This document shows positions 1 through 64,000 of a DNA stretch of 64,000 bases, one piece after another. A program made the position numbers and the translations under genes. The notes beneath the pieces were generated by a model. That model had not been told where the DNA came from. It ran no database searches and saw only the letters and a list, made by a program, of their open reading frames with translations. Position 1 is the first letter of the stretch, and the number at the start of each line of letters is the position of its first letter. Source of the DNA: Myxococcota bacterium (GTDB taxonomy: Bacteria > Myxococcota_A > SURF-8); the NCBI GenBank assembly GCA_965140415.1, contig OZ223209.1, positions 32,001-96,000 of the forward strand. Direction: 5' to 3'.

Positions 1-3000
1 CAGTATCCTGAAAAAATCCTGTAAGCGCGATAGAGCCATCCGTCAACTCTACAACACTGTGACCGTAATCTGCCGATTCCCCCCCGAATGTTCTGCTCCA
101 TCTATGGTCTCCGTTGGCATCAAAGACACTTACAAAAACATCACTTTCGCCGCTTGATGAATGATTTTCTGTACCTGAGCCAGGATCGAAATCGACTGTA
201 TATTGAAAATGGCCAACCACTGCTAGTCCACCATCTGAGAGTTGTGTAATACCTTTGCCATAGTCATCAGATGTACCCCCAAAAACTCGGCTCCACCTAT
301 ATTCGCCAGTATTTGAAAACACAGTAACAAATACATCACTGGATGTACCACTTGCAGTATATTCATCCTCAGCTTCGCTCGGATCAAAATCGACTGTTCT
401 CTGAAAATGTCCAGTTACAGCAAAGCCACCATCTACCAATTGTGTGATTGCCCACCCATCATCGCCCATTGTCCCTCCGAACGTCTTGCCCCAAATATAG
501 TTCCCGCTCGAATCGAAAATGCTTAGAAACACATCTTGAGAACCGTTAGATGTGTGGTTGTCCTCTTCGTCACTAGGATCGAAGTCAACCGTATCATGGA
601 TATAACCTGCCAAGGCCATACCACCATCGGCAAGTTGGACAATCCCTCCAAGAGCTAGGTCCACACCAGTACCCCCAAACGTTACTGCCCAACCAGCATC
701 ATAGCATCCATAAATTGCATCACAGGCGTCGTGGGTTTTGGGATTATTGTCTAAGTCACAGTACAGATCATCAGGCTCGCCCGCTGTGCAGATGCCATTC
801 TGACATTCATCCAGTGTGCAATCCACCCCATCAAACTCGCAGCCTTCACCATTCTCGATGTGATTATCCAAGCACACACCCGCGCCATTGCAGGTATCCG
901 GTGCGGTGCAGGTTGTGGTTTCCGTGCTGCCGCAGGCCGTGCCTGCCGGGTCGAAGCAGGAATCGACATCCTCCTGGCAGGTGTTGCACTCGGTTTCCGG
1001 GCAGGGGTTGCCATCGTGAATGCATTCACCCGAACCGTTGCAGGTATCGTCGCCGTTGCAGAACAGGCTGTCGTCGCAGTCGTAACCGAAGCTGCGCCAG
1101 GTCCAGATGTCGGTAGCGACGCCCGTGTCGCAGTAGTGGCAGCGGTTGTCGGACTGCTCCTGGTTGTGCTGATAACAGGTCTCGTCGATCAGGCAGCGTC
1201 CCTGCTTCAAGGTGTGGTTGCATTGCCCGTTCGTCGCACAAAGATCGTCGGTGCAGGAGAGGGTGTCGTCCGTGCAGATCTCGCTTTCATGCGCGGCTAG
1301 ATTGTGCTTGCACGTGCGATCCGTATCGCAGAAGGGCTCCGAGCATTCCAAGCCATCGTCGGCCAGATCCGAACACCCCGCCGCCGTGGTGCAGTCTTTA
1401 CAATACCCACTGCCATCGCACTGGTCCGAATCGTCTCCCGTGCCGCCAACCTGACAGGCAGTGTTGGCCGCATAGTTATTGAACGAGCAGACGCCGTTCT
1501 GACACTGCATTTCCGTGCATTCGCCATCGCGGCCATTCCAGGACATGTCGCCGCAGCCATTGACGTTCACACAGTCTTTGCAATATCCGCTGCCGTCGCA
1601 TTGATCGGAATCGTCGCCGCTGCCGTCCGATTGACACAGGGTGTTCGCGGCATCGTTACTGAACGAGCAGGTGTTGTTCTGGCATTGCATCTGCGCGCAT
1701 TCATCATCGCGTTCGCCCCAGTCCAGATCCGAACAGCCACCCACATCGTAGCAATCCTCGCAGGTGCCGGAAACGCACTGGTCATCCGTGCCACAGGCCG
1801 TGCCGTCGGTCATGGGCGTCCAGGAGGTGTCGTTGTAGAAAAGATCGCATTTCTGACAGGAGTTAGTCGGATCGGTATGCAGATTCTGATAGCACTCTCC
1901 TCCGATGTAACACCAACCGCCAGCGGTGTCCGCGCTCCATTCGTCGTCCGCACCCGAACCGTAGGGATTGCAGACCAGGCAGTCTTTCGGTCCCCGCGCC
2001 CCGGTGGCGTAGCAGGTACCGTCGATGTAGCAGTCGCAGATTTCCGGGTCGGCATCGCCGTCGGGTATGTCCACATCGCCATCGGGATTTTCGAGATAGG
2101 CGGCATCCCATTGCAGCGGATCGTTGATGATGCCACAGTCGATCACCTGAGCGCCAGCCGGGTTTCTAAGTGGCGACCAGCAATATTCCTGAAGAAGGGC
2201 CAGGTCTTCGTAACGGAATGCGGAGTCGCTGTCGTCCGGTCGGTAGTCGTATTGCCCATCGGGCACGGACTCGTCCCACAAATCGTAGTAGGGCCAGTCT
2301 TTGAACTGCTGGACCGCTGCCAGATAATACTGGTAAATGAGAGCGGCTTCGCTCGATTTGAGCGGCAGTCCCTCCGAGGCCGCCTGCAAAATGTAGTGAG
2401 CCAGATCGCGGTCCCATTTGTCGCCATAGGCCAGTCGTTCATCGTCGTCCGCCATGTAACGGTCGATGCGCATCCCCAGCCCTTCAAGCAATGTTTCCGC
2501 CGTGCTGTCACGATGGCGAAGCAGGGAGCCGCCCAGGGCAGCCGTATGCCAGTTGCGAACGATTGCATAATTGTAATAATGAACAGCGGTGGCCGTGGTT
2601 TCGTAACTGTTGTTGTCGTATAAACCACAGTTGTTGCTCAGAGGCGCAGCATAGCCGATCAGGGCGGCTGAAAGCTTGGCCCCGCACTCGGCATTGGGAA
2701 AAAGGTCTTCCCAGTCGACAAAGCTGGCGATATCGCCCACAGACTGATCCGCCTCGGTATCACCCGTGTGACCGGGAATGAAGGGATTGCCGTTTTCGTC
2801 TTTACTGCGGATGTAGTAGCCACTGTCCACGATATCGCGGGTGAAGCCCTGTAGATATTGCCAGGCTTCGGCGGCGGCGGCTTTGACGTCTGCGTCGGGT
2901 GCGTATTCGGCGGCGTAACGGATGAACGGAGCGGCGCGGAAGATATGGGCAGCATTATCCTTGGACTGCATATTGGTTACCCATACCGATCCCCAACTCG

Positions 3001-5296
3001 GGTTATTCGCATAATTGAAACGGCTCGCATTCCATAGTGAGGATGAGTAGTACCAGGCGCTGAAGTCCACGGCTTTATTCCGGCCATCAACCGTGAAGGA
3101 ATGGTTCTCACCCACAATATTGCGCGCCATTAAATAGTCCTGCTGGTCGTACTCGTCATACATCATGCCCAGCATGGCCGCGGTGATTCCCTTGCAGTAC
3201 TGTTTCACAATCTCACCGGCATCGCTGTCGCCTGTCGAAAGGTAGGCACCGATAGCCTGAGACAGCACTTTCGATGTTCTAATGAAGATGTTGTGACCGC
3301 CACCCGTGCCGTCGTTGTGCTTGAATGTGACTGTGTCCCCCGATTTGATGGCTTCCACGTCGCTCCACCAGACCATCCAGTCCCGCTTGCCCGTGGAGGC
3401 GTCGTTGCCGTGGCTCGTGCGGCGGACATGTTGCCAGTAATCGATTTTCTGCCAGAGTCCCGTAATGCTGCGGCTCAGGTGTTCGATTTGCTCCTCCGAA
3501 AGAGGCGTCCCCTCATCCTCGCGTGTAAATTCAAAAGGCAGGGCCTCCGGTAGATCCTCTGACATTTCGAATTCAAAATCGCCATCAGGCATATCCACAT
3601 CGCCATCGGTAACCACGCAGGGAAGCGAGTTGAAATCGAATGCGCCGTTACTGCGAGTGACTTGCCAAGTCAATAGATCGCCTTCCTCGTCCATCTCGTC
3701 CTGAAGCAGGCAGGTCGAGCCTTGCCTGTCATCGGTTTTGGAAAGCAGAACATTCACCAGAGTATTGCTCTGATTCAAGCAGACGCCCTGGGTTATCTCT
3801 TGCGCGCAATCTTCATCGAAGCGGGCGGTAAGCGTGTAGGTGCCGTCGCAGGGATCGATGTGGCTAATGCGTTCCCGCAGGCCGTTTGCGGCGCTGTCCG
3901 TGTTTTCAAGAACGAAGGCCGAACCGCAGCTTGAGAATATACATTCGTGAGACGCATTCATGCTTTGATCGTCGCAGAGCGTGCCATTGGGAACTTGCCA
4001 GCCGAGTTGCACGTTCATCTCGCCTTCGCCGGTAAAGGTCATTTCGATGTCGATTTGGTCCTCATTGCCGTAGTTCACAAGCACCCGTTTCGAAAAGGAA
4101 CTCAAGCCGCGGCTGTCGGTGACGACCAGTTCCACAACGTATTGACCCACAATATCCACTTCAAATGTCACGATTCCACTTTGCTCGTTTGGAGACAGAG
4201 TTGCGTTGGATAACGCTGGCTTCGTGAGACTCCATTGATATTCCAGGGGGTAATCGCCATCAGGGTCGTAGCTGATCGTTCCATACAGCGTAAGGCGCTT
4301 CTGGGCGCTTGTTGCGGTGGAAGGAATTGTAATGGGAGCGGTAATGTCCGCACCATTGTCGGAGAGCGCGACCAAGGCGACGGGGAGCATGTTTTCACTG
4401 TCGCCGTCGATGTCACCATCGGAGGTATCCTGATCGGTGTCCGTCTGTTCCTGATCCGTATCCGTCTGTTCCACATCTCCGTCCGACTGTTCTTCGTCAC
4501 CATCGGGAAACACGCACTCGCCCTTGTTGAAGGTGAAGGTCGCTTCGAGCGTGCCGGTAGACTGAAGCACAAGATCGTAGCCGTTCTGATTCGTCGTTAA
4601 ATACAGATCCCAAAGCGCGTCATCCAAGATTTGGGTGCTGTCATGTACACAGCCTGAGATCTCGCCGCTGGTGGTCGCAACAAGCGGTAATCCGCTGATC
4701 GAGTAGTTGTACTTGCAGTCATTGGGCGTGCCGTCCTCGATCTGGATTACGATTCCGTAGAAAGAATTCTGTTCGGTCGGGTCCATGCAGTAGGTACCGA
4801 CGAAATCCGGGCAGTCGCAGGGATCGATTTCATGATCCGTTTCGATTTCGTCCGTATCGCCATCCGGAAGGTCAGAGTCGTGATCACCATCCGGTGTGTC
4901 GCCGTCAGACGTATCACCATCAGGTGTATCGCCATCAGGTGTATCGCCGTCGGGAGAATCGGAGTCACGGTCACCATCGGGAGTATCACCATCGAACGTG
5001 TCTCCGTCTGGAGTATCGCCATCGGCAAAATCAAGATCGAAATCGAGGTCGAAATCGCCATCGGGAGTGTCGCCGTCTGGTGTATCTCCATCCGGATTTT
5101 CGGAGTCTGCAAGATCCGAATCACTCGGATTGCTAACGCAAAGTCCCTCCACGCAGTGCAGGCCGTCGTCACAACTCAGATCGGCATAGCACTTTTCGCC
5201 CGCGCCGCCGTAGTTTTCATAACCACTACACGCGCAGAGCAGGCAAACCAGCCCGAGTAATCCCGCTATTCCGAAACGTCGCCAATATGATTTCAT
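1..5296 (-). CDS. Giant modular lipoprotein (>1765 aa, runs off the left edge): DGD linkers, PKD/Ig-like domain, unknown central domain, Cys-rich repeats, SBBP-like beta-propeller blades
   Basis: Absent from the ORF track, consistent with no stop inside the window. Manual translation from ATG 5296 (GGAG upstream) gives MKSYWRRFGIAGLLGLVCLLCAC, then (TPDGD)n, then LTLYGTISYDPDGDYPLEYQW...GQYVVELVVTDSRG. The same frame at 1-700 gives repeats of the form W(G/S)xxFGGxxxDxGxxIxQLxDGGxAVxGHFQxTVDFDP. Confidence 0.85.
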   Translation of the reverse strand, partial: MKSYWRRFGIAGLLGLVCLLCACSGYENYGGAGEKCYADLSCDDGLHCVEGLCVSNPSDSDLADSENPDGDTPDGDTPDGDFDLDFDLDFADGDTPDGDTFDGDTPDGDRDSDSPDGDTPDGDTPDGDTSDGDTPDGDHDSDLPDGDTDEIETDHEIDPCDCPDFVGTYCMDPTEQNSFYGIVIQIEDGTPNDCKYNYSISGLPLVATTSGEISGCVHDSTQILDDALWDLYLTTNQNGYDLVLQSTGTLEATFTFNKGECVFPDGDEEQSDGDVEQTDTDQEQTDTDQDTSDGDIDGDSENMLPVALVALSDNGADITAPITIPSTATSAQKRLTLYGTISYDPDGDYPLEYQWSLTKPALSNATLSPNEQSGIVTFEVDIVGQYVVELVVTDSRGLSSFSKRVLVNYGNEDQIDIEMTFTGEGEMNVQLGWQVPNGTLCDDQSMNASHECIFSSCGSAFVLENTDSAANGLRERISHIDPCDGTYTLTARFDEDCAQEITQGVCLNQSNTLVNVLLSKTDDRQGSTCLLQDEMDEEGDLLTWQVTRSNGAFDFNSLPCVVTDGDVDMPDGDFEFEMSEDLPEALPFEFTREDEGTPLSEEQIEHLSRSITGLWQKIDYWQHVRRTSHGNDASTGKRDWMVWWSDVEAIKSGDTVTFKHNDGTGGGHNIFIRTSKVLSQAIGAYLSTGDSDAGEIVKQYCKGITAAMLGMMYDEYDQQDYLMARNIVGENHSFTVDGRNKAVDFSAWYYSSSLWNASRFNYANNPSWGSVWVTNMQSKDNAAHIFRAAPFIRYAAEYAPDADVKAAAAEAWQYLQGFTRDIVDSGYYIRSKDENGNPFIPGHTGDTEADQSVGDIASFVDWEDLFPNAECGAKLSAALIGYAAPLSNNCGLYDNNSYETTATAVHYYNYAIVRNWHTAALGGSLLRHRDSTAETLLEGLGMRIDRYMADDDERLAYGDKWDRDLAHYILQAASEGLPLKSSEAALIYQYYLAAVQQFKDWPYYDLWDESVPDGQYDYRPDDSDSAFRYEDLALLQEYCWSPLRNPAGAQVIDCGIINDPLQWDAAYLENPDGDVDIPDGDADPEICDCYIDGTCYATGARGPKDCLVCNPYGSGADDEWSADTAGGWCYIGGECYQNLHTDPTNSCQKCDLFYNDTSWTPMTDGTACGTDDQCVSGTCEDCYDVGGCSDLDWGERDDECAQMQCQNNTCSFSNDAANTLCQSDGSGDDSDQCDGSGYCKDCVNVNGCGDMSWNGRDGECTEMQCQNGVCSFNNYAANTACQVGGTGDDSDQCDGSGYCKDCTTAAGCSDLADDGLECSEPFCDTDRTCKHNLAAHESEICTDDTLSCTDDLCATNGQCNHTLKQGRCLIDETCYQHNQEQSDNRCHYCDTGVATDIWTWRSFGYDCDDSLFCNGDDTCNGSGECIHDGNPCPETECNTCQEDVDSCFDPAGTACGSTETTTCTAPDTCNGAGVCLDNHIENGEGCEFDGVDCTLDECQNGICTAGEPDDLYCDLDNNPKTHDACDAIYGCYDAGWAVTFGGTGVDLALGGIVQLADGGMALAGYIHDTVDFDPSDEEDNHTSNGSQDVFLSIFDSSGNYIWGKTFGGTMGDDGWAITQLVDGGFAVTGHFQRTVDFDPSEAEDEYTASGTSSDVFVTVFSNTGEYRWSRVFGGTSDDYGKGITQLSDGGLAVVGHFQYTVDFDPGSGTENHSSSGESDVFVSVFDANGDHRWSRTFGGESADYGHSVVELTDGSIALTGFFQDT

Positions 5297-5355
5297 CGTT
5301 CGTTCACTCCGATCCCGACGTGTTTTCTCTTGTAAATTTTATCTGTTGCTTTGTG

Positions 5356-6261
5356 CTACCATTGCCATTGCAGGCTGGCATTGACACCCTGTTTCGTTGG
5401 CATCACTCCCAGCGACACCGGCGAGGATTCCTGGCGGTCGCCGACGGCATCCGCGATCCACAACGCGATGCCGGTGATCATCGCCGCGCCGCCGATGGCA
5501 TAGCCCGCAATCGCCACACCCTGCCAGCTATCGTGCCGCGATTCATCATCGGAACTATCCAGCTTGTTAAAGCGCGCCTCGTTGACATCGTCTGTAGCGG
5601 CTTGCGTCTGCCAGCTTCCGATGCCACCCAGCACGACGAAAGCCAGACCGGGAAAGAAGGTTCCGAAAGCGGCTTTGTTCAAGGTGCTCATGCCGGATTG
5701 CGATTTCTGCTGCACGATCGGCTCGGCTTGTGTAAGTGCGGGCTCCGGCTCCGGCGCAACTTTTCCGAATAGCTCCGCCACCGCACCCGGAATGGCTTCT
5801 ACCAGGGCGTTGATGTCTCCCTTGATCTGTTTGCCTACACGGCCAACGACATTGGCGTTTCGCACGTTGATGCGGCGTAGGTTGAGCATCCAATAGTCGC
5901 CCAGGCGACCCAGATCGCCGGAGATAGCCTCCGGCACACCCAGGGCGGAACCGATTTCGGCGATGCAACTGGTGCCGTCCACGCCGCACTGCTGCCTTTT
6001 CTCTTCGCCTTTCAGAATGGTGTGGATATCCGCTTCCGAAACGGCTTTCAAACCGGAATACTGTTCCGCTTCGGCGGTGATGAATCCGCTGATGGAATCG
6101 ATATTTTTTTCACTGACGCCCTCTTTGGCTTCCAATCGCCAGACCACGATTCCCTGGCGGGGGGAATCTGCTAGGGCCAATTGAGGAGCCACCAGTGACC
6201 ATCCAAGACATATGCCCAGGCAAACCACGATCCATCTGTACGAAAGCCAGCCGTTTTTCAT
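5356..6261 (-). CDS. Exported protein with a DUF2380/CsgG-like N-terminal domain, two hydrophobic segments and a C-terminal beta-signal-like end
   Basis: Signal peptide; SCIAEIGSALGV...GDLGRLG..W.LNLRRINV motif; C-terminus VNASLQWQW. Confidence 0.6.
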   Translation of the reverse strand: MKNGWLSYRWIVVCLGICLGWSLVAPQLALADSPRQGIVVWRLEAKEGVSEKNIDSISGFITAEAEQYSGLKAVSEADIHTILKGEEKRQQCGVDGTSCIAEIGSALGVPEAISGDLGRLGDYWMLNLRRINVRNANVVGRVGKQIKGDINALVEAIPGAVAELFGKVAPEPEPALTQAEPIVQQKSQSGMSTLNKAAFGTFFPGLAFVVLGGIGSWQTQAATDDVNEARFNKLDSSDDESRHDSWQGVAIAGYAIGGAAMITGIALWIADAVGDRQESSPVSLGVMPTKQGVNASLQWQW

Positions 6262-6393
6262 CCGCTTTACCCCGTTAGAGCTTGTATTTGTCGTTTTGAA
6301 CGCTCTTGTTGTGGACGCTAGCTTACCTCAGCAGGCCATGGCGAGCAAGCGCTTTCGAGAGCTTACACATGAGTAAAATAGAGATTGGATAAC

Positions 6394-6428
6394 AAAAAAC
6401 GGGCGACGTTATTAAAAACGCCGCCCGT
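6394..6428 (-). terminator. Intrinsic terminator of the 6458-6952 gene
   Basis: Stem ACGGGCG...CGCCCGT followed by a T-run on the minus strand. Confidence 0.6.
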
Positions 6429-6457
6429 GCCGTCATGACAGGATTTTCACTGGGAAA

Positions 6458-6952
6458 TCAGCAGTCCGGGTCGATACCTGCCGGGCAGGAATCGTCGCAG
6501 TAACCGTCATCCACACAGGAATCGAATTCACAGGCGTAAATGTCATCCATCATCGGCGTGTCGCTCGCGCAGCAGCAGTCGGGATCGTCCACGCAGGGAT
6601 AATATTCGTCCGTACCGACGGTAACGGCGTTTTCACAAACGCCGACCTTGGTGTCACAATCCGCTTTCATTTTGCCACCGAAACCGGTGCTGCCGTCGAA
6701 ATTAGGATCGCAGGTGACCGCGTCACCTTCGTCGCCATCTGTCGTCATGTCACCATCGGTGGTCGTATCGCCATCGGTCGTCATATCGCCATCTGCGGTA
6801 TCGCCGTCGGTGGTCATGTCGCCATCTGCCGTGTCGCCGTCAGCGGTGTCGCCGTCGGTGGTCGTGTCGTCATCATCGTCGCCACAACCAAGCAGCAGAA
6901 ATGCGTTCAACGCAAACAACACGCAAATCAGTAAAAACAAGGACTTTTTCAT
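6458..6952 (-). CDS. Small DGD-repeat, Cys-rich lipoprotein
   Basis: ATG 6952 with GGAGG upstream; lipobox LLLGC-GDDDD; about 8 DGD units, then a Cys-rich tail ending CPAGIDPDC. Confidence 0.8.
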   Translation of the reverse strand: MKKSLFLLICVLFALNAFLLLGCGDDDDDTTTDGDTADGDTADGDMTTDGDTADGDMTTDGDTTTDGDMTTDGDEGDAVTCDPNFDGSTGFGGKMKADCDTKVGVCENAVTVGTDEYYPCVDDPDCCCASDTPMMDDIYACEFDSCVDDGYCDDSCPAGIDPDC

Positions 6953-7232
6953 CTGTTTCTCCTCCCTGAAGGTTTTCAATCGGACCGGGTGTGATTGTCG
7001 ATGCACCCATGCCACCGGATAAATTGGAAAATTCTGTTTCACAATGTTCTACTCATTATACTATATTGACTGTCAGTTCGTCAATATCGGAGGAAATCTC
7101 GGGAAATCTTTAGGGGTCTCTTTCTTTCATCCTGACCGGGAGAGAGGTATACTGTAACGATTGAACGGGATTCCCGATTTCTGTTGAATGGTATCGAAAA
7201 ACGAGGATGCTTTCCCTCTAAAGAGTACGACC

Positions 7233-7772
7233 ATGAACGATCGTAACGAACAAGCAAACGCCTTGGTATCGCTGCTAGCCGGATTATTGCTGGTTGCGGC
7301 GTTGGGTGTGGCGATGGGGATCATTCTGCGCGATTCCGTCGCCGTGATTCCGCAGCAGCATCAGCAAAAGATTGCCTGCGCAATGGCGATTGCGCAAGTG
7401 ATACGGCAGGCGAACGAGGAAGCGGATCGCATGGATCGCGATAACAGCGCCAGTGAAAAGGTCAAAGGGCTTTGCGGAAAGCGCGTGTTGGAAACCCTGC
7501 AATTGCTGGAAGACATCGCCCGCGGTCAGGGGCGCGTCGATGAAATCCAGAACGCGCGGGAGTTCTGGGCAACGCAGGAAAGCGACTCTCAACAGGAGGG
7601 ACATTGTCCGCCGTTGTGGCCTAAAACCCGCGATGCCTACTGGCGGGCGGATCGTGCCTGCGTACTGGCATTACCGGGTTTTGTATGGCCGGTGGCTCTC
7701 GGCGTCTGGGGTGGTGGTGCGTTATTGGTGTTGGTCCTATTTCTTGTTTTCCGTAGAAAATCAACTCGGTAG
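7233..7772 (+). CDS. Hypothetical membrane protein with N- and C-terminal transmembrane segments
   Basis: Two hydrophobic segments and a basic tail RRKSTR; start uncertain (7188 or 7233). Confidence 0.55.
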   Translation: MNDRNEQANALVSLLAGLLLVAALGVAMGIILRDSVAVIPQQHQQKIACAMAIAQVIRQANEEADRMDRDNSASEKVKGLCGKRVLETLQLLEDIARGQGRVDEIQNAREFWATQESDSQQEGHCPPLWPKTRDAYWRADRACVLALPGFVWPVALGVWGGGALLVLVLFLVFRRKSTR

Positions 7773-7783
7773 CAGACTGCCTT

Positions 7784-7807
7784 TATTCCGACATCGATGT
7801 CGGAATA
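7784..7807. repeat. Perfect 24-bp palindrome
   Basis: TATTCCGACATC|GATGTCGGAATA with no loop. Confidence 0.85.
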
Positions 7808-7952
7808 GTCGCGTTTACTTGTCAGTCAGTTTTTTGAAATTACGATGGTGGAATTCTTAATTGTTTGTAATCAGATAACAATTTCATTGGCTTGAATCTT
7901 GCTAATTATTTCGGCATTTCGTACGATATTTTGGAAATGGATGAAGGAGAGA

Positions 7953-8483
7953 ATGATGCCTGAGATCAAGATTTGTGTGTTTACACTGTTGTCCTTTTTG
8001 TTATTGCTCGCCTGTGGCGATTCCGACAACAACCTGGCGCAGGATGTACAAGTCAGCGATTGCGGCGGCTTCGATGCGCCCAGTGCACGATTGATGGATG
8101 ACGAACTTGACTGCGGCGATGAAATGCTGAGCTTTCAATATGATGAATCCACCCAGATGTTGACCTTGTTGCATGAAAATCTGTATCTGAACTGCTGCGG
8201 CAATCACGCGGTGCAGGTTACGGAACTGGAAGATGGCAGTGGTTTCGAAGTAAAAGAAACCGACGATCCGATGGACGAAGGCCGCTGCGCGTGCATGTGC
8301 CTGTTCGACAATTCGGCCAAGATACAGCTGCTCTCTTCTGCATCGATCAATGTGAAGGTGATTGTCTACGTCAGTGACTCCGACTCGCCCAAACGCACCG
8401 TTTGGCAGGGCAGCATCGATCCGGCAGATGGCTCGGGGTCCGTATTGATTAGAGAAGATGCCAGCTACTGCAATGCCCAGTAG
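7953..8483 (+). CDS. Lipoprotein with one NCC/CxCxC domain
   Basis: AAGGAG before ATG; lipobox LLLAC; SDCGG...HENLYLNCC...ETDD...CACMCLFD. Confidence 0.75.
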   Translation: MMPEIKICVFTLLSFLLLLACGDSDNNLAQDVQVSDCGGFDAPSARLMDDELDCGDEMLSFQYDESTQMLTLLHENLYLNCCGNHAVQVTELEDGSGFEVKETDDPMDEGRCACMCLFDNSAKIQLLSSASINVKVIVYVSDSDSPKRTVWQGSIDPADGSGSVLIREDASYCNAQ

Positions 8484-8517
8484 TAGCGTCTATTTCTGTT
8501 AGGAAGTGTGAAACAGG

Positions 8518-9645
8518 ATGCGCGGTCTATACAACCGGTTGATTGAACGTCTGCGAACAGAAGGTGGCGTTTCCGAAATTTTCAGACTCGGCCTTCGATA
8601 TGTGGCAACGCAAACCGCCTGGCGACTTTCGATGAAACCGCTGGGCGGTCCGCTTTCCGGAACATTGGTGCTGACTTTTCGCTGTAATGAAGCCTGTACC
8701 ATGTGCGACCTACCTTCCCGCGCCAAAGGCGCCGAAAGCGCTGAAATCTCTACCGAAACATGGCTCAGAATCGTCGACGAAATGGCGGATCTAGGGGTGA
8801 CGGCCATGAGTATCACCGGCGGGGAACCGCTGCTGCACCCTGATTTCGTCCTGATTGCGCGCCGCATCGTGGCGCATCATCACCTGCCTTTGGTGCTCAG
8901 CAGTAACGGTCTGCTCTTTGCCGATCCTTCCATGACCGAAGCGATTTTGTCTGTGGCTCCCACTCGCATCAACATCAGTATCGATGCCGATGAGGCGGCG
9001 TTGTACGACCGTCTTCGGGGGCGGAAAGGAGCCTGGGAGCGCCTTCACGACGCGCTGAACGTCTTGATGGAAACTCGCAAGCGGATTGCACCCAATGTTG
9101 CATTGAACGCAGTCTGTGTGGTGTCGCCAGACAATGCGGACCGATTGTCAGCTATTGTAAACCATTGCGAGAACCTGGGTTTCGACTCTATCGGATTCAT
9201 GCCGCTACATGCTTTCAGTCCCGCTCATCAAACCAATGCCGCGCCAGTCCCGATACTTGATGCCAAAACGACGAAAACCGCCGTTGACGTCCTGCTTAAA
9301 AAGAAGCGTTCTCGTGGCATCCGCATCGAGAACACGGAAACCTATCTCAAACAGTTCGAATCGGCTTTTTCAGGCAAACCGGCTCCATTACCCTGTGTCA
9401 GCGGCTATGCGCGTATTCTCGTCGATCCCTACGGTAATGTGTTTCCCTGCTGGCCATTTCTCGAATGGAACCGCCCGCCGGTCGGCAATATCGCCCATGC
9501 ACCACTTGGCGCTCTATGGAACTCCACGACGTATCAGCAGCAACGGCAGCAGATGCAGTCCTGTCGTGCCTGTTACTGGAACTGCCAGGTGGAAGCCAAC
9601 ATTCTGTTTCACCTACCTCTGCTCGGCCTACACAAACAGGGTTGA
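8518..9645 (+). CDS. Radical SAM protein with SPASM/twitch domain
   Basis: CNEACTMC, TGGEPLL, C-terminal CVSG...GNVFPC...CRACYWNC. Confidence 0.88.
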   Translation: MRGLYNRLIERLRTEGGVSEIFRLGLRYVATQTAWRLSMKPLGGPLSGTLVLTFRCNEACTMCDLPSRAKGAESAEISTETWLRIVDEMADLGVTAMSITGGEPLLHPDFVLIARRIVAHHHLPLVLSSNGLLFADPSMTEAILSVAPTRINISIDADEAALYDRLRGRKGAWERLHDALNVLMETRKRIAPNVALNAVCVVSPDNADRLSAIVNHCENLGFDSIGFMPLHAFSPAHQTNAAPVPILDAKTTKTAVDVLLKKKRSRGIRIENTETYLKQFESAFSGKPAPLPCVSGYARILVDPYGNVFPCWPFLEWNRPPVGNIAHAPLGALWNSTTYQQQRQQMQSCRACYWNCQVEANILFHLPLLGLHKQG

Positions 9646-9796
9646 TTTCTCATATTGTTAGAACGTGGTTTGAAATAAATTCGACGTCTGTGTTTGAAAT
9701 TTGTATCTTGACTTTCCCTCGATATGTCGGCTAATGTCAGCTTGTTCACCACTATAGTACTACGTAACGCGAACTAAAAAAGACGGGAGCTTTCGT

Positions 9797-10294
9797 ATGA
9801 AGACGATTCACCTTGTCGTGTTTTTTTGCGCGATTCTCCTTGTAACTGTGGCTGCTTGGGCGCAATCGGTCATTCCGCTTTCAGGCAGTGAAAAGGTCGA
9901 GGTCGCCCCAACTAAAAACGCGTGTTGTGAAAATGCGAAGGATCGCGGTCTGGCCGAGGCGAACAAGCAATGCCATCCGGGAACGGTGAGCAACTACAAC
10001 GCCGGAGCCTGTACGACCACCGTGAACGAGGAGATCAAGGAATATTTCGATTGTACACGCTCCTGGACGGCCACCTGCACAATGTCGGAAACTGCACAAG
10101 AGCAACCGAGCGAGTCCGATCCCTGCGAAGGCGTAAGCTGTTCGGGACATGGAAGCTGTGTCGCTGTTGACAATCTGGCGGTCTGTCAGTGCGATCCCGG
10201 TTATGGACCGTCACCGGATACCGGCCAGGGTTGTTTTCCAACCGAAGATTTTAAAAAGAAACTTGAAGATTTCTTGAAGGATGGCGCGCCATGA
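9797..10294 (+). CDS. Secreted Cys-rich protein with an EGF-like domain
   Basis: Signal peptide ending AWA; DPCEGVSCSGHGSC...CQCDPGY. Confidence 0.75.
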   Translation: MKTIHLVVFFCAILLVTVAAWAQSVIPLSGSEKVEVAPTKNACCENAKDRGLAEANKQCHPGTVSNYNAGACTTTVNEEIKEYFDCTRSWTATCTMSETAQEQPSESDPCEGVSCSGHGSCVAVDNLAVCQCDPGYGPSPDTGQGCFPTEDFKKKLEDFLKDGAP

Positions 10295-13200
10295 CGCGAA
10301 ACACAATCATCATTGTCACAGCCACGATCCTGTTTCTTTTTTGTTCTGTCTGTTATGCAGCGGATCAACAAGATACGCATCGTGCTTCTGCGCAAATGCG
10401 AACTGGTCTTCCGGTGGTGCTGATCAACATTGCTGCACCAGAAGAGATGAAACAGGAAGCGCTGGGCTTGACCTTGCTGTTACAGAATTCCGTCGCCACA
10501 CCAACACGAAAACTGATCGATCGGGATGGGTTGGACGATGTGATGCTGCCGAGCACCGGCAATCAGAAAAAAGATGTCCTATTAGTTAAAGATATCCTGT
10601 ACTTCGCTTCTGTCAGCGGCGCGAACAAGGTGATTCAAGGTTGGCTGGAACGCTACCCGGATCGCTTGCAGTTGGACCTGCGAGATTACGATGTTTTTAC
10701 CGGCAAAAGCACGGATGCGGTTCGATTGACGGCTGAAACGCAGGATGTGGATGGGCTGATGAGCCAGGCGCTTGCACCGATCAACCGCTGGCTGGGAGAA
10801 CCGGAAAAGGCTCAGCAAACCGAAAGCGCAGCGTTTTCACTTGACGAGACGAACACGCTGGCGCAGTTGTGGCTGGCGAAATCTCCTTGGGAAATGGAAC
10901 AAACGCTTGAATTGTTGGAACTGCTCTGCTCGCTACCTCAGAAAACGCCTCGGCTTTCCCCATGGTTGTTGCGTAAACTCGTCGCGAAAATGGGAACGGT
11001 AGACGATCCCCTGTCTAAGGCACTATTGGCCGAGTTGGCGCAAAACACCGAGGATGCCATTCGGATTTACAATTCGATTCCCGCCAAATCCAAGGCGGCT
11101 CATCTGGCAGCCCTGCGAAGCGCGATTTTGGAATATCGCTACGGTCATCAGGCCAAAGCCGAACGAGCATTTAAAAAAATCGCTCGCAAATACAAGAAAC
11201 ATCCCCTTGCAAAACTCTGGTCGGCACATCTGCTGATCGAGGCGGGAAAAGACAGGCGAGCGGCCAAAGCTTTGGCCTCCATCAAAAAGGCAAAGATTCA
11301 TCCCGAGTTATACCGTCGGTTGGCAACAAACTTTGAACGACAAGATAAAGCGTTGCAAGCGGCCAAAGCCACTCATCTTGCGGTGGAAACAGCATCTTTA
11401 CGTGGGCTGGTTTCACTAGCGGCAAAGCTTTCCGTACTGGAAGCACGCTTGAAACAGACGGATGTAGAGGCTACCCGGATCTTTCCCGCATATCTCGATG
11501 AAGCCGAGCGCGCAGAGTTATTGAAATATTTCTCGAAGCAAACGGAATCGAAATCGAAGAATCTGGCGCTGGCGCGGCTGATCTCTATCGGCAAAACGCC
11601 TCAAACGGCGCAGCGTTATTACGAAGCGCTCGTTATGTCGGGTGACTATCGGGCCGATGACTTTACGGAAGCCGGGCGTTTTCTATCACGCTTCGGTAAC
11701 GATCCAAAAATGGCCGGACTGGTATTGAAAGTGGCATTGAAACTGGACCCTGCAAGTGAATCGGTGTTGTTTGCATTGGCAGATCACTACCTGAAACAGG
11801 GGGATCTGGACGCCGCCATGGCGCTTTGCAAACAGGTAAAGAAACATTTTCCGTTGTGGCCTTATGTGAGCCGTTTGGATGCCCGTTACAAGCGTATCTG
11901 CAAAGAAACCCTGAAAGCGGAAAAGAGTTTGCGCGCGCGTTTGGAGGCGTATCCGGACGATGCCGAGGCGCTGGTTTTGCTGATCCGTGTCTTGATGGAT
12001 CTGGATCGTATGTTAGAGGCTCAACTGCAATACGCGCATTTAGAAGCCGTGGATATTCGTCTGGCCAATGCGTTGGGACCACCCAGTAAAAGTGAAACCA
12101 CGGCAAAGCTTGGGGAGATTAAAACAGAAGGCAACGAGTCGTTTCTGGCTGAGGCCGCCAACAGGAAGGGCGAAGGCAAATACAGCGAGCTGGAGAAGTT
12201 GCAGCAGGGCTTGAACGAAAGTCTCAAAGACGACAAGCTCAAGCTGGATTTGTCGGATCTGGCAGGTCTGATGGATTCCTCCAAACCCGACGAATTGAAG
12301 CGCATCGCTTCGGATCTGGGTATTCGGGTCAATACCGATAAAGCCGCCTCGCAGTTACAACAATTGCAGCTTGAAAACAAAAATGCCGCACCGATGCTGC
12401 CGCCCGGCAAGGGAACCGGCTTGTTGGATACGCTAAAGGGCATGGCGGACATGGCCAAGAAGTATCGGGAAGAGCAAGCGGCAAAGGCTCAAGCTGCTAT
12501 GGCGGAAGAAGAAAAAAAATCGCTTTCGGCCTGGTATTTCAACTGGTCGGAAGGATTGGCGCTGAAACTGGCTATTCTGTTGGCGGTACTGCTGCTGGTC
12601 CTAACGGTTGCTGTCACGATTCTGTACTGGTATCGCAAAGCCACAGGAACGGGGGGATTGACTGCCCGTGTTTCGTACAATCGCGCTTTCCACGAAGGAT
12701 TCTTCATCGGGCGGCTGTCTGAAAATGAATTGGAAACGGCATTCGAAAACGTCACCAAATTCTGGCGCAGCGCCAACCGCTCGCAGCCGGGACCGGTTCG
12801 CATATTTTGGAAGACGTTATTTCCCTATACGACAATGGCGGTGCGCGATATTCTGACGTTCGAACATATTCCGCCGGGTGCCTACCATCTTTACATTGCC
12901 AGCATTCAGACCGATCCTAAAACCGAATTGCCTATCGGCAGCGTTGAAATTCACGAACGAGTGACCATCTCTACAGGGATGGGGAATGCCGAACTTCGTT
13001 TTGAAGAAGCATTGGCTTATGTCGGCGTCAAGGTCGTTCGAAAAATTCACATCGATACGTCACAGGCGGATGCATTGACCGGCAAAAAGAAAGATCCGGT
13101 GGTCGTAACTGCGGACAGCCTCCCGGACTTGAACGAGAGCGGGAAACTAAACGAGGAAATTTCCGTGTACCTGCCCACGGGCCGACATCTGCTGAACATC

Positions 13201-13326
13201 CAATTCGGTGCCACCGTCATGCAGCGGGAAGTAACCGTTAAAGAAGATCTTTCGCCGCAGTGGCTGGAACTCGATCTGCAATCCGTCAACGTTCGAAAAG
13301 CCAGGCTGGATTCGAGCCCCGTATAG
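10291..13326 (+). CDS. Large TPR-like helical-repeat membrane protein
   Basis: Signal peptide, TPR-like helices, one transmembrane segment near aa 760-785, beta-rich C-terminal region; ATGA overlap with the upstream gene. Confidence 0.7.
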   Translation: MTRNTIIIVTATILFLFCSVCYAADQQDTHRASAQMRTGLPVVLINIAAPEEMKQEALGLTLLLQNSVATPTRKLIDRDGLDDVMLPSTGNQKKDVLLVKDILYFASVSGANKVIQGWLERYPDRLQLDLRDYDVFTGKSTDAVRLTAETQDVDGLMSQALAPINRWLGEPEKAQQTESAAFSLDETNTLAQLWLAKSPWEMEQTLELLELLCSLPQKTPRLSPWLLRKLVAKMGTVDDPLSKALLAELAQNTEDAIRIYNSIPAKSKAAHLAALRSAILEYRYGHQAKAERAFKKIARKYKKHPLAKLWSAHLLIEAGKDRRAAKALASIKKAKIHPELYRRLATNFERQDKALQAAKATHLAVETASLRGLVSLAAKLSVLEARLKQTDVEATRIFPAYLDEAERAELLKYFSKQTESKSKNLALARLISIGKTPQTAQRYYEALVMSGDYRADDFTEAGRFLSRFGNDPKMAGLVLKVALKLDPASESVLFALADHYLKQGDLDAAMALCKQVKKHFPLWPYVSRLDARYKRICKETLKAEKSLRARLEAYPDDAEALVLLIRVLMDLDRMLEAQLQYAHLEAVDIRLANALGPPSKSETTAKLGEIKTEGNESFLAEAANRKGEGKYSELEKLQQGLNESLKDDKLKLDLSDLAGLMDSSKPDELKRIASDLGIRVNTDKAASQLQQLQLENKNAAPMLPPGKGTGLLDTLKGMADMAKKYREEQAAKAQAAMAEEEKKSLSAWYFNWSEGLALKLAILLAVLLLVLTVAVTILYWYRKATGTGGLTARVSYNRAFHEGFFIGRLSENELETAFENVTKFWRSANRSQPGPVRIFWKTLFPYTTMAVRDILTFEHIPPGAYHLYIASIQTDPKTELPIGSVEIHERVTISTGMGNAELRFEEALAYVGVKVVRKIHIDTSQADALTGKKKDPVVVTADSLPDLNESGKLNEEISVYLPTGRHLLNIQFGATVMQREVTVKEDLSPQWLELDLQSVNVRKARLDSSPV

Positions 13327-13352
13327 ATTGAGTGCTTGTATACGGCCTGCTC

Positions 13353-13539
13353 TATACCGGTTCTTAATCATTTTTAACCACTGATTTCAAGAAATGTGTG
13401 GCATAGTCTTACGCGATCGAAGATCGTGGAAGGCTGTGTGTCTTCAACAAGTTACACACGGCCTCCCGGAATTTCCATTCCGTGAGACCATGTCACATCG
13501 TGATTACTCGATGGACAGAAATGAGTAATACCTGCTCTA
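13353..13539. mobile_element. MITE-like structured repeat, copy 1 (187 bp)
   Basis: Closely similar to 51356-51541; TA at both ends; imperfect terminal inverted repeats TATACCGGTTCTTAATCATTT and (reverse complement) TAGAGCAGGTATTACTCATTT. Confidence 0.75.
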
Positions 13540-13554
13540 ATTTCTGCGAACGCC

Positions 13555-13586
13555 AATAAAAAACGGCGGGGTTATGCCTCGCCGTT
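13555..13586 (-). terminator. Intrinsic terminator downstream of the 13650-15593 gene
   Basis: AACGGCGGGG...CCTCGCCGTT stem followed by a T-run on the minus strand. Confidence 0.6.
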
Positions 13587-13649
13587 ACGGAAATCAGAAA
13601 ATGTTAATTTCTACTTCATGGAATCAACCGAGCAAACACCCCATGTCAT

Positions 13650-15593
13650 TTACGGCACGGTTACATAGGCCGTGTCGTAAAGTTGATTCCAGACCATGAC
13701 GTTGATGGTATAATCGCCGCTGGGAAGATCGTAAATGCTGCTGTTGACGTCGTACAGGCAGACGCAGTCGCAGGGCGCTTGCAGCATTTCTGTTTCGGTG
13801 AGCGTGATCGTGAAGCCGTCGATAGCCATTGCCACCGCGATTTCGTCGATGCAACAGTTGTATTCGGCGTTATGATGCAACACGGCGATGTGATCCGTTT
13901 CCCAGTTCGCCGTCAACGTTTCATCGGTACTGTCACGAAATCCGGAACCAAGGCAGTCGGAGTTGTTGTGCTGCAATTCCGGTGCAGCCCCGACCGTCAA
14001 GGAAGTGCTTCCCGCCAGATTTCCATCGTTGTTGTAAAATTCCACCGTGTATAGGCCGTCGGCCAACCCGGCAACCTGGGCGCTGATATCGAAGGGACAG
14101 ACGCAGAAACAGGGATTGGGAGCGACTTCCGTTTCGTACAGTTTCAACGTATTGCCATCCTGCACCAACTCCACGCTGATTTCGTCGATGCAGCAGTTGT
14201 ACACCGCGTTATGATGAGTCGCCGTAGCCAGTCCGGTTTCGGCATCGTAACTGGCTTCAAAGCTTTCCGTGCCATACAAGCTGTCATCATCGCCGTCGAC
14301 AGTGCGTGTCGCGCCGTTCAGGCAGTCAGAATTACGTACACCGGCCAGTTGCACACCACCGACAGTCACTTGGGCCGATCCAGCCAACTGGCCACCGTCC
14401 AGGTAAAATTCCACCGTGTACACTCCGTCCGCGAGATCGTCGATTTGAGCGCTGACATCATACGGGCATACGCAGGCGCAGGGCATATCGACCTGTTCCG
14501 TTTCGTACAGTTTCAGTGTAGTGCCATCCTGCACCAGATCCACATCGATGGAGTCGATGCAGCAGTTGTACACCGCGTTGTGATGAATTGCCGTAACGGC
14601 TCCGGTAGAGGAATCGTAATTTGCCTCGAAGGTCGCGGCGGGGAACATGCCGTCTTCGTCACCATCCACCGTGGTGCGCGTGTTACCCAGACAGTCGGAA
14701 TTCTGAACGTTGCTCAGCGTGGCGCCATCACCTACCGTGACTTGAGCCGAGCCGGCCAGATCGCCACCATCCTTGTAGAATTCCACGGTGTAGCTGCCAT
14801 CTTCCAGATCCGCAATCTGCGTCTCGACATCGTAAGGGCAGATGCAGTTGCATGGCATATCGAGGATTTCCGTTTCGTAGAGTTTCAGCGTGTTGCCATC
14901 CACTACCAGATCCAGCCCGATGGACTCGATGCAGCAATTATAAATGACGTTGTGATGAATCGCCGTAACCAGACCGGTCGTCGGATTGTAGCTGGCTTCG
15001 ACACTTTCTACACCGAAAGGATCCTCGCTGTCGCCGGTGCGGGTTCCCAGGCAGCTGGAGTTGGTCGTTTCGCGCAGATTCGGACCGCTGCTGTCGCCAT
15101 CGGTGGTGTCGCCGTCGGTCATGTCGCCATCGGTCGTATCGCCATCGATGGTGTCGCCGTCGGTCATGTCGCCATCGGTCGTATCACCATCGGGCGTGTC
15201 GCCATCGGCAGTGTCGCCATCGGCAGTATCACCATCGGCAGTGTCGCCATCGGCAGTATCACCATCGGCAGTGTCGCCATCGGCAGTATCGCCATCGGCA
15301 GTGTCGCCATCGGCAGTGTCGCCATCGGCAGTGTCGCCATCGGCAGTGTCGCCATCGGTCGTGTCACCATCGGCAGTATCTCCGTCGGTTGTGTCGCCAT
15401 CGGTCGTATCGCCATCGGTTGTGTCGCCATCGGTGGTGTCGCCATCGGTTGTGTCGCCATCGGTGGTATCACCATCGGTCGTGTCGCCGTCAGCAGTATC
15501 GCCATCGACGGTGTCATCGTCGTCACCGCAACCGGCCAGCGCGACTGTCGCCAGCATCATCATTAAAAGGATGAAAATCGAAAGTTTACGCAT
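13650..15593 (-). CDS. Lipoprotein with 28 DGD pentapeptides and four tandem NCC/CxCxC domains
   Basis: Start MRKLSIF (GGGAGA upstream); lipobox LAGC-GDDDD; four copies of SxCL...HHNxxYNCCI...ETE...PCxCxCx(Y/F)D. Confidence 0.85.
   Translation of the reverse strand: MRKLSIFILLMMMLATVALAGCGDDDDTVDGDTADGDTTDGDTTDGDTTDGDTTDGDTTDGDTTDGDTTDGDTADGDTTDGDTADGDTADGDTADGDTADGDTADGDTADGDTADGDTADGDTADGDTADGDTPDGDTTDGDMTDGDTIDGDTTDGDMTDGDTTDGDSSGPNLRETTNSSCLGTRTGDSEDPFGVESVEASYNPTTGLVTAIHHNVIYNCCIESIGLDLVVDGNTLKLYETEILDMPCNCICPYDVETQIADLEDGSYTVEFYKDGGDLAGSAQVTVGDGATLSNVQNSDCLGNTRTTVDGDEDGMFPAATFEANYDSSTGAVTAIHHNAVYNCCIDSIDVDLVQDGTTLKLYETEQVDMPCACVCPYDVSAQIDDLADGVYTVEFYLDGGQLAGSAQVTVGGVQLAGVRNSDCLNGATRTVDGDDDSLYGTESFEASYDAETGLATATHHNAVYNCCIDEISVELVQDGNTLKLYETEVAPNPCFCVCPFDISAQVAGLADGLYTVEFYNNDGNLAGSTSLTVGAAPELQHNNSDCLGSGFRDSTDETLTANWETDHIAVLHHNAEYNCCIDEIAVAMAIDGFTITLTETEMLQAPCDCVCLYDVNSSIYDLPSGDYTINVMVWNQLYDTAYVTVP
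15093..15506 (-). repeat. Coding tandem repeat: 28 x 15 nt encoding DGD plus TA/TT/TP/MT/TI
   Basis: Strict 15-nt period with synonymous third-position variation. Confidence 0.9.
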
Positions 15594-15884
15594 GGTCATC
15601 TCTCCCACCGGTAAGTATTGTTTTCTTCGAAGTGATCTCTTTCGTCGTTGACGCCTAAACTTTCGCAACCTTCGTGCCAGTTTGGAAACAACTTAATACC
15701 TTGATAATACTAGGAATGCTGATTCAGACATCCCATCAACTGTCAAGAATTGTTTACACATTCTGTAAATCAGACGCACCTTCTGACATTTTTTCGGTTC
15801 CCAGCACCCATTTTATAGGCTTGAAACTGGACAGTTGCCGCTTGGGAGCGTATGATGTCGCCCAGATTTGATTGGAGAACCGCG

Positions 15885-17258
15885 ATGAATACTCACTTGT
15901 ACCCGCCCACCCGTGATCAATTGTTAATAACCTTGTTACTTCTGATGATCCTCGGGCTTGCCGTAGCCTGTCAGGGAAACTCGGATGATCCCATTGATGG
16001 GGATACCGAAGACGAGCAAACGGATTCCGATACCTTGCCCGATGGCGATATGGATCTCGATTTCGATTCGATTGATAATCAGCCTCCTGTAATCGACGGC
16101 GATGCCGACCCGGAAGTCGAAATGGAAGCCGATAGCGATTCCAATCCACCCCAACTCTTATGTCATCCCGGAGAGTGGGAATGCTACGACGATCAGTCCC
16201 TCTATCGTTGCGCCGAAGACGGACAGGGATATCTCGATTACCACTTGTGCCAACCCAATGAAATCTGTGAGGAAAACGCCTGTGTTGCGCGCTATCCCGA
16301 TGGAGATGTGGCAGATGGTGATGTCATCGATGGGGATGCAACAGATGGCGATGGTACAGATGGTGATGTCATCGATGGGGATATGACCGACGGTGATGCA
16401 ACCGATGGGGATATCATTGATGGCGACATGTCCGACGGTGATTTCGATCTGGACTATGATGAAGAAACAGGCGACCCGGATCTCGATCCGGAACCTGAAC
16501 TGGAACCCGAACCGGACCCCGAACCCGAGCCGGAACCGGAGGAGGATCTTCCTCATTCCCAATGCAACGGCTTGACCAATACCGCCTTATGGAACTGCAT
16601 CCGCAATATCGTAACCGGTCATTATTCGCTGGGCTACGACGACGCTCGCGAGAAAATGTTCGGGGATATCGATAATGTCAACGGGCGGGTACAGTGCGTC
16701 TACACTGGAGAATGGGTTTATACCTGGGACATTCCGTCTTCCGCAACCATGAATACCGAGCATAGCTGGCCGCAGAGTTACGGGGCGGGCAGCGAACCGG
16801 CGCGCAGCGATTTAAACCACTTGTTCCCCACCATCAGCGGGGCGAATTCCGCTCGCAGCAACCATCCTTTCGGGAAAGTTGTAAGTGATATCAACGACAA
16901 CTGGGTACCAAGCCTTTTAGGTGATAATGCCAACGGAGATCGCGTATTCGAGCCGCGCGACGAGCATAAAGGCGATGTGGCACGGGCCGTGTTCTACTTT
17001 GCCATTCGCTACGACGGCGGCTACAGCCAGGTGCCCTGGTACGACGAAGCGCTGCTCAAACAATGGAACCGGAACGATCCGCCTTCGGACAAGGAAAAAG
17101 CACGCAACGATTCCATCGAGCACTACCAGCATCGACGCAATCCCTTTGTCGATCGCCCTGATTTCGTGGACAAAATCAGTGATTTTACGCGCAATTACGG
17201 GCTCGTAACGCCGCCGCCACCCACATTTGAGGAGCAATATCCGCTCTTATTTCAGTAA
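15885..17258 (+). CDS. Lipoprotein with DGD/EP linker and C-terminal endonuclease I family nuclease
   Basis: Lipobox LAVAC; NTEHSWPQS, SDLNHLFP, NSARSNHPFG, FEPRDEHKGDVARAVFYFAIRY, RNPFVDRP. Confidence 0.88.
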   Translation: MNTHLYPPTRDQLLITLLLLMILGLAVACQGNSDDPIDGDTEDEQTDSDTLPDGDMDLDFDSIDNQPPVIDGDADPEVEMEADSDSNPPQLLCHPGEWECYDDQSLYRCAEDGQGYLDYHLCQPNEICEENACVARYPDGDVADGDVIDGDATDGDGTDGDVIDGDMTDGDATDGDIIDGDMSDGDFDLDYDEETGDPDLDPEPELEPEPDPEPEPEPEEDLPHSQCNGLTNTALWNCIRNIVTGHYSLGYDDAREKMFGDIDNVNGRVQCVYTGEWVYTWDIPSSATMNTEHSWPQSYGAGSEPARSDLNHLFPTISGANSARSNHPFGKVVSDINDNWVPSLLGDNANGDRVFEPRDEHKGDVARAVFYFAIRYDGGYSQVPWYDEALLKQWNRNDPPSDKEKARNDSIEHYQHRRNPFVDRPDFVDKISDFTRNYGLVTPPPPTFEEQYPLLFQ

Positions 17259-17388
17259 ATTAGCGAAAAAGCGCTGACAAACTGGTAAAAAATAAATTAA
17301 TTTGGAAACGTTTGCTTTGCAATCGTATCTATTGCTATGGTAGCTTGTCGAACCTGAAATTATTTTCTTGAACACAGGAGCTAGATCG

Positions 17389-17751
17389 ATGACAGAATTT
17401 GTGGAAGCAACCGGTTGTGATATTCAGATCTCCAAGTCTGCTATTTCTGAATTCGAAACCATTATGCAGCAGGATGAAAACAAGGGAAAAGCCATCCGCA
17501 TCATGATCGCGGGCATGGGTTGCAGCGGTCCTCAGATCGGTCTGGCCCTGGACGACCCGAACGAAGCCGACAAGGTTTTCGATGACAACGGCGTGCAGAT
17601 CCTGGTTGATGAAGGCATGAAACAGCAGATCACTGCGTTTGAAGGTCTGCAAATCGAATTCGTCAACGATCCCAGCTATGGCACCGGATTCAAGGTCGCC
17701 TTCAAGAATCCGCCGGCCAGCAGTTGCGGCGGCAGTTGTAGCGGCTGCTAA
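17389..17751 (+). CDS. HesB/IscA-like Fe-S carrier family protein
   Basis: AGGAG before ATG; IRIMIAGMGCSGPQIGLALD; C-terminus CGGSCSGC. Confidence 0.8.
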   Translation: MTEFVEATGCDIQISKSAISEFETIMQQDENKGKAIRIMIAGMGCSGPQIGLALDDPNEADKVFDDNGVQILVDEGMKQQITAFEGLQIEFVNDPSYGTGFKVAFKNPPASSCGGSCSGC

Positions 17752-17806
17752 GGTACCCTGAAAAGTTAAGATGATCCTACATGGAGGGTCATCCTGGTAT
17801 GTTCGA

Positions 17807-17841
17807 CAAGCCCCGTCGTTTTCGGCGGGGTTTGTTTTTTG
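17807..17841 (+). terminator. Intrinsic terminator after the HesB-like gene
   Basis: AAGCCCCGTCG-TTTT-CGGCGGGGTTT followed by a T-run. Confidence 0.7.
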
Positions 17842-17870
17842 TGGAGGAACTTGCCTGGAACTTACGTTCT

Positions 17871-17974
17871 TAGAGGAGTTACTATCCATTATTAGTGATG
17901 TCTTCTTGTAGCGGCGAGGCGTAAGCCCGCCGAAAAACACCAATAATAACGGCGGGCTTACGCTCCGCCGCTAC
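17871..17974. repeat. GTAG-type REP doublet with a conserved flank
   Basis: GTAGCGGCGAGGCGTAAGCCCGCCG...CGGCGGGCTTACGCTCCGCCGCTAC (17908-17974); one arm plus flank recurs inverted at 29529-29597. Confidence 0.75.
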
Positions 17975-18023
17975 GGGAAATCAAAAGAACGAATTGTTAA
18001 AATCAAATAATAACCCGTATAGA

Positions 18024-19448
18024 TTACAGATCTCGTATCGCCAGCGCCAGTAGCGTCAGATACAAAGCGAAGCTCCACAGGCAGCGCTTCACTGCGACGT
18101 TTCGTGACGCACTTTTCAACAGCGAAAAACCCGGTAGAGTTGCACAAAGCAGCAACGCAACCGGCCAGCCGATTAGCCCATGACTTGCAAGCAACCATCC
18201 GGGTGGAAGCAATAGACCGAGCGTAATGGCCGCGGCCACCATTCGGTTGATGCGCGATTCCGGCCAGCCCTTGCGCAGCAGGCGCACGTACAAGGTTTGT
18301 ATGTTTTCCGCGCGGTCGGATTCGATGTCCTTGTAATCCTTTGCCATCGACAGCAAGGAACCGCCGCCGAACACCAGAAGCAATGGCCAGAATAACGGCG
18401 TTTCTTTTGCAAAACCGGTTTCCGTGACCGCGCCGCACAAAAAGGAAAACAGCGCAAAGCCACCTTCGATTTTGTAACTTAAGCAAAAACGCGACTTCAG
18501 CCGGAAGCTGGGATGATGATAAAGCAGGCCCAGTAAGGCAATCGCCGCCACCAGCCAGGGCAATAACGGTGCGATTCGCAATTGCCCCCAGGCTAAGAGC
18601 AATAAAAGAAAACTCGTGAACAGAACATCGTTTTCGGTGACGCGCGCCGGACGTCCGGCCCGAAGATCTTCCTTGCGGTCGTAGTAGTCGTTGTGAACGA
18701 TCAACACCAGAAACGTGAAAAAGACCAGACCCGCCCGGCATAAGGCGGTCGTATCGGACGCGCCGACCCAGAACGCACCGCCCGCAGCCAAGGCTGCCAT
18801 CGGTAAGGCGTGTACAAAACGACGTAGACTCGGTCCAAGCTGCTTCCATTGCAACCCGGCGTAAATCAATGCCGCCGCCACCGTCAGTCCTACCGCTACA
18901 GCCGCGTGCTGCCGGGGACCGTTCAACGGCATATGCTGCACCCAGATCGCCCACAGGGCGATCAGTTGCACGATGCCATATGAAACAAGCCAGGCGATTA
19001 CAGCTTTTAAAAAACTGTGGCTGACGGCCAGGACAAATATCCCGGTAGCCACGATCAAGCCCCACAGTACGAGCGATTCACCCAGTGGCTGATCTGCGGC
19101 GAACAGGCTCCATTTAAAGGAGCGAAAATAGATATAGGGCTGTACGCCCGCGCCGCCCAGTGCAAGATCGAACAGCGGGGGAGCCAGTCCGAAAAGCAAG
19201 CCGACGCTGACGGCGTTGGCGACAGCGGTATAGGGCCGACGCAATAAGACCGCCACCAAGGCGGAAAAGGCCAGAAACATCGCAGTGTAAAACGAAGCCT
19301 GCGCCAGCATCAACATGGAAACCTGGCGCACGTCCTGTCCAGTTACGCCCATTTCCAATAGCGCTCTGCCAATTGTGACGACCAGAATCGCCGCTAATGG
19401 TCCACGCGCATCGTAGCGGCTCTCCAGTACCAGCAACACCCGTTTCAT
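18024..19448 (-). CDS. UbiA-family prenyltransferase-like polytopic membrane protein with an extra N-terminal membrane domain
   Basis: Asp-rich motifs HNDYYDRKED and KDYKDIESD...IQTL; many transmembrane segments. Confidence 0.65.
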   Translation of the reverse strand: MKRVLLVLESRYDARGPLAAILVVTIGRALLEMGVTGQDVRQVSMLMLAQASFYTAMFLAFSALVAVLLRRPYTAVANAVSVGLLFGLAPPLFDLALGGAGVQPYIYFRSFKWSLFAADQPLGESLVLWGLIVATGIFVLAVSHSFLKAVIAWLVSYGIVQLIALWAIWVQHMPLNGPRQHAAVAVGLTVAAALIYAGLQWKQLGPSLRRFVHALPMAALAAGGAFWVGASDTTALCRAGLVFFTFLVLIVHNDYYDRKEDLRAGRPARVTENDVLFTSFLLLLLAWGQLRIAPLLPWLVAAIALLGLLYHHPSFRLKSRFCLSYKIEGGFALFSFLCGAVTETGFAKETPLFWPLLLVFGGGSLLSMAKDYKDIESDRAENIQTLYVRLLRKGWPESRINRMVAAAITLGLLLPPGWLLASHGLIGWPVALLLCATLPGFSLLKSASRNVAVKRCLWSFALYLTLLALAIRDL

Positions 19449-19464
19449 TGCACCCCTAACTTGG

Positions 19465-19504
19465 AAAACAAACATTAGGAGCAGGGCGGGTGCCCCGCTT
19501 CAAC
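19465..19504 (-). repeat. Hairpin repeat A, uninterrupted divergent copy
   Basis: Reverse complement GTTGAAGCGGGGCACCCGCCCTGCTCCTAATGTTTGT resembles GTTGGAGCATGGGCTCCTGTCCTGCTCCAACCGTTTGT at 39221. Confidence 0.55.
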
Positions 19505-19629
19505 TTTAAGACTTAATTTCCGAAATAAAAAACCCGCCTTTTGCAGGCAATCACTCCAACAGTTGATCGACAATGCGACCGGTACAGCAGGAACGTTGCA
19601 AAAGGCGGGTAGAACGAAAACAAAAAGTA

Positions 19630-22600
19630 CTACCGAATGACAGACTTACGACGTCGCATAAGGCATCCTGCCAGCAGTAGCGCAAGCCACAGCCAGGCGG
19701 CTTGCAATGGTTGCTGCTGACAGCCTCCGCCCGAACCGCCGCTGCCCTGATCGTCATCCGCATCGACGTCACCCGGAAGCACATCGCCGTCCGGCGCATC
19801 CTGACAGGTTCCACCAATACAGACTTGATCGTCGCAGTCCTTCGTCCAAATCCAACCATCGCCTTCGGCGTTGCAGGTCATCACGACATTGCCGTCGCAG
19901 ATCGTCTCCGACGGTGTACAGGTTTCCGGCAGATCATCACCATCGGGAAGTGTGTCGCCATCTACAATGAGATCGCCGTCGATCAGATCCCCATCTACCA
20001 CGAGATCTCCATCTACAAGGTCGCCGTCCACAACATCACCATCCACTGGCGTGTCGCCGTCCACGACATCACCATCCACCGGTGTGTCGCCGTCCACGAC
20101 GTCACCATCTACCGGCATATCACCGTCTACAACATCACCATCCACGACATCGCCATCCACCGGTGTGTCACCGTCCACGACGTCACCATCCACCGGCGTG
20201 TCTCCGTCTACAACATCACCATCCACGACATCGCCATCCACCGGTGTGTCACCGTCCACGACGTCACCATCCACCGGCGTGTCTCCGTCTACAAAATCAC
20301 CATCAACCGGCAAGTCGCCGTCCACAATATCGCCATCAATGACGTCACCATCCACAACGGGAGTGTACGTTACAGTCAGGACGAAATCGCCGGTAATGGG
20401 CGTAGCCAGATCGCCGAAGTTTTCCACAACGATCAGCACCGGACCGTCGGCGGTTGCAACAAAGGTAAGCCGCTCTTCGCCGGAATCCGCATTGGAATCC
20501 GCCGCATCAAGACAGGTCGCGCCGTCTACGCATTCGCTTAAAATCAGCAGCCCGGCGTCGAAATCGTTGGGAGCCAACACGATATCCACACTGTCTCCCT
20601 CCAACAGGTCGAGTTGGAAGATCACATCCGAACCGCTTGCATCCGCGCTGATGCCGCAGGAAGAGGCATAGGCTCCCAGATGGCTGGGGTGCTGTGCCAG
20701 GGTAGCATGGGTTTCACTGGAAACTTGAATCACGATCGGATTGTCGCAGTTGCCAGATGCTTCAATATGTTGGCAGTCCAGTTGCGGATCGCAGCTATCT
20801 TCCGTCCAGTCGATGCCGTCGTCGCAGGCGTCATCATCCGGAGTATGCACGCACTCGCCGCTGGCCGAGTCGCAGGTGTCGATGGTGCATCCGATACTGT
20901 CATCGCAATCGGCGTTTTCATTGCAGCGCCAGATGCAGCTACCGTTAAGGCATTCGCCCAATACCGGCGGATTGAACTGCACGTAACAGGCCCAGCCATC
21001 GTGCGATGGAAGCTGTTCGCATTGATCCAGATCCTCATTACACTCACCGACGGTGCAGGTAAAGCCATCGTCGCAATCCATGGCCTGCGATACGCAGACA
21101 CCGTTGGAACAATGATCGCCGGTCATGCAGAAGAGGCCGTCGTCACAGGCATTGTTGTCATTGGCGACCGACTGGCAATCCAGAGCGGCGTCGCAGGTAT
21201 CGTCGGTGCAGGGATTGTTATCATCGCAGGCCAGATCGACCGGCGTGTTGCTACAAGTACCCGTTTGCTCATTACAGACATCGCGGGTACAGCTTATTTC
21301 ATCGTCGCAATCCGCGTTCGAATGGCAGAGCAGCGCACAAACACCGTTCAGGCATTCGCCGACGATACCGGCGGCATGATCGTAGTAGCAGGCCCAGCCG
21401 TCATGCGCCGGAAGCTGTTCGCATTGATCCTGATCCTCGTTGCACTGACCGGCAGTGCAAGTGAAGTTGTCCTCGCAATCACGCGGTGTGCTACCGCATT
21501 CGCCGCCCGCGCACTGATCGTTGACCGTACACCACAAACCATCATCACACGCGGCGGTGTTGTTGACATACTGACAGGCATCGGCCTGGTTATCGCAACT
21601 ATCGTCGGTACAGGGATTGTCATCGTCGCAATCGACCGGTTCGGCGGCGACGCAGGCGCAATTGTTGCAGGTTGCCACGCCGTTGCAGAAGATACCGTCG
21701 TCGCAACTGTTACTGTCGTCGCAGCGGTGCATGACGGTGTCGGTGTCTTCGTCGCACCAATCGTCGGTGCAGGGATTGTCGTCTTCGATGACCGGTACGT
21801 TTTCCGCCGTGCAAACGCTGCTTCTACAGCTTTCCACGCCGTTGCAGAACAGGCCGTCGGAACAGTCCGCGCCCTCGGGAAGCGCACAGTGGACACAGGC
21901 GCTGCCATCATAACCATCGATGGTGCAGGCTTCGCTGTCGTCACAATCCTGACCGGCTCCGGTCACCACGACCTGATCGATCCAGACGCTGTCTTCACCG
22001 GAAGACTGGCTGACATCTTTATCGTACACCCAGCGCAGCACGTGACTTCCGGCAGCGAGTGCGCGGGAGTACTGCGACCAGTTGTTCGTTCCGGCCCATT
22101 GTTGCATCTGCTGGCCATCCACCAGGAACTTGAGGTAATCGAAAGAAGATTCGGTGCTTTCCCTGTGATAGAAGCTGACCGTACCGGCTTCGATCAGGTT
22201 GACCGTCAACTCCAACCAGCTGATCTGGTTGTCACCAATATCGCCGTTGACCGCCGAACGTGACCCGGCATAGGCTTGAGCGCTCGTCACAAGCCAGTTG
22301 GCATCTCCACCTGTAGTCCAGCCCGTTGGCAGGGTGTTGGCTTCGAAACCTTCCGAAAGCAGGCCGCCCTGTCCACCGCAATAACCACCGACGCAAACGT
22401 TTTGACCGTCGGCGCAACTGCTGCAATCGTCCAGTGCTTCGCTGATACACGCTCCATTCTGGCAGGAATCGGTGGTGCATTCGTTACCGTCGCCATTGCC
22501 CGTGCAGGGCAGACCGTTACCGACGGCGGGATGCTCGCAGCTTCCGGAAATACAATAATCCTGCGTACAGGAATTACCGTCGTCCTCGCAGGCGGAGTTG

Positions 22601-25600
22601 TCGGGCAATGCGGGATGAGCGCATTGTCCGGAAATGCAGTAATCACCGGTGCAGGGAGAATCGTCCGGGGTACAGGGCGTTTGATCCGGGTAGGGATCGC
22701 CGATGCAGGAACCACTCTGACAGGTTGCGTTTTGCGAGCATTCGTTGCCATCGCTGCAATCGGTGCCATCGGTCAGACCGCAACTCACGCAGACATTGCC
22801 CACTTTGCTTTCGATGGTGCAGGCGTTGCCGTCGTCGCATTCGCTGTACACGCCGGAAACGGACACGTCGTCGATCCAGACCTTGTCCGCACCGTCGGAC
22901 TGGCTTCCGTCCTTGTCGTAGGTCCATTGCAGTTCGTGCTCGCCTGCGCTCAACGGATGGGTGAACTGTTCCCAGTTGTTGGAACCGGCCCACTCGTCAA
23001 CGAGTTCACCGTCCACCAGGAACTGTAAATAATCGTAACTCGATTCCGTGTCTTCCATGTGATAGAAGGATACTTCACCATCCACGCTTAACGTAACGGT
23101 CAATGAAAGCGTTGAGACTTCGCTGTCGTCGATGTCGCCGCTGGCCGCGCTAGCCAGACCGCTGTACATCTGCGCCGTGCTCTGCTGCCAATCCGCATTG
23201 CCGCTGGTTTCCCAGCCGTCACCGGAAGGCAGGCCGCTTTCGAAACCTTCGATCAGCAGATCCGAACCGTAGTTGCACTCTCCGCCGATACAGGAACCGC
23301 TTTCGCCGCAGGCGCTGCAATCGTCGAGCGCTTCGTTCTGACAGCCGCCACTGACGTTACAGCTATCGGTGGTGCAGTCGTTGTGATCGTCGCAACTGAT
23401 GCACTGACCTTCGAAGCAACTTCCGCCCTCACCACAAGCGGTGCAGTTCGTTTCATCTTCATAGTAGCAGCCACCGTTGGGTTCGCACAGATCGACCGTA
23501 CAGGGATTGTTATCGGAGCAGGAAATCGAAGGGTAGCTACAGGCTCCGGTCTGCTCATCGCACACATTCTGCGTGCAGATGTTGTCGTCATCGCATTTCG
23601 GACTGGTGGTGCACATGCCGTCGTTGTCGCAGAATTCAAGCGTGCAGGGGTTGTCGTCGTCGCAGTCGGAATTGTTCTGGCACTCGATGCGATCCTGGGC
23701 GTTGCTCACGTACAGAGCGAAGTCCTGGTCGGTGCTGTCGCCGTTACCGGGCAGGCCGTCGGAGTTGATGTTGGCCGCAATGACTTCAACCGTAAAGCTG
23801 CTGTAACCGCCCACTGGCAGGAATACCACTTCGATGTTGTTCTTGGCATCGAAATCGCCGCCGGTAGCGCTATAGCCTTCCGAAAAGACATTACCCTTGT
23901 ACTGCGTGCCGTTATCCAGAGTAACCAAAAGGTTCAGATCGTTGTTGTAGTTATTGCCGCTGGTCGCGCCGGGCGCGTCGGTAAAGGCCAACGTAATCTT
24001 GACCGGCTGCCCACTGTCTGCGGGGCGTAGGTTCTGCATTTCGAAACTTTGGCCAGTCTGTGTAAACAGTTCGGTCTGATCCGCAACGATCCGGGGCGCG
24101 TCGGTAAAGATACCGGACATGTCGATGCCGCCCCAGCCGACCCACTTGTTCGGAATGTTCGGAATCGCACCACCGTAACCGGTGTTTCCGCCGACCAGAT
24201 CGTAAGTGTGATTGGACATGATGGCTTTGATCATCGCCGGGCTGGGTTCTACGTCGTAAGTCTGATTGTACCAGTGAGCCACCAGCGCCGCCGTTCCGGC
24301 TGCCGCCGGTGTGCTGTGACTGGTGCCGGAAGACCAGGTGTAGAGCGTCTGGCCGCTGGGCCAGTATTCATCGCAGGTACCCTGCACATCCTGATAGTTC
24401 GGATCGGAAGAGGCCACACCCTGGATATGCGTTCCAGGTGCGACGATATCCGGCTTCAGGCGGCCATCCAAACAGAAGCCGCGACTGCTGAAGTCGGCCA
24501 GATCCTTGGCGTTGTCCGCACCTGCGGAAGTCTGCCCGCAGCCGTCATCGCCGGTAGGACGCCAGTTTTCGCTCGCGCCAACGGTAATCACGTTTTTCGC
24601 GGTTCCCGGTGCGCCGATGGATTCGAAGGTTTCGCCGCTGCCCCACTGGCCGCCGTCGCCGTCGTTTCCGGCTGAGAAGAGAATCGTCATCGGTTGCAGG
24701 CCGTTGTCTGCGTTGCGGTCGCTGTCGCGTACAAGCGCATCGTATTCCTGCGCTTCCGAATCGTATTCGCCCATGTTGGACTTACCCCAGCTATTGGTGG
24801 AGATGCGCGCGCCGCCGTCATAGGAAGCGGTAACGATCTGAGTCAACGTCATGCTGCCGGTGTCCCAGCCGTCGGCGTCGAACACGCGACTGGCCGCCAA
24901 CCCGACACCCGGAGCTACGCCCAGACCGTACAGATATCCCGCCGGGTCCAGTACGCCGGAACCGCTCGGATTCGGATACGCACCGACGATGGAAAGATTC
25001 AGCGTGCCGTGGCCGTCGATGTCGTGACCGGAAGAATCGCTGGTATAGTTGTTGATGTAGACGACATGTCCCTGCAAATCGGGATGCATGCCGGTAGTCG
25101 AACCGACGTCGCAACCGCTGTCGGTGATATCGACGATGACGTTATTCAGCCCGGTTTGCAGTCCGCGCGCCTGTAGCCAGGACAGATAACCGGGATTACT
25201 GGGCTGGGTTCCGGCGGAGTTCAACTCACCGGCCATAATCATATCCTGCCGTTCGTCCATCATTTTCGGCTTGATATACGGCTCGACCCAGTAGACATCC
25301 GAGCGGGTAGTCAATAGTCCCACCGTTGCGGAATCCAGGCGGACCTTGTAAATCTTGTGATTGCGGATCGTGACGGCGGAGGCGATGAATTCAAGCGCCT
25401 TGCTTTTAATGATTTCCACCGTGTCGGCGTTACCGGGATGCTGCACGACATACACCGCAACATCCAACTCGCCCCACTGGTTGTCCAAGCGCGGATGCAG
25501 GCGGTCGGCCTGTTTCCAGTTCCGGGCGTAGTCGATGTCGTTTTTCGTATCCGCCAGCGCAGCCGCCAGATTCTTGCCGCTATCGTACACGACATAGGCA

Positions 25601-26019
25601 TTCTCCGGGATGTAATCCAACACTACCAATCCATGCTGCTGCAAACGCTTGACGAAACCGTCCGTAATCGCTCCTCGATGATGCAGCAGTCGAATACCGG
25701 CTGCGCCATCCACCTGGGAAAGCAGGTTGGTCTTGCTCTGCGTCTGTGCCGTTTCCGTTGCCCGGCGCAGATGAATCTGCTTCATCTGCGAGGCATCCCG
25801 CAACCACATTCCTTGCGTATCCTGCTCGAACAAGCGCCCCGAGGCGTCTTCGTACAGCGCGAAATTTCCGTAATCGCGCACGAATGTCGCATCGACAGGT
25901 AAGGTCTTGACAGCACTATCGGTCAATTCCGATTGAGCGGAATCGCCACAGCCTGCAAGCCAGAGCAGGGAGAGAGATACCAATAACATTAACATTTTAC
26001 TTAGCTTGGAATGCGGCAT
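19630..26019 (-). CDS. Giant S8 subtilase (KP-43-like) with Cys-rich repeats, two related beta-sandwich domains, ~26 DGD linker and MYXO-CTERM-like tail
   Basis: Catalytic motifs ITDSG, DGHGT, SGTSHSTP; FSAGNDG, TAKNVITVGA, LKPDIVAPG; many CDDxNPCTxDxC repeats; lipobox WLAGC; tail GGSGGGCQQQP-hydrophobic-RRRK. Start MPHSK at 26019 with GGAAGG upstream. Confidence 0.9.
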   Translation of the reverse strand: MPHSKLSKMLMLLVSLSLLWLAGCGDSAQSELTDSAVKTLPVDATFVRDYGNFALYEDASGRLFEQDTQGMWLRDASQMKQIHLRRATETAQTQSKTNLLSQVDGAAGIRLLHHRGAITDGFVKRLQQHGLVVLDYIPENAYVVYDSGKNLAAALADTKNDIDYARNWKQADRLHPRLDNQWGELDVAVYVVQHPGNADTVEIIKSKALEFIASAVTIRNHKIYKVRLDSATVGLLTTRSDVYWVEPYIKPKMMDERQDMIMAGELNSAGTQPSNPGYLSWLQARGLQTGLNNVIVDITDSGCDVGSTTGMHPDLQGHVVYINNYTSDSSGHDIDGHGTLNLSIVGAYPNPSGSGVLDPAGYLYGLGVAPGVGLAASRVFDADGWDTGSMTLTQIVTASYDGGARISTNSWGKSNMGEYDSEAQEYDALVRDSDRNADNGLQPMTILFSAGNDGDGGQWGSGETFESIGAPGTAKNVITVGASENWRPTGDDGCGQTSAGADNAKDLADFSSRGFCLDGRLKPDIVAPGTHIQGVASSDPNYQDVQGTCDEYWPSGQTLYTWSSGTSHSTPAAAGTAALVAHWYNQTYDVEPSPAMIKAIMSNHTYDLVGGNTGYGGAIPNIPNKWVGWGGIDMSGIFTDAPRIVADQTELFTQTGQSFEMQNLRPADSGQPVKITLAFTDAPGATSGNNYNNDLNLLVTLDNGTQYKGNVFSEGYSATGGDFDAKNNIEVVFLPVGGYSSFTVEVIAANINSDGLPGNGDSTDQDFALYVSNAQDRIECQNNSDCDDDNPCTLEFCDNDGMCTTSPKCDDDNICTQNVCDEQTGACSYPSISCSDNNPCTVDLCEPNGGCYYEDETNCTACGEGGSCFEGQCISCDDHNDCTTDSCNVSGGCQNEALDDCSACGESGSCIGGECNYGSDLLIEGFESGLPSGDGWETSGNADWQQSTAQMYSGLASAASGDIDDSEVSTLSLTVTLSVDGEVSFYHMEDTESSYDYLQFLVDGELVDEWAGSNNWEQFTHPLSAGEHELQWTYDKDGSQSDGADKVWIDDVSVSGVYSECDDGNACTIESKVGNVCVSCGLTDGTDCSDGNECSQNATCQSGSCIGDPYPDQTPCTPDDSPCTGDYCISGQCAHPALPDNSACEDDGNSCTQDYCISGSCEHPAVGNGLPCTGNGDGNECTTDSCQNGACISEALDDCSSCADGQNVCVGGYCGGQGGLLSEGFEANTLPTGWTTGGDANWLVTSAQAYAGSRSAVNGDIGDNQISWLELTVNLIEAGTVSFYHRESTESSFDYLKFLVDGQQMQQWAGTNNWSQYSRALAAGSHVLRWVYDKDVSQSSGEDSVWIDQVVVTGAGQDCDDSEACTIDGYDGSACVHCALPEGADCSDGLFCNGVESCRSSVCTAENVPVIEDDNPCTDDWCDEDTDTVMHRCDDSNSCDDGIFCNGVATCNNCACVAAEPVDCDDDNPCTDDSCDNQADACQYVNNTAACDDGLWCTVNDQCAGGECGSTPRDCEDNFTCTAGQCNEDQDQCEQLPAHDGWACYYDHAAGIVGECLNGVCALLCHSNADCDDEISCTRDVCNEQTGTCSNTPVDLACDDNNPCTDDTCDAALDCQSVANDNNACDDGLFCMTGDHCSNGVCVSQAMDCDDGFTCTVGECNEDLDQCEQLPSHDGWACYVQFNPPVLGECLNGSCIWRCNENADCDDSIGCTIDTCDSASGECVHTPDDDACDDGIDWTEDSCDPQLDCQHIEASGNCDNPIVIQVSSETHATLAQHPSHLGAYASSCGISADASGSDVIFQLDLLEGDSVDIVLAPNDFDAGLLILSECVDGATCLDAADSNADSGEERLTFVATADGPVLIVVENFGDLATPITGDFVLTVTYTPVVDGDVIDGDIVDGDLPVDGDFVDGDTPVDGDVVDGDTPVDGDVVDGDVVDGDTPVDGDVVDGDTPVDGDVVDGDVVDGDMPVDGDVVDGDTPVDGDVVDGDTPVDGDVVDGDLVDGDLVVDGDLIDGDLIVDGDTLPDGDDLPETCTPSETICDGNVVMTCNAEGDGWIWTKDCDDQVCIGGTCQDAPDGDVLPGDVDADDDQGSGGSGGGCQQQPLQAAWLWLALLLAGCLMRRRKSVIR

Positions 26020-26319
26020 GAAACGTCCTTCCATTATCGAGATGAGACATACACAGAGGAGAAACGAGTGTGGCTTGTTTCGAACAGGTTTTCTCGTTGT
26101 AATTTTATTGCAAAACAACCAGGCACGACGATGAGCCCTCTTTACCCGTCGCAACGGTCATGTAAGATCGCAGGCAACGGGGGATCGGAAAAACTTAGGT
26201 GCATCGAACATTATAGGATATGAACCCCTGCACACCGGGGGAGTGTACCAATCGGATAAAAGAAATCAAATGAAAAATGTATGAAAAGGAGCAAACAGGC
26301 AAATAGGCTACGGATTTCG

Positions 26320-27732
26320 TTAGCGATTTTGCATTCCTGCGGCAATCGCTCCTGTAAAACTAACTCCCGCCGCAAACATCAAGGTGAGTTGCAAAGCGTG
26401 AAAATCGGCCTGCTGCCAGCTTCCGCCGGTTGTTCCACCCAATGCCTGAAACAATGCCGTAGATAGCGCCACTCCGGCCATCATGCCGAATGTACGCGAC
26501 ACGGCCAGTACGCTTCCCGCAACGCCCTGCTGGGTTTTAGGAGCCGCTCCCATCAACGCGCTGGAGTTGGGGGAAATGAAAATTCCGGTTCCCAATCCCA
26601 TTACCGCTAACCAAAGCGCCACCTGCAACAAGCTACTATCGGGTCCGATGAAGGACAAGCCACCCAATCCGACCGTCAGAATCAACATGCCAGCCACCGC
26701 CAATGGACGTGTTCCGATGCGATCGGATAACCACCCGGCGGGAGAAGCTACCATTGCCATGATAAAAGGCTGGGCGGTAAGGACGAATCCGGCGTGTCTG
26801 GCATCCGCTCCAAGCGCTTCCATCAAGTAAAATGGAAGTAATATCATCTGGATAAAGAGTGCAATGTAGTTGCATAGCGCGCTGATAACCGAACCGGAGA
26901 AAATGCGGGAGCGGAAAAGGCTCAGGTTCAACAAAGGGAATTCCCGGCGCGATTGAATGCGCACGAATAACGCCAGAAAAGCCAGACCGACTGCCGCCAT
27001 CGCTAACGTCATCGGATTCAACCAGCCCCATTGTTCTCCCTGACCGATAGCGGTCAGAAGCAGGGGCAAGCCGATGATCAGAGTCAACGAACCGATGAAA
27101 TCGAAGGGGGCCGGACGCACCTTTTGCGAGCGGGGCAGAAAGATCATTCCCATAATGAAAATGATGATGGAAATCGGGATATTCAGGAAGAAAATCCAGC
27201 GCCAGCCTAACAGGGAAATCAAGGCGCCGCCCAATGACGGACCGATCGTCAGGCCCACATAGGTTCCCGTGGCCAGAATTCCCAGCGCCTTGCCTCGTTG
27301 CGAAGGCGGAACGGTGGTCGTTAACAGCGCCGGGCTGGTCGCCATGACCATCGCGCCGCTGATGCCTTGCAGAATACGCGAGCCGATCAGCAGTGACAGA
27401 TTCGGCGACATTCCAGCCGCGAAGGAAGAAAAGCCGAACAGGAAAAACCCGATCAGGTAAATTCGAGCATGCCCGAAAATATCTCCCGCGCGCCCGGCGA
27501 TCAGAAGTAGGACCGTCACCGACAACAAAAACGCAAGCATCACCCAACTGACCTGGCCAATCGCCACTTGCATTTCACTTCCGATGGCGGGTAGAGCCAG
27601 GGTGACGGTAGAACCGGCCATGGCGGAAAGCATGGTACCGACACCAACCGTAAAGAGGATCAGCCGTGCCTGACGTTTTTCAGCCGGAGTCATCTGTTGA
27701 TCGTTCGCTGCCTGTGTCGTCTCCACTGCCAT
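26320..27732 (-). CDS. MFS transporter, DHA2 (EmrB/QacA-like) family
   Basis: Many transmembrane segments; GRAGDIFG, WRWIFFLNIP, GWLSDRIG. Confidence 0.88.
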   Translation of the reverse strand: MAVETTQAANDQQMTPAEKRQARLILFTVGVGTMLSAMAGSTVTLALPAIGSEMQVAIGQVSWVMLAFLLSVTVLLLIAGRAGDIFGHARIYLIGFFLFGFSSFAAGMSPNLSLLIGSRILQGISGAMVMATSPALLTTTVPPSQRGKALGILATGTYVGLTIGPSLGGALISLLGWRWIFFLNIPISIIIFIMGMIFLPRSQKVRPAPFDFIGSLTLIIGLPLLLTAIGQGEQWGWLNPMTLAMAAVGLAFLALFVRIQSRREFPLLNLSLFRSRIFSGSVISALCNYIALFIQMILLPFYLMEALGADARHAGFVLTAQPFIMAMVASPAGWLSDRIGTRPLAVAGMLILTVGLGGLSFIGPDSSLLQVALWLAVMGLGTGIFISPNSSALMGAAPKTQQGVAGSVLAVSRTFGMMAGVALSTALFQALGGTTGGSWQQADFHALQLTLMFAAGVSFTGAIAAGMQNR

Positions 27733-27975
27733 GCACTGCTCCTTGAAGTTCCGTCATTTCATCGATAACGATGAATATTCTTTCTATCTTACTCCATTTC
27801 ATTGATGTCGTTTAGAAAAATCCCTTACCATCGCCGATAAAAACCTCACGAAACGTCCACTTAACCGGCCTCTATTCAGACTGAATACAGATGCCACTTG
27901 TATGTTGACAGTTTCGCCCAAATATGCATACTGAATTTGTAATCGGATCTATTGGTAACTATAGGGAGATGGATT

Positions 27976-28392
27976 ATGGCCAAGAAAGTCTTTTCGATTT
28001 CTGTCGTTGTGCTTCTGTGTCTTTTGATCGCCGGTTCGAGTTTGGCTGAAAAACAAACCCCTGCTCCGGGTAGCGTATTTGAAGTCCTGCACAAAGGTCT
28101 CGTTCTGTTAAAAGATGGGAAATACGATGACTGGATGACACAGTACTGTCATCCCGAGGATCTATGTTACAACGACAAGGCTAGAGAATCCTTAAAGAAA
28201 TACAATCTTCCCGCCAAAAAACGACTGGCTCCCGCCTGCCTGAAAGGGAAACAGTTGGACGTCGTTAGAATTGATGGCGATCCTCTAACGGAACCGGTGA
28301 CACGCATCTATCTGCAATGCGACCCCAAAAGTGAGCCGAAAAAGTTCTACATGCGGAAATACAAGGATCAGTGGAAATTCTTTAAGATCTAG
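27976..28392 (+). CDS. Small exported hypothetical protein
   Basis: GGGAGA upstream, signal peptide ending SLA, four Cys in the mature part; TTGACA-16-CATACT at 27905-27932. Confidence 0.65.
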   Translation: MAKKVFSISVVVLLCLLIAGSSLAEKQTPAPGSVFEVLHKGLVLLKDGKYDDWMTQYCHPEDLCYNDKARESLKKYNLPAKKRLAPACLKGKQLDVVRIDGDPLTEPVTRIYLQCDPKSEPKKFYMRKYKDQWKFFKI

Positions 28393-28512
28393 CTAAAGCG
28401 TTTGCCGCCAGCGGTGTTCTTCATTGCATCCGCTATTCCGCCGTGCTACAAATCGAACAGCGGACGAATGAACGTCTGAATCTGAAAACCCGCTTGCAAC
28501 CGGGAGGGCTTT

Positions 28513-29346
28513 ATGGATGCGCAACTGCTTGAACTCCTACCCGAATTCCTTTCCACGCTGGGGTTGGACGAATCCCCTATGGGGCTGTTTTACAGCGACA
28601 CGGAACCGGAAGATGCTTTCAGTCCCAAGCCGATGGAATTGCCGACCATTGAAAAAGAAGCCAAGAACGAAGTCGACTGGCAAAGTGTTTTCGGCGGTTT
28701 CTCCTGTAGCATCGGACATATCTGGCGCGCCCGCAAAAAGCAGGGAACGGCGTATTTCTCCGCCGAGCGCTATGGTTGTCCCGGCGCGGCGTTCTGGCTG
28801 GGATTCAACAAGCCGCAGGTAGAGACGATCATTCGTTATGTCTCCAGCGGCACGCCCGGCTACATGGAAGGCGAATTCTACTGCGAATCGCCCGACGCGC
28901 TACGCCGCATCTTCGAATACGTCGATCCGCGCCCCGCGCCCAAACCCTATTGCGTGATCAAACCCGTTACGCAATTTGCGGAAAACGAAACCCCGGAACT
29001 GGTACTGTTCTTCTGCCGTCCCGAGTCGCTTAGCGGACTGCATCAACTGGCCGCCTTCGTCACCAATGATCCGGAAGTGGTGATGTCGCCCTGGAGCGCG
29101 GGTTGTGGCAGCCTGGCGGCCTGGCCGCTGCATTACCTGGGAAAGGGAATGAACAAAGCCGTTGTGGGTGGTTGGGATCCTTCCGCTCGCAAATTCTTCA
29201 AAGCCGACGAGCTTTCCTTTGCCATGCCATTCGACATGTTCGCCTCGATGCTGCAACGCCATGGCGAATCCTTCCTCGGTACACACACCTGGGAAAAAAT
29301 TCACAAACGCATCGCACGCAGTAAGGCGGCATGGGGTGAGCAATAG
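28513..29346 (+). CDS. DUF169-family protein
   Basis: YGCPGAAFWLGF, PELVLFF, WSAGCGS, GGWDPSARKF..DELSFAMP. Confidence 0.75.
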   Translation: MDAQLLELLPEFLSTLGLDESPMGLFYSDTEPEDAFSPKPMELPTIEKEAKNEVDWQSVFGGFSCSIGHIWRARKKQGTAYFSAERYGCPGAAFWLGFNKPQVETIIRYVSSGTPGYMEGEFYCESPDALRRIFEYVDPRPAPKPYCVIKPVTQFAENETPELVLFFCRPESLSGLHQLAAFVTNDPEVVMSPWSAGCGSLAAWPLHYLGKGMNKAVVGGWDPSARKFFKADELSFAMPFDMFASMLQRHGESFLGTHTWEKIHKRIARSKAAWGEQ

Positions 29347-29426
29347 AGTAACGATTATCCCGAATGATCGTCACTATTCGTTGATTTGAACTACAGAATG
29401 TGGGTGCCCGGGTCTTCGATTTGGAC

Positions 29427-29513
29427 GGGTGGCATGGGCGAAGCGAAGAGAAACGATGCTTGCCCATGTGGATCTAGAACACGGGCAAACCTTGGGTTTA
29501 GCCCGCGCCACCC
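29427..29513. repeat. Nested palindromic REP-like element
   Basis: GGGTGGCATGGGC...TTGCCCATGTG...CACGGGCAA...GCCCGCGCCACCC. Confidence 0.6.
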
Positions 29514-29528
29514 TTTCGTCGTATGAAA

Positions 29529-29597
29529 GTATTTTTCGGCGGGCTCACGCCTCGCCGCTACAAAAGACATCACCGATCAGTAATATAAACTCCTCTA
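29529..29597. repeat. GTAG REP arm plus flank, inverted homolog of 17871-17940
   Basis: TTTTTCGGCGGGCTCACGCCTCGCCGCTACAAAAGACATCAC...AACTCCTCTA. Confidence 0.7.
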
Positions 29598-29718
29598 TCT
29601 ACCGAAAAACCGAATCGGCTTTTTCATTTTTTTTTGTGAAGCTTTGTCACAAAGCTGGCGACCTTTTGCAAAATTCTGTATACTTTTTCCCCATTTCAAC
29701 GAATGAAGGAACGGATCG

Positions 29719-30681
29719 ATGGACATTACCCAGCACCGCATCACTACCAGCGACGGATGGAAGCTCGTTCTCCAGCAACGTTACAACTCCAAAACACTGG
29801 ACAAGAACAAGCGCCCCCTGGTCATCGTGCCCGGCTACGGTATGAACGCCTTCATTTTCGGCTATCATCCCAACGGCATTTCCATGGAAGAGCACCTGGT
29901 GCAGCGCGGCTTCGAAGTCTGGTCGCTGAACTTGCGCGGCATGGGTGAGAGCAGCAGTCCCAACGGTAAACGCTGCTACGGTATGCGGGAACTGTCGCTG
30001 ATCGATCTGCCGGCCTGCGTCGATTACATCGTGGAAAACAATCGTGCCGGACAGGATAAAGTCGATCTCATCGGTTGCAGCCTGGGCGGCACCATGGTGT
30101 ATACCTATGCAAGCCTGCACGGAACCGAAAAGCTCGGCAGTATCGTGACGATGGGTGCGCCGCTTCGCTGGGTGAGCATCCACCCAGTGCTGAAATTCGC
30201 CTTCAGTTCCCCGACGTTGATCGGCATGATTCCCTTCGCGCATACCCGCACCCTGGCGCGTCATGCGCTGCCGGTAATGAAAAAGATTCCCGCGCTGCTG
30301 GCGATCTACCTGCACCCGGAAATCGTCGATTTAAGCCACCCGGAAATTCTGGCGCAGACGGTCGAAGATCCCAATCCGAAATTGAATCGCGAAATCGCGG
30401 TCTGGATCAAGCGGAAGGATCTGGTCATCGACGGCGTCAACGTGAGCGAGCGTTTCGGCCAGGTGGACAATCCACTCTTTCTGATGCTGGCCAACGCCGA
30501 CGGCATCGTGCCGCCCGATGTGGCGCTCTCCGCAGGCGAGTTGACCGGCTCACAGGACGTGCAAAGCATCACTGCGGGTGACGACAGTATCCAAATGGCG
30601 CACGCCGACATGTTCATTTCGGATTACGCCCAAGAGCTTGTGTTCGATCCCATGGCCGATTGGCTGGACGCGCACGAGTAG
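29719..30681 (+). CDS. Alpha/beta hydrolase (lipase/PhaC-like fold)
   Basis: Nucleophile elbow GCSLGG; DGIVPP; AHADMF. Confidence 0.8.
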   Translation: MDITQHRITTSDGWKLVLQQRYNSKTLDKNKRPLVIVPGYGMNAFIFGYHPNGISMEEHLVQRGFEVWSLNLRGMGESSSPNGKRCYGMRELSLIDLPACVDYIVENNRAGQDKVDLIGCSLGGTMVYTYASLHGTEKLGSIVTMGAPLRWVSIHPVLKFAFSSPTLIGMIPFAHTRTLARHALPVMKKIPALLAIYLHPEIVDLSHPEILAQTVEDPNPKLNREIAVWIKRKDLVIDGVNVSERFGQVDNPLFLMLANADGIVPPDVALSAGELTGSQDVQSITAGDDSIQMAHADMFISDYAQELVFDPMADWLDAHE

Positions 30682-30685
30682 GCTC

Positions 30686-31318
30686 TTACTTCACTTCCAG
30701 AATTTTTTGAACCTGCAAGGAAAGTCGCCAGGTGGGATGTTGCAGGCAGTAGTTCAACGCCGCCTGGGCGTGGCGATGCCCCTGACCATCGTCCAGCGGT
30801 TGCAGGTAGAAATAATTGAAATCCAAACCGACGTACTGCGCCGGGTCCAGCCCGATCGGATACAACAGTTTCAATTCGCTGCCGCTGCGCTGTTTCAACG
30901 CCGCATTCGGCTTGGGGCTGACCGTGATCCAGTCCAATCCATCGGGCGCGCGGCAGGTACCATTGGTTTCCACGCCCAATTCGAAACCGGCATCCTTGCA
31001 GGCGGCGATCAGCGCCGCATCCAGTTGCAATAGCGGCTCCCCACCGGTGAACACCAGGTAGGGTCTTCCCGAACCCACCGAAGGCCACAGCGAAATCAAC
31101 CGCTGCGCCAACTCATCGGCATCGGAGAACTCGCCCCCGCCTTCGCCGTCCACACCGACGAAATCCGTATCACAGTGCGGACAGGAGGAGTTGCCGCTGT
31201 CCTCGGCTTTGCCCGACCACAGGTTGCAACCGCTGAAACGGCAGAACACCGCCGCCCGGCCTACACGATGGCCTTCGCCCTGAATCGAATAGAAACTCTC
31301 CTTGATCCGATAACTCAT
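30686..31318 (-). CDS. queE: 7-carboxy-7-deazaguanine synthase, Cx14CxxC type
   Basis: FYSIQGEG, C-x14-[28 protein letters not shown]; adjacent to queC. Confidence 0.92.
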
Positions 31319-32013
31319 GACTGCCTCGCATAGCGCGTCGGATCGTCCACCCCTGCCTGTAAAAAGCCCTGCTTGCGGATCAGGCAGCTATCGCAACGAC
31401 CGCAGGCCAGCCCTTCGGGAGTCGGATCGTAGCAGGAATGCGTCAGCCCGTAATCCAGCCCCAACTCGACTCCCTGCTGGATGATGCGCTGCTTTTGCCA
31501 GTCGATCAACGGTGTGTGCACCTGAAAGCCACGCTCGTCTTCACGGCCTGCGCGCGTGCCGAGATTGGCAGTCTGTTCGAAAGCGCGGATGAAGTCCGGG
31601 CGGCAATCCGGGTAGCCGCTGTAATCCACCGCCGTTACGCCAATGAACAGATCGAAAGCCCCCAGTACTTCCGCCCAGCCCAGCGCGAAGGAAAGAAAAA
31701 TCGTGTTGCGTGCCGGAACGTAGGTAATGGGAATATCGTTGGCGTTTTCGTTGTAGCTGTCTTTGGGAACCTCGATATCGGCTGTCAACGCCGAGCCGCC
31801 GAAACGGCGCAGGTCGAAACGAATCACGGCATGATCGACCGCACCCAGTTGCCTGGCGACGCGCTCGGCGGCCTGCAATTCCACCTGGTGGCGCTGGCCG
31901 TAGTCGAACGACAAGGCGTAGCAGGCGTATCCCTCATCGCGAGCGATGGCCAGAGCGGTGCTGCTGTCGATACCGCCGCTTAATAGAACGACGGCTTTAT
32001 CGGCTTGGGACAT
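31315..32013 (-). CDS. queC: 7-cyano-7-deazaguanine synthase
   Basis: [31 protein letters not shown]...CGRCDSC. Confidence 0.95.
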
Positions 32014-32109
32014 CTCGTCCTCCTTTCAGCCCCACCTTACCCCGCGTCGCATGGAAGATCAAGAGCCGTGCGCTTTGTGGTATGGGGTATCCGATTCCCA
32101 CTTGCATTT

Positions 32110-32172
32110 GGATCGTGCGGGATTGCATCCCGCGCGTAACATTTCGGATCAAGATACAATCCTGATCCGTCG
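32110..32172 (-). repeat. Two-hairpin repeat B, empty copy (target of the IS4 elements elsewhere)
   Basis: Reverse complement CGACGGATCAGGATTGTATCTTGATCCGAAATGTTACGCGCGGGATGCAATCCCGCACGATCC matches the pre-insertion sites reconstructed at 39266/40658 and 48717/50110. Confidence 0.8.
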
Positions 32173-32235
32173 AAAAGCTCTCCACCACCAATCAAAAGCC
32201 CAAGGAAGATGTTTTCAATAATCGACATTAATTTA

Positions 32236-32264
32236 TTGACAAACAATAAAATCTTATTTACTAT
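32236..32264 (+). promoter_or_regulatory. Sigma70-like promoter with an overlapping inverted repeat
   Basis: TTGACA-17-TACTAT; TTTATTG-N5-CAATAAA spans the -35 element. Confidence 0.55.
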
Positions 32265-32311
32265 TGAGATGTGCTTGAGCTTTGAACATTGGAACATGAA
32301 CGGAGGATGTC

Positions 32312-32533
32312 ATGAAAAAACTATTGCCGTTTCTGCTGGCCGCCATTCTGGTTTTCCCGGCGTTCACCACTCAGAAAGCCCCTGCGTATAGGCAGGTAAA
32401 AATGGAGCGCCCTGCTCATCACTACGCCGCGCCCGGACCTCGTTACCAATACGACAAGCTCTGCCAGTACAATCCTGGTTGCCGCTTGTTCATGCAGAAC
32501 CGTGCCAAGGAAGTCTTGATGGCCGGTCAATAA
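32312..32533 (+). CDS. Small secreted peptide (73 aa)
   Basis: GGAGG upstream, MKKLLPFLLAAILVFPAF signal-like start, own promoter and terminator. Confidence 0.6.
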   Translation: MKKLLPFLLAAILVFPAFTTQKAPAYRQVKMERPAHHYAAPGPRYQYDKLCQYNPGCRLFMQNRAKEVLMAGQ

Positions 32534-32596
32534 TCCCCTTTAGCGGCAGACTTGGTGCATTGGCCTGCCGCGCCCGATTGTCTCCCTCCCCGTGTT

Positions 32597-32641
32597 GCGC
32601 CTGTAGAGCTCACAGACTCGTAGCTTTACAGGCGTTTTTTC
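32597..32641 (+). terminator. Intrinsic terminator
   Basis: GCGCCTGTAGAGCT...AGCTTTACAGGCGT followed by a T-run. Confidence 0.65.
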
Positions 32642-32670
32642 GTTTGTTCTACAAGTTTAGTCTCTTCTCT

Positions 32671-32697
32671 GTCATTCCGGGCTTGACCCGTAATCCA
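32671..32697. repeat. GTC-type REP-like hairpin
   Basis: GTCATTCCGGGCTTGACCCGTAATCCA. Confidence 0.55.
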
Positions 32698-32828
32698 TTG
32701 CACAAAACACAAACGGAACTGTCCGCCTGCTCTAACAATGACAAAAATTGACTCTTTCATGACTTGGATTGTATTATGTTGGCGTTGTCATAGCATATCG
32801 CTTTTCAGTAAAGGAAAAGGAGTGTCTT

Positions 32829-33794
32829 GTGAAACACCGGATATCCTGCCTTGTCCCAGTTGCGTTTCTCTTTGTTCTGCTGGCCGGTTTGGGTGGCTGC
32901 GATAACGAGCAATGCGCCAAGCTCAACGAAAGCTGTAAAATGCTGCCTTGCTGTTCGGGACTGATTACCCACCAAAAAACTCTAACGGTTACGGATGAAT
33001 ACGGGCACACAACCACATCGTCCAGTTGCACCTGTGTCGCTGAAATACCCGACTTCACCGACGGCGATATGGATGCCGACACGTCGGATGGAATCGTTTG
33101 CGATTATGCCAACGACAGCGCAGCAACAGGAGAACCCTGGTACGACTCGGCCTCCGATCTCGTCTGGCAAAATCCGCCTGCCGATAACAAAATGAATTGG
33201 GAGTGTGCAAAGGAATACTGTGCCAATCTGAACTTGGATGGTCACGACGATTGGCGCTTACCCACGATCGGTCAACTCCGCTCCCTGATTCGGGGTTGCT
33301 CTGAAACAAAGACGGGTGGAGATTGTACGATTCAGGATAACGGCTGCCTGTCGCTGTCCTGCCAGGAGAATTGTAACGGTTGCACTGGTAGCAATGGTCC
33401 CGCCGATGGCTGTTACTGGCCGGATGAGATGGAGGGTCCATGTGGTTCGTATAAGTCATCGTCCGCTATCGAAGACAAAGAGAACCGCGCGTGGAAAGTT
33501 CTCTTCAGCTACGCTCTCGTGGACTTGAATTACACAGACAGCGACGACTATGTCCGCTGTGTGAGAGACGGTGACATTCAGACAGACGGTGATATGGAAG
33601 TCAATCCTCCCGATGGGGATGAAGAAGTTGATATTCCAACAGACGGCGATTTGGAAGTCGATACTCCGACAGACGGCGATATGGATGTAGCGAGTAGGAT
33701 GGGCAATTGTTTTGCCCATCAATCCAATCGTTTTAATGTGATGGGCATGGCAAATGCCCATCCTACTATGATATTAAAAACAGAATCGAACTGA
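32829..33794 (+). CDS. DUF1566 (Lcl-like) domain lipoprotein with DGD linkers and a REP-derived C-terminus
   Basis: GTG start with AAGGAG; lipobox LGGC; LVWQ...W..AKEYCANL.LDGHDDWRLPTIGQLRSL...YVRCVR. Confidence 0.8.
   Translation: MKHRISCLVPVAFLFVLLAGLGGCDNEQCAKLNESCKMLPCCSGLITHQKTLTVTDEYGHTTTSSSCTCVAEIPDFTDGDMDADTSDGIVCDYANDSAATGEPWYDSASDLVWQNPPADNKMNWECAKEYCANLNLDGHDDWRLPTIGQLRSLIRGCSETKTGGDCTIQDNGCLSLSCQENCNGCTGSNGPADGCYWPDEMEGPCGSYKSSSAIEDKENRAWKVLFSYALVDLNYTDSDDYVRCVRDGDIQTDGDMEVNPPDGDEEVDIPTDGDLEVDTPTDGDMDVASRMGNCFAHQSNRFNVMGMANAHPTMILKTESN
33694..33766. repeat. GTAG REP doublet inside a CDS
   Basis: GTAGGATGGGCAA...TTGCCCATC...GATGGGCA...TGCCCATCCTAC. Confidence 0.8.
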
Positions 33795-33857
33795 CAGAAT
33801 ATGTCCTACCCCAATCGACTCCTTCGCGGAAAGTGCGATTAATCCGCCCGGCGCGTC

Positions 33858-33885
33858 TTGACAGCACGGACAATCCTGTTACACT
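33858..33885 (+). promoter_or_regulatory. Putative sigma70 promoter of ssb
   Basis: TTGACA-16-TACACT. Confidence 0.45.
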
Positions 33886-33921
33886 TCCAACGTTCATGAA
33901 ACCCCATCGGAGGATTAAGGG

Positions 33922-34347
33922 ATGAGCAGTGTAAACAAGGTCATCTTGATCGGAAATCTAGGACGCGACCCGGAACTTCGCTATACCGGATCGGGACAGG
34001 CTGTCTGCCAGTTTTCCATCGCGACCAGCGAAAGCTGGGGCCAGGGCGACGATCGCCAGGAACGTACCGAATGGCATCGCATCGTCGTTTGGGGACGACG
34101 CGGTGAAGTGGCTGCGGAATATATGAAAAAAGGCAGCAAAGTCTATATCGAAGGACGTTTGCAAACGCGCAAATGGCAGGATAAAAACGGTCAGGATCGC
34201 TACACGACGGAAGTCGTGGCGCGCGATTTCCAATTCCTGGATCGTCGCGAAGGCGGCGGTGGTGGTCGCTCCAGCAGCAACGAGCCACCCTTGCCCGAAG
34301 ATCCCTTTGGCGGCAATCAGTTGGACGACGACGACATTCCGTTCTAG
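33922..34347 (+). CDS. ssb: Single-stranded DNA-binding protein
   Basis: [34 protein letters not shown]-terminus DDDIPF. Confidence 0.97.
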
Positions 34348-34380
34348 ATCGTTCTTAAACCGGAGCAGGGCGGCGGGTGT

Positions 34381-34779
34381 TTAGAAATCTCCGTCGGAGA
34401 GCACCCACTTGCCGTTGATGCGCTTCCAGGTCTGGTTGACCGGTTCCTTTTTCACCTCGAAAGAGGAGTTGTCGTATAATTCGCGAACGATTTTGACGGT
34501 GGCTTCGGTTTTATCCTCGTTCATCGTCACCGAGCGGATCTCGATATTGATGATGTTTTTCTTTTCGAGCGTCAGCTCCATATCGTCTAAGAAGTCCGGG
34601 CGTTTTTCCGTTTCGATATAGTCGGCGGCCTTCATGAGTTGTTTGAATTGCAGGCGGCTGTTATAGCCTTTCAGGGCTTTATCGAACAATTTCAACTGGT
34701 CCTGACCGGTTTTACAGCCGGAAAACGCAATCAAACTGGCGATCAGCAACAGAATAAACGCGGTAGATCGTAGGGTCAT
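34381..34779 (-). CDS. Small lipoprotein, possibly NTF2-like
   Basis: Lipobox FSGC; C-terminus QTWKRINGKWVL. Confidence 0.65.
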   Translation of the reverse strand: MTLRSTAFILLLIASLIAFSGCKTGQDQLKLFDKALKGYNSRLQFKQLMKAADYIETEKRPDFLDDMELTLEKKNIINIEIRSVTMNEDKTEATVKIVRELYDNSSFEVKKEPVNQTWKRINGKWVLSDGDF

Positions 34780-34847
34780 AGACGGCTCCCTTAAATTTCG
34801 AAATGAAAACTCAATAGTCGATAGGTTGTAGTGTAAGGAGTGACGGG

Positions 34848-35390
34848 TTGATGTCAATGGAAAACGTATTTCATCGTTGGTTCCGCTTGTTTTCGGGCAA
34901 TATGATTTTGCTCGTGCTGGTTTTATTGCTGGTAACGGCCTGTGGCTCGGACGGCGAAGAAATCGACGATACCGGCGATGTTCCGCCGACGGTGGAAACC
35001 ACCAGCGCGGCTGGGCTGGCGGAATGGCTTTTTTACGAAACCAAGCAGCAGGCTTTGACCTGCGCCAGCGATCTGTACTTCGGTGAAGAACGCATCGCCC
35101 TATATTTCAGCGACAACAAAATCTCCGGGCGCGCCTGTCAGGCGCTTGGCGACGACGCCGTGCTGCCCGAATTCGAACGCATGCTGGTCACTCCCAGTGT
35201 ATTCGGCTACTTCGAAATCGAAAACGAAGGCACCTATCCCGGCACTGCCACCAGCGGGCCGCTGCCCTACGTCGAAGGTACGGCGCATTCTTCCGACGGC
35301 GCGGTGAGTCTGCATTTCTCGCGTTTAGTCGAACACGACGGTCACTGGTATGTGCTGGTGCTGCGTTCCCACGTACAGGGATTGTACTGA
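34848..35390 (+). CDS. Hypothetical lipoprotein
   Basis: Lipobox VTAC-GSDG; start uncertain. Confidence 0.6.
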   Translation: MMSMENVFHRWFRLFSGNMILLVLVLLLVTACGSDGEEIDDTGDVPPTVETTSAAGLAEWLFYETKQQALTCASDLYFGEERIALYFSDNKISGRACQALGDDAVLPEFERMLVTPSVFGYFEIENEGTYPGTATSGPLPYVEGTAHSSDGAVSLHFSRLVEHDGHWYVLVLRSHVQGLY

Positions 35391-35453
35391 GGGAACTTTA
35401 AAATAGATCGAGTCTTTCGCTGACATTGTGAACCCGGACTGCGAGCCGATTCC

Positions 35454-36401
35454 ATGCAAGCCACTCCCGCACCAACACATTTCAATAGTTATAACAGTTA
35501 TTTGCGTATGCGCTTTGGCGGGCGTACCGTTAAGCTCTCTTTGGATCTGGGCATTCCCTGCCCGCATCGAAAGCAACAACCACCCGGCTGCCTATATTGC
35601 CGCCCGGGTGTGATCATGTCCGACCGCATCGGCGCGCTTGGATCGATTACCGATCAATTGAACGCCGGGGTTTTAGCCTGCGGCAAGCGCTACAAAACCG
35701 ATCTGTTTCTAGCGTATTTCCAGAACGAAACCAACACTGCCGGGCAGTTGTCCTGGCTATTGGATCGCTACAACGAAGCGTTTCTGCATCCCAAGGTAAA
35801 AGGGGTGATCATCTCCACACGTCCCGACCAGATACCCGAAAACCTGCTGGACATCCTGGCCGCTCGCTCCATGCGCAAACCCGTCTTTTTGGAATTCGGT
35901 CTGCAAAGCATCCACAACTGCACACTCGAACGCATCAATCGCGGGCATGATTACGCCTGCTTCGAAAAGGCCGTGATCCAGGCTCATCGGCGCAAACTGC
36001 CGGTCGCGGCGCACGTCATTCTGGGGCTGCCGGGCGAAACGCCGGAAATGATGCTCGCTACCTTCCGCAAGTTGGCGGAATTGCCACTGGATTCCATCAA
36101 GGTTCATCATTTGCAGATCTACAGGCAATCCCCCATGGAAGCGCCCTGGTACCAGGGAAAAATCAAACTCTTCGAGTCTTTCAACGACTATCTGCCGGTA
36201 CTGCTGGATTGCCTGGAGGTGCTGCCCTGGCGCATCAAAATTCAACGGCTGGTGGCCGATGCGCCGCGAGCCTACATCCTGGCTCCCAATTGGGACGAGA
36301 ACAAAAACGAGATCATCCGGCGTGTGGAAGAAGGTTTTAAGCAGCGCGGCACGAAGCAGGGCAGCAAAGCCGATCCGCGTTGCGCGCGTGTGGTGATTTA
36401 G
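35454..36401 (+). CDS. TIGR01212/YhcC-like radical SAM protein
   Basis: CPHR...GCLYC, AYFQNETNT, STRPD, EFGLQS, INRGH, HVILGLPGE. Confidence 0.85.
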   Translation: MQATPAPTHFNSYNSYLRMRFGGRTVKLSLDLGIPCPHRKQQPPGCLYCRPGVIMSDRIGALGSITDQLNAGVLACGKRYKTDLFLAYFQNETNTAGQLSWLLDRYNEAFLHPKVKGVIISTRPDQIPENLLDILAARSMRKPVFLEFGLQSIHNCTLERINRGHDYACFEKAVIQAHRRKLPVAAHVILGLPGETPEMMLATFRKLAELPLDSIKVHHLQIYRQSPMEAPWYQGKIKLFESFNDYLPVLLDCLEVLPWRIKIQRLVADAPRAYILAPNWDENKNEIIRRVEEGFKQRGTKQGSKADPRCARVVI

Positions 36402-36540
36402 ATCGCAGCAGGAGATAATGCATCGAAGCGGGGGGAGAATCTCCAATACGTGACGGCATGGGGATTATCTTAGCTGACCGGCATCAGCCTATCGTGTCAA
36501 TACGACCGGAATCGCTCCGGTTATTAAAGGAAGTAGTAAC

Positions 36541-37200
36541 ATGACAACGCGCTCCGTTCGTCAACAGACAGTGGGAGAGGAAATTGCCAACGCCATCACT
36601 CATGGCATCGGCACCGGACTGAGCGCTGCGGCACTGGTCATTCTGGTAACTCTGGCCGGGCTGCACGGCGACGTCTGGCGCATCGTCAGTTTCAGCATCT
36701 ACGGCGCAACGCTGGTCATTCTATATTTGATGTCTACGCTGTATCACAGTTTCACGAATCCCACGCTTAAAAGGATCTTCCATCTGCTGGATCATTCTGC
36801 CATTTTCCTATTGATTGCAGGAACCTATACACCATTCACCCTGGTTTCTTTGCGCGGCGGATGGGGCTGGACGCTCTTTGGCCTGATCTGGGCTTGTGCC
36901 ATCGCAGGGATCACTTTCAAAGTCTTTTTCCTTGATAAGCTGCGCGTGGTTTCCGTCTTCTTTTACGTCGGCATGGGCTGGCTGGCTCTGATTGCCATCG
37001 ACCCGCTTTTGGATGTCATTCCGTTTTCAGGTTTTATCTGGCTGGCGCTGGGGGGCTTGAGTTACACACTGGGTGTCGTGTTTTACCTTTGGAAGAAACT
37101 ACCTTACAGTCACACCATCTGGCATCTTTTCGTACTGGCAGGCAGCATCTTCCATTTCTTGTGCGTTTTGTGGTACGTGTTGCCGATGACCCCTGCTTGA
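36541..37200 (+). CDS. Hemolysin III (PAQR/TrhA) family membrane protein
   Basis: EEIANAITHGIG, STLYH, LDHSAIFLLIAGTYTP, HTIWHLFV. Confidence 0.92.
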   Translation: MTTRSVRQQTVGEEIANAITHGIGTGLSAAALVILVTLAGLHGDVWRIVSFSIYGATLVILYLMSTLYHSFTNPTLKRIFHLLDHSAIFLLIAGTYTPFTLVSLRGGWGWTLFGLIWACAIAGITFKVFFLDKLRVVSVFFYVGMGWLALIAIDPLLDVIPFSGFIWLALGGLSYTLGVVFYLWKKLPYSHTIWHLFVLAGSIFHFLCVLWYVLPMTPA

Positions 37201-37444
37201 GAAGCGGCATTCGAATATCCGATGGGATTTCCCAATAAGACTAGCCCGTACAGTTGCTTGTTGAACTAATCTTCGAACATAATTCATCATCATGAAGAGA
37301 TAACGGAAATTCGGTGTTGGGAGAGACTTTTTCAATTTCTTCGAAATCGGTTGCCTCTTTTCGCCGGTTCGCGGTACAATTACAGGTTGTAAAGCTTTGG
37401 CACTCGCCACATTTGTCATTGGATTCCGTAGAAAGGGAAGCAAG

Positions 37445-38503
37445 ATGCGTCGCCTGTCCCTGGTTATGATGTCGTTTGCATTGTGCGGCTTGATGCTGCT
37501 TGGTGCTACTCAATGCTCCTCCAGCAGCGAGGACGAATTCGAATGCACACTCGATGCCGACTGCGATAGCAACAACCGTTGTTTAAACGGCCAGTGCGTC
37601 TCGCTGGTCTGCATGCAGGATAACGATTGCCTTGCTACCGAAGTCTGCGAAATTCCCACCGGCGAAGTCACCGGACTGTGCAAAGCGGCAACAATTACCG
37701 ACGGCGACGACGATCAGGCGGAGGCGGCGGTTCAAAACTGCGATATCAACGACATCCGCTGTCGCGGCGACGAATTACAGACCTGCCAGAAGAAAAACGG
37801 CGTCTGGGATTTCCGCTTGAGCCAGGTTTGTGAATGCGGTTGCGAAAACGAGCGTTGCGTGGAATGTGTCGACGGCGACCCGGATTTGGAACTGGAGCCG
37901 GAACTGGAACCGGAGCCGGAACCGATCTGCCGCGCGGGAGACTATCGCTGTTATTCCAACCAGGTACAGCTCTGCTCGGACGACGGCATGGAATGGCGCG
38001 TAGACGATCCCTGCCTCAGCGGCACCTGCGTCGAACAACTTCCCGATGCCTGGTGCGGTCCGAAATTGATCTGCGATCCGGGTATGCGCCTGTGTGATCT
38101 GGAAGGCCGAAACGCCGTAGCCACCTGCAACTCCGAAGGCACCGACTGGAGCCTGATGTACTGTGCCGCCAGCCAGGAATGTGAAGACGGCATCTGTGTC
38201 GCCGGTGGTGAATGCACGGCCAACTACTATCGCTGCAACGGCAACGCCGTAGAAAAATGCGCCCAGGACGGCAGCGGCTGGGTGCCGGTGAAAAACTGCG
38301 GAAGCACGGAAGTCTGTTCCTGCGGGCAGTACGTCGGCACCAACTGCGCCATGGCCGACTGCATCGCCACGGCGGTCTGTACGCCCTGGCAGCGTCAGTG
38401 CAGCGGTAACGTGGTGCAGATGTGCTCCTTCGACGGAACGCAGTGGTCCAATATCGAAACCTGCGCCGACGAAGAAACCTGCTCCAACGGGCAGTGTATC
38501 TGA
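37445..38503 (+). CDS. Cys-rich repeat lipoprotein with DGD/EP linkers
   Basis: Signal peptide ending ATQC-SSS; repeated C...RC.GN.V..C..DG..W....C modules; TDGDDD and VDGDPDLELEPELEPEPEP. Confidence 0.75.
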   Translation: MRRLSLVMMSFALCGLMLLGATQCSSSSEDEFECTLDADCDSNNRCLNGQCVSLVCMQDNDCLATEVCEIPTGEVTGLCKAATITDGDDDQAEAAVQNCDINDIRCRGDELQTCQKKNGVWDFRLSQVCECGCENERCVECVDGDPDLELEPELEPEPEPICRAGDYRCYSNQVQLCSDDGMEWRVDDPCLSGTCVEQLPDAWCGPKLICDPGMRLCDLEGRNAVATCNSEGTDWSLMYCAASQECEDGICVAGGECTANYYRCNGNAVEKCAQDGSGWVPVKNCGSTEVCSCGQYVGTNCAMADCIATAVCTPWQRQCSGNVVQMCSFDGTQWSNIETCADEETCSNGQCI

Positions 38504-38525
38504 TTCTTCAACACGGGAGGGAAAA

Positions 38526-39179
38526 ATGGCAACCATCGGTGTGGTGCTGTCCGGCTGCGGTTTTTTGGACGGCACGGAAATTCACGAAGCCACGTTAACC
38601 CTGCTTTATCTCGACGCGCTGGGCGTTGAGATTCGCTGCATGGCTCCCGACACCGAAATCGTGGAGCCTATCGACCATGCCCACAAGCAACCGGCCAATG
38701 ACGCGCGCAACGTGCTGGCCGAATCGGCACGTATCGCCAGAACGGAAATCTGCGATATCGCCACGGTACAACCCGACGAACTGGACGGCCTGATCTTCCC
38801 CGGCGGTTTTGGTGCGGCCAAGAACCTGTGCGACTGGGCCACCAAAGGCCCCGCCTGCGACGTCCATCCGGAAGTGGCGCGGCTGGTGCTGGGTATGCAC
38901 GTACAAAAGAAACCGATGGGCTTTATCTGCATCGCCCCGGTGATCGCCGCGCGTATGCTGGGAGAAACCGGCGTCACGCTGACAATCGGAAACGACAGCG
39001 CCACAGCGGCGGGACTCGAAGCCACCGGCGCGCGTCACGCAGACTGCACGGTAGATGAGATCGTCGTCGATCCGGCACACAAGATCGTAACCACCCCGGC
39101 TTACATGCTGGGACCGTCGATTGCCTATGTCGCCAAGGGGATCAAGAAACTGGTGCGGCAGGTAGTGGACTGGAGCTGA
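38526..39179 (+). CDS. elbB: ElbB (DJ-1/PfpI-family glyoxalase)
   Basis: VLSGCGFLDGTEIHE, RNVLAESARIAR, PGGFGAAKNL, CIAP, TTPAYM. Confidence 0.92.
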   Translation: MATIGVVLSGCGFLDGTEIHEATLTLLYLDALGVEIRCMAPDTEIVEPIDHAHKQPANDARNVLAESARIARTEICDIATVQPDELDGLIFPGGFGAAKNLCDWATKGPACDVHPEVARLVLGMHVQKKPMGFICIAPVIAARMLGETGVTLTIGNDSATAAGLEATGARHADCTVDEIVVDPAHKIVTTPAYMLGPSIAYVAKGIKKLVRQVVDWS

Positions 39180-39220
39180 TTAACTCGTTGCTCGCTATGT
39201 AATGGAGGTCGGATTTTCAT

Positions 39221-39285
39221 GTTGGAGCATGGGCTCCTGTCCTGCTCCAACCGTTTGTCTATCTTCGATGGATCAGGATTGCATC
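39221..39285 (+). repeat. Hairpin repeat A followed by the left part of repeat B (IS target)
   Basis: GTTGGAGCATGGGCTCCTGTCCTGCTCC...CGATGGATCAGGATTGCATC; the rest of B continues at 40608-40658. Confidence 0.75.
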
Positions 39286-40607
39286 CACATCTGTCCGGTT
39301 AACTATTGAATAATTCCAACTGTTTACCGAAAGGGGGGGATTTCGCTGAATCACCATTTGCCTTCAGTACCTGTAAAATGGGGCTTTCCTCGAAAAGTGT
39401 GACGCTCAAAATCTGTAGAATCGTCATCAAACTGTGCTCGAGATTCAGATCCTTTTTCAAAATCGCCACTAAAAGGTAAACTGTTATCGAAATCCATACC
39501 TGCGTTTTCACCGCGTTGGCACTGGTCCCGTAGAACGCCTTGATGCGTAGATTCTGCTTGATCCATTTGAAAAACACTTCGATGCTCCAACGAAGCCGAT
39601 ACAAGTCCGGAATCGTTTCCGATGGCAGATCGAAAGCGTTGGTCAGCCAGACAAATCGGCTTTTCGATTCCGGATCGGTGTAATTGATACGCCGCAACTG
39701 GTCGGGGTAACGCTTGAGGGAAGCGCGATCAACAAGAGAAACGGTTTGGTCTGTTCTCAAACCTGTGCTTTTATCAACAGGACGAGAATAAATCTTTTTT
39801 GTGTGCGTATCCTTTCGTGCTCTAAGAATAAAGAAAGCTCCTGCTTGATTGATTTTATACATCCGCTTGTAATCCAGATATCCGCGATCCATGATGTAAA
39901 AAGCACCCGCTTCCAGGGGCAGAATATCCAGCAGACGCTTGTCCTGGCTTTTACCGTCTGTAATGGAAATAAAGGTAGGAATTCGTCCGCGCAGATCCAT
40001 CTGCGTATGCAGTCGGAGCGATCCATAGTGACGTGTAAATTTGGCCCAGGGAAAAAGAGACAAACTCAAATCGATGGCCGTGGTGTCCAGAGCGTAAGCG
40101 GTGGCATCCAGATCGACGCCGAGCTTTTCGTCCGCATACAGTGTGCGAGCGCGCCGTATCAGAGGTTGCGCGAGATCTTCGTATATACGCCAGTCGCGGT
40201 GCTCGTTGGCGTCGGCCAGTGTACTTCGAGATACTTTTCCTCGAACCCCCATTCGGTAGAGTTTTGATCCCAACGCACGCAAGGTCGCTTCGATGTCGCG
40301 CAGACTTTCCCTGTAAGACAACTGCGCGAATGCCATGCAGATGAATTGATCCATGCAGGAAAAGGTACGAATGCGCTTGTTCCCCTGATAGCGGTGGACA
40401 CAACGTCTGAAATGCCAATTGGGCAAGTAATCAAGTACTTGCGAAAAGACAGTTTGAGGCATATGCTCCTCCTGCAAATGGGTCATGGAAAACAAGTCCA
40501 TTTTGCACGAGAACGAAAATCTATCGCAAGCACATTGAAAGAGGTGTTTTTGTTAAAGATACTGGATAGTTACTGTGGTTTGCGTTAAAGTTAACCGGAC
40601 AGATGTG
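39286..40607 (-). mobile_element. IS4-family insertion sequence, type 1 copy a (1322 bp)
   Basis: Terminal inverted repeats CACATCTGTCCGGTTAACT / AGTTAACCGGACAGATGTG; 9-bp duplication GATTGCATC at 39277-39285 and 40608-40616. Confidence 0.95.
39299..40462 (-). CDS. IS4-family DDE transposase (DUF4372-type N-terminus)
   Basis: LDTT, MDRGY, YRLRWSIEVFFKWIKQ (YREK motif); AGGAGG before MPQTVF. Confidence 0.93.
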   Translation of the reverse strand: MPQTVFSQVLDYLPNWHFRRCVHRYQGNKRIRTFSCMDQFICMAFAQLSYRESLRDIEATLRALGSKLYRMGVRGKVSRSTLADANEHRDWRIYEDLAQPLIRRARTLYADEKLGVDLDATAYALDTTAIDLSLSLFPWAKFTRHYGSLRLHTQMDLRGRIPTFISITDGKSQDKRLLDILPLEAGAFYIMDRGYLDYKRMYKINQAGAFFILRARKDTHTKKIYSRPVDKSTGLRTDQTVSLVDRASLKRYPDQLRRINYTDPESKSRFVWLTNAFDLPSETIPDLYRLRWSIEVFFKWIKQNLRIKAFYGTSANAVKTQVWISITVYLLVAILKKDLNLEHSLMTILQILSVTLFEESPILQVLKANGDSAKSPPFGKQLELFNS

Positions 40608-40694
40608 GATTGCATCCTGATCCGTAACGTTTCAAGCGGGATGCAATCCCGCTCGATCTTGAAGAGCTGATTTTATCGTCTTTCTTGTTGCCTT

Positions 40695-41459
40695 TTACCA
40701 GGCATACCCCAGATCGAACAGTAATTTCACTTTAAAGCCGGAGCCGATGGTTTTGCAGCTATAACCGGAGGGGCAGGCGTCTTCCTGTATGACGAATCCC
40801 CAGCCGGTGCCCCCGCCTACTGAAGTGGTAAACCCGTTTTCGAAGATCCAGCGATATCCAAACTGCATGCCCGGCACCAGGTAAATGATGCTCACTACCT
40901 TGTCATCATCGCCAAAAGAGGTACCCGCCTGAAAGTAGGGTCCAAAAAACCATCCGTTGTTGGCGCGCCGATGCAGCCAGAATTGCAGTGCGAATTCTCC
41001 ACCGAGATCGTGTGCGTCGCTTAAAACGGGAGGAGTATAAATAAAGCTGAAACTTCCGGTCACGTTTTCATGAAAGGTGCGCGTGTAGGACAAACAGGGC
41101 CCGGCAAAGACCACACCAATCGGCAAAACGGAAAACACGTTATCCTTGGTGACGGGCCGATAGGGCTTCACCGCCGAAAGATCGGTTTCGTCCGAATCCT
41201 CCGGTTCCGTCGGGGCTTCCCAGGTGACTTCTTCTTCGCTGCTTTCCGATTTATTCTGCTCGTCTGCGCTTTCTTCTGTTGCAGCAGCAGGGGCGCTGGG
41301 TGGTTGCTCGGTTTCAGGAGTAACCGTGGCGGTGTCTGTCCTCGTTTCGGTGACCGGTGGGGTGTTTTCTGGAGCGTCAGTAGAGGAATCGTCCTGGGCA
41401 TGCGCTAGAGGCATCCAGCAAAGTATGATCAGTATTGAAAGCGCGACGAATTTTCCCAT
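40695..41459 (-). CDS. Putative outer-membrane beta-barrel protein (DUF3575-like) with an acidic N-terminal linker
   Basis: Signal peptide ending AHA; GWFFGP, FGYRWIF..GF...GGG; C-terminus FDLGYAW. Confidence 0.7.
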   Translation of the reverse strand: MGKFVALSILIILCWMPLAHAQDDSSTDAPENTPPVTETRTDTATVTPETEQPPSAPAAATEESADEQNKSESSEEEVTWEAPTEPEDSDETDLSAVKPYRPVTKDNVFSVLPIGVVFAGPCLSYTRTFHENVTGSFSFIYTPPVLSDAHDLGGEFALQFWLHRRANNGWFFGPYFQAGTSFGDDDKVVSIIYLVPGMQFGYRWIFENGFTTSVGGGTGWGFVIQEDACPSGYSCKTIGSGFKVKLLFDLGYAW

Positions 41460-41693
41460 GGTTTCTCCTTTCGCAAATCCAGCGGACCATGACCGTGCAA
41501 GGAGAATCGTTTCGCCGCTGTCTTCCGCTCTGAAATGTCAGTGAATGCAGTCAGTGTAGGCCAATACAGAAATGGGAGTCAACTAGAAATATCAATAGCC
41601 GAATTTGTAGGGGCGGGAAATTTGAAACGACCAAGGAGAAACGGGCAGAGTAAAAACCCTGCCCGCATGGAAATTGATTTGAGAATGAAGTGA

Positions 41694-42887
41694 CTAGCGG
41701 ATCACATCCAGCTGCTTGCCGACCTTGACGAAGGCTTCGATGGCGCGGTCCAGATGCTCGATGTCGTGCGCCGCCGAAATCTGCGTGCGAATGCGCGCCT
41801 TGCCCTTGGGAACGACCGGATAGCTGAAGCCGATGACGTACACGCCTTCTTCCAGCATCAAGTCGGCAAAGTCCATCGCCAGCTTGGCGTCGCCCAGCAT
41901 CACCGGGGTAATGGGATGCTCGCCGGGCAGGATGTCGAAGCCGGTGGTGGCCATTTTCTCGCGGAAGTAGCGCGTATTGCGTTCCAGCTTGTCGCGCAGC
42001 TCGGTGGATTCCATCAGGATGTCGATGCATCCCAATGTGCCAGCCGCGATCATCGGAGCCAGGGCGTTACTGAACAGGTAAGGGCGGGAACGCTGGCGCA
42101 GCTTCTCGACGATCTCCTTATGCGCGGCGGTAAAGCCTCCGCTGGCGCCGCCCATGGCCTTGCCGAAGGTCGAGGTGATGATGTCCACTCGGCCCATGAC
42201 GTTACGATATTCCGGCGTGCCGCGCCCGGTCTTACCGACAAAGCCGGTGGCGTGCGAATCGTCCACCATCACGAGCGCGTCGTATTTCTCCGCCAGATCG
42301 CAGATTTCATCGAGCTTGGCGATGTAGCCGTCCATCGAAAAGACGCCATCGGTGGCGATCATTTTATTGCGAACGCCCTTGGCGTCGGCTTCCTGCAACT
42401 TGGCTTCCAGATCCGCCATGTCCGAATTCTTGTAGCGGTAGCGCTGCGCCTTGCACAGGCGAACGCCGTCGATGATCGAAGCGTGGTTCAGTTCGTCGGA
42501 AATGATGGCGTCCTCTTCCGTCAACAGCGTTTCGAACAGACCGCCGTTGGCGTCGAAGCAGGAACAGTACAGGATGGCGTCGTCCATTTGAAGGAATGTC
42601 GAGATCGCCTTTTCGAGTTCTTTATGCAGATCCAATGTGCCGCAGATAAAGCGCACGGAACTCATGCCGAAACCGCGCTCTTCCATGGCGGTCTTGGCCG
42701 CTTCGATCAACAACTCGCTATTGGAGAGACCCAGGTAGTTGTTGGCGCACATGTTGATCACTTTGCCTTTGGGTACGTGAATCTCCGCGCTCTGCGGCGA
42801 CTGGATCACACGCTCCCCTTTCCAAAGCCCGGCCTCGCTGATGTCGTTGAGTTCTCCGATCAACTGTTCCTTGAACTTTCCGTACAT
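41694..42887 (-). CDS. kbl: Glycine C-acetyltransferase (2-amino-3-ketobutyrate CoA ligase)
   Basis: [56 protein letters not shown]. Confidence 0.95.
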
Positions 42888-42921
42888 GACCTCTCCTTTT
42901 GCTTACCAATTTTGGCGACGG

Positions 42922-43965
42922 CTAGAAGTTTAACACCACTTTGCCGCATTCGCCGCTTTGCATCAACTCAAATCCTTTTTCGTAATCCTCGAAGGCGAAT
43001 TCATGGGTAACGATCGGGGCGACGTTCAACTGCCCGGAACGCAACAGTCCGCGCATCTTGAACCAGCTATCCCAGATGCGCCGCCCGCAGACGCCGTGAA
43101 TGCTGATGGCGTTGAAGACTACATCCTGCGCGATGTTCATGCTGACTTCCGCATTCGGAATCCCCAGCAATACGACGTTCCCGCCGGTTTTAACGACTTT
43201 GAGCGCGGTTTGAATGGCGGCAGGCGTTCCGGCGATCTCCAGCACCACGTCCACGCCATGTCCGTCGGTGTGCTCCATGATGTACTCGCGCGGATCGGTG
43301 TGCTTGGACAGCACCGCATGGTGTGCGCCTACTTCCTTACCCAGTCGCTGCCGGTAGGGATTATCCCAGTCGAAAGCAAAGATTTCCGCCGCTCCGATGG
43401 CGCGCAATACCGCCACCGCCAGCAGCCCAACCGGTCCCAGACCGAAGACCGCCACCTTCTTCGCCACGCAATCCGTGCGGAATACGGTATGCACCGCATT
43501 GCCCAGGGGATCTTGAATGGCCGCGAAAGCGGCGGGCGTGCTTTCGTCGTTTTTCCACAGGTTCATTTCCGGAAAGGTGAAATATTCGCGGAACACGCCA
43601 TCGACGTCGTAGCCCAGCCCCTTCCAGTTGTAGCAGACGTGCCCGTTTCCCGTGCGGCAGTTGTCGCAGAGTCCGCAGACCAGGTGACCTTCGCCGCTGA
43701 CGTAGTCGCCCACCTGCACGCTGTGAACGTCCTCGCCTACGGCGGCGACTTCGGCGGCGAATTCATGTCCGATGATGGTGGGGACGTTGACGCGGCTCTG
43801 GCTCCAGGCGTCCCAGTTGTAGATATGCAGATCGGTGCCGCAAATCGCCACGGCGCGGTTTTTCAGCAGCACTTCGCCCGGCGCGGGCTCGGCAACGGGC
43901 ACCTCGCGAAATTCGAGTCCGCCTCTTTCCGCTTTGGCCTTCACAATCGCTTTCGTCGTTTTCAT
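42922..43965 (-). CDS. tdh: L-threonine 3-dehydrogenase
   Basis: ICGTDLHIYNWDAW, GHEF, SGEGHLVCG.C..C...HVC, DPLGNAVH; adjacent to kbl. Confidence 0.92.
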   Translation of the reverse strand: MKTTKAIVKAKAERGGLEFREVPVAEPAPGEVLLKNRAVAICGTDLHIYNWDAWSQSRVNVPTIIGHEFAAEVAAVGEDVHSVQVGDYVSGEGHLVCGLCDNCRTGNGHVCYNWKGLGYDVDGVFREYFTFPEMNLWKNDESTPAAFAAIQDPLGNAVHTVFRTDCVAKKVAVFGLGPVGLLAVAVLRAIGAAEIFAFDWDNPYRQRLGKEVGAHHAVLSKHTDPREYIMEHTDGHGVDVVLEIAGTPAAIQTALKVVKTGGNVVLLGIPNAEVSMNIAQDVVFNAISIHGVCGRRIWDSWFKMRGLLRSGQLNVAPIVTHEFAFEDYEKGFELMQSGECGKVVLNF

Positions 43966-44061
43966 ATTACACCCTCGTTGAAATTTCGCACACATGATGG
44001 CCATCAACTCCAGGGACGAAGCACCCTGTGCGGGGGTGACGCATCCCTGATTTCGGGTGCC

Positions 44062-44089
44062 ATTCTACCCCGGGCAAAACGGGAGTCAA
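44062..44089 (-). promoter_or_regulatory. Sigma70-like promoter of tdh-kbl
   Basis: TTGACT-16-TAGAAT on the minus strand. Confidence 0.55.
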
Positions 44090-44124
44090 CGGATTAATCG
44101 GGTGTTTTAGAGAAACAAATCGCT

Positions 44125-45492
44125 TCACGCTTCGATCTGATATTCCTTGATTTTGTACAGTAAGGCACGATGACTGATCTCCAGCAGTTTGGCCGCCGCC
44201 GTGCGATTGCCGCCGGTTTTCTTTAACGCCTTGCGAATCAGATCGTTTTCGATTTTGTATACGGCTTTTTTGACCGACAGGTTGCTTTCCGGTAGTTCCA
44301 GTTTGTAATTCGGCTGGAATTCCGTGATCTTGGCGGGTAGATCGTCTAACGTGATTTCATGCCCGTCGCAAAGCACCATGGCGCGTTCGATGGTATTTTC
44401 CAATTCGCGGACATTGCCCGGCCAATGGTATTTTTCCAGCGATTCCAATGCGTTGCTATTGACTTCATGGATTCCCACGCCCAGCCGTTCGTTGAAACGG
44501 TTGAGGAAGTGATCGACCAGTAACGGAATATCGCCCCTGCGTTCCCGTAACGGCGGCATATGAAGATGCACCACGTTCAGGCGATAAAACAGGTCTTCGC
44601 GGAACAAGCCCTTTTTCACCTGCTCGTTCAAATCCTTCACGGTGGCTGCGATGATCCGAACGTCCACCTTGATCGCCCGTTCCCCGCCGACGCGACGCAC
44701 TTCGCCTTCCTGCAACACGCGCAACAGCTTGACCTGCAAGACCTGAGGCAATTCCCCGATTTCATCCAGCAGCATCGTACCGCCGTCGGCTTCCTCGAAC
44801 AGTCCCTTGCGCTGCCGGATCGCGTCTGTGAACGCGCCTTTTTCGTGACCGAACAACTCGCTTTCGATCAGGTTTTCCGGGATCGCGCCGCAGTTCACCG
44901 CCACGAATTTATGGTTTTCCCGTCCGCTGACGGTATGAACGGCGCGCGCCAGCAGTTCCTTACCCGTGCCACTGTCTCCGGTAATCAGCACCGTGCTTGT
45001 AAACTTGGCGACCTTCTGCGCCATCTTGAACAGCTTGTGCATGGCGTCATCGTTACTGATGATACGGGCAAAGTCGTAGTCTTCCTGCAAGCGCCGTTTC
45101 AGCGCCAGGTTTTCCCGAGCAAGGCGTTCGCGTTCCTGGGCCTTGCGAATGGTCAGCACGACTTCGTCCGGGCGGAAGGGCTTGTTCAGGTAATCGTAGG
45201 CGCCATGCTTCATGGCGTCGATGGCGCCCTCGACAGAGCCGTAGGCGGTAATCATGATGAAGGTGGAATGAATGTTGTGTTTGCGCGCCTGTTGCAACAG
45301 TTCCGTGCCGCTCATCTTGGGCATGTTGATATCGCACAGCACGATATCGAAACTGCGTTCTTTAAGCAACGCAAGCGCTTCCTGGCCGTTGCTGGCATCG
45401 GCGCACTCAAAGCCTTCCTTCTTCAGCACCAACGACAGCATGTGCCGGATGTTTTCTTCGTCGTCCACAACCAGGATGTTGTTTACTTCCAC
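44125..45492 (-). CDS. Sigma54-dependent response regulator (NtrC/AtoC family)
   Basis: Receiver domain ILVVDDE; GDSGTGKE, ESELFGHEKGAFTDA, WPGNVRELEN; C-terminal HTH; GTG start with GGAGG. Confidence 0.93.
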   Translation of the reverse strand: MEVNNILVVDDEENIRHMLSLVLKKEGFECADASNGQEALALLKERSFDIVLCDINMPKMSGTELLQQARKHNIHSTFIMITAYGSVEGAIDAMKHGAYDYLNKPFRPDEVVLTIRKAQERERLARENLALKRRLQEDYDFARIISNDDAMHKLFKMAQKVAKFTSTVLITGDSGTGKELLARAVHTVSGRENHKFVAVNCGAIPENLIESELFGHEKGAFTDAIRQRKGLFEEADGGTMLLDEIGELPQVLQVKLLRVLQEGEVRRVGGERAIKVDVRIIAATVKDLNEQVKKGLFREDLFYRLNVVHLHMPPLRERRGDIPLLVDHFLNRFNERLGVGIHEVNSNALESLEKYHWPGNVRELENTIERAMVLCDGHEITLDDLPAKITEFQPNYKLELPESNLSVKKAVYKIENDLIRKALKKTGGNRTAAAKLLEISHRALLYKIKEYQIEA

Positions 45493-45749
45493 AGTGCGCC
45501 TCCTAAGATCAGGATGAATTCCCGTAGCGCCAGTGTAGCGCTTTGCCATGGAATCACGCAAGCAAAACCATGGGAAGCATTCCATTCGACCGGACTCTTT
45601 AAAAAAAGCTTTCTATAAAAGGTTACGACCACAACCACCTAAAGCGGTTGCGAAAAACGGAAGTCTCGCGTAAGGTGTTGTGCAAGACGAGTGGAAACAG
45701 GTATTTTGCCGCTGCATTGAATGACGACGAACTAGAAAGAGAGGCATGC

Positions 45750-47255
45750 ATGCAGGTGAGTTATCAGAAATCGGAGTTGATGGGCGTCAAGGCTGATGTC
45801 CTGGTGATTCCGGTAAGCAAGAACTGGGAAAAACGTCCCGAGTTGAAACAGTTGAACGAAGCGCTGGCTGGCGAATTGTTCCGGCGAACGAAAAAAGCTC
45901 AGTTCAAAGCCAAGGCCGGTTCGAGTTTCGTGCAGCAGTGCCCCGGCTCCTTCTCCTTCGACCGGGTGGCTCTCACCGCTGTGGATGCCAAGGAAACTCC
46001 CAACCCGGAAGATCTCTGGGACATGGGTCACAAGCTGGCCAACCGCTACCGCTCCAAAGCCGTGTCCACTCTGGCGATCTGGTGCGACTTCGCCCCGGAA
46101 GCCAAAACGAACGTGCTCTTTGCCAAGCTGACCCAGGGCGTACTCTGCGGCGGCTATCGTTTCGATAAATATTTTACCGATGCCGATGCCAAGGCGACAA
46201 AGACCGCGCTGAAAAAGCTGCTGCTAATAGGCGCAGGCGCACACAAGCCGACACCTGCCGTGGCCAAGGCAGCGATCGCTCGCGGCGTTGCGCTGGGTGA
46301 ATCCACCAACCTGGCGCGCGATCTGGTCAACGAACCGGCTGAAAGCATGACGCCCCAGATCTTCGCTTCGCAGGTGCAGAAAGTCGCCAAAGCCAACGGC
46401 TTGCAGTGCAAGGTCGAAAACGAAGCGCAGATCAAAAAGCGTGGTATGGGACTATTTCTGGCGGTGGCGCGCGGCAGCAAGAATCCGCCGCGTTTGATCA
46501 CGCTGACGCACAATCCGAAAAACGCAACAGGCAAACCCATCGTACTGGTCGGCAAGGGCCTGATGTACGATTCGGGCGGCTATTCGCTGAAACCTTCCTC
46601 CGGCATGGAAACGATGAAATGCGACATGTCCGGCTCGGCGGCGGTCGTCGGTGCGTTGACGGCCATTGCTAGATTGGGCGTGAAACGCAAGGTCATCGGC
46701 ATTGTGGCCGCCTGTGAGAACATGATCGGTTCCGGGGCGTATCGCGTTGGCGACATCTACACCTCGATGTCCGGGAAAACGGTGGAAGTGATGAACACCG
46801 ACGCGGAAGGCCGCCTGACGTTGGCGGATGCGCTGACGTATGGCGAAAGCTTCAAACCGGCCTGCATAGTGGACGTGGCGACGTTGACCGGCGCCTGCGT
46901 GGTGGCGCTGGGCGAGGAAACCGTCGGTGTCTTCAGCGCGGATGATAAACTGGCCGCCGACATCGAAAGCGCGTTCGAGCGCGCGGGTGAAGATGCCTGG
47001 CGTATGCCGATGAACAAGCGGCTGAAAAAGCTGCTCAAGTCGCCGATTGCAGATATGAAGAACGTCGGCAGTCGTTGGGGCGGTGCCATCACGGCGGGTC
47101 TGTTCTTGTCCAATTTCGTAGAAAAAGCGCCCTTCGCGCATCTGGACATTGCCGGTCCGGCCTTCCATACCGGCGAAGTCGGTCACTTGCCCAAAGGCGG
47201 CACCGGCGTAGCGGTAACGACCCTGGTGGAACTGGTCGATCCGAGCAGCAAGTAG
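45750..47255 (+). CDS. pepA: Leucyl aminopeptidase (M17)
   Basis: VGKGLMYDSGG, MKCDMSG, NTDAEGRL, DVATLTGA, HLDIAG. Confidence 0.93.
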   Translation: MQVSYQKSELMGVKADVLVIPVSKNWEKRPELKQLNEALAGELFRRTKKAQFKAKAGSSFVQQCPGSFSFDRVALTAVDAKETPNPEDLWDMGHKLANRYRSKAVSTLAIWCDFAPEAKTNVLFAKLTQGVLCGGYRFDKYFTDADAKATKTALKKLLLIGAGAHKPTPAVAKAAIARGVALGESTNLARDLVNEPAESMTPQIFASQVQKVAKANGLQCKVENEAQIKKRGMGLFLAVARGSKNPPRLITLTHNPKNATGKPIVLVGKGLMYDSGGYSLKPSSGMETMKCDMSGSAAVVGALTAIARLGVKRKVIGIVAACENMIGSGAYRVGDIYTSMSGKTVEVMNTDAEGRLTLADALTYGESFKPACIVDVATLTGACVVALGEETVGVFSADDKLAADIESAFERAGEDAWRMPMNKRLKKLLKSPIADMKNVGSRWGGAITAGLFLSNFVEKAPFAHLDIAGPAFHTGEVGHLPKGGTGVAVTTLVELVDPSSK

Positions 47256-47270
47256 TTTCATGATGTATCA

Positions 47271-47312
47271 CGGTCCCCTTCGCTGTTGCAGCAAGGGGGC
47301 CGTTTCTTTTTT
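47271..47312 (+). terminator. Intrinsic terminator after pepA
   Basis: CGGTCCCCTT...AAGGGGGCCG followed by TTTCTTTTTT. Confidence 0.7.
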
Positions 47313-47357
47313 ATGGTGATGTTTTTTTATTTCTCATGTTGGAGCATGGCTCCCGTC

Positions 47358-48663
47358 CACAGCTGTCCCGTTAACTATTGAATAATTCCAACTGCTTACC
47401 AAAAGGGATATTGGTAGGCAGGGAGGCGTTTGCCTTTAGCACCTGTAAAATGGGGCTTTCCTCGAAAAGCGTGACGCTTAAAATCTGTAGAATCGTCATC
47501 AAACTGTGCTCGAGATTCAGATCCTTTTTCAGAATCGCAACCAACAGATAAACCGTAATCGAAATCCACACTTGTGTCTTTACCGCATTGGCGCTGCGAC
47601 CGTAAAACGCCTTGATTCGCAGATTCTGTTTGATCCATTTGAAAAACACTTCGATACTCCACCGCAGCCGGTACAAGTCCGGAATCGTTTCCGAAGAAAG
47701 ATCAAAGTTGTTGGTCAGCCAGACAAATCGGGTGTTCGATTCTGGATCGATGTAGTTGATTCGCCGCACATGATCCGGATAGCGTCGAATGGAAGCACGG
47801 TCCACGAAGCTCACGGTCTGATCGGCGCGCAATCCCAAGCTCTTGTCGATGGGGTGTGAATAGATTCGCTTTGTGCTGGTGTTCTTGCTGGCTCTAAGAA
47901 TGAAGAAGGCTCCCGCCCGATGGATGCGATGCATGCGTCCGTAATCGACATAACCGCGATCCATGATATAAAATGCGCCCGCTTCCAAAGGCAGAATATC
48001 CAGTAAACGCTTGTCATGGCTCTTGCCGTCCGTAATGGAAATAAAGGCGGGAATCCGTCCGCGAAGGTCCATTTGCGTGTGAAGACGCAATGATCCATTG
48101 TATCGCGTGAATTTGGCCCATGGAAAAAGCGACAAACTCAAATCAATCGCTGTCGTGTCGAGCGCGTAGGTGGTGGCGTCTAGGTCGACGGCGAGCTTCT
48201 CGTCCGCATACAGCGCGCGGGCGCGCCGTATCAGGGGCTGAGCGAGATCTGCGTAAATGCGCCAGTCGCGTTTTTCATTCGCTCTGGCCAGTGTGTTGCG
48301 AGAGACTTTTCCACGCAGACCCATGTGATAAAGTTTCAGCTGAATAGCCCGCAAGGTCGCTTCAATATCGCGCAGGCTTTCGCGGTAGGCCAGCTGGGCA
48401 AATGCCATGCAAATGAATTGATCCATACAGGAAAAGGTACGAATGCGCTTGTTCCCCTGATAGCGATTGACACAACGGCGGAAATGGCGATCCGGCAAAT
48501 AGTCGAGCACTTGCGAAAAGACAGTCTGTGTCATTTTGATCTCCTGCATTTCTTGACTATTCGAAATGCAGAAAAACTATCGCGGACACCTGATAATCAC
48601 AAATTCAATCTGTAATAATAAGTAGTTGTAGCGCTGAACCTGGAAGTTAGCGGGACAGCTGTG
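47358..48663 (-). mobile_element. IS4-family insertion sequence, type 2 (1306 bp)
   Basis: Terminal inverted repeats CACAGCTGTCCCGTTAACT / AGTTAGCGGGACAGCTGTG; 10-bp duplication GGCTCCCGTC at 47348-47357 and 48664-48673, inside hairpin repeat A. Confidence 0.93.
47371..48534 (-). CDS. IS4-family transposase, diverged paralog of type 1
   Basis: Same DDE and YREK motifs with many substitutions; AGGAG before MTQTVF. Confidence 0.93.
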   Translation of the reverse strand: MTQTVFSQVLDYLPDRHFRRCVNRYQGNKRIRTFSCMDQFICMAFAQLAYRESLRDIEATLRAIQLKLYHMGLRGKVSRNTLARANEKRDWRIYADLAQPLIRRARALYADEKLAVDLDATTYALDTTAIDLSLSLFPWAKFTRYNGSLRLHTQMDLRGRIPAFISITDGKSHDKRLLDILPLEAGAFYIMDRGYVDYGRMHRIHRAGAFFILRASKNTSTKRIYSHPIDKSLGLRADQTVSFVDRASIRRYPDHVRRINYIDPESNTRFVWLTNNFDLSSETIPDLYRLRWSIEVFFKWIKQNLRIKAFYGRSANAVKTQVWISITVYLLVAILKKDLNLEHSLMTILQILSVTLFEESPILQVLKANASLPTNIPFGKQLELFNS

Positions 48664-48736
48664 GGCTCCCGTCCTGCTCCTTGCGTTTGTCTTCATGGTC
48701 GGGACAGTATCTCTTGCGATGGATCAGGATTATATC

Positions 48737-50058
48737 CACATCTGTCCGGTTAACTATTGAATAATTCCAACTGTTTACCGAAAGGGGGGGATTTCGCTGA
48801 ATCACCATTTGCCTTCAGTACCTGTAAAATGGGGCTTTCCTCGAAAAGTGTGACGCTCAAAATCTGTAGAATCGTCATCAAACTGTGCTCGAGATTCAGA
48901 TCCTTTTTCAAAATCGCCACTAAAAGGTAAACTGTTATCGAAATCCATACCTGCGTTTTCACCGCGTTGGCACTGGTCCCGTAGAACGCCTTGATGCGTA
49001 GATTCTGCTTGATCCATTTGAAAAACACTTCGATGCTCCAACGAAGCCGATACAAGTCCGGAATCGTTTCCGATGGCAGATCGAAAGCGTTGGTCAGCCA
49101 GACAAATCGGCTTTTCGATTCCGGATCGGTGTAATTGATACGCCGCAACTGGTCGGGGTAACGCTTGAGGGAAGCGCGATCAACAAGAGAAACGGTTTGG
49201 TCTGTTCTCAAACCTGTGCTTTTATCAACAGGACGAGAATAAATCTTTTTTGTGTGCGTATCCTTTCGTGCTCTAAGAATAAAGAAAGCTCCTGCTTGAT
49301 TGATTTTATACATCCGCTTGTAATCCAGATATCCGCGATCCATGATGTAAAAAGCACCCGCTTCCAGGGGCAGAATATCCAGCAGACGCTTGTCCTGGCT
49401 TTTACCGTCTGTAATGGAAATAAAGGTAGGAATTCGTCCGCGCAGATCCATCTGCGTATGCAGTCGGAGCGATCCATAGTGACGTGTAAATTTGGCCCAG
49501 GGAAAAAGAGACAAACTCAAATCGATGGCCGTGGTGTCCAGAGCGTAAGCGGTGGCATCCAGATCGACGCCGAGCTTTTCGTCCGCATACAGTGTGCGAG
49601 CGCGCCGTATCAGAGGTTGCGCGAGATCTTCGTATATACGCCAGTCGCGGTGCTCGTTGGCGTCGGCCAGTGTACTTCGAGATACTTTTCCTCGAACCCC
49701 CATTCGGTAGAGTTTTGATCCCAACGCACGCAAGGTCGCTTCGATGTCGCGCAGACTTTCCCTGTAAGACAACTGCGCGAATGCCATGCAGATGAATTGA
49801 TCCATGCAGGAAAAGGTACGAATGCGCTTGTTCCCCTGATAGCGGTGGACACAACGTCTGAAATGCCAATTGGGCAAGTAATCAAGTACTTGCGAAAAGA
49901 CAGTTTGAGGCATATGCTCCTCCTGCAAATGGGTCATGGAAAACAAGTCCATTTTGCACGAGAACGAAAATCTATCGCAAGCACATTGAAAGAGGTGTTT
50001 TTGTTAAAGATACTGGATAGTTACTGTGGTTTGCGTTAAAGTTAACCGGACAGATGTG
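48737..50058 (-). mobile_element. IS4-family insertion sequence, type 1 copy b (1322 bp)
   Basis: Same ends and same transposase protein as 39286-40607; its own 9-bp duplication GATTATATC at 48728-48736 and 50059-50067. Confidence 0.95.
48750..49913 (-). CDS. IS4-family transposase, identical protein to copy a
   Basis: ORF-track translation is the same as 39299-40501. Confidence 0.93.
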   Translation of the reverse strand: MPQTVFSQVLDYLPNWHFRRCVHRYQGNKRIRTFSCMDQFICMAFAQLSYRESLRDIEATLRALGSKLYRMGVRGKVSRSTLADANEHRDWRIYEDLAQPLIRRARTLYADEKLGVDLDATAYALDTTAIDLSLSLFPWAKFTRHYGSLRLHTQMDLRGRIPTFISITDGKSQDKRLLDILPLEAGAFYIMDRGYLDYKRMYKINQAGAFFILRARKDTHTKKIYSRPVDKSTGLRTDQTVSLVDRASLKRYPDQLRRINYTDPESKSRFVWLTNAFDLPSETIPDLYRLRWSIEVFFKWIKQNLRIKAFYGTSANAVKTQVWISITVYLLVAILKKDLNLEHSLMTILQILSVTLFEESPILQVLKANGDSAKSPPFGKQLELFNS

Positions 50059-50182
50059 GATTATATCCTGAACCGAAACATTTCGAGCTGGATTGCAATC
50101 CCCCACGATCCTTAATCTTGCCCATCCCCCTCAGCACAAACATTCTCTTGCGCTGACCGAGTCCCACCTATATATTGAGTGG

Positions 50183-51349
50183 ATGAAACGTATCCATCGT
50201 AACAATCCGTTGTGGGGCTCTCTGCTTGGATTCCTTTTCCTCTCCGGCGTACTAGCCATGCCTGCCCAGGCGCAGGAAGCCCGCTTGAGCCACATCAGCA
50301 TCTGCATTACCGACAGCCTCCCTTCCGTGCAGGTAGAGGGACAGTCCCTGCACTTCTTCGACGATGAACTGGGCCTGCTGGTCCATCAAAGCGAAGGCAA
50401 ACGCATTCACACGCTGAAAATCAACAACGGCGGGGTGGCCGTCGATGGCAAGCGCTTCGAAACCTCGCGCCTGCGCATTCGCTCCACCAACAACTGGCTG
50501 CGCTACAATGGCCGCGTTTTCCGCGAGGATATGATCGCGATCCGCGATCCTCATTCCCCCGAAAAGCTGATCCTGGTCAACGACGTGCTCTTGGAGCAGT
50601 ATCTCTACGGTCTGATCAACAAGGAATGCTTGAAAAGCTGGCCCATCGAAGCCAAAAAAGCCCAGGCCGTCGCGGCGCGTACTTACGCCATTTTCCGCAA
50701 GATCAACCAGCCCAAACCGATCTGCGATATGGGAGCCACGGCGCTGGATCAGGTGTACGGCGGCTATCTGGCCGAGGACGACAGCGCCCGGCTGGCGGTG
50801 GACAAAACCAAGGGGCAGGTGCTGACCTATCGCAATCAGATCGCGGAAGCCTACTATCACTCCACCTGCGGCGGGCACACCACCAACTCAAGTGATGTGT
50901 GGAAGGGCAAACCAGGCCCCGAATATCTTTCCGGCGTAACCTGCAATACCTGTAGCAAATCGCCTTCCTATCGCTGGAGCACCAAAATCAAGAAAAGCGA
51001 ACTGGCTCGCAAGCTGGAAATCCCCAGTTCCTATCGAAAGAATTTCACCTTCGATATCATTCAGCGCGACGAGTCTGGCCGCGTGCAGAAATTCCGTTTT
51101 CATTATGGAGGGCAAGTCAAAATTCTCTCCGGTGAGGAGGTACGCAAGCGGGTCGGTTACGGTCGCCTTAAAAGCACGGCCTTCAGTTTCAAAGTGGTAC
51201 GTGGTCTGGTCACGTTTACCGGTAAAGGTCTGGGGCATGGCGTCGGCATGTGTCAGTGGGGCGCGGCGGGAATGGCCAATCAGGGCTACGGCTACAAAGC
51301 GATTCTAAACCACTATTATCCGGGCACGCAGCTTCGTCCGATCTACTGA
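50183..51349 (+). CDS. SpoIID/LytB-domain protein (peptidoglycan lytic transglycosylase family)
   Basis: LEQYLYG, AKKAQAVAARTYA, DQVYGG, YHSTCGGHT, GHGVGMCQWGA, ILNHYYPG. Confidence 0.92.
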   Translation: MKRIHRNNPLWGSLLGFLFLSGVLAMPAQAQEARLSHISICITDSLPSVQVEGQSLHFFDDELGLLVHQSEGKRIHTLKINNGGVAVDGKRFETSRLRIRSTNNWLRYNGRVFREDMIAIRDPHSPEKLILVNDVLLEQYLYGLINKECLKSWPIEAKKAQAVAARTYAIFRKINQPKPICDMGATALDQVYGGYLAEDDSARLAVDKTKGQVLTYRNQIAEAYYHSTCGGHTTNSSDVWKGKPGPEYLSGVTCNTCSKSPSYRWSTKIKKSELARKLEIPSSYRKNFTFDIIQRDESGRVQKFRFHYGGQVKILSGEEVRKRVGYGRLKSTAFSFKVVRGLVTFTGKGLGHGVGMCQWGAAGMANQGYGYKAILNHYYPGTQLRPIY

Positions 51350-51355
51350 GCTTTT

Positions 51356-51541
51356 TATAGCGGTTCTTAATCATTTTTAGCCATTAATTTGAATAATGTG
51401 TGCCATAGTCTTACGCGATCGAAGATCGTGGAAGGCTGTGTGTCTTCAATAAGTTACACACGGCCTCCCGGAATTTCCATTCCGTGAGACCATGGCACAT
51501 CGTGATTATTCGATGGACAGAAATGAGTAGTACCTACTCTA
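51356..51541. mobile_element. MITE-like structured repeat, copy 2 (186 bp)
   Basis: Closely similar to 13353-13539; lies a few bases after the SpoIID stop. Confidence 0.75.
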
Positions 51542-51573
51542 TTACCGGTTTATTTGATCTTAGCGATGCTTAT

Positions 51574-51648
51574 GTCATTGCCTGCGAAGGCAGGCAATTC
51601 AGGTTCTTAATAAAAATCAATAGATTGTCCGCCTGCGCGGACAATGAC
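51574..51648. repeat. GTC-type REP doublet
   Basis: GTCATTGCCTGCGAAGGCAGGCAATTCA...GATTGTCCGCCTGCGCGGACAATGAC. Confidence 0.7.
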
Positions 51649-51700
51649 ATCCTGGTGGGTATCGATAAATTCATTAAAGAACCACTACAAATCCGGTGTA

Positions 51701-52078
51701 TTACAAATCGCCGCTGTCATGCTCCACGGAAAACGTCAATGGATAGGTGATCGATGTGAACGGAATGCCTAGATCGATGTTCCATTCGTAGCGCAGGGAC
51801 ACCAGTTCGTAGCGGCGTGTAATTTCAACATCGGCTGGGGAATATTCTTCCAGCAGCTTCAAGGTTTTATAAGCGTTATGCAGAACGGCGCGAACCTCTT
51901 CGTCGGAGCTGTTGACGTTGACGTGTTTCAGCGTATTGGTCTGCGCCAATCCCAGTTCGTAACGATCGAATAGTGCAGGAACGATTTGAATGGCGGCGAT
52001 CACGATCAACGCCAGAATCACCACCCACACCAACACTTGTATCAGACCTTCGCCTTTTCTGCTGCGCAAGCCCTTCAT
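51701..52078 (-). CDS. Small pilin-like / DUF4845-like membrane protein
   Basis: Basic leader MKGLRSRKG followed by hydrophobic EGLIQVLVWVVILALIVIAAI. Confidence 0.6.
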   Translation of the reverse strand: MKGLRSRKGEGLIQVLVWVVILALIVIAAIQIVPALFDRYELGLAQTNTLKHVNVNSSDEEVRAVLHNAYKTLKLLEEYSPADVEITRRYELVSLRYEWNIDLGIPFTSITYPLTFSVEHDSGDL

Positions 52079-52192
52079 CGGTTTTCCCCTGTTGTTTGTA
52101 CTGCATCTACTGGTGTTTCCAATTACCGCAGAGATTCTCACACGGAACGCCTATTTTGTCAACGTGATGTCGTTATGGGATAGGTCCTAGGC

Positions 52193-53382
52193 CTGAGTAG
52201 TCCCCAGTCATTTTGAAAAGGCCGAGACATAAGATACCTTTGGGTTGCTGAATTCCCAGTTTAGGAGGTGTTTCATGCTCGGCCCGAATCGTATTCTGGA
52301 TTGGATTGTTGAAAATGTAAAGCCAAAGCGTCGATCTCGTCAGAAAACGCTGGCCGTCATCGTATATTCAGCGCTTCAGATGCGAGGTGTCGGCGTTTTG
52401 TCCCTGGGTCGCATGCTACCCGGTCACACCACGGCCAAGCACGCGATAAAGCGTGTCTGGCGTTTCTTCCGTAACAAACGTTTGGAAATCGAAAGCCTTC
52501 ATCTGAGCCTTGCCCACCTTCTGACTCCCCATAACGCGCCGGTCGTGATCTTGCTGGACTGGACGGTTTACGGCTCCTTCCAAACCTTGGCGGCGGCTTT
52601 GCCGAGGGATGGTCGCGCCATGCCGATCTGGTGGAAGACCATCTATGTCAAAAGTGGGGAGGGGGGCATGAAAGCGGTTGAACGCGAAACGCTGTGGGCG
52701 ATTCATGCGATGTTTCCCTTTCGTAAAGACCTGATTCTGATTGCCGATCGTGGTTTTGGAAATACCCGTTGGATCAGGGATATACAAAAATGGGGATGGG
52801 GGTATGTGCAACGGATGTCCGGTTCCGTATATATCGAAAATGCCTAGTATTATCGCGCCTTGAAGGACTTACCCGTCACTCGCGGAGCCAAGAGTCGAGA
52901 TTGGGGGAATATGCTATTGAGTAAAGAAAATCCTACGCAGGTTCGTCTTGTCAGTACGTGAAGCCAGGAAGCGAAACAGCCGTGGTTTCTGGCCACCAAT
53001 CTGGATCGTATCCCGCCGAAAATCGTGCGCTTGTATCAGCGGCGAATGTGGATCGAGGAGATGTTTCGCGACTTGAAAAACCGAAAGTGGGGATTGGGAT
53101 TTGCCGATTCGAGATTGGCCGCACCCGAGAGGGAGGATCGGCGCTGGTGCGCGCTGGTGCTGGCGTATCTCTTTCTTTGCGCCTATGGTGCGTTGGCCGA
53201 AAAGTCGGGACTGGATCGCAACATGCGACAGGATACGGCGTATAACCGCGCCATGAACCTCGCCCGGCTGGGAGCCGCCGTGCTGGCCGTCGCCGTCTAT
53301 CCCCTCTCGGATGCCATTGTCGCATTGAACGACATCCCACCATAAGTCAAGGTAGATTTTCGCAAAACTGGGGACTACTCAT
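52193..53382 (+). mobile_element. IS4-family (IS10-like) element, defective
   Basis: Inverted repeats TGAGTAGTCCCCAGT (52194-52208) and ACTGGGGACTACTCA (53367-53381); no clear target duplication. Confidence 0.85.
52275..53345 (+). pseudogene. IS10-like transposase pseudogene with two in-frame stops
   Basis: LLDWT, IADRGFG, PWFLATN, YQRRMWIEEMFRDLK all in one frame; TAG at 52845 and TGA at 52959. Confidence 0.85.
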
Positions 53383-53394
53383 GGCGATTGCATT

Positions 53395-53810
53395 CTATTT
53401 TCCAAGTTTTAGAATGGCGCTCCAAATGGGAGTAGAGTCCATAGCCAGCGCGCGCAATGTTTTTGCGAATCCGGCTTTTCCCCGTAATCTTTGAAGCAGA
53501 GCCAAAACCTGAGATCTCAGCATCGACGTTAGCAGGACCGCATTGGGGGACTGAAGCGCGTGTCGATCCTCTTTCAAAGCGGCGGCTTTGATCGAGAATG
53601 AGGTTTCGATTGACCAATGGTTCAGATGTATGGAGAATAATGATTGTGCGTCGGCGGGCAAGCTGGATAGAGCATAATGGTTGGTGACCGTTGCAAAGCA
53701 TGGCGGCGGTATAACCAAGTAAAAGACCGGCCAACTTGTGTCGCTGCCCTTGGCCACGTCTCGGGTCGGGAATACGCTGGAAAGCGTCGAAAAGATCCTG
53801 GAAAAGGGAG
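53395..53810 (-). pseudogene. ISAs1-family transposase remnant, internally deleted and frameshifted
   Basis: N-terminal IPDPRRGQGQRHKL...AAMLC in one frame and C-terminal HWSIET...LKEDR in another. Confidence 0.6.
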
Positions 53811-53888
53811 TCGATTAAAAAAGAGAAGAGAGAAAGCGATCGCGTTCTCCAACCCATTCAACGCACTGAACACCTACCGTGACGACGG

Positions 53889-55886
53889 TTACAAAATATC
53901 TAACTTATCCAGGATCTTCAAGTATTTAATGAATGATTGGATTTCCACCGGTAACGCCAGTTGCTGGATACCATCTTGCGCCAGAATCGACAATCCGATT
54001 TTACCGATTTTCACCATGCAGTCTTCATCCGGTTTGTTCGCATCGATGATTCTAAGACGCCACTCTTCGCGTATTGTTTCCGCACCACGACAAGGAGTCA
54101 AACTCATGGTCATGCTATTGTCATGGGGATGAAATTCTAAATTCGATATGACGTGCCTGCCAAAAGTGCGGTCAGGATAAAAACCTGGATCCAGCAAATA
54201 GGTCAAAGCCCTGGCATAGGTTGGAATCTGGGAGGATTTCCCGTCTCCTTCCGATTCTGCCATCACCCAATCCCAAATCTGCCCGGAAACGGCAGAATTG
54301 GCGGCATCGGACCGCAAACGGGTGGAGCCGAGAGCTTTCTGCCGAATGGAAAAGAGATCCGGCAGTTCTGGAACCATGGAAGATTCAATAATATGGGCTG
54401 CAAATTTATTGACCAGTTCATCATTGTTCATGCTGACCAACCGGTTATGGAAATGCGAGATAAAATGGATCAAGCGCCGATAGCGGATTTCAGGGGAACC
54501 CGCCGGACTGTCTGCCTGCCATGCAAATCCCAAGTGGTTATCCTGCGCACAGGACCAATCCATCGGTTGGTTCTTCACCCGTATCAACGGCATAATGTTG
54601 ATTCTGTGAACCAACCCGTTATTTAGCGCCCATTCCAAAAACTTAATGGTGTCATAGAATTCGGCTTCCGTTTCATCCGGCCAACCGATGATGACATCCA
54701 GCGCGATATTCAAAGCCGATCCGCAGGCTTCGGCAAGTGTCAATAGCACGTTTCTTACCGACTCGACATTGCCCGGTTTTCGCATTGCGCGACGCACCCG
54801 ATCCGACCCGCTTTCCAGTCCGATATTGAAGCTGATAAATCCCGCCTGTGCCAATAATTTTGCACGTTCCGGTGTTATGCTTTCATTTGCAATAATGTTC
54901 ACACGCTCGAAAATGCAATCCTCCCAGTGCTCCTCAATGATCAACTCGCACAGCCTGTCAAGATTCTTGGGGTAACTATTGATTGCTGCATCTGCGAAAA
55001 TAAAAACAAGATCCTTTAAGCTTCGACCATACTGTTCGGTCCAAGATTTTCTTACATAACGAAGTGCTTCAACTATTGTTTTTGGATCACCTTGTACCGT
55101 ATGAGAATAAAGCGTCTTATTTAAACAAAATCCGCAATTTCTTGGACATCCAAGTGTAAGCAGAAAAGGTACTAGTGCAATTTCATCCGGTTTGAATAAT
55201 GGCAAGATCTTTTGGTACTCAATCATAGGGAGAGAAGAAAGCCAGCGCTTTGCAGTTGAAGCGTCCGTACCCTCCTTGAAATTAATACGATCATGGTACC
55301 TTTCATTGAACCAGACACCGGGCAACGGAGCTGATAACGTCTTTTCCTCATTCATGAGAAAGTCGAAAATGTCTGCCGGGTCCGTTTGATTGAATCCGTG
55401 CATGACAGCGTCAATCGTATTTTCTTGCAACATCTCGGGCGCATACATGGCATGGGGACCGCCCAGCACAATAATGGATTCCGGTCTCCTTTGTTTCAGA
55501 AGCCGGGCGATTGCCATCGTGAAATAGGCGTTGTTGATCCAAACCGAGAATCCGAAGATATGCTGATTTCCAGCCAGCAATGTTTGAAGAATGCGTTCCA
55601 CTAATTCCGAATGCCGCTCAATCAACTCATTGGTAACTCGCTCTAATTCCTCCGCTTCTTTCGATTCTAAAAAGAACCCGTACGCACATTGCAAGATTAG
55701 ATCATCCGGAGGAGATGGAAAGTCTGGTACTAGAACCATACGGGAATCGATTCCATCGTTGTGAAGTTGTTGCAGGACGATACACAATCCGACTGGAATC
55801 GGACAAAAACCATCCAGATTGAAAGGCGGCATAATAGAAAGAATAACCTCATCTTGGATAGAAGTATGGGGATTTCGACTGGACAT
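53889..55886 (-). CDS. B12-binding-domain radical SAM protein
   Basis: FGFSV...IIVLGGPHA, LGCPRNCGFC, IGLESGSDRV...MRK, IIGWPDET; visibly AT-richer than neighbours. Confidence 0.85.
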   Translation of the reverse strand: MSSRNPHTSIQDEVILSIMPPFNLDGFCPIPVGLCIVLQQLHNDGIDSRMVLVPDFPSPPDDLILQCAYGFFLESKEAEELERVTNELIERHSELVERILQTLLAGNQHIFGFSVWINNAYFTMAIARLLKQRRPESIIVLGGPHAMYAPEMLQENTIDAVMHGFNQTDPADIFDFLMNEEKTLSAPLPGVWFNERYHDRINFKEGTDASTAKRWLSSLPMIEYQKILPLFKPDEIALVPFLLTLGCPRNCGFCLNKTLYSHTVQGDPKTIVEALRYVRKSWTEQYGRSLKDLVFIFADAAINSYPKNLDRLCELIIEEHWEDCIFERVNIIANESITPERAKLLAQAGFISFNIGLESGSDRVRRAMRKPGNVESVRNVLLTLAEACGSALNIALDVIIGWPDETEAEFYDTIKFLEWALNNGLVHRINIMPLIRVKNQPMDWSCAQDNHLGFAWQADSPAGSPEIRYRRLIHFISHFHNRLVSMNNDELVNKFAAHIIESSMVPELPDLFSIRQKALGSTRLRSDAANSAVSGQIWDWVMAESEGDGKSSQIPTYARALTYLLDPGFYPDRTFGRHVISNLEFHPHDNSMTMSLTPCRGAETIREEWRLRIIDANKPDEDCMVKIGKIGLSILAQDGIQQLALPVEIQSFIKYLKILDKLDIL

Positions 55887-56186
55887 ATACATCGCCTCGC
55901 AGTTTGGATTTTTATGAGTTTCGAAAACACCCGCTATTGCAAAAATCACGTTTTGTAATTTCTTGTAATTCAGTATATTGCTACCACAATCTGAACTGTG
56001 GATGAAATCGAAAAATGCTGTGTCTAAAGTAGTATAAAAAAGCGATTAGGTCCAATAAAACGCAATTTCCCATCTGGATAATGCGTTTTCACAGATTCAC
56101 TCGATTTCTTAGAAAGAGATTTCGCAAAAACGTTTCAGCCCCCACCATCAGTTCAGATTTCACCGCGCATTGCCGCGCGAAACCAC

Positions 56187-57785
56187 TTATGTATACAGCC
56201 GCTTATCATATGCCGAAACGTTGTGTCCCAAGGCTGCGAATGCACCCGATTCGATCATGTAGCGGTAGAAGTCGTTTTTCTCCCCTTTTAACAGCAACGC
56301 TTCCTGCCGGAACCAGTCGAGATCGACGTGCTGCTTCACCGGTTTTCCGTCCAACAGAGTCTGGTAGATCTTGATGTGCTCCGGAATCGTGTCGCGGGCG
56401 TCGGTTTGCGACACCGCCCATTCCCGGCTTTTCGCTCCGAGTTGGCCCAGTTCACCACTGCGCTTCATTTCAACACAACGCTCAATGGTGGCGACCAGAT
56501 CGTTTCGCTTCTCGATCGGCAGGATCGGGGGATCTTCGCGGTCGCGATTCAGCTCTTCCGTCGAGTAGACGATCAAGGGAGTTTCCCAGCACATCATTTC
56601 GATACCGAAAAGCCCAAACGTGCCGATGGAGACCTGGTCTACAGCCACATCCGCGTGAGCGTACAACCTGCGGGCTTCATCGGGGGCGACCTGCGAAACA
56701 TACAACACTTCGATCGGCAGCCCCTTCTTCTTCAATTGCTCCAGCACATCCAGAATCAGCTGCGAGCCTTTCTTCCAGTTCGCCGATGGTGCGTGCAATA
56801 CATACAGCTTTTCCGGATCTTTATCGATGGGATACTCCCGTTGCAAGCGCTGTTTTTCTTCCAGTGACCATTCCTTCGTATCCGCAAAACCAGGAAAAAA
56901 CAGATAGCGCGGCAGACAGGTAATGCCCAGAAAGACATCCGCGTACTGGTTCATGTACTTCATTCGCAGAAACTGCTCCCAATTGTGAAAGTAGGGCGCA
57001 GGGGGATCGTAGCCCAAGAATCGGGCCTGATGATAAAAGATGACTTCTACGGAACGACTGTCGCTGCCCCAGAAAGAGAAGAGGATTTTCTTACCCCGCT
57101 CTTTCAGTTCCGGCAGTTCGTGCATGTCCAGGTACAGGGATTGTGCGAAATGAAAATGAAAAATATCGTACTCGTCCATAGCCCGCCTGGCGAACTCATC
57201 CACCTTCGCCACCGCTTCCTTTTCCGGCAGGGCGTTGACGTTTAAATTGACATCGCAATGATAGTTGAGCCAGGAACCATAATAATTCGCGCTGGTGGCG
57301 TTCACCCCATGCTCGCGCAACAGGCGGGAGAAACGGCCCATCACACCGGCAATTTCAAAGGGAGCATGCAGCACCCGTGCGCCTCCGAGTGGATCGTCGT
57401 CGCTGAAATTTCGTTTTATAATTTTGGGTTGGGACGAGTTGACGGCCTGCGCCTGCCGGAGAAGATCGCTCAATTCCGCATCGCCGGGATGCTGCTCTAA
57501 GCAGAGTGCAAGCGGCTTTACGGCGTCACCCAAACGCTCCTGCACTTTCAGCACTTCCGCCAGATTCAGAGCGGCGTCCTTGTTTCCGGGTTGCAACGAA
57601 AGCGCCTGCTGCAATGCCTGTGTGGCCTGCTCCACCTCTCCCTGCTGCCACAATATCGTTCCCAGACCGTTATAGGCTTCGGCGCTGTCGGGTTGCTCTT
57701 TCAGTAAACTCCGAAGCAAGTGAACCGCTTCGGTTAACTTTCCCTGCGAAAAGAGTTGTTCGGCTTGTGTGAGTTTATCGTTCAT
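56187..57785 (-). CDS. TPR-domain glycosyltransferase (GT-B-like)
   Basis: N-terminal TPRs (AEAYNGLG); YDIFHFHF, FWGSD, VLHAPS...KG, ADVAVDQ...FGLFGIEMM. Confidence 0.8.
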   Translation of the reverse strand: MNDKLTQAEQLFSQGKLTEAVHLLRSLLKEQPDSAEAYNGLGTILWQQGEVEQATQALQQALSLQPGNKDAALNLAEVLKVQERLGDAVKPLALCLEQHPGDAELSDLLRQAQAVNSSQPKIIKRNFSDDDPLGGARVLHAPFEIAGVMGRFSRLLREHGVNATSANYYGSWLNYHCDVNLNVNALPEKEAVAKVDEFARRAMDEYDIFHFHFAQSLYLDMHELPELKERGKKILFSFWGSDSRSVEVIFYHQARFLGYDPPAPYFHNWEQFLRMKYMNQYADVFLGITCLPRYLFFPGFADTKEWSLEEKQRLQREYPIDKDPEKLYVLHAPSANWKKGSQLILDVLEQLKKKGLPIEVLYVSQVAPDEARRLYAHADVAVDQVSIGTFGLFGIEMMCWETPLIVYSTEELNRDREDPPILPIEKRNDLVATIERCVEMKRSGELGQLGAKSREWAVSQTDARDTIPEHIKIYQTLLDGKPVKQHVDLDWFRQEALLLKGEKNDFYRYMIESGAFAALGHNVSAYDKRLYT

Positions 57786-58590
57786 GAGACTCCGTAAGGT
57801 TTAATAGTGCAGCCAGATTGCGCCCCAGTACGTTTTCCAATTTTTCCTGCTCCAGCCCCTCGGCGATTTCGAACAGACAGTTCAGCGCTTGATTCGGTGT
57901 ATATTCGGGCATATCCGAACCCCAGATCAGGCGACGGTCGAAAAGGAAGAGCAACTGGCGGATATCCGCCCGGATGGAGCTTTCGAAATAGCGCGGCAAT
58001 ATCAGCGAGAGATCCAGGTAGGCGTTGGGACAATCCCGAATCGCTTCGTAGCAGTGCAGCAGTTGCGAGGCGCAGCCGTGCAATAAAACGAAGGTCAGTT
58101 TTTCGAAATTCGTGATCAACTGATGAATGCTCTCCACCGGCGTTTTCGACAGGTGTACGCGCCGCGAATGGAATAGCGTATCCAGCCAGATGGCCGGAGG
58201 ACGTTCCCAGTCGCACAGTTCCTCATACAACGCCATACAGCGCGTATCCAATGGGTCGTAACCGTTCAAGCGCGGATGCAGCTTTAAAACGGGCGCACAT
58301 AACGGTTTGATTTCCTGCTGAAAAGCGCGCCGGGCGGCGTCTTCGTTTTCATACGCCGCCGGGTTGAAACTCACTCCGGCGATCAGGCGATCGTCATGCT
58401 GGGCGCAGGCATTCAAAACGAATTCGTTTTCGATGTGATCCGCCAGCGCCACCACCACCGCACGTTCGATTTGCGCCGCATCCATTTCGGTTAGCAGCCG
58501 CGACAACGAGGCGTCGTGCTGCGTACCGAACCAGTTTCCATCCGGCGTAAGATGCGTAATGGAATCGATGCGTTTCGCAGAGCCGCTCAT
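57775..58590 (-). CDS. Amidohydrolase_2-family metallohydrolase
   Basis: IDSITH, LKLHP, VLLHG, YLDLS, IWGSDMP. Confidence 0.82.
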   Translation of the reverse strand: MSGSAKRIDSITHLTPDGNWFGTQHDASLSRLLTEMDAAQIERAVVVALADHIENEFVLNACAQHDDRLIAGVSFNPAAYENEDAARRAFQQEIKPLCAPVLKLHPRLNGYDPLDTRCMALYEELCDWERPPAIWLDTLFHSRRVHLSKTPVESIHQLITNFEKLTFVLLHGCASQLLHCYEAIRDCPNAYLDLSLILPRYFESSIRADIRQLLFLFDRRLIWGSDMPEYTPNQALNCLFEIAEGLEQEKLENVLGRNLAALLNLTESHER

Positions 58591-59831
58591 CGCCCGCCTC
58601 CCAGGTGATTCTCGACGACCGGCTTAGTTGGTTGATCGTCCGGTGGTGCCACTTCGAAGCGCACGAGTTCCTCCACCTGCCGCAGGCAATCCTCCGCCTG
58701 ACTCCGCGTTTGTGTCAATACAACCAGATAACCGCTGCGTTGCAGGCTGTTCGCCAGTTCCGGGATGCTCTCGCCTGGCTGCCGCAAAGCGCCGATCGCA
58801 GCCACGCCCGGCAGTTTGGCGGCCTGGTCCAGGCCGTGGATATCTACCAGCAGACCCGGTTCGGGACAGAAGAAGTGATAAATGGCCGCACGGTTACAAG
58901 TCGGTTGGATGTCGGCCTGTTGCCCGGTCAATTGCCGCGCCCATTGTACAGGCATGTTTACGCCGGAGCACCATTGCACGATATGCGAGAAGATATGTCC
59001 GCCGCCGCCACGCGCGCCGCATTCCACCAAATGAATTTCGCCTGCTTCCGTAACGATCAATTCCGTATGCGCCGCGCCGATGTTGATGCCAAGCGCATTC
59101 ACGGCCTGAATGGCAAGTTCTTCCGCGCGCTTTAAAATGTCTTCATCGAATTGAGCGGGATAGAACAGATCGGTCGCCACGCGCGAAAGAAGCGGCGGCT
59201 TGATCTTGTCACTCATAGCCAGTACAAACGTTTCGCCGTGATCCGTCATCGATTCCACGGTCATTTCGATGCCTTCGATATATTGCTCGATCAGCACGCG
59301 CCCGTTGAGCGCAAAACGCCGTGCCAGCCGGTACGCCTTGGAAACCGCTTCTTCCTGCTTGATGATCAGGATGCCGCGTCCGCCACCGCCGCTGTAGGCG
59401 GGTTTGATGAGACAGGGGAAACCGATTTCACAAGCGGCTTGCTGCGCCTGCGCCTCATCCATCACCAGGCGAAAATCGGGCTGAGTGAGCCCTGCCTGCT
59501 TCCACTCTTGACGCATCAGACCTTTATCGGTAGCGCGCTTTGCGGTGCCTTCGTCGATGCCGGGCAATCCGAGTTGAGCGGCAGCATAGGCGGCGGAAGG
59601 TGTGGCGAAATCGTTTAGCGGCATGATGCCATCGACCGCATGTTCTCTGGCAGCGGTTAAAATCGCTTGTGGATCGGAAATGTCGGCCAGACAACGCTCC
59701 TTAGCAAAGGCGAAGGCGGGAGCCTGCGGGTTTTTGTCGGCGCAGACAACGTGGAATCCGGCTTCGGAAATCCGTCGCACCGAATCCGCCAGAAACAAGC
59801 CTCCTCCCAGAACCAGCAGTTTAGTCATCAT
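58587..59831 (-). CDS. ATP-grasp ligase
   Basis: TDKGLMR, IGFPCLIKP..GGGGRG, IEQYIEG.E, HTE, VECGARGGG. Confidence 0.85.
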   Translation of the reverse strand: MMTKLLVLGGGLFLADSVRRISEAGFHVVCADKNPQAPAFAFAKERCLADISDPQAILTAAREHAVDGIMPLNDFATPSAAYAAAQLGLPGIDEGTAKRATDKGLMRQEWKQAGLTQPDFRLVMDEAQAQQAACEIGFPCLIKPAYSGGGGRGILIIKQEEAVSKAYRLARRFALNGRVLIEQYIEGIEMTVESMTDHGETFVLAMSDKIKPPLLSRVATDLFYPAQFDEDILKRAEELAIQAVNALGINIGAAHTELIVTEAGEIHLVECGARGGGGHIFSHIVQWCSGVNMPVQWARQLTGQQADIQPTCNRAAIYHFFCPEPGLLVDIHGLDQAAKLPGVAAIGALRQPGESIPELANSLQRSGYLVVLTQTRSQAEDCLRQVEELVRFEVAPPDDQPTKPVVENHLGGGR

Positions 59832-60513
59832 TTGGCTCGCCGGGATCGATCAGTTTCATGAGGTCGGGATCGTTTTTGTATTCCTTCTTGCAGACGGTGC
59901 GGAAGGTGTCCCATTTGAGCGTGTCGATACAGAAAAACCAGATGTCCTCCTGCTTTTCGATAAACGCCAGCTTCTCCAGGAATTCCTCGGTTTGAAGTTT
60001 CTGCGGGATGACCACCACGCCGGAATCGTCGCAGACGGCGATGGCTCCCTCGTAAAGTTCGCGCCGCTGTTGCAACCAGGCTTCCGGTGCGGGCGTGTCG
60101 CTTTTGCGGTTGAAACAGCCGATCGGGGTGACGTCCTTGCACCAGATCGGCCAACGTTCCTTTATCAAGCGAGATGCGTCACGCAGGTAGCCGTCGGTGA
60201 CGATAGCCTCGGCTTTGCGGTAGAGCATGATGTATTTCGACACCAACGAACCGAACAGGGCGCGCTGTTCGCAGTCGAGCGCTTCGGCAATGACGATGTG
60301 CCCGTATGGAAGCTCTCGCAATTGTTCGTGTAATTCGTAATTGGTCTGGTTGTAGGCGTAAGCAAAGAAAACCGGTCCGACGCGAAAGTGCCCTGCCGTC
60401 AGCGGTCGTATTCCGGAGATTGCACCGCTTTTATTCATGCAGTCGGCGATTTCCGTAGTGCTGATGCGGTTGAGGCGGATTTGCTCGATGATACGCGCTT
60501 GCAGTTCGGACAT
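59821..60513 (-). CDS. RraA/HMG-aldolase family protein
   Basis: STTEIADC, ALFGSL, AIVTDGYLRD, AVCDDSGVVVIP; GGAG before MSELQ. Confidence 0.78.
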   Translation of the reverse strand: MSELQARIIEQIRLNRISTTEIADCMNKSGAISGIRPLTAGHFRVGPVFFAYAYNQTNYELHEQLRELPYGHIVIAEALDCEQRALFGSLVSKYIMLYRKAEAIVTDGYLRDASRLIKERWPIWCKDVTPIGCFNRKSDTPAPEAWLQQRRELYEGAIAVCDDSGVVVIPQKLQTEEFLEKLAFIEKQEDIWFFCIDTLKWDTFRTVCKKEYKNDPDLMKLIDPGEPNDD

Positions 60514-60524
60514 CGTGGCCTCTC

Positions 60525-61823
60525 CTATTTTGTAGAGCCTTTCTCGATTTCCTTGGCCCGGCGTTGATCTTCCAGCAGGCTGTACAGTCCCCAGCAGCGG
60601 GCGCAACCCCGATAAGCACCATAGTGTTGCAAGTTGCGCCGTTGTTCCCGCATGACCTCGCCGTTCCAGATATCCATAATCTTGTCGTTATAGATATTTC
60701 CGGTTGGCGGCAACAGGCAATGATGAAACGCCCGTACGTCCCCGCTGGGATTGACCGTCAGATCGTACCATAGCACCCGGCAGCGCGGATTGTCCACCGG
60801 GAAGTCATTGGTTTGCACGTATTTGAGCAGGTGTTCGAGTTCGAAATTGGGACGGAAATGAATGCGGTAGCCTTCACTCTCCGGGTACTTTTCCTCTACA
60901 AGTTTCGCCTGTCTGCTCATTTCACCAAGATCGATCTGATCCAGGTGCACGCTCTGTACGGTCGATTCCTCAACCGGCGCACTGACTTGTGCATGCAGTT
61001 CGTTGTGTTCACGCGCCATTTCTTCCGTGGTGTACAATAGCCAGTGGAAGCTTACGAAAACGTCCTTTAAAATGCCTTCCTTCTCCAGCGCCTGCACCGT
61101 ATCGAGGATGTGGTTGTAGTTCAGATGCGTGATGGTGAAATAGAACCCGATCTGCGTGCGGGTGTTCAGTTCGCGACGGGCGGCGATCAGTTCCTTTACG
61201 CCGTCGATCATCTTGCGGAATGCGCCCGGCACCCGGCAGACTTCGTCGTGGGTTTCCTCCGGTCCATCCAGACTCAGCCGCACCGAATCGATATCCAATT
61301 CCACCATGCGCCGCGCATGCCGCTTGAGGTTGAATCCGTTGGTTAAAAGCCAGAAGGGCATCTGGCGGCTTTTCGTGTATTCCAACAGTGGAATCAAATG
61401 CTTGTATAACATCGGCTCGCGGTAGGAAGCACGGACGATCGGGCGGCTCCAGGCCACTTGATCGACCATCGATTTGAGCGCATCGAAATCCAGTTCGATA
61501 TTGCGGCTGTCATCGACGACGTTGTACTTGTAGTAAAAAGTGTCGTCGCGATCCATGCCGAAATCGCAATAACTGCATTTCAAATTGCAGGTATTGTTGA
61601 CGCACAGATTGATCGTGTGCGGCGGCAAGGCATAACCGTCGGGCAAGGTCCAGTAATTGACATATTGCAGAAAATACTTGGAACGCGCCGAGTGCTGCGA
61701 TTGCAGCCCGAGCCGGTCGAAATATTCACAGAATTCCCAGTATGCCCGGCGCACTTCGCGCCCCTGCTCGGTCAGATGCGTTTCAGTCAGCCATTCTTCC
61801 GGCTTGACGGTTAGAAAATCCAT
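60525..61823 (-). CDS. Radical SAM/SPASM protein
   Basis: CNLKCSYC, LTNG, SLDGPEETHD, C-terminal CRVLW...CARC. Confidence 0.85.
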   Translation of the reverse strand: MDFLTVKPEEWLTETHLTEQGREVRRAYWEFCEYFDRLGLQSQHSARSKYFLQYVNYWTLPDGYALPPHTINLCVNNTCNLKCSYCDFGMDRDDTFYYKYNVVDDSRNIELDFDALKSMVDQVAWSRPIVRASYREPMLYKHLIPLLEYTKSRQMPFWLLTNGFNLKRHARRMVELDIDSVRLSLDGPEETHDEVCRVPGAFRKMIDGVKELIAARRELNTRTQIGFYFTITHLNYNHILDTVQALEKEGILKDVFVSFHWLLYTTEEMAREHNELHAQVSAPVEESTVQSVHLDQIDLGEMSRQAKLVEEKYPESEGYRIHFRPNFELEHLLKYVQTNDFPVDNPRCRVLWYDLTVNPSGDVRAFHHCLLPPTGNIYNDKIMDIWNGEVMREQRRNLQHYGAYRGCARCWGLYSLLEDQRRAKEIEKGSTK

Positions 61824-61824
61824 T

Positions 61825-63171
61825 TCAGCGCTCCTTATCGTTTCCCGGCTCGTTGTCGAGAGATTTCACTTGCTTGGCCAACTCCAACCCATATCCAAAG
61901 CGTTCGTAACGTGCGCGCATGTCCGCCGGGTGCCGCCCTTTGCGTGCCAGCGCCTCCACCCAGTCCGGGCGCGGCCAGCATTGCTTCAAGGCCCGGTGAC
62001 AATGCTCTTTCCATTCGTTCAACAGCGTTTGTAACGCGTCGTCCTCGGTTTGCGACAGCGCCCAGTCCAGATGCCCCAAGGCCGCCGGAAAACGCCCCAT
62101 CTCAAATTCTTTTAGCGCCAGAATGCCCAGATCCTCCGCGTCTGCCGGAATGATGTCTTCCATCAAAGGCGACTGCTTATCGTAGTCGATACCGAGCAGA
62201 TCGGGACGCTGGGCCTGCGTACTCCACAGCCAGGCGCAACGGCGACAGCCAAAGCCCTGCTGTTCCATCTCCTTGAATTTTCCCGCCACCATCGCGGCAC
62301 GGAAGGCCGTGGCCTGCGGCCCGTTCCAGCAATAGTCGAAATCATGTTCCAAAAGACTGGGCCACAAGACGTTTTCACTCGGTTCCACAAAACAGTAATC
62401 AGTTCGACCGTCGTGCAGTACCGTAAACGCGCTCCAGGGAAAAACGCAACGCGGGAAGCTGGTTTCGTCCAGTTGTTGGTGCATATTCAAGCTGGCTTCC
62501 TCGATGCTGTCCTGAAAGCTGTCCGTCCAGTGGAAATCCACCGAATTCAAACCGGGATAATGACTCCTGAAAAAGGCTGCGACCCGTTCTTCCGTTTCGC
62601 TGCGATTGCCCTGCTGATGCACGTAGTCGATCACCACGTTGCTGTCCCAGCGTTCCATGTCGCGCCGCACTTGCAAAAAAGCCTGCAAGCCGTCAAGCGC
62701 GCGCTGCATGCGTGGCCGTCCATGACAAGCGCTGTAAACGTCTTCGGTGATGCCGCTGATGCTGAAGGCGACGAAATCCAAAAGTGGCACCAATTCCTGC
62801 GCCAGTTCGGGGGTCATCAAAATGCCGTTGGTATGCATGTGCAGCCGGGCATTGGGAAAGCGCTGCCGGGTTTGTCGAATGATTTCGACAATATCCGGAT
62901 TCATCAGCGGTTCGCCCTGCTTTTGGAAATAGATTTTGGAAATGCTGTCGGGCAGCTTGGGAAGAATCGTCTGCAAGGTCTGTAAGGTCATGAAACCACG
63001 ATCTTTTCGCATGGTTTCGTGCCGGGCGCAGACGGCGCAACGCAGGTTGCAGTAATTGGTCGGCGACAAATACAGCAACCAAGGCGTATCCGGGGCGGTA
63101 TCGGCGCCTGTCACCCAACCAAAGGTGCGACTGGCTTTGACTTTTTCCGCCATACTGCGAATGCGTTGCAT
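61825..63171 (-). CDS. Radical SAM/SPASM (twitch-like) protein with a helical C-terminal extension
   Basis: CNLRCAVC, GEPLMNP, TNGILM, CVFPW...DYC...CRRC; probable start MQRIRS. Confidence 0.85.
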   Translation of the reverse strand: MQRIRSMAEKVKASRTFGWVTGADTAPDTPWLLYLSPTNYCNLRCAVCARHETMRKDRGFMTLQTLQTILPKLPDSISKIYFQKQGEPLMNPDIVEIIRQTRQRFPNARLHMHTNGILMTPELAQELVPLLDFVAFSISGITEDVYSACHGRPRMQRALDGLQAFLQVRRDMERWDSNVVIDYVHQQGNRSETEERVAAFFRSHYPGLNSVDFHWTDSFQDSIEEASLNMHQQLDETSFPRCVFPWSAFTVLHDGRTDYCFVEPSENVLWPSLLEHDFDYCWNGPQATAFRAAMVAGKFKEMEQQGFGCRRCAWLWSTQAQRPDLLGIDYDKQSPLMEDIIPADAEDLGILALKEFEMGRFPAALGHLDWALSQTEDDALQTLLNEWKEHCHRALKQCWPRPDWVEALARKGRHPADMRARYERFGYGLELAKQVKSLDNEPGNDKER

Positions 63172-63316
63172 CTTTTCCCCTTCGGTCTTGCGATTCAGGA
63201 ACGGATCTTCCAATTCGATTAATAGAAACCCTCACTTATAATTGTCGGTTATTATCCCGAAATCTTTACTGGTTTCGTCATAGATGTTTAACGCGAGAGA
63301 AGCAATCTGGTAATCA

Positions 63317-64000
63317 TCAACGTGCTGTACCATTTCCGCTTAAAAGAGACCGCTTCAAGGACTGGATTCGTTCCCGAGTTGGATCAGGTAGAACCACATC
63401 CACCGGCAACCCCACTGCTTCCGCTCGAATCGGCAACCCGCTGAAATCGAAGCGCTTGGTCGGGATTCCCCAGGCAAGTCCGCTGCGCGGCAGAAGTGCG
63501 AAACCGAGTTCCCCGGCTTCGATGAAACCGCCGGTCGGCTCGCCGATAACCCAGGTATTTTCAAGATGTTTCAGAGCCAGAACGATGTTTTCCGCTGAAC
63601 TGGCGGTATGGCGATCGACAAGCACCAGGATCTGTCCTTTGTAGTCGTTTTCTGCTGCGCCAAGCAACTCCATGGGGTGGCATTGGGCTTCAGGCTGCGA
63701 CGACATTTCGACGCTTCGGAGCATCTGGCTCCACGCCTGTTCTTTCAAGGATTGAATTCTCTTTGTATCGTTCTGGTTTGCATTGCAAGCGCATACCCAT
63801 TGTCTAATGGCTTGATTGGCTTGCAATGCCGCAAGATCCGCCCCAACATTCTGACAAACCTGCCCTAGAGCAATAGGATGTGAAATCAACTGCTTGATCC
63901 ATTCGTACCCATAACGGTTACTGCCGCCGCCGTTTCCACGCAGATCCAAAACCAGGCGGGCGTGGCGGCGATGCCGGGTGGCATCCTGAACGAAGCGCGA
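63317..64000 (-). CDS. S41-family peptidase, 5' end outside the window
   Basis: LVLDLRGNGGGS, VLVDRHTASSAE, IGEPTGG; frame is open to the window edge. Confidence 0.85.
   Translation of the reverse strand, partial: SRFVQDATRHRRHARLVLDLRGNGGGSNRYGYEWIKQLISHPIALGQVCQNVGADLAALQANQAIRQWVCACNANQNDTKRIQSLKEQAWSQMLRSVEMSSQPEAQCHPMELLGAAENDYKGQILVLVDRHTASSAENIVLALKHLENTWVIGEPTGGFIEAGELGFALLPRSGLAWGIPTKRFDFSGLPIRAEAVGLPVDVVLPDPTRERIQSLKRSLLSGNGTAR

What the first reader, a model, noticed from the sequence alone, without database searches (positions are those of the whole stretch)
1..38503. Family of DGD-linker lipoproteins carrying unrelated domains: candidate undescribed surface-display system
Seen: at least seven genes (1-5296, 6458-6952, 13650-15593, 15885-17258, 19630-26019, 32829-33794, 37445-38503) combine a lipoprotein-type signal with acidic DGD motifs, from 2 copies up to 28 in tandem. 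The DGD tracts follow the lipid Cys or fall at domain junctions. Attached domains are unrelated (nuclease, protease, DUF1566, NCC domains, propeller). Spacer residues differ by gene (TA/TT, TP, VV/TPV, VI/AT) while DGD is constant and its codons vary, which points to protein-level selection and independent expansion. DGD tracts are absent from the cytoplasmic proteins here. Known: the motif resembles Dx[DN]xDG calcium-binding loops, and Asp-Gly is prone to isoaspartate formation. Inference: a lineage-specific calcium-binding stalk, export/sorting tag or modification target.
Basis: partly seen in the sequence, partly recalled or inferred. Interest (0 to 1): 0.8.

Follow-up and report, generated by a model that had tools for sequence, protein, structure and literature searches.

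The report
Acidic DGD-repeat tethers on exported proteins
An uncultured myxobacterial lineage places tandem Asp-Gly-Asp repeats between the membrane lipid anchor and the working domains of roughly 230 exported proteins, a sequence-constrained variant of the flexible tethers already known in bacterial lipoproteins.

Summary
All seven genes exist at the stated coordinates. Six have a canonical lipobox and five carry tandem DGD arrays. Genome-wide, 229 of 4172 crude genes carry at least three tandem DGD units. 200 of these 229 have a lipobox-like N-terminus, against 626 of 3943 other genes. Cytoplasmic-type proteins have DGD only at about background level.

Tracts sit after the lipid Cys, before MYXO-CTERM tails, or between domains. 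Cargo domains are diverse hydrolases and adhesin-like modules. Codons are scrambled, yet Asp is almost never replaced by Glu, so selection acts on the protein.

Orthologues keep the tract's position but not its length or spacers. Outside the family, a Glu-rich or poly-Asp linker occupies the same place. Other Myxococcota use different five-residue acidic repeats. AlphaFold2 predicts coil, and no Pfam or NCBIfam model covers the tract.

Best reading: a lineage-specific polyanionic spacer for anchored surface or exo-proteins. It is a genome-wide habit, not a local system. Calcium binding and a sorting role remain open. Verdict: new variant of a known kind.

The parts
1..5296 (-). Large lipoprotein gene. 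Its C-terminus runs beyond the window start. The lipid Cys codon is at 5228-5230. It also holds Cys-rich repeats and weak SBBP-type propeller repeats.
   Evidence: Translation. Lipobox LCAC and coordinates. No Pfam family. NF047494 only below its cut-off.
4856..5092 (-). N-terminal DGD arrays of the first gene (3 + 10 units, TP spacers). Further DGD pairs lie at 4475-4504, 4400-4420, 3578-3607 and 2054-2083.
6458..6952 (-). Small lipoprotein. The lipid Cys is at 6884-6886, followed by DDDDD and then 8 DGD units (6731-6856) and a conserved Cys-rich C-domain.
   Evidence: Orthologues have 2-4 DGD units with the same C-domain.
13650..15593 (-). Lipoprotein. The lipid Cys is at 15528-15530. One array of 28 DGD units (15093-15506, TA/TT spacers) is followed by four copies of an unassigned domain of about 120 aa.
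   Evidence: The tract is predicted coil with pLDDT about 40-46. No Pfam family covers the tract.
15885..17258 (+). Lipoprotein endonuclease I. The lipid Cys is at 15969-15971. The order is: scattered DGD, a 6-Cys module, 10 DGD units (16299-16442), PE repeats, nuclease domain.
   Evidence: Endonuclease_1 E 1.6e-31. Coordinates. Orthologue series.
19630..26019 (-). Subtilase lipoprotein with Cys-rich repeats. The lipid Cys is at 25948-25950. 26 DGD units (19936-20352, VV/TPV spacers) lie just before a 6-Cys module and a tail of G-rich segment, Cys, hydrophobic helix and RRRK.
   Evidence: Peptidase_S8 E 5.1e-39. Translation. Coordinates. Tract predicted coil. Relatives show the same tail layout.
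32829..33794 (+). Lipoprotein with an Lcl_C (DUF1566) domain. The lipid Cys is at 32898-32900. Five irregularly spaced DGD units lie at 33567-33680, near the C-terminus.
   Evidence: Lcl_C E 1.1e-18..
37445..38503 (+). Exported protein made of 6-Cys modules. It has only two isolated DGD units (37700-37708, 37871-37879) and an atypical lipobox. Weak member.

Best explanation
The (x2-4 DGD)n tracts are a lineage-specific, polyanionic, unstructured spacer. The spacer holds the globular domains of exported proteins away from their membrane lipid anchor and from each other.

The anchor can be at either end. At the N-terminus it is the lipobox Cys. At the C-terminus it is the Cys of a MYXO-CTERM tail, which is predicted to be lipidated. 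The cargo is mostly degradative enzymes and adhesin-like modules, so the likely place of action is the cell surface or outer envelope of this uncultured Myxococcota bacterium.

The composition is Asp, Gly, beta-branched residues and Pro, with no Lys, Arg or aromatics. It should give an extended, hydrated chain that is a poor protease substrate.

Shown: distribution, placement, diversity of cargo, protein-level constraint, and variability among orthologues.

Inferred: the spacer function, surface location, protease resistance and any cation binding.
For: Distribution:
- 229 of 4172 crude genes carry a tract. 200 of these 229 have a lipobox-like N-terminus against 626 of 3943 others (odds ratio 36.5). 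With the strict lipobox rule the counts are 131 of 229 against 355 of 3943.
- The 5 tract genes without a detected signal all show one further in.

Placement:
- Of 310 tracts, 172 start within 120 aa of the start, 48 end within 150 aa of the end, and 90 are internal.
- In 90 of 131 lipobox proteins the tract starts less than 60 aa after the Cys.
- Of 44 MYXO-CTERM-like tails, 17 belong to tract proteins, and in 17 of 17 the tract lies within 200 aa of the end.
- TIGR03901 scores over its cut-off 18 times in this genome and in 0 of 14 control genomes.

Cargo:
- With tracts masked, the 229 proteins fall into 115 single-linkage clusters, 97 of them singletons.
- In a random sample of 40 of 201 eligible proteins, 18 had a Pfam family: GH9, GH15, GH31-like, GxGYxYP, peptidases C10, C11 and S8, an EEP nuclease, a PETase-like hydrolase, CBM25, FG-GAP and Lcl_C. 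In one of the 18, a sub-threshold Cementoin match was the only hit.

Predicted structure: both tracts folded by AlphaFold2 come out as coil, with pLDDT 40-48.

Orthologues:
- The nuclease keeps the tract position in 5 of 5 family genomes, but with about 1 to 11 units and different spacers. In a genome without DGD tracts a Glu-rich linker fills the same place.
- Relatives of the subtilase C-terminal domain carry 2 to 17 DGD units before the same tail, one of them alongside a run of 24 Asp.
- Orthologues of the small lipoprotein have 2-4 units against 8 here.

Other lineages: lipobox-bearing ORFs elsewhere in the phylum carry other period-5 acidic repeats (TVDGG, DTPQG, DSVAG, TEPDA, TADGG).

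Housekeeping lipoproteins: 5 of 5 strict-lipobox proteins (BamD, LptE, three OmpA-domain proteins) have no DGD at all.

Published analogues, read as passages:
- Disordered N-terminal linkers are needed for outer-membrane targeting of E. coli lipoproteins, with length and disorder mattering but not sequence (10.1101/2021.01.05.425367).
- TraA has an intrinsically disordered region next to its MYXO-CTERM (PMC11980579).
Against: - A pure 'any acidic linker' model does not explain the strictness of the motif in this genome. Tract regions hold 2829 DGD against 32 DGE, 15 EGE and 14 NGD, while synonymous sites are nearly randomised. Something selects for Asp over Glu and for Gly.
- V and I make up 31% of spacer residues, which is unusual for a disordered linker.
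- The AlphaFold2 runs used single sequences, so low confidence is weak evidence for disorder.
- Signal and lipobox calls rest on my own heuristics and a crude longest-ORF gene set.
- Surface location is not shown.
Confidence: 0.58

Rival explanations
1. The tracts are calcium-binding structural repeats. They would be unfolded inside the cell and would stiffen or fold into a rod once Ca2+ is bound outside, in the manner of RTX or thrombospondin type-3 repeats.
For: - Asp and Gly are nearly invariant and Glu is excluded, although codons are scrambled.
- Period-4 arrays spell DxDxDG (102 of 2315 unit steps).
- The tracts occur only in exported proteins.
- Each unit carries two carboxylates.
Against: - No TSP_3, TSP3_bac, HemolysinCabind or other calcium-repeat model matches at E up to 0.01 on whole proteins or up to 10 on tracts alone.
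- 96% of unit steps have period 5-7, and periods are mixed within one tract.
- AlphaFold2 gives coil.
- Orthologous positions accept poly-Asp or Glu-rich linkers.
Confidence: 0.2
2. The acidic head after the lipid Cys, together with the DGD tract, is a sorting code. The code would send a subset of lipoproteins and MYXO-CTERM proteins to the cell surface or into vesicles, as the Bacteroidota lipoprotein export signal does.
For: - Positions +4 to +6 are Asp in about 40% of tract lipoproteins against 13-19% of other lipoproteins.
- At least 3 acidic residues lie in +2 to +7 in 56 of 131 tract lipoproteins against 67 of 355 others (odds ratio 3.2).
- Common heads are CGGDDD, CGSDDD and CGDDDD. The Bacteroides fragilis signal is given as SDDDD (PMC5080379, passages).
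- Housekeeping periplasmic lipoproteins lack DGD.
Against: - 75 of 131 tract lipoproteins lack the acidic head.
- Tracts also lie internally and at C-termini, and vary from 3 to 59 units.
- No machinery was identified, and the phylum differs.
- The housekeeping sample is only five proteins.
Confidence: 0.12
3. DGD is a recognition site for a post-translational change, such as isoaspartate formation or repair, hydroxylation or glycosylation.
For: The tripeptide is strictly kept. That Asp-Gly is prone to isoaspartate formation is established chemistry, recalled here.
Against: - One good PCMT copy is present in 7 of 10 genomes of the order, whether or not they have DGD tracts. None was found in the DGD-positive genome G008.
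- No Asp/Asn hydroxylase family match was found in 10 of 10 genomes, but the control genomes were silent too, so this says little.
- No candidate enzyme lies next to the dispersed genes.
Confidence: 0.05
4. The arrays are slippage-prone contingency repeats that vary surface proteins rapidly.
For: Unit number differs between orthologues.
Against: - Adjacent units identical in protein differ by about 2 nucleotides on average, and only 87 of 524 are identical in DNA. This suppresses slippage.
- Units are in-frame multiples of three, so they cannot switch genes off.
Confidence: 0.03

Closest known systems
Intrinsically disordered N-terminal linkers of E. coli outer-membrane lipoproteins (RcsF, Pal, NlpD; 10.1101/2021.01.05.425367, abstract and passages read)
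   Same: - A segment between the lipid Cys and the globular domain.
- Predicted unstructured.
- Length matters more than sequence.
- Variable between orthologues.
   Different: - Here it is a tandem repeat with a nearly invariant tripeptide, up to about 300 aa long and strongly acidic.
- It also occurs between domains and before C-terminal anchors.
- It is absent from BamD, LptE and OmpA-domain lipoproteins of this genome.
Bacteroidota lipoprotein export signal, K-(D/E)2 or SDDDD at +2 to +6 (PMC5080379, passages read)
   Same: - Acidic residues directly after the lipid Cys.
- Enriched on hydrolase-type lipoproteins and lacking on housekeeping periplasmic ones.
   Different: - Another phylum.
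- The head is present in only 56 of 131 tract lipoproteins.
- The long DGD array has no counterpart in the Bacteroidota signal.
- Function was not tested here.
TraA-type MYXO-CTERM surface proteins with an adjacent disordered region (PMC11980579, passages read)
   Same: A disordered stretch directly before a G-rich segment with a Cys, a transmembrane helix and an Arg-rich tail. The phylum is the same.
   Different: - The stretch here is a DGD tandem array.
- The tail of the window's subtilase did not reach TIGR03901 at E 0.1, although other tract proteins of the genome do.
Thrombospondin type-3 and RTX calcium-binding repeats
   Same: Asp- and Gly-rich short tandem repeats in extracellular proteins.
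   Different: - No model match.
- Different and mixed periods.
- No predicted fold.
- A genuine TSP3-like DxDxDGxxDxCD array seen in another genome (L096) looks quite different.

Membership tests
Disordered N-terminal lipoprotein linker | Lies directly after the lipobox Cys and before the globular domain | tested here: met
   In 90 of 131 strict lipobox proteins the tract starts less than 60 aa after the Cys.
Disordered N-terminal lipoprotein linker | No stable secondary structure | tested here: inconclusive
   AlphaFold2 single-sequence models give coil and pLDDT 40-48 over both tracts. This is a prediction only.
Disordered N-terminal lipoprotein linker | Sequence and length are free to vary between orthologues | tested here: met
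   Nuclease, small lipoprotein and subtilase-tail series. Within this genome, however, DGD itself is strictly kept.
Disordered N-terminal lipoprotein linker | Needed for efficient Lol-dependent outer-membrane targeting | not testable with these tools
   Needs genetics and fractionation.
Thrombospondin type-3 / bacterial TSP3 repeat | Match to the Pfam repeat models | tested here: not met
   No such family at E up to 0.01 for the seven proteins or up to 10 for two tracts alone.
Thrombospondin type-3 / bacterial TSP3 repeat | DxDxDG-type calcium loop spacing | tested here: not met
   Only period-4 steps fit, 102 of 2315.
RTX nonapeptide (HemolysinCabind) | GGxGxDxUx units, model match | tested here: not met
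   No match. The periods are 5-6, not 9.
Pentapeptide-repeat beta-helix proteins | A(D/N)LXX units with an inward hydrophobic residue, model match, beta-helix | tested here: not met
   No Pfam pentapeptide family. Only a sub-threshold GETHR match at 19.8 bits against a cut-off of 22.4. No strands are predicted in the tracts.
Bacteroidota lipoprotein export signal | Two or more acidic residues at about +3 to +6 after a polar or basic residue | tested here: inconclusive
   +2 is S or G in 65%, and +4 to +6 are Asp in about 40%. At least 3 acidic residues lie in +2 to +7 in 56 of 131.
Bacteroidota lipoprotein export signal | Sufficient to bring a periplasmic lipoprotein to the surface | not testable with these tools
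   Needs reporter fusions.
MYXO-CTERM sorting tail (TIGR03901) | Model match over the cut-off | tested here: inconclusive
   There are 18 matches over the cut-off in the genome and none in 14 control genomes. At least 5 of them lie in tract ORFs listed. The window's subtilase tail did not match at E 0.1, although it shows the three-part layout.
MYXO-CTERM sorting tail (TIGR03901) | Cognate CPBP-family myxosortase in the genome | tested here: inconclusive
   Three PF02517 genes are present. The family also hits 11 of 14 control genomes, so this is not specific.

The most novel reading that the evidence does not exclude
In this family, the acidic head plus the DGD array form a proteome-wide display code. 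The code would mark which lipid-anchored proteins, N- or C-terminally anchored, are taken to the cell surface. The array itself would be a calcium-switchable stalk whose Asp-Gly-Asp geometry is what selection preserves. If so, about 5% of the genes share a built-in surface-display module that differs from any described sorting signal.
Probability: 0.2. Interest if true: 0.7.

Novelty: new variant of a known kind. Interest (0 to 1): 0.45.

Why it matters
Disordered tethers on lipoproteins are known, but their sequence is thought to be unimportant. Here one tripeptide is kept in about 2800 copies across roughly 230 genes while synonymous sites drift, and Glu hardly ever replaces Asp. This is a natural experiment on what a tether needs beyond length and disorder.

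The tract also labels the likely surface and exo-enzyme set of an uncultured predator-like Myxococcota lineage. It links N-terminal lipoproteins and MYXO-CTERM proteins through one shared design. It offers simple peptides and reporter fusions for testing cation binding and surface sorting in a phylum where lipoprotein surface export is poorly understood.

Tried and rejected
- A scan of the species-wide genome collection for the tract as a DNA pattern was not run. Distribution outside the phylum therefore rests on protein searches only.
- Earlier findings were not open.
- Paper searches:
  - One search was badly framed and gave only unrelated lipoprotein papers.
  - 'DGD repeat(s)/motifs/tandem' found 7 papers, and the 5 listed were unrelated.
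  - Four tract strings found 0 papers.
  - Myxococcota + lipoproteins + acidic + tandem repeats found 0 papers.
  - No supplements were read.
- The protein atlas gave only scores of 0.77 with unnamed clusters, which is no lead.
- Sequencing runs: 3 holders from one study, contigs only, and no RNA holder listed. Laid contigs break inside the 28-unit tract (15133-15329), and joints there come from other tract loci. Nothing could be said on unit-number polymorphism or expression.
- Asp/Asn hydroxylase family: no match in 10 genomes, but the controls were silent, so this is uninformative. PCMT does not track the tract.
- The phylum-wide protein search with a tract query scored at most 9 candidates per genome and picks up any acidic pentapeptide repeat. 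Its 52 of 401 is therefore not a count of DGD genomes.
- Halophily as the cause of acidity is rejected. Cytoplasmic-type proteins are not acid-shifted (D 5.8, E 7.3, K 5.1, R 6.7%).
- A first regular expression for the 6-Cys module was too strict and was replaced by an iterated profile.
- No complex prediction was attempted, because no binding claim is made.
Full report
**What is in the window.**
- Six begin with a signal sequence ending in a canonical lipobox, with the Cys at residue 23-29. The seventh (37445-38503) has an atypical ATQC.
- Tandem DGD arrays are plain in five genes: 28 units in 13650-15593, 26 in 19630-26019, 10 in 15885-17258, 8 in 6458-6952, and 3 + 10 in 1-5296, with DGD pairs at later junctions.
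- 32829-33794 has five irregularly spaced units near its C-terminus. 37445-38503 has two isolated copies and is a weak member.
- The first gene continues beyond the window.
- Pfam assigns Endonuclease_1, Peptidase_S8 with Dicty_CTDC repeats, and Lcl_C (DUF1566) to three of them, and nothing above threshold to the other four. NCBIfam gives nothing above its cut-offs.

**Scale and chance.** The window lies in a single-contig genome of 5.98 Mb.
- A six-frame scan finds 236 open frames with at least three DGD spaced by 1-4 residues, 2706 copies in all.
- I built a crude gene set by taking the longest ORFs first: 4172 genes covering 90% of the genome. In it, 229 genes carry such a tract.
- DGD occurs 4370 times against 623 expected from composition.
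- A four-unit DNA pattern hits the genome 805 times and its reversed control 0 times.

**Which proteins carry the tract.**
- By a strict lipobox rule, 131 of the 229 tract genes are lipoproteins, 93 have another hydrophobic N-terminus and 5 have none. For the other 3943 genes the counts are 355, 1153 and 2435.
- The 5 exceptions all show a lipobox or signal further in, so their starts were miscalled.
- With a relaxed rule, 200 of 229 tract genes against 626 of 3943 others are lipobox-like (odds ratio 36.5).
- DGD density per 1000 aa is 0.35, 2.7 and 8.4 in the no-signal, hydrophobic N-terminus and lipobox classes.
- 266 of 486 strict lipoproteins have at least one DGD within 100 aa of the Cys.
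- These classes rest on my own heuristics, not on a trained predictor.

**Anatomy of the tracts.**
- Unit periods are 5 (1204 steps), 6 (806), 7 (202) and 4 (102).
- Spacer residues are V 21%, T 21%, P 14.5%, I 10%, A 7% and S 6.5%, with almost no K, R, aromatic residues or Cys.
- There are 310 tracts, with a median of 6 units and a maximum of 59.
- 172 tracts start within 120 aa of the N-terminus, 48 end within 150 aa of the C-terminus and 90 are internal.
- A pattern for a G-rich segment, Cys, hydrophobic helix and Arg-rich end finds 44 tails. 17 of them belong to tract proteins, and in all 17 the tract lies within 200 aa of the end.
- The MYXO-CTERM model TIGR03901 scores over its cut-off 18 times in this genome and in none of 14 control genomes. 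At least 5 of those places lie in tract ORFs listed.
- So the tract sits next to a lipid anchor at either end of the protein, or between domains. In the nuclease it lies between a 6-Cys module and the Pfam domain.

**Cargo.**
- After masking tracts and signals, the 229 proteins fall into 115 single-linkage clusters, with 97 singletons and one large cluster of 86.
- I drew a random sample of 40 from the 201 tract proteins that are at most 1200 aa long and lie outside the window. 18 had a Pfam family at E up to 1e-5, and in one of these a sub-threshold Cementoin match was the only hit.
- The families include GH9, GH15, a melibiase/GH31-like domain, GxGYxYP, peptidases C10, C11 and S8, an EEP nuclease, a PETase-like hydrolase, CBM25/26, FG-GAP, Ig-like domains and Lcl_C. 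22 of the 40 had none.
- Housekeeping periplasmic lipoproteins differ. BamD, LptE and three OmpA-domain lipoproteins with a strict lipobox have no DGD at all, and none of the 10 ORFs under these family matches has a tandem tract. The sample is small.

**Selection.**
- All 16 codon combinations for DGD are used.
- Of 524 adjacent units identical in amino acids, only 87 are identical in DNA, with 1.96 differences on average.
- Adjacent DGD cores are identical in DNA in 16.6% of cases, against 9.8% expected from codon frequencies.
- Yet in tract regions DGD occurs 2829 times, against DGE 32, EGE 15 and NGD 14.
- Third codon positions drift between T and C but hardly ever to A or G, which would give Glu.

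**Relatives.**
- The closest named record for the window's PepA is a Myxococcota MAG at 61% identity. The next is at 42%.
- The DNA pattern is found in 8 of 41 genomes including this one. All 5 other genomes of the family have it (415, 129, 82, 14 and 4 hits). One of 4 other genomes of the order has it (23 hits). Among 31 further genomes of the phylum there is a single hit.
- Orthologues of the nuclease in the 5 family genomes keep the order lipobox, linker, 6-Cys module, tract, nuclease. The tract ranges from about 1 to 11 units and uses other spacers (PDGDD, ETDGD, xDGDE).
- In a genome of the order without DGD tracts, the same position holds a Glu-rich linker.
- Relatives of the subtilase's last domain all end in domain, acidic tract, G-rich Cys, helix and Arg-rich tail. 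They carry 2 to 17 DGD units, one with a run of 24 Asp and one with mixed EGD and DGD.
- Three orthologues of the small lipoprotein have 2-4 units against 8 here, with a conserved Cys-rich domain.

**Elsewhere.**
- Elsewhere in the phylum, ORFs with lipobox-like N-termini carry other period-5 acidic repeats: TVDGG, DTPQG, DSVAG, TEPDA and TADGG. These were seen in 5 of the 14 loci inspected. Three further loci were wrong frames.
- Against 1.84 billion representative proteins, the 158-aa tract finds 1640 at E up to 1e-3, 260 at up to 1e-10 and 25 at up to 1e-30.
- Of the best 150, 42 have tandem DGD, 16 of them from this genome. The other 108 carry other pentapeptide repeats.
- The DGD form is thus rare and centred on this lineage, while the habit of acidic pentapeptide repeats is wider.

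**Structure and families.**
- No Pfam model covers the tracts even at E up to 10. The only matches were a sub-threshold GETHR and a meaningless DUF1450.
- AlphaFold2 on single sequences gives coil with pLDDT about 40-48 for both the TxDGD and the VVDGD/TPVDGD tracts, while the flanking domains show strands. This is weak but consistent evidence for disorder.

**Interpretation.**
- The best-supported reading is a lineage-specific polyanionic spacer that holds globular domains away from a lipid anchor and from each other on exported, probably surface-located, enzymes and adhesin-like proteins.
- It matches the published role of disordered N-terminal linkers in E. coli lipoprotein targeting (10.1101/2021.01.05.425367, passages). 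It also matches the disordered region next to the MYXO-CTERM of TraA (PMC11980579, passages).
- It is a genome-wide trait rather than a locus. The mean is 1.5 tract genes per 38.5 kb against 5 here, which puts the window in the top 3.6% of windows. There are 35 adjacent pairs against 12.6 expected.
- What this reading leaves unexplained is the strict Asp-Gly-Asp. That keeps a calcium-binding stalk, a sorting code or a modification site alive as rivals.
- The acidic head after the Cys is enriched but not universal. Asp is about 40% at +4 to +6, and 56 of 131 tract lipoproteins against 67 of 355 others have at least 3 acidic residues in +2 to +7. It recalls the SDDDD export signal of Bacteroides (PMC5080379, passages).
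- The two obvious modifier families gave no support.

**Novelty.**
- Searches of the held literature for the motif found nothing relevant. Subscription papers and supplements were not seen.
- I rate this a new variant of a known kind. It is an ordinary function, a tether, in an unusual, sequence-constrained and very abundant form.

Noticed in passing
window 13380-13560, and about 51395-51541: A dispersed repeat of about 150-160 nt in intergenic DNA. It has 83 blastn copies in the genome at 93-97% identity and very high contig depth in public runs. There is no Rfam match. It could be a MITE or an unknown structured element.
   Followed up: partly
window 16191-16313 (nuclease), 19795-19911 (subtilase C-terminus), 37445-38503 (several copies): A 6-Cys module of about 44 aa (CxPxxxxCxGxxxxxCNxxGSGYxxPxxCGxxQYCxxGxC). 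An iterated profile finds 100 copies in 42 proteins of the genome, 21 of them with DGD tracts. The window proteins that carry it gave no Pfam or NCBIfam match covering the module, and 37445-38503, which is built of it, gave no family at all.
   Followed up: partly
window 13650-15090: Four tandem copies of a domain of about 120 aa with a conserved HHNxxYNCCI and CxCxCPYD pattern. Only sub-threshold Pfam matches were found (DUF3244, DUF4926).
   Followed up: no
window 8518-9645 and 53889-63213: Radical SAM genes. There is a radical SAM/SPASM gene beside two unassigned 194-aa ORFs (7188-8483). There is also a cluster with a B12-binding radical SAM, two further radical SAM genes (one with a SPASM domain), an ATP-grasp ligase, an amidohydrolase, a TPR protein, an RraA-like protein and an S41 peptidase. 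This could be a peptide-modification cluster.
   Followed up: no
window 39299-40501, 47371-48549, 48750-49952: Three IS4-type DDE transposase ORFs (DUF4372 + DDE_Tnp_1). Two of them have the same 400-aa length.
   Followed up: no
window 16455-16560 and about 37880-37930: Pro-Glu dipeptide runs (EPEPEL type) directly follow DGD units in the nuclease and in the 37445-38503 gene. This is a second linker flavour in the same proteins.
   Followed up: no
window 33680-33794: The Lcl_C lipoprotein ends about 38 aa after its last DGD unit without a recognisable anchor tail. It may be truncated or simply unanchored at that end.
   Followed up: no
L100, L104, L105, L107, L098 (other Myxococcota genomes): Lipobox-bearing ORFs with long arrays of other five-residue acidic repeats (DTPQG, TVDGG, DSVAG, TEPDA, TADGG). 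Each lineage seems to have its own flavour.
   Followed up: partly
L096 (genome G355): A lipoprotein with a genuine thrombospondin type-3-like array (DxDxDGxxDxCD with Cys). It is useful as a contrast to the DGD tracts.
   Followed up: no
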